This document shows, in pieces, positions 1 through 41,254 of a stretch of 41,254 nt of DNA (position 1 is its first letter; every line of letters starts with the position of its first letter). Made by a program: the position numbers and the translations under genes. Location of the stretch: IMG/VR virus record IMGVR_UViG_3300010048_000020, positions 1-41,254 of that record; one strand, 5' to 3'. Source of the stretch: a virus. Lineage: Duplodnaviria; Caudoviricetes. The notes under the pieces were generated by a model. That model was given only the letters and a program-made list of their open reading frames with translations. It searched no databases and was not told the origin of the DNA.

Positions 1-1021
1 ACAGGTTAATCTCGTCACTGATAAGCTTCTGAATCTTATCAGTAAAGAAGGTCACCCGAGTGTTAATAGTGGTACTCGTCAAGCTGGAATTCAGGGATGC
101 GAGACCCTGATCACACAGGATAGCGACATCGCCGCCGAACTTCACAGCACATCTGACGCCAATCGGGCGACCTAGGAAGAACACACCTGTCAATCCCCAT
201 GTGGAGATAGATGACGGGTCTGTTCCTTGATAGATTACAACCTCGCCGGCAGAGCTAATTGTAACGAGCTGATCCTGCGGACCGTTGCCAGCGTCCACCG
301 TCCACGTGATCTGCGTCATCAGATAGCCGCCCTTCGTCAACAACGTACCGAAGGGATACGGGTTGGCGATGCCCCACATCTGTGACGGAGGTAGATACCA
401 GCCCTGCGTAGATGCTACTGCGGAAGCCTGAACAAACCAGAGTCTATGTTGGTGAGCTGTGACGGAGATGAACGTGGCGGGATTTACGCCAGAAATCGTA
501 TAAGCAGTAGTGCCGTCACCAGCGACAAGCCGATGGACAGCGCCTGCTGGATCAATAATGATAGGATTATCGACCCCATTAACGCCAATCCAGAAGACAC
601 CAGTCGTTGTTCCAAAGTTCACCCATTGCCAGTGGTCATTGGTTAATCCGGACACCAGTGCAGCGCCCACTGCACCTCCGCCAGTAGCATCATACATGCT
701 GCCGCCAGCGAAAGCGTAGAGGTGATCAGTACCGTCTGCACGATTATGGTCCGCCATCGTGCAAACCGGGTGCGTTGCGCCATAGCCTGTGGAGTGAACA
801 ACGTAACCATTGCGGACCACACAACCTAGAGTGGATGGGAAGAAGTTCTGTAGATCTAATGCATCCGTAGGATCCATGTTGGCAATGGAATCCCGCGCAT
901 TAATCCCTCCAATAGGGGAGGGAAGGGTCATGCTATTTGAAACTTTTTGAACAGGATGCTTTCCCGCATCTCCGGGAATATTCATCAATGGCGGAGCCAA
1001 GGATCCAGAACCGACTCTCAT
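1..1021 (-). CDS. Tail tube / packaged DNA stabilisation protein (P22 gp10 / T7 gp12-like), N-terminal part; continues at 41254..40608
   Basis: ATG at 1021 overlaps the upstream TGA. Translation begins MRVGSGSLAPPLMNIP...TLPSPIGGINARDSIANMDPTDALDLQNFFP and the same frame reads ...FFTDKIQKLISDEINL at the window edge. Absent from the ORF track, consistent with running off the end. Confidence 0.8.
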   Translation of the reverse strand, partial: MRVGSGSLAPPLMNIPGDAGKHPVQKVSNSMTLPSPIGGINARDSIANMDPTDALDLQNFFPSTLGCVVRNGYVVHSTGYGATHPVCTMADHNRADGTDHLYAFAGGSMYDATGGGAVGAALVSGLTNDHWQWVNFGTTTGVFWIGVNGVDNPIIIDPAGAVHRLVAGDGTTAYTISGVNPATFISVTAHQHRLWFVQASAVASTQGWYLPPSQMWGIANPYPFGTLLTKGGYLMTQITWTVDAGNGPQDQLVTISSAGEVVIYQGTDPSSISTWGLTGVFFLGRPIGVRCAVKFGGDVAILCDQGLASLNSSLTSTTINTRVTFFTDKIQKLISDEINL

Positions 1022-1755
1022 ATCGTCGATCCAACGGGCCACGACCCATCAGGAATATTATTCGGGCCGATGTAGATCGAAGCTGGCCGTGGGGAGAGCG
1101 TGAGAACTGGCGCACCCATATTTTGACCAGTAATCCCGAGGAACATATTGAGGAAATCGTCTCTGAATGCATTCGTATCAAATCCCTTTGTCTCCCAGAA
1201 CTTGAGCTTTAGGAATTTGGTTAGAAGCCACTCATCGAACATGGGTACATCAACATCCAAAGTGACGAAGTCTGAATACGGCTGCTGACTCGCGTTCATT
1301 ACCCAATTTTTGCTGATGTACTCCATAGCCAGAGTCCAAGGCGACGGCGTGCCGGGCGATCCTGGGACCGGCCAGACTTCGAACATACCGCGCTGGAGGC
1401 GATAGCGTAGCCGTGGACCTTGGGAGATCAAACCTCCCTTGATCCACTGCCACTCTTGACTTGTCTTCGGACCAAGAAGCGGCCAGTGGTTCGACCTGTC
1501 CCACTGGCTCTGGTCAATGAAGTAAGCAAAGTCTGCAGGAAGGGGATAGGACCCGATGTTATTGGTCGTAGTCCACACCCATTCAATGTTGAGTTGCTCC
1601 CATGGATAGTAGCCGCGAAGTTCAGAGCACGCCGCATTGAGCAGAGCCAATAGCTGCGTATCTAACATTTTTGGATTAGTCTGAATACTGACTGCTGGTG
1701 GCAGTCCTAATTCATTCTGAACTTGTTGGATAATCCACAGTGCGGTTCTCATCAC
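1018..1755 (-). CDS. Head-tail connector / tail tubular protein A-like adaptor
   Basis: 245 aa with YPLPADFAYFIDQSQWDRSNHWPLLGPKTSQEWQWIKGG motif; lies directly upstream of the tube/stabilisation gene. Confidence 0.7.
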   Translation of the reverse strand: MMRTALWIIQQVQNELGLPPAVSIQTNPKMLDTQLLALLNAACSELRGYYPWEQLNIEWVWTTTNNIGSYPLPADFAYFIDQSQWDRSNHWPLLGPKTSQEWQWIKGGLISQGPRLRYRLQRGMFEVWPVPGSPGTPSPWTLAMEYISKNWVMNASQQPYSDFVTLDVDVPMFDEWLLTKFLKLKFWETKGFDTNAFRDDFLNMFLGITGQNMGAPVLTLSPRPASIYIGPNNIPDGSWPVGSTI

Positions 1756-2327
1756 GCTGCCTTTGTAGCGGTCTGTTTCTGTGCTGCCTGGATCAACTGC
1801 GCCATCTGAGCTTCGAGCGCAGCAATTTTGGCATCACGAGCAGAAAGCTCCTGTGTAAGTTTGGATGTCGCTTCTTCGCCCTTCGCAGCTTCAAGGAACG
1901 CTTGCGCCTTGCGACGGATCTCAAAGCACCCCATGAACTTCTGGGCCAGTTGATCCGAGACATCAGCCAGTTGTTCCACAGTGAAGATGTTGAGGGCCTT
2001 GAATTCTGCAACCTGACCAACCGTCAGCCAAGTCACAGCTTCAAGAGGCGTCCCTTCTGCAGCCTGCACCTGACCCAGCTTGTACCGATCCCATTGCTTC
2101 GGGAAGCGATGCTTATGCTCTTCCGTCGCTTTGGTATCAATAATCAAGTTCTTGTCACCGGGGACGATGATCTTGACGAATGAAACTTCGTCAAAGATCG
2201 GCCGCCCCTGCTGCGATGACTTATACTTGTTTTCTACAGGTCGAGTATAAAACTGCACCCACAGACGACCGTCAGCAGCCCAAACATTCTGCTCGGTCAT
2301 GTCCTGTTCATTGAATTCGTCTTGCAT
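1752..2327 (-). CDS. Conserved phage protein of the head module with C-terminal coiled coil
   Basis: 191 aa; S..GRPIF and GTPLE..W...NIFTVEQLA motifs typical of genes following the capsid gene; stop overlaps the next start. Confidence 0.75.
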   Translation of the reverse strand: MQDEFNEQDMTEQNVWAADGRLWVQFYTRPVENKYKSSQQGRPIFDEVSFVKIIVPGDKNLIIDTKATEEHKHRFPKQWDRYKLGQVQAAEGTPLEAVTWLTVGQVAEFKALNIFTVEQLADVSDQLAQKFMGCFEIRRKAQAFLEAAKGEEATSKLTQELSARDAKIAALEAQMAQLIQAAQKQTATKAA

Positions 2328-2329
2328 GA

Positions 2330-2506
2330 TTAGCTCGATGAAGTAGACTTTGTCGTAGTCTTAGTTGTCGTCGGCGGCGGATTAGGAGCAGGCGGAGTAG
2401 GCGGAGGAGGCGCTGGTTGCTGTCCCTGCGCTGCATTCTGATTTCTGGGATTGGAAGCCGGGTCTGGATACTGAACCGGCAGAGGCTCTTCAGGAGGCGT
2501 TGACAT
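2330..2506 (-). CDS. Small Pro/Thr-rich protein (58 aa, MSTPPEEPLPVQYPDP...)
   Basis: Hand-translated; RBS TAAGGA upstream of ATG 2506; TAA at 2330-2332 lies just before the next ATG at 2327; too short for the ORF track. Confidence 0.65.
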   Translation of the reverse strand: MSTPPEEPLPVQYPDPASNPRNQNAAQGQQPAPPPPTPPAPNPPPTTTKTTTKSTSSS

Positions 2507-2515
2507 GACGTTTCC

Positions 2516-2704
2516 TTAAACGAGTTGCGGACGCTGCCACCGTGGATCATCCGGATGGGTGGCGTAGTCGGGGAACTGAGGAACAGGGACCGTCCGGGCG
2601 TCAGGAAGATTACTCTTCAAGCCGCCCTGATCGCTGAATTGTGGACCTGCCACGAAGGCAGGCCACGGATCCCCTGCTGCTGCGGGAGTGATAGGAGTGG
2701 ACAT
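2516..2704 (-). CDS. Small Pro-rich hypothetical protein (62 aa)
   Basis: RBS TAAGGATAAGG; fills the operon gap. Confidence 0.65.
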   Translation of the reverse strand: MSTPITPAAAGDPWPAFVAGPQFSDQGGLKSNLPDARTVPVPQFPDYATHPDDPRWQRPQLV

Positions 2705-2713
2705 GCCTTATCC

Positions 2714-3088
2714 TTAACTGAACTTGTACTGATCGGGGCTGGCGACCGCCGCGGTCTGTGCATATTTCACAGCAGCTTGCGCGCCAGCCACCGCAGCCTG
2801 AGCGGTGAATGTTGCGTCGAAGTCACCATACGGACCGCCGGGAGGCTGAACCAGCCGTGTCATTTCGTGTGCGCCGTCCTTGTACGAAACAGTGTTTGCA
2901 CTCTGTTGTCCAAAGAAATTCCCAAGCGCCGCGCTGTTAGACGCCGTCTGGACTGCTGTGATCCACGCCGCCATCGTACCACCGTACGGAGCACCAATCA
3001 CACAGATCGGTGCCGCCGTGCCGTCTTGAGCTTGGTTCAACCCGATAGTCGGGTTGAACGGCCCGGATACTCCAGCATGATTTGCCAT
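2714..3088 (-). CDS. Hypothetical virion protein, possible capsid decoration (124 aa)
   Basis: ATG 3088 immediately after the capsid stop at 3090; Ala/Gly-rich. Confidence 0.6.
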   Translation of the reverse strand: MANHAGVSGPFNPTIGLNQAQDGTAAPICVIGAPYGGTMAAWITAVQTASNSAALGNFFGQQSANTVSYKDGAHEMTRLVQPPGGPYGDFDATFTAQAAVAGAQAAVKYAQTAAVASPDQYKFS

Positions 3089-3089
3089 G

Positions 3090-4073
3090 TTAGGCGTCCA
3101 CCAGGATACCCTGGAATTGACCACCGCTCATAGTCAGGTTGCCAGCCCACGCCAGGATCTGAACTTCTGCGTCCTGGTTCACCGAATAGCGCTTGTTCGG
3201 CGAAAGGGGAACGAAGTTGCGCGCGCTGTGCGGACGGAGGAAGATGTACTTCGTATTGAGGAAGTACGCCGTCTTTGTCGGCATGAAACCGCCGATACCG
3301 CCATCGAGCACCACGTCTGCATCCATGAACTTGATGGACACAAAACCCAACGTCGCCGACTCGGAGGTGGTGAAACGTTGGATAGCCTGGAGAGACTGCA
3401 TGTAGATGCCCCAATAGGCATTGTCCATGAGGATCAGGTCCGGCCGATCTTGGCCGCGAACCAACATCGCCCACAGCGTGTTCATGTATTCCTGAATGTT
3501 AGTTTTATCAGCAGGAGCGCCCCCGTTGGTCGTGGCGTTGTAGACTTGATTTCGCCAGAAGACCCACGTTGCTCTGTCGATGCCTCCAACAGTTCCAGTT
3601 GTTGGTGCCGACGCGACCTGCGACTTGAGGCCTGTAATCTGCTTACCACCGTAGCCCGTGCCATCACTGTAGAGTCCTGCTGAGACGAGGTTGCTCATCG
3701 TGGACTCACCGACATTGATGCGGCTCTCCATCAGGTCGATGATCTGCTCCTTTCCTGCATTTTGGAGCTGTTCCAAACCAGAGATGGTGATCGGGCACGC
3801 GGCCTGCTTGATGTCGTACTGCGCCGCGGAGATGACGTCCTGTGCGGACACCGGAAGAGTTTCATAGCCGCTGTACCAGGACGCGTTAGCGTTTTCCTGG
3901 AAGCTGAGCTCTTGCATGATTACGTTACCGCCGCTGAATGGGCGGAGATTCCCGCGCTGCTGGACACGAGTCAGCAGCGCGTTGTTCTTTGTGACGTTGT
4001 CAGCGATAGTGCCGGTACGCGATTGGATCGTGGTCGCGATAATATCGCTGATCGCAGCGTTGGGGAATGCCAT
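3090..4073 (-). CDS. Major capsid protein
   Basis: 327 aa, MAFPNAAISDIIATTIQSR...IADNVTKNNALL, GGIDRATW.FWRNQ, NQDA.VQ...WAGNLT motifs; follows the scaffold gene; RBS GGAG. Confidence 0.92.
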   Translation of the reverse strand: MAFPNAAISDIIATTIQSRTGTIADNVTKNNALLTRVQQRGNLRPFSGGNVIMQELSFQENANASWYSGYETLPVSAQDVISAAQYDIKQAACPITISGLEQLQNAGKEQIIDLMESRINVGESTMSNLVSAGLYSDGTGYGGKQITGLKSQVASAPTTGTVGGIDRATWVFWRNQVYNATTNGGAPADKTNIQEYMNTLWAMLVRGQDRPDLILMDNAYWGIYMQSLQAIQRFTTSESATLGFVSIKFMDADVVLDGGIGGFMPTKTAYFLNTKYIFLRPHSARNFVPLSPNKRYSVNQDAEVQILAWAGNLTMSGGQFQGILVDA

Positions 4074-4169
4074 GACGGGACTCCGAGTGAGTAAAGGGTT
4101 TCACCTCTAGCCACTCCCATCCCGTGACTGGCGTCGGCCGATGGGGCGACGGAAGCGGCCAGTGGATCG

Positions 4170-5324
4170 TTAGATTCTGTCGCCACTTCCCGCAGCCGTA
4201 AATGCTGCCTCGATCGTGTCTCGTAATGACAAGCCCTGCTTAGACTGGGCACTTCCACCCACTGGAACTGATGAGCCGACACTCACCGCAGCAGACTTCG
4301 CCCGCTGAGCCGCTTCAGTCCCGCGAGCCAGTGCTGCCCTCGCAGCTTCTTGCTCAGAACGTTCCTTAACGACCTTGCTGATTTCCGGATGCGTTTGTAT
4401 GGCCATAGTATAGGCTTGATCTGCGCTGATAAGCAAACCTCTTTTTGTATACATCTCGATAATATCAGCCATGTAGTCACGCACAGACTCAAAATGCTCA
4501 TATTTCGGGTCCAGCTGCATCCGCTGGACCTCTGTAGCTGCATTCTGTTGATCTCGGACTACTTGTTCAGCCTGCTGGCGCTGCCATGCCATGACAGGAG
4601 CCATAAGAGGCTGAATTGCAGCCTGCACAGCGTCTTGGATGCCAGAATTGGGCGAATTCTTGACCTGACCAGACAAGGCTTGGTCCAATTCACCGACATC
4701 GATGCCGTAGTCCTTGATAATCTTAGCCAGAAACGCTGCTCTCGCCGGCTGCGGAGCCGTGGCCAGTAGATGATCAGCGTTCAGCAGGTTTCCAATGGAC
4801 TGCATGACAGGAACCTGATTCTGGTTGAGCCGCGCCATGTACGGCTGCACCATCTGGTTCATCTGCTGCATGAATTCCCGGGCCTGTGCTGATTGCCCAA
4901 GCGCTTCATCCACCTGTTTTTCCCGACGAACGACTTCCTGACGGATATTCAGGGGAAGCGTAGACCATGCGGTCTTGGCTTCTGCCGTCCAACTAGCGGG
5001 AGCACGTTCTGTGATATGAGGTTCTACGGAAGCAGTCGGCTGTGCAGGCTGCTGAGTCGTTACTTCAGTCTGAGGCTTTCCTTTAGCCGCTGCAAGCTGC
5101 GCCGCAGCCACATCGTCAATCTTCGGCGCCTCAGAAGTCCTCGCAACCGGCTGCGGAGGCTGCGCCGGTGTAGGGGTAGCCACCACGGCAGCCGAGTCAT
5201 TCTGAGCTCCTTCTGAGCCTGCCGCTGGCGGCTCCTTAGGCTCAATAGGAGTAAGTGGTAAGTCAGGATGTTCTTCAGCCTGATCCACCACAGCTTCCAG
5301 AGTTTCACGGAGTGTGTCAGTCAT
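4170..5324 (-). CDS. Capsid scaffolding protein
   Basis: 384 aa; disordered N-terminus, APASW..EAK..W..LP motif, C-terminal SLRDTIEAAF helix; upstream of the capsid gene. Confidence 0.8.
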   Translation of the reverse strand: MTDTLRETLEAVVDQAEEHPDLPLTPIEPKEPPAAGSEGAQNDSAAVVATPTPAQPPQPVARTSEAPKIDDVAAAQLAAAKGKPQTEVTTQQPAQPTASVEPHITERAPASWTAEAKTAWSTLPLNIRQEVVRREKQVDEALGQSAQAREFMQQMNQMVQPYMARLNQNQVPVMQSIGNLLNADHLLATAPQPARAAFLAKIIKDYGIDVGELDQALSGQVKNSPNSGIQDAVQAAIQPLMAPVMAWQRQQAEQVVRDQQNAATEVQRMQLDPKYEHFESVRDYMADIIEMYTKRGLLISADQAYTMAIQTHPEISKVVKERSEQEAARAALARGTEAAQRAKSAAVSVGSSVPVGGSAQSKQGLSLRDTIEAAFTAAGSGDRI

Positions 5325-5605
5325 TTTGCGTATCCTTTTTGATACATAATGCGTTCAATCGTTTCCCGGATCTGACGACGGTCTGGCTTGTGCTCTGGGG
5401 GAACAAAAGGCAGACCCTTCAAATCTTCGGTAGGGACAACATTATGGCGAGCGCAATGATCCCGCAGACCAGCACGGCCGTGAACCACAGTACCATCAAT
5501 TGGACTGACGAAGTCTGGCAGATCGCCATGAACCATCGTTCTATCCTCTCCATCGCGGATAATATTGCCTTTTTCATCAAACCAAGGCCTCTTTAGAGCA
5601 GCCAT
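5321..5605 (-). CDS. Conserved phage head-region protein
   Basis: 94 aa with D...FVSPIDGTVV.GR..LR.H motif common between portal and scaffold. Confidence 0.7.
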   Translation of the reverse strand: MAALKRPWFDEKGNIIRDGEDRTMVHGDLPDFVSPIDGTVVHGRAGLRDHCARHNVVPTEDLKGLPFVPPEHKPDRRQIRETIERIMYQKGYAK

Positions 5606-6192
5606 AGCAAGTCCTCATCATCTTGGTCAGAATTGTCTTGCACGCCACCGAACATCATCCTCACTTGCCGCCGCAACGTTTCTTCGTGAATATTAAACGT
5701 TTCTATTGTTCCAGACCACGTATCGCAATGTGAAGTCCATTCCCAGTCAGACACATAGCGCCAATTCGCATAGGCTTCCTCCATCGCGTCCCGGCGTGCC
5801 TTCCAATTCGGCAGCCTGTCACCCCATTCATGGAACCACCATGATCCACCCGCATTGTAGACGGGAGGTTGAAGAGTGACGTAGATCAACGCATCCCAGA
5901 TATCTGGGTTTTCATGCCAGATACTGACGTCAGGTGGCGTGACCTTGATCAGTACCTGCCAATCATCTATGTTTTCCGTCCAATTGATCGAAACTCCATT
6001 GAATACAGTAATGGAGCTTGCCCAGACGTCTCTTCCATCCGTCCAGTTGATCCAGGCCGGGATGTAAACATAGATACTGCTAGTCCAACTATCGTTGTTG
6101 CTTGTCCAACTTCCTGTGACCTCAGCTACCAGTCTGTCCCAGTAAGTTGTGGGACTATCGAAGTAGCCATGATCCCAGAGAGCTGATTTCAC
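5593..6192 (-). CDS. Trp-rich repeat virion protein
   Basis: 199 aa with WxxxxDxW repeats and acidic-hydrophobic C-terminus DDEDLLWLL. Confidence 0.65.
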   Translation of the reverse strand: MKSALWDHGYFDSPTTYWDRLVAEVTGSWTSNNDSWTSSIYVYIPAWINWTDGRDVWASSITVFNGVSINWTENIDDWQVLIKVTPPDVSIWHENPDIWDALIYVTLQPPVYNAGGSWWFHEWGDRLPNWKARRDAMEEAYANWRYVSDWEWTSHCDTWSGTIETFNIHEETLRRQVRMMFGGVQDNSDQDDEDLLWLL

Positions 6193-6578
6193 GGATTACC
6201 TTCAGTCACTTGCATCGCCTGAACTGACATCCACAGGCCAGGAGTGATAGCGGTAGTATTCAACTTGACCTCGCCAGCACCAGTAGTGTCTGACAGCGAC
6301 AAATCGATCAATGGATTCCCCCCAGAATCCAGAATACGCGCCCAAGTTGCTGTCCCAGTTCCGGTGGCCTGAGCATCGTCTGGCTTCGTAAATGAGATAA
6401 CAGCGTTGGAAAGTGTCCCGGCAGGGGACTTCAGGTTGAGTGTACCTAGAACCGCGCCGCCAGCGCCTCCTGTCGCAGGACGCGTGCCGCCCATAATGTT
6501 CAGGGTCCCTGTTGCTCCGATATCGTCCAAGATCTTCTGGGCGCGATCGTTGCGCAAGCTCATCACATAGCCAGCCAT
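6189..6578 (-). CDS. Virion structural protein (head fibre/decoration-like)
   Basis: 129 aa; LRN.RA...GTRPATGG...ATGTGTATWARI.DS.G motif seen in phage structural proteins. Confidence 0.7.
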   Translation of the reverse strand: MAGYVMSLRNDRAQKILDDIGATGTLNIMGGTRPATGGAGGAVLGTLNLKSPAGTLSNAVISFTKPDDAQATGTGTATWARILDSGGNPLIDLSLSDTTGAGEVKLNTTAITPGLWMSVQAMQVTEGNP

Positions 6579-8872
6579 TATTTAACGACCTCCATTCCAA
6601 CGGCGCGACCAGTAGAGTCACGCACGACGCGCTTGGGAGCACTCATAGCCTCCGCCATCTTTGCGACACAGTCTGCCATCTTAGTCATGGCGTCCATCAA
6701 CGTGTCGAGTTTCTTGTCTGTTTCTGATCCTTCTGCCGCTGTTGCTTCGTTAAGTCCTTGTTGATGAGCCTGTTGATTTTCCTTGAGCGCTTGGTCGTGT
6801 CTCTGGTCGTGCTCTGCCAAGGCTTGGTCATGTCCTTGCTCCTGACGTTGAAGTGCTTGATCATGCGCCTGATCTTGGCGGGCCATTGCTTGCGCATGCA
6901 ACTGATCTTGAACATCCTTCACTTGCTCAAAATGTTGCTGCTGCGCTTTGAGCAAATTGTCCGTCCGATCGTTGCGCGCCTGCTGTACGAGCTGAAGTCT
7001 CTGGATACCTGCCTTCTGCTGCGTAGCGGCGATGGAAGCCTGAGTCTTGGCCTGCGTGGCAGCGATAGAAGCCTGCGCCTTGATGCCAGTGGCCTGTGCG
7101 TCCGCCTGCGCCTTGACCAAAGCCGGATTTGGCGGAGGCGGCTGCTGAGCACGAGCCTGTGCTGTCTGTTGAATCTGCGCGATGGACTGATCTAGGCTAG
7201 ACTCAATCTCCTTGCCTGCGCGGAAGGAAGCGACACAATACTTGATCAGGGCGGAAGCGATAGGAATAAGGTCCGGTTCTTGCGCCATGGCCGGGACAGC
7301 CTGCTGAAGAAAGCCGCCGACGGTCGTCAGGAGCTCCATACGGTCTTGTTTCTCCCCTGCGTAGTCCAACTGCGCCATACTGTCTGAAAGGACGTTAATT
7401 CGCCATTCAAAGGACTTATGGTCTTGAATTACGTCAATTGCTTGCTGAATTAGCTGCGGAGGCTCATTCATATACATGATGCCACTACGCTGGAGCATAG
7501 TGTCCATCTGCATGTGTTTCAGCATCATTTCCGTTTTAATCCGGAATATGTCCGTCGCAAAGCGCGCCAGCTCTTCCTGTCGGGTCTGAATCCGAATAGA
7601 AGCGAAACGAGATTTGAGTTCTTGTGCGCCCAGAGTCTCAGACGCCTTCGTTGCTCCGCGGATGATGTCAGCAATGCCGGTAAGCTCGTAGATCTGCTGT
7701 TTGACTTGCTCACGATTCTGAATGAGTACGTTGACGGCCTGAACGACTGTTTCAAGCGGAAGCCAGTCCAAAACGCCTTTCAAGCCTCCTCTTTCTGCGA
7801 ACATGGCCCAATTATCCACCGGAATGAGCGAATTGTCAAATCCCTCCAGCATAAGTCGCTGAACGCCTTGATTTGCCCGATCGTAGACGCCTACGACCTT
7901 GCACGCCTGGACTAGCAGGCTAATTCTGTTGTTTATTGTGTCCAATTCACGATATTGGTCCTGAAGCATAACATAATCAGGACGCGGGATGACGTTAGAA
8001 GTAGATTGGAGGGCAAATAGCGGTTTTGGCATTGGTTCAAACATCGTGAGGTTGAGGGGGTCGTCACGATGATCCAAGGGATAGAGCATGCCCTTGTTAA
8101 TCCACCACACTTCTCGCTTCTGGCGGTCCCAGATCTCGTATATCGCAGCTCTCTTGAATAATTCGTGTCGTGGATCATTCGGATCTCCCATCTTTGGCGT
8201 CGGAATGTCATAACTGACGTCTTTTTCCTTGTCCGCCCCAAACCGTTTGATCACTTGCTCCTTGAACATGTAGACTTTGCGAGCAACCCAGCGTCTATCT
8301 TCCCACGTGCGGCACGGTGACCACAAAAGGTCTTTCCAGTGGACGTGTTCTACGATAACTTCTTCCTCTGTAATCACTTCAAAGTCAGCCTGCGCCGTAG
8401 GATCATTCTGTGTAGTCGTCTCTACGTGCAGACGGAGCCAGACAGAGCCCATGCCTGGGACCAACCAGTCCATCACAGCCTGTTTCATCACTTCGCTAAA
8501 GTTTGATGGCGGCTCATCTAGGTCTTGGCTAATGGCGCGCTCAACAATCTGAGCCGCCACACGCCCAACGTCATCGTTCGGGTCGTCAAACTTGCGCCGA
8601 ACCTCGGGACAGGGAGCGTGGTCGTAGAGGGCAGCCAGCATAATCTGGACGTTTGTGGTGAAGATATTGACCTTCTTATCACAAGCCTCCACCGCGTCGC
8701 GCTGATCCTCAAATCGCCGGACAATACGGTCCCCTTGATTCCACCAGTGCAGTTGTTCGCGTTCCGCCGCCTGGATCTCAGCAACCCACCGACGCTGCTG
8801 ACCTTCTGGAGTTGCATCGAATGACGATGGGGAGTCAATCCGACCCGCCTGAGTACTGTCGATGTATTGCAT
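6578..8872 (-). CDS. Portal protein with long helical C-terminal barrel (P22-like)
   Basis: 764 aa after TerL; QQIYELTGIADIIRGATKASETLGAQELK motif; Gln/Ala-rich coiled-coil tail. Confidence 0.9.
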   Translation of the reverse strand: MQYIDSTQAGRIDSPSSFDATPEGQQRRWVAEIQAAEREQLHWWNQGDRIVRRFEDQRDAVEACDKKVNIFTTNVQIMLAALYDHAPCPEVRRKFDDPNDDVGRVAAQIVERAISQDLDEPPSNFSEVMKQAVMDWLVPGMGSVWLRLHVETTTQNDPTAQADFEVITEEEVIVEHVHWKDLLWSPCRTWEDRRWVARKVYMFKEQVIKRFGADKEKDVSYDIPTPKMGDPNDPRHELFKRAAIYEIWDRQKREVWWINKGMLYPLDHRDDPLNLTMFEPMPKPLFALQSTSNVIPRPDYVMLQDQYRELDTINNRISLLVQACKVVGVYDRANQGVQRLMLEGFDNSLIPVDNWAMFAERGGLKGVLDWLPLETVVQAVNVLIQNREQVKQQIYELTGIADIIRGATKASETLGAQELKSRFASIRIQTRQEELARFATDIFRIKTEMMLKHMQMDTMLQRSGIMYMNEPPQLIQQAIDVIQDHKSFEWRINVLSDSMAQLDYAGEKQDRMELLTTVGGFLQQAVPAMAQEPDLIPIASALIKYCVASFRAGKEIESSLDQSIAQIQQTAQARAQQPPPPNPALVKAQADAQATGIKAQASIAATQAKTQASIAATQQKAGIQRLQLVQQARNDRTDNLLKAQQQHFEQVKDVQDQLHAQAMARQDQAHDQALQRQEQGHDQALAEHDQRHDQALKENQQAHQQGLNEATAAEGSETDKKLDTLMDAMTKMADCVAKMAEAMSAPKRVVRDSTGRAVGMEVVK

Positions 8873-8873
8873 C

Positions 8874-9035
8874 TCATTTACTCCTCATCGCCTTTGCCAG
8901 ATAGCCCTGACGTCTGGCATCTGCTTGATTAAAATCCTTTGCGACGTGCTGCGGAATCCCAACCTTTTTAGCGAACTCTGGATTGTGCGCCGCTGCGGCC
9001 ATGGTCCTGGCCTGCTTGAAGGAGGATGATGGCAT
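8874..9035 (-). CDS. Small conserved phage protein (53 aa, MPSSSFKQARTMAAAAHNPEFAKKVGIPQHVAKDFNQAD...)
   Basis: Hand-translated; ATG overlaps the TerL stop and the stop abuts the portal start; motif of a widespread small-protein family near terminase/portal genes. Confidence 0.8.
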   Translation of the reverse strand: MPSSSFKQARTMAAAAHNPEFAKKVGIPQHVAKDFNQADARRQGYLAKAMRSK

Positions 9036-10372
9036 CAGACTCTCCTACCATTAAGATTGAATTCCCGGTCCTCAAACAGATTGTGCAGGCACAGGATGTT
9101 CTCATCTGGCTTTTCTTCTTGGAGTTCTGTCTGAGGCTGGAGGTGAGCAGGTCGACTAGTTAGCGCAATGGTGCGAAAAGCGTCAGATCCATTGGAAGCC
9201 CAGTCGTGGACTGGGGTCTGACTAAAGCACTGTTTGACTTCGTCATACCGATACTGATACTGCCTAAGACAACGTATTCCATCTTCACACGCTGGAGTGA
9301 AGTGGCAGGATGGAAGGAGCTGACGAACGGCAGCAATCCCATCGGCAACGGACAGTTTGGGGGCAAGATCAGTGATTGGATGCGGGAAGGCTCGAAGGAA
9401 CTGATCCATAATGGAACGTCCGGTGACCAGCGTATGAGCTCTGGCGTCCCATGGGAGCCAGATTTTCTTATAAGTGAAAGACTGGGAACGTAGATAGTCA
9501 ATGTAATAATCGACTGACTGCCTCGTGTTCTCATGATATTGCAGTATGGATAGGCCATCCATCTTCTGTTGATAGATCCATAAAGCCGTCTCGTCGCTGT
9601 ATCCCAGGTCGAACGCAACTGATACAGGTACCTCAGCGTCGTAATGAGCGTCAACAAGCTGTCCCCTGCCCTCAAGCTGATTAATGAGTCGTCCATAGAT
9701 GGAGCCAATGATAGATGCCGTGAAGCTGCACTCAAACTCTTGGGCGAATTCTTCCTCAGACATGGCCGCGCGCAGCATGTCTATCTCGTCCTGCGGTATC
9801 ACATCTGTCGCGGTGTACGGAAGGAAGAGAGTAGTCCAGGTCTCTGGCCGTTGCAGAGCTAGTAGATACTGATCGTAGAAATGATTCTGCCCGTTTGGGG
9901 TAGAGGACAGGACTGCCCAACCGCGACGGTCAGATAGGGCGGGCAAGATAATCTGGGTATAAGCTGACGGCCTTGCGAACGCAAACTCATCCAGCACTGC
10001 TCCATCCAGGTACAAACCACGGATGGAGTCTGGGTTGTCCATTCCGATAAGGTATATCTTCCTATCACCCAAGAGCTGGACAGACAATTCCGTTTCATTG
10101 GGTCGTTTTTCAAGGAATGGTACGCTCTGCCGCTTAAGATAGTCCCAAGCGATCCTCTGAGCTTGAGCGTAGGTGGGAGCGGCGAATACCAACCGCGGAT
10201 GGGGCCGAGGACACTCCAACGCGCCGAGGATAAGGTCGTTGATGAGCGCAAAGGTCTTACCCGCTCGTCTGTGAGCAACACAGATACACCATCGATTCTT
10301 CCGCTGATGGAGAGGAAGAAAATGCTGACGCGGCGCATAGTTAAGACTCGGGGCTTGAGCTATCGGGAACAT
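9035..10372 (-). CDS. terL: Terminase large subunit
   Basis: Walker A AHRRAGKT, IRGLYLDGAVLDEFA Walker B, STPNG coupling motif, RNase H-like FDLGYSD and P.HDW.S..SDAFR. Confidence 0.95.
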   Translation of the reverse strand: MFPIAQAPSLNYAPRQHFLPLHQRKNRWCICVAHRRAGKTFALINDLILGALECPRPHPRLVFAAPTYAQAQRIAWDYLKRQSVPFLEKRPNETELSVQLLGDRKIYLIGMDNPDSIRGLYLDGAVLDEFAFARPSAYTQIILPALSDRRGWAVLSSTPNGQNHFYDQYLLALQRPETWTTLFLPYTATDVIPQDEIDMLRAAMSEEEFAQEFECSFTASIIGSIYGRLINQLEGRGQLVDAHYDAEVPVSVAFDLGYSDETALWIYQQKMDGLSILQYHENTRQSVDYYIDYLRSQSFTYKKIWLPWDARAHTLVTGRSIMDQFLRAFPHPITDLAPKLSVADGIAAVRQLLPSCHFTPACEDGIRCLRQYQYRYDEVKQCFSQTPVHDWASNGSDAFRTIALTSRPAHLQPQTELQEEKPDENILCLHNLFEDREFNLNGRRV

Positions 10373-10739
10373 TGGCTTCTACATCCACGATTTCATCTGG
10401 TGGAATGAGCGCTCTCCCGTTCATCCAACTCAGGTGCAGATGAATCGGTGGAGGTGCTGATGCTCCACCTTGCGGCTGCTCTAGGAAGCGTGCGTAGAGT
10501 TGATAGAACTGCGTGGGATTCTTATCAGCCCACAGAGCAAGCCGGGGGATACCACCGATGAGCTCAAATGCAGACTGGAATGCTTTGCGTGCGTCTTTAG
10601 ATCTGAGATATTGCGGAAGAGACTTATGCTTGATTGCGTGGTCAATGCTTTGTTGCAACTCCTCATGGCTGGCGGGCATGAAGAATTGATCAGTGTTTTC
10701 GGGACTGGGGAGTGCCGGGGTTGTGGTTTCTTCGTCCAT
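10341..10739 (-). CDS. terS: Terminase small subunit
   Basis: 132 aa directly upstream of TerL; AF...GG...L..WA.KNP.QFY.LYAR motif. Confidence 0.75.
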   Translation of the reverse strand: MDEETTTPALPSPENTDQFFMPASHEELQQSIDHAIKHKSLPQYLRSKDARKAFQSAFELIGGIPRLALWADKNPTQFYQLYARFLEQPQGGASAPPPIHLHLSWMNGRALIPPDEIVDVEANVPDSSSPES

Positions 10740-10746
10740 GTGTTGC

Positions 10747-10776
10747 AGTATAGGCGTCCCAATGTATAGTCAGCAA
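10747..10776 (-). promoter_or_regulatory. Putative sigma70-like promoter giving a leaderless terS transcript
   Basis: TTGCTG-N18-TATACT ending 7 nt before the terS ATG; no Shine-Dalgarno present. Confidence 0.4.
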
Positions 10777-10778
10777 GG

Positions 10779-10839
10779 TTTTCGTATCCCGGTATGTTCA
10801 ACATGGCTTTTCGTATCAGTCATTATTTTCGTATCCCGG
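10779..10839. repeat. Three copies of TTTTCGTATC, two extended by CCGG
   Basis: Copies at 10779, 10808 and 10826. Confidence 0.75.
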
Positions 10840-10930
10840 GGCTCTGAGGGACCGATCGTTGACCTTGACCACACCCCCGCCTGCCGAAGCATGCTTTTTG
10901 AAGACGAAGACGAAGAAAAAACGACGACGA

Positions 10931-10951
10931 GATCTCCGATCTCTGATCTCC
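10931..10951. repeat. Tandem heptamer GATCTCY x3
   Basis: gatctcc-gatctct-gatctcc; related RATCTC units recur at about 11671-11705 and 11785-11806. Confidence 0.65.
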
Positions 10952-11069
10952 GGTCGGCGATCGGTCGGGCCGACGTCCACGAGATCAGAGCGACGTCGGC
11001 GACGGACGTGACAAAGCCCACGACGCAGCGTGGGCCAGATCAAGGGAGCGGGGCTGAGCCCCGCGTGGA

Positions 11070-11459
11070 TCACGCAACCTTGGTGACCTTGGACGGACGC
11101 TTGGATGCACGCTTGGCTTGCGTCCCCGTGACCACGTCCTTTATGGGGGTGACGGGTGCAGCCTCCTTGACCTCAGCCGGAGCCACCTTTGCCGCCAACG
11201 TCACAGTGACTACTGCGCCTGCCGGGAGGGGCTGGACCGTCTTGAAGTAGTAGAGCTGACCGTCCAGCGTGAAGTACGCGTAGTAAGCGACTTGACCGTC
11301 AGCAGCCTGTCCCTTGCCCGACGTGAGGGTAAACGTAGCGTCTTGCCCGTTGAGCTTGCCAGCGACCGCAGGGGACTTTTTAGGAGCGATTTTGTACGCG
11401 ATTGCGTTGCCTGCTGCAAAGTCTTTGTCGTTTGCCAGAGCGATGATGTTGCGTGCCAT
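11070..11459 (-). CDS. Hypothetical protein with basic C-terminal tail (129 aa); paralog of 17617..17985
   Basis: Own promoter, RBS AAGG and a GC hairpin after the stop; KLNG.D....LTS.KG...Y.YF...G..Y motif shared with the 17617 ORF. Confidence 0.8.
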   Translation of the reverse strand: MARNIIALANDKDFAAGNAIAYKIAPKKSPAVAGKLNGQDATFTLTSGKGQAADGQVAYYAYFTLDGQLYYFKTVQPLPAGAVVTVTLAAKVAPAEVKEAAPVTPIKDVVTGTQAKRASKRPSKVTKVA

Positions 11460-11530
11460 GATATGTACCTTTTACAAGAGTTAAATTACGTTTTACTAGG
11501 ACTGATTAGCACTGCGCTAACCATGACTAT

Positions 11531-11559
11531 ATTATGCCTTGTCCCAGGTGCGGATGCAA
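11531..11559 (-). promoter_or_regulatory. Sigma70 promoter for the 129-aa gene
   Basis: TTGCAT-N17-CATAAT on the minus strand; the -35 lies within the inverted repeat GGATGCAA-N7-TTGCATCC (11552-11574). Confidence 0.65.
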
Positions 11560-11849
11560 CTATTTTTTGCATCCAGGACCAAATATTTTTTTGCGTTGCG
11601 GCGATGCAACAGATGACCACAAAGTTGTAACAGATGTTGCGTCTTGTCATCAGTTGTGGGCGCAACCAACGATCTCTCAGATCTCATCAATCTCTGATCT
11701 GATCGCTCAGGACTCCGTCACAGATGGAGGGAAGAAGAGACGCGCAAGTCAGATCTGAATTTCTGAGAGCGCATTCAGAGTTGGAGATCAGCGATCTCCA
11801 ATCTCAGCCCCCTAGACAGTAGAAGGGAGGGAATGCAGAAAGAATAAAT

Positions 11850-12060
11850 AATATCAGGTAACCTTAACCCAAGTAACCCAGCTTTTCAGTTCAGGTAGCT
11901 TATAATTTCACCCTATATTACTTCTATAATAGGGTTACCAAGGTTACCAAGGTTACCGAGAGGCTAGAAGCCTTATGGCATAAGGCTCCCAGCCGTAACC
12001 CAACAAGTTACCCAACCTTAGGAACCAGACTAAAAACAGCTCGGTCAGGGTTACCATTCC
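11850..12060. other. Putative replication origin (iterons plus AT-rich tract)
   Basis: GGTTACCAA x2 plus GGTTACC in tandem at 11933-11957, further GTAACC/GTTACC copies in both orientations, AT-rich 11900-11930, at the 3' end of the primase-helicase. Confidence 0.55.
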
Positions 12061-14089
12061 ACATCCTTCCGGTGAAGCTGAGCCATCTTCCCTTAGAAAC
12101 GTGACCATTTTCCTTAATTTGGATCTGTTCTTCATGACTACTGCATTGATGCATAAATCCAAGGGTTACTGCATTGTCACTGATTGCCTTGCCAAGTAAC
12201 CCAGATGACCCACGATAGCCACGATTATAACACCAATTCTGAGCGTCTTGGATTTTGTAGAAAATCCCATCTTTCCCCTCCGCTAATATCTGACATTCCT
12301 CTATAAACATGTCAGCAAATTCTTCCGCTGATGTCCTACTGAGCTCCATGATTTCCTCAGTATGCTCGTTAATTACGGCGCGCGCAGTGGGATCATACTG
12401 GCTAATGTCCCTGTCCATCAGCCAGTCAAGAATGGCTTGCAGTCCTTCTTCCGTTAGGTTATTCAGTCTTTGCATACGCAGCAAATGCGCGCTGTCCCCC
12501 CTACAGTCCTTACATCCTATGACGTTAATTCTGCGTTCCATCTTTGTCATGTGGACTGGTGCAGGATCATTGCTTGCCATGATAAGACGGGCGAAGAAGG
12601 GAACACTGTACGCATCTACGCCTTTGTGCTCTATGCTGATGTTAGGCATGGTGATAAAATCATTTAACTTCTCCGTGGTTTGATTAGTTGTCATGTCACT
12701 GCTTTTGATTTCATCGAGCCACACGACCAGACGATCTTTGGCCCACGCATTGAACTGACTGTAAAACTCATGTCCACTGACCTTACGACCATAAACGCCA
12801 GCAACTTCTGCAAAGACGCGGCACATAGTGGACTTGCCCGTACCAGTGAACGATGACTTGAGCAGGAAAGCGTGCTGTGGTCGCTTGTTGGGATGCTGGA
12901 ATGTGTGCGCCATAAAGTCAAGCACACGGTCCCCTTCTTCTGGTCCACAGAGGGTATGCATTCCCAACGCAAAGTCTTCCACTGCACCTTTGTCCGTCTC
13001 ATCCGCCCACTCAGGCCAGCCTCGCCAACTGTTATAGAAACCATTGATTATTTGCTCACCATTGGGTTTGAACGTCAGGCCGTGGACGCTGGGCCGGTCT
13101 TGTGCGTTGCGGAACTGCTGATACGCTTGTATCTGTTTGATTCCCTTGTCCGTCTGCACACTGTCTATGTAATTCTGCACACGACTATTCCACAATGCGT
13201 CTTTAACAAAGTCGCCTGTGTAACGGTTGACAAATCCTTGTGGGAACTCACAGAAGTACCACTCATCACGCAGCTCAAAGTATCGTGGGCATTCCAGTTC
13301 TAAGAGTTTCTTACACGTCCAGAATTCTTTGATGGATCCCCCGTTTTGGAAATAATCATCTGCTCCGAGTTTGTCAAGCTCTTGGCTTTTCCAAATTTCG
13401 GTTTCTTTGAGATTAATCCAAAAGGGACGACCACCGCGCTGATAAATCTGCACAGACGCTTTGCGTAGACTTAACCATGTCTGGTCTGTGGTTTCTTCCT
13501 TGCGGTCTGCGTCAAATACCATAATGACATCACGACCGTTGAGTTCAAACGCCTTGAATAAATCTGGAACACGCAATTCACCAGTGACATCGCGCGTTAC
13601 CATCATTACGTTGCCAGACAAGCCAGTGACTGCATAGTCCAGTCCTAGCCTGTTGGCGACTTCAATGGCTTTGAACTCACCTTCTACGATTACTAGGGGT
13701 ATGCGGACGTTGTTACGAACTACTTCCCAGTCTTCCCTGTAAGTCAGATACAGGCATGCGCCACGGACGTGGGACCAGCGCACGTACTTGGACTGGATCT
13801 TGCCTTTGTCGTCTTTGGGAGGGTTGCTACGGCGGGTGGTTTCACGATTGGGGAGTATTTCCCATCCGAATCCATGGTACGGCATACGGATACCAAGCTC
13901 ATTGTAGAACAATCCCTTAGTGAGCTTGTAGTCTGCATTGATGTTGTTAGCAACATCGACTCTTAGATGGTACGAACTGGCGAGTTCCTGGTCTATGCCA
14001 CGTTGGTTAAGGAACTCATTGAAGTATCTACCTTGTTCCTCCAGGGATGGCGGAGGAAAGAATGACGGAGTCGTCACGTTTAACTCCAA
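12008..14089 (-). CDS. Primase-helicase (Toprim-like DUF3854 domain plus SF3/D5-like helicase)
   Basis: IVEGEFKA and VFDAD Toprim motifs; GTGKST Walker A, WLDEI Walker B, MASN motif C. The true start may be GTG 14077, which has a GGAG RBS. Confidence 0.88.
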   Translation of the reverse strand: MELNVTTPSFFPPPSLEEQGRYFNEFLNQRGIDQELASSYHLRVDVANNINADYKLTKGLFYNELGIRMPYHGFGWEILPNRETTRRSNPPKDDKGKIQSKYVRWSHVRGACLYLTYREDWEVVRNNVRIPLVIVEGEFKAIEVANRLGLDYAVTGLSGNVMMVTRDVTGELRVPDLFKAFELNGRDVIMVFDADRKEETTDQTWLSLRKASVQIYQRGGRPFWINLKETEIWKSQELDKLGADDYFQNGGSIKEFWTCKKLLELECPRYFELRDEWYFCEFPQGFVNRYTGDFVKDALWNSRVQNYIDSVQTDKGIKQIQAYQQFRNAQDRPSVHGLTFKPNGEQIINGFYNSWRGWPEWADETDKGAVEDFALGMHTLCGPEEGDRVLDFMAHTFQHPNKRPQHAFLLKSSFTGTGKSTMCRVFAEVAGVYGRKVSGHEFYSQFNAWAKDRLVVWLDEIKSSDMTTNQTTEKLNDFITMPNISIEHKGVDAYSVPFFARLIMASNDPAPVHMTKMERRINVIGCKDCRGDSAHLLRMQRLNNLTEEGLQAILDWLMDRDISQYDPTARAVINEHTEEIMELSRTSAEEFADMFIEECQILAEGKDGIFYKIQDAQNWCYNRGYRGSSGLLGKAISDNAVTLGFMHQCSSHEEQIQIKENGHVSKGRWLSFTGRMWNGNPDRAVFSLVPKVG

Positions 14090-14169
14090 AGTAAAAAGTA
14101 TCCACTATGTGCCTCCTTGAGTTACGCGTTACGGGTACGTATACAGTATAGGCCGCAGAAGGATCAACC

Positions 14170-14198
14170 TTGCATCGGATGCATCCATGGCCTATACT
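14170..14198 (+). promoter_or_regulatory. Sigma70 promoter upstream of the Rieske gene
   Basis: TTGCAT-N17-TATACT; the spacer contains the palindrome GGATGCATCC. Confidence 0.65.
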
Positions 14199-14229
14199 TT
14201 TCATGTAGGCCCACTTGTTAAACTCCTTT

Positions 14230-14263
14230 CAGCCCCGCACGTCACGGTCGGGGCTGTTTCTTT
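14230..14263 (+). terminator. Intrinsic terminator-like hairpin in the Rieske gene leader
   Basis: CAGCCCCG-N11-CGGGGCTG followed by TTTCTTT. Confidence 0.6.
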
Positions 14264-14276
14264 ATGTGGAGGTCAT

Positions 14277-15176
14277 ATGTATCTCGGACATAAGTTGATG
14301 GTCCCAAATGATGGGAACTACTTTGGCCGTGATGAGTTTATTATCACCAATAAAGAAGGAATTATACGCGTAATATCTAACATCTGCAGACATCGGCAAG
14401 CCAAGATGTTTGATGGCTGCGGGACGGCGGACCGTCTAATGTGTCCTGTCCACAAGTGGACGTACGGACTGGATGGTAAGATGATAGGAGCGCCAAACTT
14501 CCCACTGGAATGCAAGCTGGATCTTATGCCGTTCAACTTTGGGACTTGGAATGGTCTACTGTTTGACCGTCCGGTAGACCTCCATGAATTAGACGGTCTC
14601 TTTGATTTTACAGACTATGAGTTTGATCACCATGAAACCCACTTCTGTCCCTACGACTGGAAGATCTTTGTGGAAGTGTCTATGGATTGCTATCATGTCC
14701 GACCTTACCACAGAGGTCTTGGAAGTTACGTTACAGACCAGGTTAGATGGGTGTGGGGGAAGAACTGTAGCGCTCAGATTGTGGGCCACAAATCACTGGA
14801 TAACCCTGGATCTCCAATCTATGAGGAATGGTTTAGAGAACTTAAGAAGCTTCCCCCCATCCCATGGGGTGCAATCTGGGGGAACATATATCCTAACGCC
14901 TTTATTGAGCATTATCCCTACACTATAATGATTTCCTACCTTACACCACGACCAGATGGTGTAGATTTTACAATTGACTATTTCTATGATAAGCAGGTAG
15001 ATTGGCTGTACAAGCAGACTCAACGTGATGCGTTTATGGAGACGGTGATGGAGGATGACCAGATAGCCATGCGTCTGCAAGCAGGCAGAAGGTTTAATAC
15101 TCCCTTGGGTCCAACACATCCTGAATTGGAGTGTGGCATAGACCACTTTTACGCGTGGCTGAACAAAAACAGCTAG
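14277..15176 (+). CDS. Rieske non-heme iron oxygenase, putrescine 2-hydroxylase-like (299 aa)
   Basis: Rieske CRH...CPVH; mononuclear Fe site D.YHV.PYH and distal EDD; GHKLMVP, PGSPIYEEW, GAIW...YPN..IE.YP and GP..P.LE.G..HF..W blocks recall the betaproteobacterial family. RBS GGAGG before ATG 14277. Confidence 0.85.
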   Translation: MYLGHKLMVPNDGNYFGRDEFIITNKEGIIRVISNICRHRQAKMFDGCGTADRLMCPVHKWTYGLDGKMIGAPNFPLECKLDLMPFNFGTWNGLLFDRPVDLHELDGLFDFTDYEFDHHETHFCPYDWKIFVEVSMDCYHVRPYHRGLGSYVTDQVRWVWGKNCSAQIVGHKSLDNPGSPIYEEWFRELKKLPPIPWGAIWGNIYPNAFIEHYPYTIMISYLTPRPDGVDFTIDYFYDKQVDWLYKQTQRDAFMETVMEDDQIAMRLQAGRRFNTPLGPTHPELECGIDHFYAWLNKNS

Positions 15177-15194
15177 TATCGCAGGTGGCGGGAG

Positions 15195-15203
15195 TGTTAT
15201 AAT
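15195..15203 (+). promoter_or_regulatory. Extended -10 promoter
   Basis: TGTTATAAT upstream of the small early-gene cluster. Confidence 0.55.
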
Positions 15204-15254
15204 AAAGTCTGTGGTAGCGGCATGGGGCGGCTACCCAGACTGAAGGAAAGTAAA

Positions 15255-15503
15255 ATGATTATCCTCGAGATTTCCAGCATGGCTGTCGGTGAAGTGTCTG
15301 ACAACTCCGTAGTTGACACTTTGGAAGGTCCGTTTCAATGTGTACTGGTTGATAAATTTCCTGGCAATGAAATGGTAGTATCTCAGGGTTGGTTCCGTGA
15401 CAACAATGTGTACTTCTTCACTCCTCCCACGGCGGGACAATCTGGCATTTGGTCGGTAGCATTCGACGTTGAGCGTGCTGACATTTACACTTGCGAGCAA
15501 TAA
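15255..15503 (+). CDS. Hypothetical protein
   Basis: RBS AAGGA before ATG 15255. Confidence 0.6.
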   Translation: MIILEISSMAVGEVSDNSVVDTLEGPFQCVLVDKFPGNEMVVSQGWFRDNNVYFFTPPTAGQSGIWSVAFDVERADIYTCEQ

Positions 15504-15505
15504 TC

Positions 15506-15808
15506 ATGCAAAAGTTCATCCATGACCCCCGCGTAACGTGGCGCAACGCTCACAGTGGTGAAGTCAAAAAACTGTTCGGGCTGCGGCCGGAGGACAAATG
15601 GCCGGACGCTGGCCTGCCCGCCCGTGACATCCAGGGCATCACCTGCTGGGTAGATCCCATTAGTGTGAACCATGGGAGCCGTCGCAAGTTCCACCGTGCG
15701 ATGGCAGCGTGTCCGGACTGCACAGCAATCATGTCCATTGGCCGCTTGCATCAGCACAAGTGCAAGACACATCGAGTCCAGAATTATTTGGAGTTGCAGT
15801 CCAAGTAA
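15506..15808 (+). CDS. Hypothetical protein with C-terminal Zn-finger-like motif
   Basis: CPDC-x9-HQHKC; starts 2 nt after the upstream stop. Confidence 0.65.
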   Translation: MQKFIHDPRVTWRNAHSGEVKKLFGLRPEDKWPDAGLPARDIQGITCWVDPISVNHGSRRKFHRAMAACPDCTAIMSIGRLHQHKCKTHRVQNYLELQSK

Positions 15809-15864
15809 CCAGATGGCATAATTGGGGTTGGTAGGTGCAACGCCTATCAAGCCCCTTATGGTTT

Positions 15865-15904
15865 TCCCCCCGGTCAAGCTTCCCCGAGCCCCGGGGGACT
15901 TTTT
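15865..15904 (+). terminator. Terminator-like hairpin
   Basis: CCCCCGG...CCGGGGG followed by ACTTTTT. Confidence 0.4.
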
Positions 15905-15921
15905 CAGAATAAGTGATAATC

Positions 15922-16218
15922 ATGGAACTCATGTTTGAAGTAGCTGGCGGGATCATCCTTGCAAGTATCGTACCGTATATCCTAGCCACAATCGTGGCAG
16001 CTCTCCAAGAACTCAATGCTGTTTTTCATGGTCTGTGGCTGGCGCTCAAAAGCCTGCTCGCCATGGGCGCAGTATTCCTTGTCGCTGGATTCTTGTATGG
16101 AATTGTAGGATTCATTCCAAAGGATGATCTTAAGCTTGACGCTATGGTGCTTATCGGGTTTGTATTCATTGCAGCAATCTTGTACACCAATCACAAATGG
16201 GGACAAAAGAAATGTTAA
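15922..16218 (+). CDS. Membrane protein with about 3 TM helices (holin candidate)
   Basis: Three hydrophobic stretches and a basic C-terminus (HKWGQKKC). Confidence 0.6.
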   Translation: MELMFEVAGGIILASIVPYILATIVAALQELNAVFHGLWLALKSLLAMGAVFLVAGFLYGIVGFIPKDDLKLDAMVLIGFVFIAAILYTNHKWGQKKC

Positions 16219-16391
16219 GAATCTTGCTGGTCTTACTGTCGGCGATGTCGTGGTATCTGTTGGGGTATGATGCTGGTCCCGGTCGCCACCTGTCTGATAA
16301 TTCGTGGTGGCTCGTGTTCTTTTGTGCAGTGGTCTCGTTCGTGGGAGCGTGCTGCTATGTCAAGGAGAATAAGTGTAATGTACAATCGTAA
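16212..16391 (+). CDS. Small 2-TM membrane protein
   Basis: MLRILLVLLSAMSWYLLG and WWLVFFCAVVSFVGAC hydrophobic segments. Confidence 0.5.
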   Translation: MLRILLVLLSAMSWYLLGYDAGPGRHLSDNSWWLVFFCAVVSFVGACCYVKENKCNVQS

Positions 16392-16662
16392 TGGGACGCC
16401 GGTCCGCCACATCCAAGGGGGACGTGAAATTCGTTGCTATCAGGGCTATTGGTATGTTCGTCTGTCCGCCAAGGAGCTGGAAGACTATCCTGGCGTGCAT
16501 TGGTCAGGATATGTCCTGGTCCACAAGTGGAAGTGGTGGGTCAAGTATGGCGAGTGGTTTGGTCAGCACGAAGCGCGCTACCGCTATCTGGACGGTGATA
16601 CCAATAACATCCGGATTACAAACATAGCAGTATTTGAGGTTGGAACGGGGGCATGGCTATGA
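16378..16662 (+). CDS. Degenerate HNH-endonuclease-like protein
   Basis: GYVLVHK....GEW...YRYLDGDTNNIRITNI resembles HNH_3 but lacks the catalytic His. Confidence 0.55.
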   Translation: MYNRNGTPVRHIQGGREIRCYQGYWYVRLSAKELEDYPGVHWSGYVLVHKWKWWVKYGEWFGQHEARYRYLDGDTNNIRITNIAVFEVGTGAWL

Positions 16663-16940
16663 GCGTTGTCGTCATTATCGCTGGACTAGCCACTGGCGCG
16701 CGTACTGCGTGGGATGGACAGTACGTGCGCGGTTGGGATCCTCACACAAAGGAAGGCACGTTGAAGCTTTGGCCGACAAAGGAACTCAAACGTGCCAAGA
16801 AATTCAAGGATATAGCGGAAGTCTTTGCGGAGTGGAAGACTGTCAGCGATAGACAGCCTGTCCGCCACGATGGCAAGCCCAATCGCCCCCTGACAGCTAT
16901 GAACATCAGCATTGAAGGTGATCATGACCAAAACGCATGA
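16653..16940 (+). CDS. Hypothetical protein
   Basis: Overlapping operon organisation; P.R.DGKPNRPLTA motif seen in phage proteins. Confidence 0.7.
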   Translation: MAMSVVVIIAGLATGARTAWDGQYVRGWDPHTKEGTLKLWPTKELKRAKKFKDIAEVFAEWKTVSDRQPVRHDGKPNRPLTAMNISIEGDHDQNA

Positions 16941-17151
16941 AATTGTAAAAGTACAGATGCCTGTGGAGTCCAGTGAAGAGACTCCTAAGGCGCTGGTGTA
17001 CACGGAAGGCAAGAAATTCATGGACTTCTTGACCATCGATAACAAGCTCAAGAAAAAGATGGGCACTGACCTGAAGGTGTATTTCTATGCGGACATTGAG
17101 GCTGGCGGTGAAGTCACGCTACACGGACGTGCGCCGTGGCAGAGCTGGTGA
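16924..17151 (+). CDS. Hypothetical protein
   Basis: IVKVQ.P...ALVY...K.YFYA...APWQ.W pattern; RBS GAAGGTG. Confidence 0.65.
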   Translation: MTKTHEIVKVQMPVESSEETPKALVYTEGKKFMDFLTIDNKLKKKMGTDLKVYFYADIEAGGEVTLHGRAPWQSW

Positions 17152-17164
17152 GGAAGCGCCATTG

Positions 17165-17383
17165 GTGACACGCGACAAAGCGCTGCGCGACTTGCTGCGT
17201 CCTATCCGCTATGAGTTTCACAATAGTGATAGCAGCAAGCGCAACATCGTAGTGAAGCGACATCAGCTGGTGCGCGCGGCCTACCCGTTCATGAACGAGG
17301 AGGAACAAGCGCAAGCTGACACGTGGTTTAAACAGGAACAACATAAGGAGCTTTGGGATGCGAACCGACATGATGCTGATTAG
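17165..17383 (+). CDS. Hypothetical protein (start uncertain)
   Basis: GAGG RBS upstream of TTG/GTG; fills the operon gap. Confidence 0.45.
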   Translation: MTRDKALRDLLRPIRYEFHNSDSSKRNIVVKRHQLVRAAYPFMNEEEQAQADTWFKQEQHKELWDANRHDAD

Positions 17384-17552
17384 CAAGCTGCTGGAAGACG
17401 TGCTGCCTCCGGGTGCGTACTTCGTCCTCGTGGTGGGTGAGGAGCAGCAAAACCCTGACGATGACAACCTTGGGTTTGCGACTGACCTCGCGCCCAATGA
17501 TGCTATCAAAATGCTGGATGAAGCGTCTGCTTCCATGAAATCAGCGACGTAA
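17358..17552 (+). CDS. Hypothetical protein
   Basis: AAGGAG RBS upstream; acidic 64 aa protein. Confidence 0.55.
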   Translation: MRTDMMLISKLLEDVLPPGAYFVLVVGEEQQNPDDDNLGFATDLAPNDAIKMLDEASASMKSAT

Positions 17553-17558
17553 TACCGC

Positions 17559-17587
17559 TTGCATTTTCCATGGGGATACCTTACTAT
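17559..17587 (+). promoter_or_regulatory. Sigma70 promoter
   Basis: TTGCAT-N17-TACTAT; the -10 is flanked by an imperfect inverted repeat (CCATGGGGATACC / GGTATTCCCCAATGG). Confidence 0.6.
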
Positions 17588-17616
17588 TCATAGGGTATTC
17601 CCCAATGGAGGTTATA

Positions 17617-17985
17617 ATGAAGCTGGTTCTTTCCCAAGGTGGCGTGGAACACAAGGTTCTGCAATACGCCATGCCAATCAAAGGTCGTGACCTGCCGTTG
17701 AAGATCAACGGCTTTGATGTCGAAGGTAAAGTCACCTCGGCACGCGGTCGCACCTACACTTACTTCGCATACGCTGGCGGTGAGTTCTACGTCCAAGGTG
17801 AACTTGGCGAACAACCGTGCGATCTCCATGTGCCTGATGGTTTTGAGCCCCGCGCCCACGCTGGCCGCGCAGCTCAATACGAAGCATTGAAGGAGAAGCG
17901 TGCGGCTGCGCGTGCCGCCACTGGCGAAGCGCCCAAGAAGCGCGGTAGGAAGTCCAAGGCGGGCACCGAGCAGCCTGCCGCATAG
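17617..17985 (+). CDS. Hypothetical protein with basic C-terminal tail; paralog of 11070..11459
   Basis: RBS GGAGG; KING.D....VTS.RG.TY.YF...G..Y; APKKRGRKSK tail; GC hairpin after the stop. Confidence 0.8.
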   Translation: MKLVLSQGGVEHKVLQYAMPIKGRDLPLKINGFDVEGKVTSARGRTYTYFAYAGGEFYVQGELGEQPCDLHVPDGFEPRAHAGRAAQYEALKEKRAAARAATGEAPKKRGRKSKAGTEQPAA

Positions 17986-18059
17986 GGTAGTAAGGGGGCG
18001 GGCCTCCGTGCCCGCCAAGAGCCTGTATGACGTAGCCAGTAACCCGTAAGGAGATTGAC

Positions 18060-18443
18060 ATGTTAACGTCTAAGAACGATCCCCTCTCTAACGACAAGAT
18101 TGTGTCTATCCTGGATGAGAAGGATGGTGGGGATCTCATTGTAGACCTGATCACTACAGCTGGACAAATCAGTGACTCCCATCGACAGCAGAAGGAAATC
18201 AAAGCTACGCTGGCAGATGCCTTGAAAACAGGCAGTCATCCTCCGCTAAGTGATTTGCTTATGATGGTTCAGCTGGAGCAACATCTTACCATGCTCTTAG
18301 ACGCCCTCAGTATCTTATACGTAAGACTAAAAGAGGTGCGTGATAGTGGACAACTTCACACAGACGCTGTTGCCGCTAGTCGATCAATGGTTCAAGAAGC
18401 AGATTCAGCGGCTGGATCTGCAGAACCAAGCGGCGGCAATTGA
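18060..18443 (+). CDS. Hypothetical helical protein
   Basis: RBS TAAGGAG before ATG 18060. Confidence 0.65.
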   Translation: MLTSKNDPLSNDKIVSILDEKDGGDLIVDLITTAGQISDSHRQQKEIKATLADALKTGSHPPLSDLLMMVQLEQHLTMLLDALSILYVRLKEVRDSGQLHTDAVAASRSMVQEADSAAGSAEPSGGN

Positions 18444-18735
18444 AGAGGAAGAACGTGAACTCAAGAAGCAGTTTTCAGCGATAATGAAGGAACAACGCGT
18501 TCTGAAATTTGAAGCGACAGACTGCATCGTAGAACTGAAGGAGGGAGAACCCGCACCGACAGTGCGGAGCTGGGAGCTGTTCTATAAATATATCATGGAC
18601 AATAACGCCTTTGAACTACTACAGAAACGCGTGAGTCCTGTAGCTGTAAGGGAACACTGGGAAGCAGGGGAACACATCCCCGGCGTGGACAAATTCCCAG
18701 TAGATAAAATATCCGTCCAAAGGATCTCCCGTTGA
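18340..18735 (+). CDS. Conserved phage replication-module protein
   Basis: P.V..W..FY.YI....AF.LLQKR.S..A.RE....G..IPGV motif, typically found next to SSB genes. Confidence 0.75.
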   Translation: MIVDNFTQTLLPLVDQWFKKQIQRLDLQNQAAAIEEEERELKKQFSAIMKEQRVLKFEATDCIVELKEGEPAPTVRSWELFYKYIMDNNAFELLQKRVSPVAVREHWEAGEHIPGVDKFPVDKISVQRISR

Positions 18736-18774
18736 CCGAAGGGAGCACAAATCGGTCGTACTTAGGACTAGATC

Positions 18775-19512
18775 ATGAGTACTCAGGTAATTCCGTGGAA
18801 GGAACGCATGGCCGCGCTGGCAAAACAGACGGAAGATGCGGAAAAGCCCACTGGAAATTTCATCACCTTCCGCGCAGGACAGATGTTGTTTAACGATGCA
18901 CCAGTCCCCGGCAACAAATTGACTGGAGTCTGTATAGATTACATCTTTGAAAATGCGTATTTCCCAGATAAGTTCAATCCGGCAAAACCCGCTTCGCCAA
19001 TATGCTACGCGTTCGGCCGGAAGGATAGTGAACTCAAGCCACACGCTGAGTGTGAAGAGCCTCAAAACACCGAGTGTGACGGTTGTATTCGCAATGCGTG
19101 GGGCAGCGATCCTGATGGTGGGCGCGGCAAGGCGTGTAAGAATACGCGGCGTCTGGCAATCCTACACCAGGATAGTCTTCATTCCGAAAAGGAGATTCTT
19201 GAAGCGGCTGTGGCTTTCTGCAAGATCCCTGTCACGTCTGTCCGTAACTGGAGCACGTTTGCCAATCAATGCTCGACAGTCCTTAAGGTCCCTCCGCTGG
19301 CAGTTATCACCGAAATCTCCGTTGTACCCCATCCGAAAAACCAGTTTGAGGTCCTCTTCAAGGGGTCAGGGGTTATCACGGACGATGAAATTCTGGCTGC
19401 ACTAGTCGCCAAGCAGGAGCTCGTAGCTAAGAATATTATGGTCCCATATCCTAAGAATCAAAAGGAAGGGGAGCCTGTTGTACCAAAGAAGGACGGGAAA
19501 AAATACTCATGA
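18775..19512 (+). CDS. Putative ssDNA-binding protein with Zn-binding Cys cluster
   Basis: P.CYA...C..C..N.WGS....GKACKN.RRLA motif in a polA-type replication module. Confidence 0.65.
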   Translation: MSTQVIPWKERMAALAKQTEDAEKPTGNFITFRAGQMLFNDAPVPGNKLTGVCIDYIFENAYFPDKFNPAKPASPICYAFGRKDSELKPHAECEEPQNTECDGCIRNAWGSDPDGGRGKACKNTRRLAILHQDSLHSEKEILEAAVAFCKIPVTSVRNWSTFANQCSTVLKVPPLAVITEISVVPHPKNQFEVLFKGSGVITDDEILAALVAKQELVAKNIMVPYPKNQKEGEPVVPKKDGKKYS

Positions 19513-19652
19513 GGCAATAGGTGTAAACACCTATGTTGCTGCGGCGCAAACCGAGCAGGTTGAGCCCCCAAGAGGTAAAATGACCTGTATAGTTGTAACA
19601 GTTTGTTAGCAGTAACGCAGGGTCTAAGGGAGTCGTGGGGGCTCCCTTTTTC
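19513..19652 (+). promoter_or_regulatory. Structured leader with mutually exclusive terminator/antiterminator
   Basis: Terminator AAGGGAGTC/GGCTCCCTT plus a T run (19626-19651); GAGCCCCCA (19562-19570) is the exact complement of TGGGGGCTC (19636-19644). Confidence 0.5.
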
Positions 19653-19680
19653 TATCCCCCACACTTGTGAGGTAATAATC

Positions 19681-20046
19681 ATGAAGAAGCTCATCCTTGC
19701 AGTGGCAGCAGCTCTGGTCGCTTCGTCGGCATTCGCAGTAACGGGTGTCGGTGGCGTGGCAACGTCGTCCTCGGGCGCAGGTTCGTTCGCCGCTACCGGC
19801 GTGATCGGTAACGGCGCTTCGATCCAAGGCACCACGAACGCTACCGAAGGCACGGCGACGGTGGTCGCGGTCGCGGGTCAAGGCAACAATCCCACGAGTG
19901 GTGCGGCTGGCGTTCACACGACGGCAACGACGACGACCACGGGCCTTTCGGTCGGCGCAACGCAGGGCAACGGCTTCGGTCTGACGGGCGGCGCAGCAGG
20001 CTCGCTCTCCAACGCAGCCGGTGGTGCAGGCTTCCTGCACTTCTAA
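19681..20046 (+). CDS. Secreted Gly/Ala/Thr-rich protein 1
   Basis: RBS GAGGT; signal peptide MKKLILAVAAALVASSAFA; ends in Phe. Confidence 0.8.
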   Translation: MKKLILAVAAALVASSAFAVTGVGGVATSSSGAGSFAATGVIGNGASIQGTTNATEGTATVVAVAGQGNNPTSGAAGVHTTATTTTTGLSVGATQGNGFGLTGGAAGSLSNAAGGAGFLHF

Positions 20047-20062
20047 TCGTAGTCTGATGCGA

Positions 20063-20093
20063 CCCTCCTGTTCATGGCAGGAGGGTTTCCTTT
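20063..20093 (+). terminator. Terminator-like hairpin
   Basis: ACCCTCCTG-N7-CAGGAGGGT then TTCCTTT. Confidence 0.5.
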
Positions 20094-20106
20094 CAAGGAG
20101 CATCTG

Positions 20107-20415
20107 ATGAAGATTAGACTGATCGTTGCATGCGCAACTATGATGGTTGCGGGCGCAACATTCGGCCAAAGCACCAGCGTAACGACTTCGGGAAACATGA
20201 TTTCCGGAATTGTGCAGCAGACGCTGGCAGGCAAAACGGTCACGGTCACCATCACCAATGGAGTCCAGACCGCAGGCTCTGTGCCGAATAGTGTGCCTCA
20301 AGGTGTAGATTTGGGAAGTATGTCCGCTGGATTGTCTATCGGCGCGATTCAAGGAGCAGGGTTTGGGAGTACCGGGGGCGTTTCTGGTTCTGCCGTAAGC
20401 GCCCTGAAGTTCTAG
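20107..20415 (+). CDS. Secreted Gly/Ser/Thr-rich protein 2
   Basis: RBS AAGGAG; signal peptide MKIRLIVACATMMVAGATFG; C-terminus similar to protein 1. Confidence 0.75.
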   Translation: MKIRLIVACATMMVAGATFGQSTSVTTSGNMISGIVQQTLAGKTVTVTITNGVQTAGSVPNSVPQGVDLGSMSAGLSIGAIQGAGFGSTGGVSGSAVSALKF

Positions 20416-20444
20416 CAGGACACCGTTGATGGGTGATGTTTCAG

Positions 20445-20468
20445 GCCGCGCCTTCGGGCGCGGTTTTT
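20445..20468 (+). terminator. Intrinsic terminator
   Basis: GCCGCGCC-TTCG-GGCGCGGT plus TTTT (cUUCGg loop). Confidence 0.75.
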
Positions 20469-20484
20469 CACAAATGGGGATAAC

Positions 20485-21264
20485 ATGAAAAAGATTCTGA
20501 TGGCCACAGCCCTGGCGATGGTTGCGGGCGCAACCTTCGGCCAGACAGCAAACTCCGGAGCGGGTGCAACGTCCAACTCCGGCGCAGTAGGCACGGCGAC
20601 TGCCGTGGGTGGAGGTATGTCTTCCTCCAGCATGTCCAGCACGATCGGCGGCAGTGCTGCCTCCGCGCGTGGGGGCGCAGGGGGAAACTCCACGGCGGCA
20701 GGCGGAACTTCAGCCGTGACCGTGAATTTTACATCAGGGAGCGGAGCGTCCGACCCCTCCAGCGGGACGGGGGCCGGACAGACTGCGGCAGCGCAAATCC
20801 CCGGGGACCCGACAACTCATATAAAAGAATCCATCCAGACTGTTGGGAACCCGGGAGCTGTGAGTTACGGTGTCAGTTTTAGTCAGTACAACTGTGCGAA
20901 CACAGCATCCGTAGGCGCTGGCTTCTTGGGTGGAGTATTCCAGTTCGGTGGAGGCGTGGAATCAAACCCTTGCAACGCCAGAGCAAACGCTTCCGCACTT
21001 TTTACTCTGGCGCAGGGGATGGCTTCATCGAATGCGGAAATGTCGGCGCGGCTGTACAGAGCCGCCGTGCTGCTGATTGGCCACTCAACCAAGGCGACGG
21101 AAGACGCGTTGGCAGAGGCTGGGGTTTCTGACTTTCTTCCCTCCACGCCGCCTGCGCCAGCTCCGCAACCAGCGGACGTAGGAGCAGTCCCGGGCGTGAA
21201 AGCTTACGCTGTCGCTCAGACTCCCGGCAAGGAAGCTCAGCTGGTCGATGTCGTCAAGAAGTAG
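20485..21264 (+). CDS. Secreted Gly/Ser/Ala-rich protein 3 with disulfide beta-hairpin domain
   Basis: Signal peptide MKKILMATALAMVAGATFG; C-ANTASVGAGFLGGVFQFGGGVESNP-C hairpin. Confidence 0.8.
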   Translation: MKKILMATALAMVAGATFGQTANSGAGATSNSGAVGTATAVGGGMSSSSMSSTIGGSAASARGGAGGNSTAAGGTSAVTVNFTSGSGASDPSSGTGAGQTAAAQIPGDPTTHIKESIQTVGNPGAVSYGVSFSQYNCANTASVGAGFLGGVFQFGGGVESNPCNARANASALFTLAQGMASSNAEMSARLYRAAVLLIGHSTKATEDALAEAGVSDFLPSTPPAPAPQPADVGAVPGVKAYAVAQTPGKEAQLVDVVKK

Positions 21265-21271
21265 TGAGAGT

Positions 21272-21303
21272 TGCCAGTATGCGCGGGGAAGCGCATACTG
21301 GCA
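21272..21303. repeat. Perfect 13-bp hairpin after the secreted cassette
   Basis: TGCCAGTATGCGC-GGGGAA-GCGCATACTGGCA. Confidence 0.75.
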
Positions 21304-21444
21304 GTTAGGGTGTTTTGGCGGGGGTCACGGGTCGTCCCCACGGTCGGCAAGGCGCGGGTCGTAGCAACAGGGGCTCCCCGTGACGCTGATTGGCCTGTGG
21401 CCTCCACCAAAACAATCCTAACCTGAACCGTGGGGGTTCTAGTA

Positions 21445-21696
21445 ATGAGTAAAGAGGCTGTAGTTCATGCTGCACGTCTTTGGTCTTTGCAAATCGCCAG
21501 AATAGAAACATACAAGGCGGGCAAAACCAGTCCAGTCATTCTAAACATGATGCTCCAAAAAGAACGTATCCTCTACGATAACTTCATCGCCCTGTTGGAG
21601 GGAGTATGTCAACTTGCATCTTTACAGGTTGCCGAGTCGCAATCTGTCCAGAAGGGAAAGAGCCGCGCTGCTTCAACGCGGATGCTCATCAAATAA
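21445..21696 (+). CDS. Hypothetical protein
   Basis: ORF in operon orientation; no motif recognised. Confidence 0.45.
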   Translation: MSKEAVVHAARLWSLQIARIETYKAGKTSPVILNMMLQKERILYDNFIALLEGVCQLASLQVAESQSVQKGKSRAASTRMLIK

Positions 21697-22067
21697 ACGA
21701 TCATACGTACATTTTCAACGTCAACCCTAAGTCCGGCATGTCTATGAAGGAGTGCTGGTTGGCGTGGAAGAGGATAGATTATTTTATCCTGCTCAAGCCG
21801 AGTTGGTATTTCTGGCTACAATCCACGCCGAATATCCTGGTCGTAGAAATGGAGTGTGTCTATGAGCTCACCCAAAAGGCGCGGGAAAACGAAAAGGACT
21901 TCGAAGATTCCCCAGACATTGACTGGTGGGCGCTTCTATCTCCACTTGGATTCGAATGGAGTGATGGCTCTCAGAGTTACATTTACACAGGAGGTGACAA
22001 GCAAGAAAAACCAGATGTCCACCCATCAGCAGAGCAGTTCGTAGACACAGACCCTGAACCATTCTAG
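21606..22067 (+). CDS. Hypothetical protein
   Basis: RBS GGAGG before ATG 21606; Cys-rich N-terminus. Confidence 0.6.
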   Translation: MSTCIFTGCRVAICPEGKEPRCFNADAHQINDHTYIFNVNPKSGMSMKECWLAWKRIDYFILLKPSWYFWLQSTPNILVVEMECVYELTQKARENEKDFEDSPDIDWWALLSPLGFEWSDGSQSYIYTGGDKQEKPDVHPSAEQFVDTDPEPF

Positions 22068-22076
22068 GAGCATGCA

Positions 22077-23525
22077 ATGGGCAATACCCTGAACGAACTC
22101 GTACCTGAAATAGCCGTAGCCCAAATCGTGCAATATGGGGAGAAGCTTATCCTCCCCGAGGGGATGAAGATCCCAACCGCGATTAACCTGCTCGAACGCC
22201 GCATGCAGTTCGAGGAAGAAACCACCAACTTCACCATGGAGTACGATGTACTCCCCTACGACGGCGCGTATGCCCTGGACCGCTGTCTGGTGGCGAAGTT
22301 TGGATGGGCTCCGGCGGAAGCCACGCCCGGTTTCTGGGAGGATACTCCCCCGCAAATGGTCCGCATCGAAACGGACTACCACGTCTGGACGAACGTGGCG
22401 TGGGGCCGGTTCAACCTGCCCAATATCAGCGGCTTCATTGCCACGGACGTGGCGCGGCAGCCCAACGGTCGCTTCAAGTTTCAGCTGCAAGCCATGGTCA
22501 AGCGCAAGGATGAACGCGCCGTGCGTGAGCTCTTTGACGAGGTGAATACTTACCTCCGCGACCACAGCATCTACAAGGGGAAGGCGGTGAAAATCCGCTT
22601 CTTGCTGGACAACGGCAAAGACCTTCCCATGCCGGACGTGAAGTTCTTGAACGCCAAGTCCGTGGAACCCAACAGTGTCATTTTCAGCCGTGAGCTGGAG
22701 GAACAAATTAATGTCAACCTTTTCATCCCCATTACCCGAGTCCATGACTGCATCCGAAACCGGGTCGCTGTCAAACGGGGCGTCCTCCTGGGAGGCACCT
22801 ACGGAGTGGGCAAGACTATGGCAGCTTCCGTCGCTAGTCGCATGGCAGTGGACAGTGGAATTACCTATGTCTATAGCCCTCGGGCTAATGAACTTAAACT
22901 GGCAATTGAGTTTGCTAAACAGTATCAGTCCCCTGCCTGCGTGGTATTCTGCGAAGACGTGGACCGCGTCACCGACGGCAAGCGTGGAGTAGAACTGGAT
23001 GACCTCCTCAATATCATTGACGGCATTGACACCAAGAGTAGCAATATCATCACGGTGCTCACGACCAATGAGTTGGACAAGGTCAATCCCGCCATGCTGC
23101 GCCCCGGCCGACTGGATGCAGTCATTGAGCTCCAGGCTCCTGACGCGGAAGCTGTGGAAAGGCTCATCCGTCATTATGGTGGTGAGGTAATTGCCGCGAA
23201 TGAGGATCTTACTGAGGTCGGAGCTGTACTGGCTGGCCAAATTCCGGCGATGGTGTCGGAAGTGGTCAAGCGCGCGAAGCTGTACCAGATCGGTGAGCAA
23301 GAGCCGGGGACGGAGGTCCGCATGATTGGTGCGTCCGCTCTGCTCTATGCCGCCAAGACCATGCGCGCTCAGCTGGACCTGTTGGAGCGTCGTACGGCGG
23401 CGCAGCAAGTCCAACCTCCCACGCTGGACGAAACCTTCCGTGGCGTCATGGCAGATGTCTATGTCAATGGCGGCGCGAAGACCGTAGCCGGTGAGATCAT
23501 CAAGGCGGCACGCCCGCAAGCGTAG
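22077..23525 (+). CDS. AAA+ ATPase
   Basis: RGVLLGGTYGVGKT Walker A, VVFCEDVD Walker B, LLNIIDG, TTN sensor and AMLRPGRLD second region of homology; RBS AGGAG. Confidence 0.9.
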   Translation: MGNTLNELVPEIAVAQIVQYGEKLILPEGMKIPTAINLLERRMQFEEETTNFTMEYDVLPYDGAYALDRCLVAKFGWAPAEATPGFWEDTPPQMVRIETDYHVWTNVAWGRFNLPNISGFIATDVARQPNGRFKFQLQAMVKRKDERAVRELFDEVNTYLRDHSIYKGKAVKIRFLLDNGKDLPMPDVKFLNAKSVEPNSVIFSRELEEQINVNLFIPITRVHDCIRNRVAVKRGVLLGGTYGVGKTMAASVASRMAVDSGITYVYSPRANELKLAIEFAKQYQSPACVVFCEDVDRVTDGKRGVELDDLLNIIDGIDTKSSNIITVLTTNELDKVNPAMLRPGRLDAVIELQAPDAEAVERLIRHYGGEVIAANEDLTEVGAVLAGQIPAMVSEVVKRAKLYQIGEQEPGTEVRMIGASALLYAAKTMRAQLDLLERRTAAQQVQPPTLDETFRGVMADVYVNGGAKTVAGEIIKAARPQA

Positions 23526-23631
23526 TGCTAGAAACGCCCCTCTGGCCGTCCAGAACGCTCTGAGAGCTCCTGGCGGCTAGGGGCTGGTATGTTTGTATGG
23601 GCCTGCTACGGCGGGCCGCTAAGGAGCCCCT

Positions 23632-24027
23632 ATGAAAATTGACGGTGAGTTTATCAAAGAGATGCTGGACGTGGCATTCCCAGGTCACGAAGCTATTTTG
23701 TGCATTGCAGTGGACGGAAGTGAGACAGCCCACGGATTCTGCAATGCGCCCTCCGGCAAGATCCACGAGCAGATGATGCAAGCGGCGATAGAAACTATCG
23801 TTATCCACTTGTTCCTCGGCAAAAACATTGATCTGCGAAAAATCAAGGAGAAAAATGAAAGTCACTATTGGACAGTCCTCGGCACGTTTGCGCTGACACA
23901 ATCCATGTCCGCGTTCAGCAACGCAGATACAGGGTATGAAAAAGTCGTGGACGATAACTTCCTTAAGACCCTGGAAAAGCTCATTGACTTCATGAAGGAG
24001 AAATTCGAATGCGAGCCGAACCTCTGA
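23632..24027 (+). CDS. Hypothetical protein
   Basis: RBS TAAGGAG; shares CNA...M.AA.ETI with the next ORF. Confidence 0.7.
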   Translation: MKIDGEFIKEMLDVAFPGHEAILCIAVDGSETAHGFCNAPSGKIHEQMMQAAIETIVIHLFLGKNIDLRKIKEKNESHYWTVLGTFALTQSMSAFSNADTGYEKVVDDNFLKTLEKLIDFMKEKFECEPNL

Positions 24028-24359
24028 TTGACGAAAGCGCAAAAGAGCGTGGTTATCAGTCTACTCCTGGCTTCGTGGACGTGGTGGACAAGATGGAAGC
24101 GCTGGGAGGCAAGAACTGGCTGCTAGTCCAGATCCGTGACGACGGCGCGGTGGAAAGTTACTGCAACGCCCAATCGACGGAACGCATTGACAATCCTAGT
24201 GAGTATTTAATGCTCGCGGCCGTAGAAACCATCACACGCTCCGCCCTAGCCGCGCAGGGGAAGAAATGTCCCAAATCGGGGAGTGAAGAATGGGCGCGGC
24301 AACTGGCCCGTCACCTCGTCCGTCTGGCAAAGCGCTTCATGGAGCAGATTGACGAATAA
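24009..24359 (+). CDS. Hypothetical protein, probable paralog of the preceding ORF
   Basis: RBS AAGGAG; YCNA...MLAAVETI. Confidence 0.7.
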   Translation: MRAEPLIDESAKERGYQSTPGFVDVVDKMEALGGKNWLLVQIRDDGAVESYCNAQSTERIDNPSEYLMLAAVETITRSALAAQGKKCPKSGSEEWARQLARHLVRLAKRFMEQIDE

Positions 24360-24366
24360 GTTGTCC

Positions 24367-24395
24367 TTGTAGCCCCTGCAATCAGGGGCTATACT
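24367..24395 (+). promoter_or_regulatory. Sigma70-like promoter with palindromic spacer upstream of DNA polymerase
   Basis: TTGTAG-N17-TATACT; TAGCCCCTG-CAAT-CAGGGGCTA inverted repeat spans the spacer. Confidence 0.55.
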
Positions 24396-24443
24396 GCTTT
24401 TGTTCTCGTAGCCTGTAGCGTGTACTCACCCAATGGAGCCATA

Positions 24444-26288
24444 ATGGACACCGTTGATTTCGAGACTCAGGCAATAGAGTTCGGGAGCGGACTATCTCCA
24501 AAACCCGTAGGTGTAGCAATCTGGCAAGATGGTAAGGAAAACCCTGAATATTTAGCGTGGGGCCATCCATCCGAAAACAACTGTACGTGGGAGGACGGTC
24601 GCCGACGATTAGCGGAGGTATGGGATCATGCTCTATTCCATCACGCGAAGTTTGATACAGGCGTTGCTAGTCAGCATTTTGGCTTCGAATATCCTAGCCA
24701 TGTGGACGACACTCAATTCCTCATCTATTTGGACGACCCACACGCTGCATCTGTATCTCTTAAACCTAGCAGCGAGCGGATTCTTGGCATGCGTCCTGAT
24801 GAGCAAGACGCAGTGGGAAAATGGCTGAAAGACAACGGCAAAATACCGTGGAATACTAAGAATTGGGGCCACATGATATGCGAGGTTCCAGCCGGAATCG
24901 TAGGTACTTACGCTATCGGGGATGTGGTCCGCACACGTAAGCTCTATGACAAATTATACCCATCTATTACCGATCGTGGGATGTGTAGCGCCTACGATCG
25001 CGAAATACGCCTTAGTCCTATCCTCGGCGATGCTGAGCGGCGTGGTGTTAGGATTGACCGCGTTCGCCTTGAGCGTGACACTGAATACTATGAAAGCGCG
25101 TATAATCGCTTGGATAGTGATATTCGCAGCCATCTTGGGTGTGGTGTCAGCGTTAACTTGGATTCTGGCCCCGAGCTATGTGCCGCCATCCTATCCGCAG
25201 GCCTCGGTGTGGAAGAAGAATGGCCTCGCACTCCCACTGGCAAACTCAGCACGGCCCGTGAAAATCTCCTCATAGGGTGCAGGGATGAAAGACTCGTTGG
25301 GTTACTCGCGTACCGCTCGGCTCTCAAAACACTCCTTGGAACTTTTATGCGCGGATGGCTCCGCCTATCGAGTCGTGATGGGAGGCTTCATCCCTCCTGG
25401 AATTCGGTTAGAGGGGATGACTATGGAACCAGAACAGGACGGCTCAGCTGTAGTGACCCTAACTTGCAGAATATCCCCGACATCCTTGAAATACTTGTCC
25501 CAGACGGGTATCCGATTCTACCTGCTATGCGACAGTATATCTTACCCGAAGAAGGAGAGATAATTGTTAGCGCAGACTACAAATCGCAAGAGATGCGGCT
25601 CTTGGCTCACTTCGCGGAGGGAAGGCTACGACAAATCTACATTGATGACCCGGAGGCAGACCTTCATCAGGTCGCGGCGGAGCTGGTCACAACAGAATCT
25701 GGCATTGTCCTCATCCGCAAGCAGACAAAAGCAGTCGGGTTTGGATTGGTGTATGGTGAAGGAGTACGCTCGCTATCTAACGGACTCGGAGTTAGCTATG
25801 ATACAGCGTTCAATATACGGGATGCCTACTTCCAGTCCATGTACGGCCTTAAAGAGTTTATCGATGATGTCAGTGCTCGCAATTATGTCAGAACCCATGG
25901 TGGACGCATTATCCCAGTTGAATCTCCGAAGATAATCAATAACAAGTGGTGCGAATTCAACTACAAGCTCGTCAATTTCCTCATCCAAGGTTCCGCAGCG
26001 GACCAGACAAAAGAAAGCGTTATCCGATATCACGATGCCCCACATGCAGGCACGTTTCTAATGACTGTGCACGATGAAAACGTGTTCAGTGTTCCAGTAG
26101 ATAGTATCCATGAAGAAGTAGCTCGTATTCGCGTAGCGATGGAAGACATTGCAGGTTTCGATGTTCCTTTCAGAGTGAGCGTGGAATATGGATACGACTG
26201 GCACAATCTTACGCCCTATCAGATGGAGTTACAGCTCCCTCAGCACTTACAAAGAGTGCCCTCTACAGTACAAGCTGGATTACATTGA
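24444..26288 (+). CDS. polA: DNA polymerase family A with 3'-5' exonuclease
   Basis: Exo DFET, HHAKFD, YA..D; TGRLS..DPNLQNIP; motif A ADYKSQEMR; motif B R...K...FG..YG; motif C TVHDE; RBS GGAG. Confidence 0.95.
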   Translation: MDTVDFETQAIEFGSGLSPKPVGVAIWQDGKENPEYLAWGHPSENNCTWEDGRRRLAEVWDHALFHHAKFDTGVASQHFGFEYPSHVDDTQFLIYLDDPHAASVSLKPSSERILGMRPDEQDAVGKWLKDNGKIPWNTKNWGHMICEVPAGIVGTYAIGDVVRTRKLYDKLYPSITDRGMCSAYDREIRLSPILGDAERRGVRIDRVRLERDTEYYESAYNRLDSDIRSHLGCGVSVNLDSGPELCAAILSAGLGVEEEWPRTPTGKLSTARENLLIGCRDERLVGLLAYRSALKTLLGTFMRGWLRLSSRDGRLHPSWNSVRGDDYGTRTGRLSCSDPNLQNIPDILEILVPDGYPILPAMRQYILPEEGEIIVSADYKSQEMRLLAHFAEGRLRQIYIDDPEADLHQVAAELVTTESGIVLIRKQTKAVGFGLVYGEGVRSLSNGLGVSYDTAFNIRDAYFQSMYGLKEFIDDVSARNYVRTHGGRIIPVESPKIINNKWCEFNYKLVNFLIQGSAADQTKESVIRYHDAPHAGTFLMTVHDENVFSVPVDSIHEEVARIRVAMEDIAGFDVPFRVSVEYGYDWHNLTPYQMELQLPQHLQRVPSTVQAGLH

Positions 26289-26880
26289 CGGACTAGGCGC
26301 GGAGCCCGGAGCTGCGGCCAGCCGGGGCTCGCGCCTGCACAAGAATGCGGAGGACTATATCAAAACTACGGACAACGTAGTGATGCTAGAAAAGGATATG
26401 ATTCCGCTAGGCCCAGAGCTTGAGCGTATGAAGCAGACGGGATGGAAGAGTGAAGAAGTCTGGCTCGCCGATAAAGGTTGGTTCCCGGTGTTTATGGAAG
26501 AGGAAGCTTGGATTAAAGCTGTTGTGGATCTGCATTATCTTGACGGAGATATCCTTGATATACGTGATCTTAAGTCAGGCCGTCGATACCCGGAACACGC
26601 TGACCAGTTACAAATCTACGCGTTGATGGGGATGAAGAGATTTCCTGACATTAAGAGGGTTGATGTTAGTGCGTGGTACATTGACGAAGGAGGTGCAAGT
26701 GGACATCAAGCGTCTTACATGCCTGCCATGTTCGACTATTATGCTGCGGGATGGAACGAACTGGCACTACGGATGTTTGCCGATCAGACCTTTACCGCTA
26801 CTCCATCTAAGTCAGTATGTAGATGGTGTCCCTTCCGGGCTAGCAAGGGAGGTCCTTGCGAATTGGGAGACTTATGGTGA
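26188..26880 (+). CDS. PD-(D/E)XK exonuclease (Cas4/RecB-like)
   Basis: WSYSSL..Y..CP, G..LH, VVD...DLKSG, QL..YA, C.WCPF...C. Confidence 0.85.
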   Translation: MDTTGTILRPIRWSYSSLSTYKECPLQYKLDYIDGLGAEPGAAASRGSRLHKNAEDYIKTTDNVVMLEKDMIPLGPELERMKQTGWKSEEVWLADKGWFPVFMEEEAWIKAVVDLHYLDGDILDIRDLKSGRRYPEHADQLQIYALMGMKRFPDIKRVDVSAWYIDEGGASGHQASYMPAMFDYYAAGWNELALRMFADQTFTATPSKSVCRWCPFRASKGGPCELGDLW

Positions 26881-27092
26881 GCTGCCCGAGATGCGGAAGT
26901 AATGACCTCTGGGATGACAATCTATGGTGGGGCTGTAACCACTGTGGATGGGCGTGCGGCCCAGACGGTCCAACGATGGTCCTTGCAAGGGACATTCCGG
27001 GATTGGCTAGGAATCTGAAAGATATTCCTACTCCACCTAACTTCATTTATCTGGTGCCAGATAATGGTGATGGAGATCAAGATCGAAAATGA
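26874..27092 (+). CDS. Small Zn-ribbon protein
   Basis: CPRCGS...CNHCGW; RBS GGAG. Confidence 0.55.
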   Translation: MVSCPRCGSNDLWDDNLWWGCNHCGWACGPDGPTMVLARDIPGLARNLKDIPTPPNFIYLVPDNGDGDQDRK

Positions 27093-27372
27093 TGTCAGAG
27101 CTCTGGCGCAGGATGAGCTAGGCATCACATCGATTAAGCTGAACCTAACAGGGAATCGTGGCTGGCCAGACGTCATCTTTATGTTTGAGGGTCACGTTTT
27201 CTTTATGGAATTCAAACGTCCTGACGAAATGCCTAGGGAGCTACAAGTCTTCAGGATTAAATGGTTGCTGGCGAATAAATTCCCTGTGCTAGTATGTGAT
27301 AACGTGTACCAAGGTATGGAGGCATTAAAGAGATGGAAACAGTCAATTCTTGGCAACGATTCGCTGAAGTAA
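27064..27372 (+). CDS. VRR-NUC domain nuclease
   Basis: E..IE, GWPD...F.EFKRP....R.LQ motif. Confidence 0.85.
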   Translation: MVMEIKIENDVRALAQDELGITSIKLNLTGNRGWPDVIFMFEGHVFFMEFKRPDEMPRELQVFRIKWLLANKFPVLVCDNVYQGMEALKRWKQSILGNDSLK

Positions 27373-28169
27373 CGATAGCAACAAATGATTTAGATCCAGT
27401 GTATCAGGTGGCGCGCGGCGCACGGTGTATCTACGGTGATGACTGGGCCGCACGCTTCTGCATGCACTTCCTACTGTCGTATCACATGGGAGGGTCTGCC
27501 AAAGCGGCGACGGAAGAATGGTCATGGGATCGTTACAAGTATGAGTTTGATACCATGTGGCGTGGCACGGAGCGCAGACACTATAGAGGTGCGCAGGGCC
27601 GCAACGCGTTGGGACGCCTAGCCGCAGCCTCAGAAAGTCCTCTGCACGCTTTCCGCGCCATGGTAGCGCCCAACTATACCGCGCTGCGCAAGATGTTCTC
27701 AGGAGGACGTTTTGAGCGCTGTGGTTTTGGAGATTATTTCATATGGAAAACACTGGATTTTCAGACGAGGGTGTTCGACAACCAGATAGCACTGAGCTTG
27801 GAGGAAGCCAACGTCGGCTTGCCCACGGATCCTCGCCAAGCAGCGCTTGGCCTTTTCCCACAGGATCCATTGATTCGATGTCTGGAAATAGTAACGGACC
27901 ATATATCCAACTTCCACTTACCATTCGGCGGGCCCGGTTACTGTGGGATCCAAGAAGCGGAGACGGTACTCTGTATGTTGAAGGGAGCTTTCATTACACG
28001 GAAACACCAGATAGGTGATGACATCGAGGACAAGAGGAAAGCGCTGGATGGCTGGCCTGACCTCCAAAGACTGATGCCGTTCAGCTGCATCGGCCAGTAC
28101 AAGGTGGGAACATTACATGAAGTGGAACCCGCACTCGTTTCAAATAGTGGGGGTGCAATGGATGCTTGA
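27333..28169 (+). CDS. Amine/amino acid:DNA transferase (aGPT-Pplase clade 2 / ADDT family)
   Basis: DLDPVY, RG.ERRH.RG, GFG....WK..D, CG.QEAET.LC..K and G.DI motifs; hypermodification neighbourhood. Confidence 0.85.
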   Translation: METVNSWQRFAEVTIATNDLDPVYQVARGARCIYGDDWAARFCMHFLLSYHMGGSAKAATEEWSWDRYKYEFDTMWRGTERRHYRGAQGRNALGRLAAASESPLHAFRAMVAPNYTALRKMFSGGRFERCGFGDYFIWKTLDFQTRVFDNQIALSLEEANVGLPTDPRQAALGLFPQDPLIRCLEIVTDHISNFHLPFGGPGYCGIQEAETVLCMLKGAFITRKHQIGDDIEDKRKALDGWPDLQRLMPFSCIGQYKVGTLHEVEPALVSNSGGAMDA

Positions 28170-29493
28170 GCATGCGGGGTCTGGGATTATCCTGGACCCC
28201 GGCATGGGTAAGACTTCCATCGCGCTCGCCGTGTTGGATGTGCTGTTGTCTGTGAGGAAAGTCACTAAGGTATTAGTCATTGCTCCTCTCCGTGTATGTC
28301 GTCTAGTCTGGCCGTTGGAGAGGGATAAGTGGGATGATTTCAACCACATGGATATCTGTAATCTTTGTGAGCTGGATGAGAAGGAACGCATCCGGTTGTT
28401 GAAGGAAAACCATGCCATATATCTTATCAACCCGGAGTCCCTTAAGAATCTACTATCGCCTAAACTCTGGGCCGGACAAGGGTTTGACTGTCTCGTTGTG
28501 GACGAGAGCACGAAGTTCAAAGACACCCAAACCCAACGATTCAAAGCTCTTAAACCTTTCCTACCTCAATTTAAGAGGCGCTATATTCTTACAGGTACGC
28601 CTTCCCCTAACGGGTATGAGGATTTGTTTGGACAGATGTACATTGTGGATTTGGGGAAGACGCTGGGACGTTTTATCACTCACTATCGGGCGCAATATTT
28701 CCGACAGGATCCATTCAACACCTATGGACTAGAGCTGATGCCGGGGGCGGCAAAGGAAATCCAGGAGAAGTTGAAAGAAAGCCTTATCTCCTTCAACGAG
28801 AAGGACTTCATCGAACTGCCGGAGCTGATACATGACAAAATTTATATTGACCTTCCCCCCACTGCAAGGAAGCACTATATTGATATGCAGCGGAGATTCT
28901 TTACACTTCTGGAGTCAGGTGAGCCTGTCTTTGCTCCGAACGCCGCAGTTGTCGGAGGGAAATGTCGTCAAATCGCTAATGGTGGCCTTTACATTCAGGA
29001 AGAAAACAACCGTCGTGGCTTTAGTGCGCTTCACTTTGAAAAGCTCAGAGCATTGGGGGATCTGGTTGAACAGTTGCAAGGTCAACCGATGCTTACCGCC
29101 TATGAGTTTCAGTTTGATGCGGAAGCCATTGAAAAGGCGATTCCCAGAACTATCAATATGACTGCAACCAAGGAACTGGAGGCAGTGAATGACGCGTTTA
29201 ATAGAGGCCTTATTCCTCACCTCATTGGTCACCCTGCTAGTATGGGCCATGGTCTCAATCTTCAAGGTCACTGTAATCATATCTGTATGTACGGGATTAA
29301 CTGGAATTACGAATGGTTTAAGCAGTTCCTTAAGCGCGTGTATAGACAAGGTAATTCTGCTGAACACGTCACTCTCCACTGGATCATTGCTAGAAACACT
29401 TTGGATGAAAGAGTAATGGATGTCCTATCCAGCAAGGGTGCCAGTGATGATGAAATAAAGAGAGCACTTGTTCCTAGTAAGGAGGCAGCATGA
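28117..29493 (+). CDS. SNF2-family helicase
   Basis: DPGMGKT, VIAPLRV, VVDES, LTGTP, GHGLNLQ, R.YRQG. Confidence 0.92.
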   Translation: MKWNPHSFQIVGVQWMLEHAGSGIILDPGMGKTSIALAVLDVLLSVRKVTKVLVIAPLRVCRLVWPLERDKWDDFNHMDICNLCELDEKERIRLLKENHAIYLINPESLKNLLSPKLWAGQGFDCLVVDESTKFKDTQTQRFKALKPFLPQFKRRYILTGTPSPNGYEDLFGQMYIVDLGKTLGRFITHYRAQYFRQDPFNTYGLELMPGAAKEIQEKLKESLISFNEKDFIELPELIHDKIYIDLPPTARKHYIDMQRRFFTLLESGEPVFAPNAAVVGGKCRQIANGGLYIQEENNRRGFSALHFEKLRALGDLVEQLQGQPMLTAYEFQFDAEAIEKAIPRTINMTATKELEAVNDAFNRGLIPHLIGHPASMGHGLNLQGHCNHICMYGINWNYEWFKQFLKRVYRQGNSAEHVTLHWIIARNTLDERVMDVLSSKGASDDEIKRALVPSKEAA

Positions 29494-30068
29494 ATGCTAT
29501 AATAACAGGGCCAGTAAGGGTAAAGCTCCACGGCACATGTGGAGCTGGCAAAACAACGATAGCTAGACAATTTTTCAAAGAAGCTAAAAATGTCGAACCA
29601 ATCCAAAGCAATTACAATCGTAAACGTATTGAGGCGTACCGCCTCGACATGGGGTGGAATAAGAGTCTGTACGTGTTGGGGTCGTATGAATCAGTATGTG
29701 GAGGACTGGACACATGCGATGCCGACACCTGTGTGGACTTGGTGTCCCGGTATGGTAATCTGGATGGGCACGTACTATACGAATCAATGATAGCCTCAGG
29801 CTTCTATGGGCGGATGGGAAAGGTGAGCGAACAATGGGGGCCAAACCACATTTTCGCTTTTCTAACCACGCCCATTGAAGTCTGTATCCAAAGGACAGAA
29901 CAGCGGCGTAGGGAACGTGGGGATCTCCGGCCGCTTGACCCTGTGAATGTCATAGATAAGGACGCTGCCATGCAGAAGCTTATCAAGCGACTGCAAGGTC
30001 CACTCAACCGTGAAGTCCGTTTTGTATCGAGCTATGAAGATGTCAGATATCTCTTCACCGAACCTTGA
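29490..30068 (+). CDS. P-loop kinase, putative 5-hmdU DNA kinase
   Basis: GTCGAGKTT, V.G.Y...CGG.D, V.YE, FL.TP.E.C..R...RR; adjacent to aGPT-Pplase1 and dUMP hydroxymethylase. Confidence 0.82.
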   Translation: MNAIITGPVRVKLHGTCGAGKTTIARQFFKEAKNVEPIQSNYNRKRIEAYRLDMGWNKSLYVLGSYESVCGGLDTCDADTCVDLVSRYGNLDGHVLYESMIASGFYGRMGKVSEQWGPNHIFAFLTTPIEVCIQRTEQRRRERGDLRPLDPVNVIDKDAAMQKLIKRLQGPLNREVRFVSSYEDVRYLFTEP

Positions 30069-30897
30069 ACTCTTCGACCTGTTCAAGTATTTTGTAGCTG
30101 AGCGTTGGCGTATCCACATTGCAAAGGATGAAGAGAAGTTGCCCGCTCCGTGGACAACTGATCCTATCCCGCAGAAGTATCGGTTCTGCAACGTTATGCG
30201 GGAACACGACAAGGTGACTAAATGGATAGCCGCCAACTGGCGGAATCCAAACCGCATCAACCCCATGTTGCCGTTCAACATGGCCGTGGCGCGGCTGATT
30301 AACTACCCTCCCACCCTGGAAGAAATAGGGTACAGTTACTTTTGGACGCCGGAGCAATCTGGGCGCATGCGTAACATCATCAAAGACCGTCAGAACAGAG
30401 GTGACAAATGCTTCTCCAGCGCCTACATGGTTACTGGCACAGAATCAAAGGGGATGGAAAAGGTAGACTTCGTATTGCTAATCCTGAACCGGTTGTGGGA
30501 AGTCTATCCCCGTATGAAGTTCAACTCATTAGAGGAGTTCGCAAACTCCGTCCAGGTAAAAGGGATCAGTTCATTTTTGTCTGGCCAGATAGTAGCGGAC
30601 GTGAAGTATACACCATGGTTAAAGCAAGCCCCCGACTGGTGGACGTGGTCCACTCCTGGGCCGGGAAGCATTCGTGGATTGAACCGGTTATGGAACCTGC
30701 CGATAGAGCGACAGATGAATGGTGGTGAATTCCAAGATAGGATGCAGATAGTCGGGGCAGTAGGTCTGGGGTTAGCTATCCACTTCCAGGACCTGCAGAA
30801 TTGTCTCTGTGAGTTTGACAAGTATTGTCGTGTGAAGTTTGGGCAGGGACAACCGAAACAACTTTACGTCCCCACTGGACCAGGAGTATTTCCATGA
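30040..30897 (+). CDS. aGPT-Pplase clade 1 protein (HhH-glycosylase-fold, hmdU-DNA modification associated); start uncertain
   Basis: F..ER..I.......PWT.DP....YRFCNV.RE.D, AR..N, F.SAY, PGPG..RGL, QN.LCEFDKY motifs. Confidence 0.88.
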   Translation: MSDISSPNLELFDLFKYFVAERWRIHIAKDEEKLPAPWTTDPIPQKYRFCNVMREHDKVTKWIAANWRNPNRINPMLPFNMAVARLINYPPTLEEIGYSYFWTPEQSGRMRNIIKDRQNRGDKCFSSAYMVTGTESKGMEKVDFVLLILNRLWEVYPRMKFNSLEEFANSVQVKGISSFLSGQIVADVKYTPWLKQAPDWWTWSTPGPGSIRGLNRLWNLPIERQMNGGEFQDRMQIVGAVGLGLAIHFQDLQNCLCEFDKYCRVKFGQGQPKQLYVPTGPGVFP

Positions 30898-31877
30898 GCA
30901 TACTCAGCCTCACTGCAAGGAACGTCAACGATGCGTACGAGACTGCACTATGGGCGTTCCACACCTTACCTGACCTCCATACGGAAGATTCCCGTGGAGG
31001 GCCAGTTTTCAGGTATCCTACGCCCGTCTGCATGGAATATGACAAGCCTAACGAGCGGGTATTATTCAACGCTCACCGCGACGCTAACCCGTTTTTCCAT
31101 TACATGGAGGGCGTTTGGATGCTTGCGGGGGAAGATGAAATACAGTGGCTCAGCCAGTTTAACGATCAAATCCAGGGCTATTCTGATGACGGAAGAACGC
31201 TCCATGGGGCATACGGCAACAGATGGTCCTTCCATTTCAACCATTGCCAGCTCATTGATAATATTAGTCATCTTCGGAAAAATCCGAAGTCGCGCCGGGT
31301 GGTACTCGCAATGTACGATCCTGACATTGACGCGCTCATCGAGTACTCTGGGAAAGATGTCCCCTGCAACACCCATATCTATTTTGCGGTTCGTGACGGG
31401 CGTCTAGACATGACAGTCATGGCCCGCAGCAATGACCTGATCTGGGGCGCGACGGGGGCCAACGCAGTTCACATGTCTATGCTCCATGAATTCGTCGCCA
31501 TCCAAACCGGTCTGCATCTAGGTCGGATGTATCAGTTTTCTAATGACTACCACATTTACGCTGAAAGGTATCACCCTGACGAGCTCATCAAACACCTGGA
31601 CGGGTTCCAGCCGTACGAATGGATGGACACCCCACCTAGACGTCTGTGCGAGTACTACCCACAGCCGATGGATTTTCTGGAAGAGTGCAAGGCGTTCATC
31701 GAAGGAAAGTGGTCCAGCCTTCATGACCCTATGTGGCAGGAACTGGCGTGCCCGATGAAGAACGCGTGGGATTGTTTCATAGCAGGGGAGATGGATGGGG
31801 CGCTGTCCATCTGCCAGTACATTCAGGCGGAGGACTGGCGCAAGGGTTGCACTGACTGGTTAAAGAGGAGGATGTAA
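30894..31877 (+). CDS. dUMP hydroxymethylase (thymidylate synthase family)
   Basis: SR.G, RDANPFFH..E..WMLAG, GAYG.RW, KDVPCN catalytic Cys, RSND.IWGA.GAN with Asn (dUMP-type); ATG overlaps the upstream stop. Confidence 0.88.
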   Translation: MSILSLTARNVNDAYETALWAFHTLPDLHTEDSRGGPVFRYPTPVCMEYDKPNERVLFNAHRDANPFFHYMEGVWMLAGEDEIQWLSQFNDQIQGYSDDGRTLHGAYGNRWSFHFNHCQLIDNISHLRKNPKSRRVVLAMYDPDIDALIEYSGKDVPCNTHIYFAVRDGRLDMTVMARSNDLIWGATGANAVHMSMLHEFVAIQTGLHLGRMYQFSNDYHIYAERYHPDELIKHLDGFQPYEWMDTPPRRLCEYYPQPMDFLEECKAFIEGKWSSLHDPMWQELACPMKNAWDCFIAGEMDGALSICQYIQAEDWRKGCTDWLKRRM

Positions 31878-32140
31878 TGCAGAGGCTCACCACTGTCTGT
31901 CCCCATTGTGGGGAGACACATACAGGGGTGAGCTGCTTCGCTCACCCTCACGCGTTGCCCGTCGATGGCGACTGCCACATATGCATCAAGTGTGGAGGTT
32001 GGGGCATAATGGAGAAGGGAAAGCTGCGGCTCCCCACGTTGGTTGAATTGTTAAGGATGTCAGTAGACAATGAGGTCATGCGCACGCAGCGCGCGTGGCG
32101 CGCGATGGACAAACGGAGGAAAGAAAATGAAGGATGTTGA
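31877..32140 (+). CDS. Small Zn-finger protein
   Basis: CPHCG...P..GD..IC.KCG; RBS AGGAGG. Confidence 0.65.
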   Translation: MQRLTTVCPHCGETHTGVSCFAHPHALPVDGDCHICIKCGGWGIMEKGKLRLPTLVELLRMSVDNEVMRTQRAWRAMDKRRKENEGC

Positions 32141-32708
32141 GATTCCACTGCCGGGTTTTCCAGTTGACCCGTTCATGATTTACGAATGCAACACGGTCAA
32201 GCGTTATCACACCATCTACACTACGCGCGCGCAGAACACAGGAGAGCACTGTGCCAACATGATGGGTCTACTATTCTGCACTGGCTACGAGTTCAGCCGT
32301 GAGCTAGTCTTTGCAATCATGACCCATGACTACCCAGAAATGTGGACAGGCGACATGCCCGCGCACGCCAAGATGTATCACTCCTCCATCAAGCGCGGCT
32401 TTGACCAGATGGAGGAAGAGTGGTATATGTCCCATGGAATAGCACTGCCGGTGCTGAGCGCGGAAGACCAGTGGATGCTAAAATGGTTGGACGTAGCGGA
32501 GCTTTGTGCATTTTGTCAAACGGAACTTAAACGTGGCAATCAAGATGTTCTGCCGTGTTACACTAGGGGTAGTGTCTGGTTAGCAAGTCTCCTAGATGAT
32601 CGTTCCATGCTTAAGCTTCCTGACTACGTAAGGGATCGCATTGACGATATGAGTGACAGGATTCTAGGAGAAGGTGATGTCTGCGAATCAGAGACAAGTA
32701 GGGGGTAA
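32127..32708 (+). CDS. HD-domain deoxynucleotide phosphohydrolase (YfbR-like)
   Basis: VKRYHT, Q...EH, HD..E..TGD.P...K, LK..D..E; RBS GGAGG. Confidence 0.85.
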   Translation: MKDVEIPLPGFPVDPFMIYECNTVKRYHTIYTTRAQNTGEHCANMMGLLFCTGYEFSRELVFAIMTHDYPEMWTGDMPAHAKMYHSSIKRGFDQMEEEWYMSHGIALPVLSAEDQWMLKWLDVAELCAFCQTELKRGNQDVLPCYTRGSVWLASLLDDRSMLKLPDYVRDRIDDMSDRILGEGDVCESETSRG

Positions 32709-33267
32709 TCACTATCAGTCCAACCTGCAACATTGGGACTATGTCGTTGCCAATAATCTAGATTACTTCCAAGCCCAAATCACAAAATACGTTACGCGTT
32801 GGAAGAGAAAAGGAGGCATCCGTGATCTTGAGAAAGCACAACACTTCCTGGAGAAGTATATCGAAGTGGCCCGTTCAGACCCGGAGTTTTGCATGGCAGA
32901 GAGCATGCGAGCGGAGGAGGATGGAAATCTATGTCCTCCTGGGGACAGTGAGTGGCCTAATCGTGTGCGCTTTGATAATGTACATGGCGAGGTGACTAAT
33001 GCAAATCAGCAAGAACGGAATTACGGTGGAAGTACCGATTGGGCTCCCGACCAATGGGAACGTGAAAGACGGCTATCAGGTCTTTCTACAGGAGGAGACG
33101 GACAAGCTAATCCGGCAGCATGTGGAGGCCCTGACCTACTTGCCAAAGTATATATGGGAGGAGTGGAACCGTGTCCTCCATCCGTTCGCAGGACTGGGGG
33201 TGACGGCCCAAGTCTTGGACAAGGGTACAGGCCGGCAACTGACCCACCGCATGTGGGAAAGGGATAA
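32677..33267 (+). CDS. DUF3310 protein (T7 gp1.7-like nucleotide kinase family) with C-terminal run-on
   Basis: AN..QVGG.HY...Q.WD, KYV.RW..K.G..DL.KA.H.L motif. Confidence 0.8.
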   Translation: MSANQRQVGGNHYQSNLQHWDYVVANNLDYFQAQITKYVTRWKRKGGIRDLEKAQHFLEKYIEVARSDPEFCMAESMRAEEDGNLCPPGDSEWPNRVRFDNVHGEVTNANQQERNYGGSTDWAPDQWERERRLSGLSTGGDGQANPAACGGPDLLAKVYMGGVEPCPPSVRRTGGDGPSLGQGYRPATDPPHVGKG

Positions 33268-33685
33268 GGTCTGCTACGACTACCTCAAGGAGCAGGGCTA
33301 TAATGTTCAGCTCGTCGATGATAGTTACAAGGCACTCAACCGGGAGGTCTTGGATGGCTTCGATGCAGTTATTATGGACCCTACCGCTGGAACCATTAAG
33401 ACACCGGGTATGGTTCAGTTTTGGGACGCTGCCGCCGCAGCTCGCGTTCCACTCGTCTGGGTTACGGACAGTGCGTGCAGTAAGATCTGGCTGCACAAGG
33501 ATCATTATAAACCGGAATTCGGACGGCACGTAGAGGACGCAGAAGACTACCTGCGCGCCTACAACGACTTCCTACGTGGGAGGGGATACACCATAGTGGA
33601 GGCGCTGAGGGAGCCGTCAGTGGTGTACTTCGTTGCTGTCAGGGATTTGGGGGTGAAGCCCTTTGACAGAATCGTCCGTCTTTGA
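32999..33685 (+). CDS. Putative class I SAM-dependent methyltransferase-fold protein
   Basis: VLHPFAGLG (motif I), WERD (motif II acidic), DS, FDAVIMDP (strand 4); RBS GAGGTG; last gene of the modification operon. Confidence 0.7.
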   Translation: MQISKNGITVEVPIGLPTNGNVKDGYQVFLQEETDKLIRQHVEALTYLPKYIWEEWNRVLHPFAGLGVTAQVLDKGTGRQLTHRMWERDKVCYDYLKEQGYNVQLVDDSYKALNREVLDGFDAVIMDPTAGTIKTPGMVQFWDAAAAARVPLVWVTDSACSKIWLHKDHYKPEFGRHVEDAEDYLRAYNDFLRGRGYTIVEALREPSVVYFVAVRDLGVKPFDRIVRL

Positions 33686-33692
33686 TGTGGTT

Positions 33693-33728
33693 AGAGGGGA
33701 GTGCGAAATCTGTATCTCCCCTATCTCT
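33693..33728. terminator. Hairpin between convergent transcription units
   Basis: AGAGGGGGAG...CTCCCCTATCTCT between convergent stops at 33685 and 33792. Confidence 0.4.
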
Positions 33729-33791
33729 GCTCCCACGCGATATAGGGAATTGTTATTCCCATGTAGCTCGATGTAGGTACAGCCTGCGAGC

Positions 33792-34250
33792 TCAAGCAGG
33801 AGTATCAGGCCAATTGATTTCATCAGGAAATCCTGGCTGCGTTGGGACATCCCGCAACGCTTGGCGATACGCTTTAAAAGCAGACTTCTTACCAGCGTCA
33901 TCTGTCTCCATTGCACGGATCATCTGAACGTCTGATTGCACGAGCGCCACATCCCTCTGAGCACGCGCCATACGAGCGCGGAAGTTACGCTTGGCAACAT
34001 CTCTGTGTGGCTCAACTTTCTGCATGAGATCTGTTAGCGACGGCTCCGGTCCAAGCTTGTCTTCATTCCAATAAGTAATGAAGGCACTAGACAGCTGATC
34101 TGCTGAACCCCGCGCAACACGATGAGCAATGTGATAGTCCTGCCCTGCTACGGCATCAGGGTATAGCAGGATCAACGCTTCATACATTTCATCGTGAGCC
34201 CACCATTGATCCTTCGGCAGTGCTGCGGCTTCATCATCTTTATTCATCAT
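33792..34250 (-). CDS. Tail fibre assembly chaperone
   Basis: RA.RD..L..SD...YRQALRDVP.QPGFP..I.WP C-terminus; YP....G.DY...H N-terminus like Burkholderia phage chaperones. Confidence 0.88.
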   Translation of the reverse strand: MMNKDDEAAALPKDQWWAHDEMYEALILLYPDAVAGQDYHIAHRVARGSADQLSSAFITYWNEDKLGPEPSLTDLMQKVEPHRDVAKRNFRARMARAQRDVALVQSDVQMIRAMETDDAGKKSAFKAYRQALRDVPTQPGFPDEINWPDTPA

Positions 34251-35200
34251 GCATTCCTCAACCAGACACCACGTAGATAGTTAGCCCATGCATTCGCACG
34301 CAGACCTTCCATTACCCATGGGGCTCCGATATCCACAGTACCAGAACCGGACGCACCTTGTGTGATCGTTCCCCATTCGTTAATGCTGGACCCCCACTGG
34401 ACCTGAGCTTGGTTAGCAGCTTTCCCATTAAAATTATTCGTTAGATAGGTGCTGAGTGCTCCACCCCAGATAGATGCACCAGTGATATTACCGTCCGTTT
34501 GATAGTTAGCACTTCCAGCAGAAAGATTATTGATAGATCCAATATTCCCATTATCTAGAATATAAGCCACGACATTATTATAAGCATTGTTCACAAATTC
34601 AATACCAGCTCCAGAACCAGCAGCTCTACCACGCATATAAAAAGATGTGCCAGAAGGATTTTGGACTCTTATCTGCCCCGCTACTGAACTATTTGGATTT
34701 GCTGCAACAATATCTGCAGTAGAAGTCAAGCCAATACAGCTGATAGCAGAACAACCAAAATTCCCAAGTACAGTCAGTGTTCCTGTGTCTGTCAACGTCA
34801 TGCAGATCTGATTATTCGCTTTGTTAGTCCATCCCCATTGCCCATTGTAGAGCATGTTTGGCCCCACGCCACCATTCTGCATAAACAGCCGTGCAATAGC
34901 AGGAGACGTTGAATTAAGAGTCAAAGATGCATCTACTGCTGACGAGGGAGCAATAGTCAAGGCACCAGACATCGTATCGCCAGTCTTCTTGACAGCGTTC
35001 GTAGTCCCAGATAGAGTTGTTGTTCCATTGAACGTGACATTGCCAGTCACCGTGCCGCCATACTGGAGGGACACAGTATCTGTCAACGCTGCCGCGATGT
35101 CAGACAGCGTAGTATTCGCCCAATTGGACGTGATCAGCGTCTGGGTTACGACCGGGTTCCCGGCCGGGAGGGTGTACTTACCGGTCGCATCACGTGGCAT
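34247..35200 (-). CDS. Tail fibre protein
   Basis: MPR...G.YTLPAGNPVV..T.I.S.WAN.T.SDIA.ALT podovirus anchor; KTGDTMSG.L shaft motif; C-terminal YLRGVWLRN. Confidence 0.88.
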   Translation of the reverse strand: MPRDATGKYTLPAGNPVVTQTLITSNWANTTLSDIAAALTDTVSLQYGGTVTGNVTFNGTTTLSGTTNAVKKTGDTMSGALTIAPSSAVDASLTLNSTSPAIARLFMQNGGVGPNMLYNGQWGWTNKANNQICMTLTDTGTLTVLGNFGCSAISCIGLTSTADIVAANPNSSVAGQIRVQNPSGTSFYMRGRAAGSGAGIEFVNNAYNNVVAYILDNGNIGSINNLSAGSANYQTDGNITGASIWGGALSTYLTNNFNGKAANQAQVQWGSSINEWGTITQGASGSGTVDIGAPWVMEGLRANAWANYLRGVWLRNA

Positions 35201-35210
35201 GATTGTTCAC

Positions 35211-37058
35211 CTATTGAATAGCTTGGAGGACAGGGTCAGGGCCGTACTGTTGCTGAGCCTGTGCCGCTGCGCCGGGGAACTGAATAGCGCCTGTAGTCCC
35301 CATAAACCTCGCTACATCCGGGAGGACATTGCCCATGGCCGTACCCTGAAGAGCAGAAATAGTCTCCCCAGGATCACGCAGCATAGACGCCAGAGCCTGC
35401 TGCGTGCGCGAGCCACCCAGAGCCAAGACAGGCTTGACCAGCGCTGCGCCGGGGAAGCCGCCGAGCGCGTGAGCTCCAATCTGTGCAGCCGCTTCACCCA
35501 AGGTCCCTCCCACCGTGCCGGTAGGATCTGCCGCCGCCGCGCCACCAGCCTTCGCAGCATCAGCCGCGTACTGCTCTTGTATAAGACTATTGATAATGTC
35601 TCTATCACCAGCGTTCAATTGCAGACCCCACTTGCCTGCCGCCTGTCCACGCAGTGCATCCACTAGCGTCCCCGGGTTGACCGTCGGGTTGGGACCGCGC
35701 GCTGATCCTGCCGGGAATTGTCCGTCCGCTGTGTCGAGCCAGTGGCTCCCTTTGACTGCGTTGAGCTGTTCTGCTGCGTTGACTGGCCCTGACGCATCTT
35801 CGAATGCTTTGAGGTATGTGCCATACTTCCCTCCGCTTGCGTTATCTAGTACGCCTCTGATGGCGTCCTTAGCCGCGCCAATCCCAGCATCATCTACTGC
35901 GCTGGCCGCTGGCTTGTTCAATTCAGTATAGGCCACATGAAGATCATTTGCACTGACGGGACTAGACCCTGCCGCATCGCTCCTCAAATCACCGACAATA
36001 GCCTTGCCAATGTCACTCGTCGGGCGTACCTTAGCGAGTGCATTGCCAATCTGGTTACTGTAATCTGGGGCTGTCAGGTTGTAGACACTACGTGGCGCGT
36101 TGGCCGCGTCGAGCGCTGCATCCAGCTGAGGTTGAATTGTAGCTGCTCGTTCTTCCACCGCCTTCTTAATTGCCGCAGCCGTGTCACCTCCGAGATTCTG
36201 CAAGACATCACTCCGTGCAGAATTCCCAGCTGAATCAAATACATTCCACCCTGCCTGTGTGGAAGGATGCGCACGACTTTGAGCCTCTACCGCCTGCAAT
36301 CCTGGGTGACCTGTGATTGCAGCCACTGACAAATCACCAGTCGTAGGAGGTGCGTTACGCAAAGCATTGACTACAGCTGGAGCATCGTCTCCCACCGCGC
36401 CCTGCAGAATCTTAGTTGCCGCAGCCTTCGGGTTGAGGAAGTTTACGACCGGTGTGGCTAGACGGCCTGCAACGTTCAGAGCGCCTCCCAGCGCGGGTGC
36501 CGCCGCAGCGCCTACCCCCATATTAGCCAACCTCTGGCCGGGGGTTGCAGCCGGTTCTAGAGCGCCCATGGCGGCTCCCTGAGTTGCCAAGCCTACGCCT
36601 GCACCCAAGAGACCACTCCCAATAGGAAGCGCATTAACCGGAGCGGTCATCGCCATCTTGCCTGCGATCTGTGCTGCACGCCCGCCAGGAACGGAAGCTG
36701 CTAGTGCGTTCTGCTGATTAGTGCGTTGGATAGCTTCATCAGGTGTCTCTCCTCCACCGAGGACTTGACGCGCACCTTGCAAGATACTATTGGCTCCAGC
36801 GCCGAAGTTGAGCGCAAGCTTTTCCCCGGTGGATGCGTTAGCGAGTTTGTCCTGTTGCGCCTTGGTCAAGCCAAGGGGTGACCCAGACTGCCCTGTCAGG
36901 ATGTCACCCGGCGTGGGATTAGCCGCGCGTTGCTGAACCATTGTCATCACTTGCTGATTTGCTACGCGCTTAAGCCCAGCCAGTTGATCCGCCGTGGGAT
37001 TGTCTGGCATGTTAACGCGGTCGCCATTCGGCATTGTGACGATAGGCATATCAATCAC
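35211..37058 (-). CDS. Internal virion / DNA ejection protein
   Basis: 615 aa Ala/Gly-rich with amphipathic segments; position before the tail fibre. Confidence 0.75.
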   Translation of the reverse strand: MIDMPIVTMPNGDRVNMPDNPTADQLAGLKRVANQQVMTMVQQRAANPTPGDILTGQSGSPLGLTKAQQDKLANASTGEKLALNFGAGANSILQGARQVLGGGETPDEAIQRTNQQNALAASVPGGRAAQIAGKMAMTAPVNALPIGSGLLGAGVGLATQGAAMGALEPAATPGQRLANMGVGAAAAPALGGALNVAGRLATPVVNFLNPKAAATKILQGAVGDDAPAVVNALRNAPPTTGDLSVAAITGHPGLQAVEAQSRAHPSTQAGWNVFDSAGNSARSDVLQNLGGDTAAAIKKAVEERAATIQPQLDAALDAANAPRSVYNLTAPDYSNQIGNALAKVRPTSDIGKAIVGDLRSDAAGSSPVSANDLHVAYTELNKPAASAVDDAGIGAAKDAIRGVLDNASGGKYGTYLKAFEDASGPVNAAEQLNAVKGSHWLDTADGQFPAGSARGPNPTVNPGTLVDALRGQAAGKWGLQLNAGDRDIINSLIQEQYAADAAKAGGAAAADPTGTVGGTLGEAAAQIGAHALGGFPGAALVKPVLALGGSRTQQALASMLRDPGETISALQGTAMGNVLPDVARFMGTTGAIQFPGAAAQAQQQYGPDPVLQAIQ

Positions 37059-38911
37059 CCATGCTGTTTCATGTAGGTGTCGAAGTCAATAGCTCCCTGC
37101 GGAGCCGCAGCGCTAGACGGGAGGGAAGATGACCTGTCACTCGCCTGCTGCTTCTGCTGCTTGGTCAGGGGCAAGCCAGGAGTCTGGGCGTTAGAACCAA
37201 AGACGCGCTGACCATAGCCGCCGCTGCTGTCACCTCCGTAGAAGTTCGCAGCCTTTACCTTATCACCGTTTGCAGCTCTCATCTTTTGATCCCACAACCA
37301 TGATGCTCCCTGGACCGCCTGTACCGGACCAGACAGAGGATCAATGCCAGTGGCCTTGATGATATCTGCTCTAGTACCAGGAGTGAATTGATATGGACTG
37401 GCTGCGCCCGTTTCCACTCCTTGTGCAGTCTTTCCCAGCTGATCACTATTGCTGCGTTCCCCAACCGTGCGGAGTTTAGCAAGGTCTGCTGCATTCTTGC
37501 CTCCATACTGTTGTTCCAGCTGTGACCACATAGGATCATTGTAAGACTTGGGCATCGGCTGCCCGCCCTGTGTAAGGATTACACCTTGGTTAGTCACCTG
37601 TGGGACAGGGAAGTTACCCTTAGAATCTATCGGCGTGGGATTAGTCGGCGTGCCGGGAGGCGTGCCGGGGACAGATCCCTGCGTCGTAGCAGACCCAAAC
37701 GGGTTAGCCGTAGGGGCTTGATACTCGTAGAATTTTGCCGCGCTAGGATCACGGTGATTGGTGTCAGGGATAATACTGTTCGGATCAATACCCATGCTCT
37801 GCGCGCGGAGCGCAGCCTGATTACCCATCTGGTACGCGTGGTCCTTAGCGTCGTTGTTTGCCAGCTGGATGACTTGATTCATCTGCGCGGCGACATTTGG
37901 CGGAAGGACACCCTTCCCCTGAACACCCAGGATATATGCGCCATTGTTCTGGATCTGGTCCATCCACGTGCCGAAGTTCTGGATACGCTTGACCTGCTGC
38001 TCCTTCACCCCCATGCCGGGGTTGATGGCCTTCATATATGCGTCAATCAGCTTGGCGCTGTTAGTCGCGTTGAAGCCGTTCTTTACCGCATCCTGATAGA
38101 TGTTGCCATATTCCTGAGCAGCATCCATCTGCTTCGTATATTCATCAAAGCCTTGGGTCTTCAGATTGTCAACAATATTGCTAGTCCACTTCGCCTGATT
38201 CTCAGGATTTTGTGGCCCATACTGGAACATGAACTTAGCCATTTCCCGCGCCTGACCAATCAGCGCAGTCTGCTGTTCAATGTTCGCCTTACCGATCTCT
38301 GCCGCTGCAGACGTCGTAGCAGGAACCGTCTTTCCAAGATATTCAAACTGCTGCTGCCGGATAGAATCAAGCCGCTTCTGCTCATCCTCGTTGTAGCCGC
38401 CAGTCGCCAACTTAGTCAGCATCTGCTTACCGACGTCAGCAGTCATCGGGTTCTGGAGCAACTCCTGAGCCTTTTGACTGAGGGCTTTCTGATACTCAGG
38501 GAAAGACTGAACAATAGCATTACCGTTCTCGTCTGTGGGCTGGATGACGCTGCCAGTGCGGGGGTCAACCTGAGTGGGTGCCGCCCGAGTAGGAATCGTC
38601 GATAGTGCTTGCTGAGCAGCACCCACCTGAGCCCTCTGGAACCCAGCTTGTGCGTTGGTGAGCTGAGTTTCTGCGGAAGGCTCATAGAGGTTCCCCATCA
38701 TCTGCTGCGCCATCCCTTGATAATTCGGGATGTAGCGCCCACCAACCATCGTTCCTGCTGCCTGAGGCTGAGCAGCTTGACGCAACTGCTGAGCCATGGC
38801 CTGCAGACGGCCTATAGACTGTTGTTGATTAAACAGGTCAGTTTGATTCGGGTCTGGGGGCGGATTGCTGCCAACGTTCGCCGTGGTCAGCGCGGACATA
38901 ATGTCTGACAT
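37055..38911 (-). CDS. Internal virion / ejection protein with C-terminal lytic transglycosylase-like domain
   Basis: 618 aa; GERS (Glu), GA.SPYQFTPGT, A...Y.G...Y..RV pattern of SLT-like domains. Confidence 0.72.
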   Translation of the reverse strand: MSDIMSALTTANVGSNPPPDPNQTDLFNQQQSIGRLQAMAQQLRQAAQPQAAGTMVGGRYIPNYQGMAQQMMGNLYEPSAETQLTNAQAGFQRAQVGAAQQALSTIPTRAAPTQVDPRTGSVIQPTDENGNAIVQSFPEYQKALSQKAQELLQNPMTADVGKQMLTKLATGGYNEDEQKRLDSIRQQQFEYLGKTVPATTSAAAEIGKANIEQQTALIGQAREMAKFMFQYGPQNPENQAKWTSNIVDNLKTQGFDEYTKQMDAAQEYGNIYQDAVKNGFNATNSAKLIDAYMKAINPGMGVKEQQVKRIQNFGTWMDQIQNNGAYILGVQGKGVLPPNVAAQMNQVIQLANNDAKDHAYQMGNQAALRAQSMGIDPNSIIPDTNHRDPSAAKFYEYQAPTANPFGSATTQGSVPGTPPGTPTNPTPIDSKGNFPVPQVTNQGVILTQGGQPMPKSYNDPMWSQLEQQYGGKNAADLAKLRTVGERSNSDQLGKTAQGVETGAASPYQFTPGTRADIIKATGIDPLSGPVQAVQGASWLWDQKMRAANGDKVKAANFYGGDSSGGYGQRVFGSNAQTPGLPLTKQQKQQASDRSSSLPSSAAAPQGAIDFDTYMKQHG

Positions 38912-38913
38912 GG

Positions 38914-39297
38914 CTAGCTCGAGAATCCAAAGGTGTTAGGACCAACGCCGCCAGCGTTCCCAGTATCACCCAAGGAGAACACTGTCGGTGACTGTGGATT
39001 GTAATAATTTCCGTTCGGAAGAACAGAGCCACTTCCAAGACCCATCAGGCTAGACGCACTTCCTTGATTGCCCCACCAATTCTTCAATCCACCGCCGACT
39101 GCCGCCAATGCTGCGGCCATCTGTTGACTATTCATCCCAGACGCGGGAGAAGTGGATGATGGTTGATTCCCACGCAGAAGCCGAGCCATGTAGGCTTGAT
39201 TAGCAATAGCCTGACTTGAAGTTGGCGTGGTCTGCATGACCCCAGGAGCGTACACATTCTGCACGGCGGGGTTCACTGTTCCAAGATTGAATGGCAT
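38914..39297 (-). CDS. Small internal virion protein
   Basis: 127 aa Gly/Ser/Asn-rich; translationally coupled in the ejection-protein block. Confidence 0.6.
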   Translation of the reverse strand: MPFNLGTVNPAVQNVYAPGVMQTTPTSSQAIANQAYMARLLRGNQPSSTSPASGMNSQQMAAALAAVGGGLKNWWGNQGSASSLMGLGSGSVLPNGNYYNPQSPTVFSLGDTGNAGGVGPNTFGFSS

Positions 39298-40226
39298 TAG
39301 AACATACTCCCCATAAGACCGCCAGCCGCCCCACCGAGGCCCATACCGGCGACAGTACCGACTCCAGGAACAATAGAACCTGCCACGCCACCTACGATGG
39401 TGCCGAGCATACCACCAATGCCCTGACTGCTAGACTTATTCGCGTTGTACTGATCCATCTGTGCCTGATACGTTGCCTGTTCAGCACCTACGAGGTCAGG
39501 CGCACTGCTGACTCCAGCGTTAGTGAAGCTCTGGAATTGCGGCGTCCCACTAATCGTGTTGCCAGACATCAAGGATTCGTACTGCTGCAACGGGTTAGTC
39601 TGCAAAGCCTGAGCCATAGCGTACTGCCCCTGAAGCTGCGACATCTGCTGTTGCGCGAGTGTGCCAGAATTGATGATGGCTTGCGCCTCAGCATTGTTCT
39701 GGTTCATACTCTGGAATGTCTGGCCCTGACCCCATGCCTCACCACCGGGGGCCATCCCCTGCGCTGCGAGGCTTGCGTTCATAGCACTATTCTGCTTGTC
39801 CAGATACGGCTGCATCTGGCTCATGAACGCCGCAGTAGCGGAGGCAGGATTGATCTGTTGCGCCTGATTCAGAATACCTTGCATGGTATTCTGACCTTGC
39901 TGCCAGTTGTTCTGATAATCACTAAGCAGACCGCCAGCCATGCTCGTGGCTTGCCCCATCATCCCAGTCTGCTGATTGAAGATATTCTGCAGCGTAGGAT
40001 TCAGGCTAACTTGGTTAGACCATTGACCTGTGGTAGGGTCTTGCGTCCATGTACTCGAACCATACTGATTAGTCTGGTTCGGTCGGTTCGCCATTGTCTG
40101 CGCTTGAACAAGCGCTAGATTCTGCGCACCTTCTTCTTTCGCGGCCGCAGTATAGTCTGGTGCCGGAGGAGGGCTACTGCCGCCGCCCATATCTTTCACC
40201 GTATTGGAGCCACGGACAAGAGTCAC
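39297..40226 (-). CDS. DNA transfer / pilot protein (P22 gp7-like); likely start at MGGGSSPPPAPDY
   Basis: PPAPDY..AA, NRPNQ...YGS..W, Gln-rich middle and Gly-rich C-terminal glycine zipper. Confidence 0.75.
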   Translation of the reverse strand: MTLVRGSNTVKDMGGGSSPPPAPDYTAAAKEEGAQNLALVQAQTMANRPNQTNQYGSSTWTQDPTTGQWSNQVSLNPTLQNIFNQQTGMMGQATSMAGGLLSDYQNNWQQGQNTMQGILNQAQQINPASATAAFMSQMQPYLDKQNSAMNASLAAQGMAPGGEAWGQGQTFQSMNQNNAEAQAIINSGTLAQQQMSQLQGQYAMAQALQTNPLQQYESLMSGNTISGTPQFQSFTNAGVSSAPDLVGAEQATYQAQMDQYNANKSSSQGIGGMLGTIVGGVAGSIVPGVGTVAGMGLGGAAGGLMGSMF

Positions 40227-40611
40227 TGCGCATCACATAGCAGATTCTATCGCCGTCAGGATAATAGCCATACTGCGTGCATTCAATCTTAAACCCAATC
40301 TTCTCCACAAGTGCGATCAGTTCATCGTTAGACGAATTCTCATAGCAAGTAATCCGTTCAACGCCAAGCTGATTAAAGCAGTAATCTGCGATAGCCCACA
40401 ACACTTTCTGTGTCATCCAGTGGCCATCAGATTCAAACGATCCCCAATGCACTGTGACATTCGCATAGTTGTATTCTGTGACCAGGACGCCGCCTAGCGC
40501 CTTACCTTCCTTGAAAACGCCCAGACAATTGTCATGCTCTGGATCATACGGTATCCAGATTTTCTGGGCAATGATCTTCCCAAGATCATGCGACATGCCG
40601 AACTGAATCAT
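40174..40611 (-). CDS. GNAT-fold protein (T7 gp13-like position)
   Basis: Y.FNQLGVERI....N......EKIGF..E motif; between the tube and pilot genes. Confidence 0.8.
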   Translation of the reverse strand: MIQFGMSHDLGKIIAQKIWIPYDPEHDNCLGVFKEGKALGGVLVTEYNYANVTVHWGSFESDGHWMTQKVLWAIADYCFNQLGVERITCYENSSNDELIALVEKIGFKIECTQYGYYPDGDRICYVMRSDSCPWLQYGERYGRRQ

Positions 40612-41254
40612 AGCGCCGTCCCCTTCTGGATTTGGAATACCCAGTCCGTACTAGCCCAGGACACCTGATCCTTAGCCTTCAATGTCATAGCCATCGCGGC
40701 AGCATAGCCGATTCCCTGCGTATCCCTCCAATCATTGAATGTCTGGTTAGGACCTGTCCACAAATTAACATCCCACTCCGCTACATCCCATTCTGGTTCG
40801 TCAATCTCTGCTGCGTCTGTAGGATCAGGCGCATAGTTCGTATCAAACTGCATATTGGAAATCACACGATACGTCGGCTTGTTGACTCCAGTCAAGTTAG
40901 GCCGGATCATAGTGAAGTTCTTTTCTGCACCAGGATTGCTGAAGTACGTAAAAGCGCAGATCACCCGGCACAGGACGTCATTCCCTGCAAAAGCCGGTGA
41001 GGAGAAAGGATTTACAGCGTCACGGAAACCCGTGAGCCCTTGATATACAATCCCATCACTGCCGCCGTAGTAGATGTCCTTCCCGTAGTTACACCAATTC
41101 TTAGCCGACATCCCCATAAACCGAGTCCACGCACCAGTGATGGTGTTCATCACTAGCTGGTAGGATGTCGCCGGTGGATAGTTAGGATTGGGGACATTAA
41201 TGATGAGCATGTTCGCCTGTGGATAGACGAACGGTTGCCAGTTCTGATCCCCTG
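40608..41254 (-). CDS. Tail tube / DNA stabilisation protein, C-terminal part (continuation of 1021..1)
   Basis: Open from the window end: GDQNWQPFVYPQANMLIINVP...Q.VMNTITGAW..F.G; WDVAEWD motif. Confidence 0.8.
   Translation of the reverse strand, partial: GDQNWQPFVYPQANMLIINVPNPNYPPATSYQLVMNTITGAWTRFMGMSAKNWCNYGKDIYYGGSDGIVYQGLTGFRDAVNPFSSPAFAGNDVLCRVICAFTYFSNPGAEKNFTMIRPNLTGVNKPTYRVISNMQFDTNYAPDPTDAAEIDEPEWDVAEWDVNLWTGPNQTFNDWRDTQGIGYAAAMAMTLKAKDQVSWASTDWVFQIQKGTAL

What the first reader, a model, noticed from the sequence alone, without database searches (positions are those of the whole stretch)
14277..33685. Candidate new DNA base: hydroxy(methyl)putrescinyl-type thymidine pathway
Seen: one small genome encodes dUMP hydroxymethylase, P-loop kinase, aGPT-Pplase1, an ADDT transferase, a SAM-MTase fold and a putrescine-hydroxylase-like Rieske enzyme. 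It has no recognisable PLP decarboxylase, radical SAM or flavin lyase. Knowledge: hmdU in DNA is phosphorylated, then displaced by a nucleophile: putrescine in phiW-14, glycine in M6/PaMx11, serine in ViI; the amino-acid routes use those further tailoring enzymes. Inference: the nucleophile here is a polyamine, the Rieske enzyme supplies 2-hydroxyputrescine or hydroxylates DNA-bound putrescine, and the MTase may add a methyl. The product would be a base I do not know to be described. Caveat: the Rieske gene lies 12 kb from the cluster, so the link is unproven.
Basis: inference. Interest (0 to 1): 0.95.

Follow-up and report, generated by a model that had tools for sequence, protein, structure and literature searches.

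The report
Phage hydroxy-methyl-polyamine thymine pathway candidate
An uncultured soil phage carries a full gene set for swapping thymine in its DNA for a decorated base, plus a methyltransferase-fold gene and an iron oxygenase whose shortened relatives sit inside the same gene clusters in related phages, so it likely makes an undescribed methylated, and possibly hydroxylated, polyamine-thymine.

Summary
The genes are all there: dUMP hydroxymethylase, HD nucleotidase, P-loop kinase, kinase helical-domain protein, Pplase2 transferase, SAM-fold protein and an intact Rieske oxygenase 12 kb upstream. The transferase keeps its catalytic residues and groups beside the diamine transferases of phiW-14 and SH-Ab 15599. 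Its pocket (M/G/H/D) matches neither the published diamine nor the glycine signature, so the donor is untested. All 15 viral records with this pocket carry the SAM-fold gene. New here: a catalytic-domain-only form of the same oxygenase family lies inside the modification cluster in 6 of 6 contigs with DNA context, four lineages. Against: the closest relative lacks the Rieske gene; none of 29 large-phage contigs with full-length copies showed a modification-kinase gene, though most are fragments; the putrescine-hydroxylase label is recalled, not tested. The scan already noted a methyltransferase beside such transferases in other genomes; a look-up returned no note on the Rieske link. Verdict: an undescribed thymidine base is likely (about 0.8); a hydroxylated, methylated putrescine arm about 0.35.

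The parts
14277..15176 (+). Compact Rieske non-heme iron oxygenase (299 aa) of a betaproteobacterial single-copy family; recalled as the putrescine 2-hydroxylase family
   Evidence: Pfam; start codon; cluster ligands C37/H39/C56/H59, bridging D137, iron ligands H140/H145/D260; about 40% identity to Burkholderiales orthologues
27333..28169 (+). Clade-2 aGPT-Pplase (amine/amino acid:DNA transferase) with an untested pocket T14/M215/G218/H225/D229-D230
   Evidence: PF18724; D21, E210, T211, C214 kept; structure hits 25qc and 8z2m
28117..29493 (+). SNF2-type helicase lying between transferase and kinase in this phage group; no role in the chemistry claimed
   Evidence: Pfam/PHROG; same order in relatives
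29490..30068 (+). P-loop kinase, predicted 5-hmdU DNA kinase
   Evidence: Walker A; AAA_18/dNK hits below cut-off; conserved slot in relatives
30010..30897 (+). HMUDK_hel protein (former aGPT-Pplase1)
   Evidence: PF18723 E 1.6e-36
30825..31877 (+). dUMP hydroxymethylase (likely start 30894)
   Evidence: PF00303; PCN and RSND...AN motifs; about 40% to M6/YuA-type enzymes
32070..32708 (+). HD-domain nucleotide hydrolase, predicted to deplete dTTP/dUTP or dTMP
   Evidence: PF12917 E 1e-8; PHROG dATP triphosphohydrolase-like E 2e-7
32674..33267 (+). DUF3310 protein (domain in the first ~70 residues; the rest of the ORF overlaps the next gene)
   Evidence: PF11753; matches in relatives cover about 65 residues
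32999..33685 (+). Class I SAM-dependent methyltransferase fold, fixed partner of this transferase clade
   Evidence: Model pLDDT 92.6; best PDB match Trm1; best viral matches unnamed AdoMet MTases; co-occurrence

Best explanation
The phage encodes a thymidine-hypermodification kit that is predicted to put hydroxymethyluracil into its DNA and phosphorylate it, after which an untested transferase likely attaches a host diamine (most likely putrescine or 2-hydroxyputrescine), the SAM-fold enzyme likely methylates the free amine, and the Rieske oxygenase likely adds an optional hydroxyl to that arm. Shown: the genes, their catalytic residues, the folds and the co-occurrence. From established knowledge (PMC8989533, PMC13458397): hydroxymethylase, kinase and Cys-dependent phosphate displacement. 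Inferred: donor is a diamine (about 0.6); the SAM enzyme methylates the adduct or its donor (about 0.65); the oxygenase serves this pathway (about 0.55), either by raising the pool of free 2-hydroxyputrescine or by acting on the DNA-bound arm, with electrons from a host ferredoxin/reductase. Relatives without the oxygenase would make the non-hydroxylated base or draw on the host's own 2-hydroxyputrescine.
For: Transferase keeps D25/E222/T223/C226 equivalents (roles). It lacks the glycine-binding K248 and Y257, keeps the D243 equivalent and adds an adjacent Asp that is invariant in its 13 closest rows. In a 62-row tree its 37-row clade is sister to the putrescine and diaminopropane transferases (support 94) and apart from the glycine clade. 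D238A alone kept substantial activity in SH-Ab 15599, so losing that Asp does not exclude a diamine. The SAM-fold family is in all 15 viral records with this pocket and was not found in phiW-14; its best solved match is the tRNA N-methyltransferase Trm1. A ~190-aa catalytic-domain-only form of the oxygenase family lies inside the cluster in 6 of 6 contigs with context, in two different slots, four lineages 38-57% identical. It keeps both His and the Asp iron ligands and folds like the carnitine monooxygenase catalytic domain (pLDDT 87.4; E 6e-8). The three of these contigs that reach the transferase have the window's pocket. 0 of 50 other HMUDK_hel-bearing viral records, most without this transferase nearby, carry the family (positive control). 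The bacterial family is single-copy in 87 of 101 sampled genomes of the order holding Burkholderia, matching the betaproteobacterial range of 2-hydroxyputrescine.
Against: The pocket is M/G/H/D, not the diamine signature G/H/D/D; G227K cut diamine activity about 85% and Met is also bulky. The oxygenase is in only 3 of 50 transferase-bearing records searched, 2 of 16 near-complete ones. The nearest relative (60% transferase identity, same pocket, SAM-fold gene present) has no oxygenase and holds small ORFs in the same primase-adjacent slot (record 51% complete). Full-length viral copies in large phages sit among ordinary auxiliary genes, with 0 of 26 ADDT and 0 of 29 HMUDK_hel matches (only one of these records is at least 90% complete). 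The window's copy and the cluster copies are not shown to be one lineage (p-AU 0.55, long branches). The cluster copies lack the electron-input domain, and no separate Rieske domain is in two complete genomes, so they may not be oxygenases. phiW-14 uses putrescine although its host also makes 2-hydroxyputrescine. The family's identity as putrescine 2-hydroxylase is recalled from a paper not held; its closest solved relatives are quaternary-amine dealkylating enzymes.
Confidence: 0.35

Rival explanations
1. The base is new but the Rieske gene has no part in it: transferase plus SAM enzyme make a methylated amine-thymine, and the oxygenase is an auxiliary metabolic gene picked up from a betaproteobacterial host, as in large freshwater phages.
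For: Gene lies 12 kb away in a variable slot; nearest relative lacks it; full-length copies in large phages without detectable modification genes; in the tree the window's copy falls with divergent phage and metagenome copies, not demonstrably with the cluster copies.
Against: Every other full-length viral copy found is in a phage of about 160 kb or more by length and completeness estimate, whereas the only small phages with the family all carry modification-cluster genes. The window's copy keeps 48 of 81 bacterial-conserved positions against 73 for the large-phage majority, which suggests a changed job.
Confidence: 0.3
2. The donor is not a polyamine. The Met-filled pocket takes a small or N-methylated amine, and the oxygenase domain works as an oxidative N-dealkylase or a non-redox tailoring protein, giving for example a methylaminomethyl-type base.
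For: Met at the G227 position and His at D238; closest solved oxygenases are carnitine monooxygenase and stachydrine demethylase; PaMx11 already trims a glycine adduct to aminomethyl-U; cluster copies have lost the Rieske domain.
Against: Clade is sister to diamine transferases; Gly at the H230 position and an extra Asp may reopen and acidify the pocket (inference); the oxygenase is about 40% identical to the betaproteobacterial family over its whole length, while the dealkylases match that family's profile only over positions 16-218 of 367.
Confidence: 0.22
3. The product is a known base (putrescinyl- or diaminopropanyl-thymine) and the SAM-fold protein acts elsewhere, for example methylating leftover hydroxymethyluracil or another base.
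For: Diamine transferases need no tailoring enzyme; the SAM-fold family also occurs beside other pocket types.
Against: It is present in all 15 records with this pocket and missing in close kin whose pocket changed (L052, L056: L/L/G/G); the pocket differs from both known diamine enzymes at three or more positions.
Confidence: 0.13

Closest known systems
Delftia phage phiW-14 alpha-putrescinylthymine pathway (gp37 kinase, gp109 putrescine:DNA transferase; PMC8989533, PMC5977210)
   Same: Kinase and clade-2 aGPT-Pplase; transferase in the sister clade; E88, Y139 and D243 equivalents shared.
   Different: 26% identity; pocket M/G/H against G/H/D; no member of the SAM-fold family or the oxygenase family was found in phiW-14 (G061); 41-kb podophage-type genome against a 157-kb phage.
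Acinetobacter phage SH-Ab 15599 diamine DNA transferase, alpha-dapT (PMC13458397)
   Same: Best hit among cultured phages (30%); same catalytic and metal residues.
   Different: G227, H230, D238 and M18 are M, G, H and T here; no tailoring enzyme described in the sections I read.
Pseudomonas phages M6/YuA (5-NedU) and PaMx11 (5-AcNmdU) glycine pathways (PMC8989533)
   Same: Hydroxymethylase about 40% identical; kinase, transferase, then tailoring enzymes in a modular cluster.
   Different: No K248/Y257; no PLP decarboxylase, radical SAM or flavin lyase found; tailoring set is a SAM fold and a Rieske-type oxygenase.
Putrescine 2-hydroxylase of Bordetella bronchiseptica and Ralstonia solanacearum (Li et al. 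2016, PMID 27541336; title and a secondary mention seen, content recalled)
   Same: Recalled as a Rieske enzyme of betaproteobacteria; the window's relatives are a single-copy Rieske family of that group beside dxs-ispA, which fits my recollection of the Ralstonia locus.
   Different: No sequence comparison with the characterised enzymes was possible; the phage protein is about 70 residues shorter and strongly diverged.
Rhodoferax phage P26218 (cultured freshwater podophage)
   Same: Similar genome plan with helicase, transferase, kinase, hydroxymethylase and HD gene.
   Different: Different pocket (V/Q/R); no HMUDK_hel, window-type SAM-fold or oxygenase match in the 30 of 36 kb fetched.

Membership tests
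5-HMUDK/Pplase2 thymidine hypermodification systems | dUMP hydroxymethylase, P-loop 5-hmdU kinase and clade-2 aGPT-Pplase in one genome | tested here: met
5-HMUDK/Pplase2 thymidine hypermodification systems | Catalytic Cys and metal ligands D25/E222/T223 | tested here: met
   D21, E210, T211, C214
5-HMUDK/Pplase2 thymidine hypermodification systems | Modified thymidine in virion DNA | not testable with these tools
   Uncultured phage; needs LC-MS/MS
Diamine DNA transferases (phiW-14 gp109, SH-Ab 15599) | Pocket G227/H230/D238/D243 | tested here: not met
   M215/G218/H225/D230; only D243 kept
Diamine DNA transferases (phiW-14 gp109, SH-Ab 15599) | Groups with them in a tree | tested here: inconclusive
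   Sister clade, support 94, FastTree only, long branches flagged
Glycine:DNA transferases (M6, YuA, PaMx11) | K248 and Y257 binding the carboxylate | tested here: not met
   Met and His
Serine:DNA transferase (ViI gp247) | Alignable to gp247 | tested here: not met
   Profile of 62 transferases matched gp247 only at E 0.005 over 45 positions; its pocket could not be mapped
Rieske non-heme iron oxygenases | CxH...CxxH cluster ligands, bridging acid, 2-His-1-carboxylate triad | tested here: met
   C37/H39/C56/H59, D137, H140/H145/D260
Putrescine 2-hydroxylase | Orthology to the characterised Bordetella/Ralstonia enzymes | tested here: inconclusive
   Paper not held; recalled locus tags gave no relevant hit; no matching NCBIfam model; range and single copy fit
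Putrescine 2-hydroxylase | Converts putrescine to 2-hydroxyputrescine | not testable with these tools
   Needs assay
Class I SAM-dependent methyltransferases | Rossmann-type SAM fold with glycine-rich motif I and acidic beta-2 end | tested here: met
Class I SAM-dependent methyltransferases | Transfers a methyl group (rather than aminopropyl or aminocarboxypropyl) | not testable with these tools
   Spermidine synthase and TYW2 also appear among fold matches

The most novel reading that the evidence does not exclude
This podophage group makes a family of N-methylated and hydroxylated putrescinyl-thymines, and has turned the host's putrescine hydroxylase into a DNA-tailoring oxygenase: a compact full-length form in this genome and a stand-alone catalytic domain, lacking its own iron-sulfur cluster, inside the cluster of four related lineages. 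That would be the first Rieske-type oxygenase acting in DNA base synthesis.
Probability: 0.25. Interest if true: 0.9.

Novelty: new variant of a known kind. Interest (0 to 1): 0.7.

Why it matters
Pplase2 donors known from the papers I read are glycine, serine, putrescine and diaminopropane, and the known tailoring enzymes are decarboxylases, radical-SAM isomerases, flavin lyases and acetyltransferases. This work defines an untested transferase clade with a distinct pocket, a dedicated SAM-fold partner and a recurrent oxygenase domain. Each can be tested in vitro with a published assay and predicted masses. If right it adds a new DNA base, a new enzyme class to DNA modification, and a stand-alone Rieske catalytic domain whose electron source is an open question. 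Searches that found nothing in the held library: 'hypermodification'+'Rieske'+'phage DNA', 'hydroxyputrescine'+'Rieske', 'hydroxyputrescinyl'/'methylputrescinyl'; the viral polyamine-enzyme survey PMC9992855 has no 'hydroxylase' or 'Rieske' in its main text. Subscription papers are not covered, and Supplementary Figs S6B and S8 of PMC13458397 (pocket logos and gene neighbourhoods of all clusters) are pictures I could not see; they may already show this clade and its neighbours.

Tried and rejected
Single-protein scan of viral contigs with the Rieske protein found no relative; the alignment scan did. Cultured phages: only distant Rieske hits, none over 80% of the query, and no match for the SAM-fold protein. 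Direct link to the characterised putrescine hydroxylase failed. Mapping the ViI pocket failed. Monophyly of the window's oxygenase with the cluster copies is neither shown nor rejected (the careful tree did not finish). Promoter scan around the Rieske gene was at chance level (5 found, 4.0 expected). GC3 of the Rieske gene (0.50) is like the polymerase's (0.49), so it does not mark a recent transfer. No RNA holder listed. Host not determined: the capsid protein's best cultured match is a Stenotrophomonas phage (68%), while the oxygenase points to betaproteobacteria. A VIA-align look at the SAM fold did not complete. A chimeric assembly was considered and not supported, though not independently excluded. 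Of the 60 transferase loci, ten were left out of the whole-record searches; their flanks showed no oxygenase by tblastn. The SAM-fold alignment was built largely from the same loci it was then searched in, so one search shows presence, not independent discovery. The longer start at 14187 was rejected in favour of 14277.
Full report
What the window is. A 41,254-base viral record, estimated 91% complete, with a podophage-type virion block on the minus strand and a replication arm on the plus strand. The four runs listed as holding it are soil metagenomes. One of them, possibly the source, covers 13500-19630 and 19605-33084 in two contigs of similar depth. The host is unknown.

Observation. The arm ends in a run of abutting genes: transferase 27333-28169, SNF2 helicase, P-loop kinase, HMUDK_hel, dUMP hydroxymethylase, a small ORF, HD hydrolase, DUF3310 and the SAM-fold protein 32999-33685. 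The Rieske gene starts at 14277 behind GGAGGT, next to the divergent primase. No PLP, radical-SAM or flavin enzyme was found in 107 of 204 ORFs scanned. One correction: 'aGPT-Pplase1' is Pfam's helical domain of the 5-hmdU kinase.

The transferase. PMC13458397 (I read the abstract, introduction, part of the methods, results parts 1-2 of 4, the discussion and term searches of the supplement) defines catalysis by C226 with D25/E222/T223, and donor choice by G227/H230/D238/D243 for diamines against K248/Y257 for glycine; two substitutions switch the donor. The window's enzyme has all catalytic residues but T14/M215/G218/H225/D229-D230. The H225-to-D238 match rests on counting back from the conserved Asp, because the aligner opens a gap there. 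This signature is shared by 24 of 62 aligned rows, 15 of them viral loci. It is neither published signature. Loss of the lysine and gain of an aspartate favour a cationic donor, and the clade is sister to the two diamine enzymes (support 94, FastTree). ViI gp247 could not be aligned usefully. So an amine donor is favoured and putrescine is a reasonable but untested guess.

The SAM-fold protein. It has no Pfam, PHROG or NCBIfam hit and no match in cultured phages. With 17 relatives from the same clusters it folds at pLDDT 92.6 and matches class I methyltransferases, best Trm1 (E 2.8e-8, TM 0.63). It is present in 28 of 50 transferase-bearing records, including all 15 with the window's pocket, and was not found in phiW-14 or in close kin with an altered pocket. 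It moves between three slots inside the cluster, which is how a dedicated tailoring gene behaves. Spermidine synthase and TYW2 are among weaker fold matches, so methyl transfer is likely but not shown. Earlier scan notes report a similar pairing in other genomes; I did not check that they concern the same family.

The oxygenase. It keeps every cluster and iron ligand. Its closest relatives, about 40% identical, are almost all betaproteobacterial, lie beside dxs in 47 of 80 loci and are single-copy in 87 of 101 sampled genomes of that order. 2-Hydroxyputrescine is typical of these bacteria and putrescine hydroxylases are known from Bordetella and Ralstonia (passages of PMC10385936 and PMC7857480). 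That the characterised enzyme is a Rieske protein of this very family is my recollection of Li et al. 2016, which is not held; I put it at about 0.8. Solved relatives are carnitine monooxygenase and stachydrine demethylase.

Is the oxygenase tied to the DNA pathway? Against: 26 viral contigs with full-length copies are from large phages, with 0 of 26 ADDT matches (control) and, with three more added, 0 of 29 HMUDK_hel matches; nearly all are fragments. Their neighbours are ordinary auxiliary genes (88 of 155 nearby ORFs scanned). The nearest relative of the window lacks the gene at the same slot. For: 3 of 50 transferase-bearing records carry a 190-aa protein that is the catalytic domain of this family (E 4e-24 to 5e-18), between HMUDK_hel and the hydroxymethylase in L038/L039 and between helicase and kinase in L051. 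Further scans added L178, L282 and L201, each directly behind HMUDK_hel. That is 6 of 6 contigs with context, four lineages at 38-57% identity; three further full-size sequences lack context. The domain keeps the two His, the Asp ligand and the bridging Asp, folds confidently and matches the carnitine monooxygenase catalytic domain. None of 50 other HMUDK_hel-bearing records carries the family (control 128). The cluster copies form one clade (support 100) but are not resolved as sister to the window's copy (p-AU 0.55). Two complete genomes with the short form have no Rieske domain, so its electron source is unexplained. The window's copy keeps 48 of 81 positions conserved in bacteria, against 73 for large-phage copies.

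Mechanism. Hydroxymethylase and HD hydrolase are predicted to put hmU into DNA, the kinase to phosphorylate it, and the transferase to displace phosphate through its cysteine (established for M6, ViI and phiW-14; PMC8989533 sections 15, 16, 21, 23). I infer a host diamine as donor, N-methylation by the SAM enzyme, and optional hydroxylation by the oxygenase, before or after transfer. Patchy presence fits an optional step or a supply booster in hosts that already make 2-hydroxyputrescine. phiW-14 shows that a transferase can ignore 2-hydroxyputrescine (passage of PMC5977210), so a different pocket would be needed to use it, and this pocket is different. Odds: hypermodified T 0.93; undescribed base 0.8; diamine donor 0.6; oxygenase involved 0.55; the full reading 0.35.

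Relation to known systems. By gene content and catalytic residues this is a member of the 5-HMUDK/Pplase2 hypermodification kind. It fails the pocket test for both the diamine and the glycine subfamilies, so it is filed in neither, though it most likely works like the diamine enzymes. No tailoring methyltransferase or Rieske oxygenase appears in the sections I read, and four targeted look-ups were empty. Unseen supplementary figures of PMC13458397 may show this clade.

Verdict. New variant of a known kind; interest 0.70.

Noticed in passing
L039:15420-15992, L038 (same gene, ending at 15646), L051:2702-3277, L178 from 855, L282 from 1602, L201 from about 1238; proteins P0116, P0117, P0121: A family of 180-191-aa stand-alone Rieske-oxygenase catalytic domains with iron ligands and the bridging Asp kept but no Rieske domain; always inside thymidine-modification clusters where context is known.
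   Followed up: yes
window 40174-40611 (-): GNAT acetyltransferase (phrog_4470) in the virion gene block; PaMx11 uses an acetyltransferase for tailoring, but this one lies far from the cluster.
   Followed up: no
L008-L033: 26 contigs of large phages carry the full-length oxygenase among auxiliary genes (ribonucleotide reductase, ThyX, GTP cyclohydrolase and PTPS, PstS-type binding protein with phosphate porin, desaturases, superoxide dismutase); PMC9992855 does not mention such an enzyme.
   Followed up: partly
L006, L046, L048, L052, L056, L058-L066: Related podophages with further pocket types (for example L/G/H/G without the SAM-fold gene, A/G/Y/D with it, V/Q/R as in cultured Rhodoferax phage P26218), suggesting several more donors.
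   Followed up: partly
L035:4767-5192 and 14 relatives; L039:16022-16294 and 14 relatives: Two small unnamed protein families recur inside the cluster of 15 of 26 related loci each; one has a weak pyrimidine-dimer glycosylase hit (E 0.008).
   Followed up: no
L037:7648-8649: CBASS inhibitor Acb3 (E 3.5e-69) inserted between helicase and kinase of a related phage.
   Followed up: no
L286-L362: Many phages have HMUDK_hel and hydroxymethylase but no recognisable Pplase2 within 10 kb.
   Followed up: no
window 19603-21264 (+): Three Gly/Ala/Ser-rich ORFs with signal-peptide-like starts and no Pfam or PHROG match, unusual in a replication arm.
   Followed up: no
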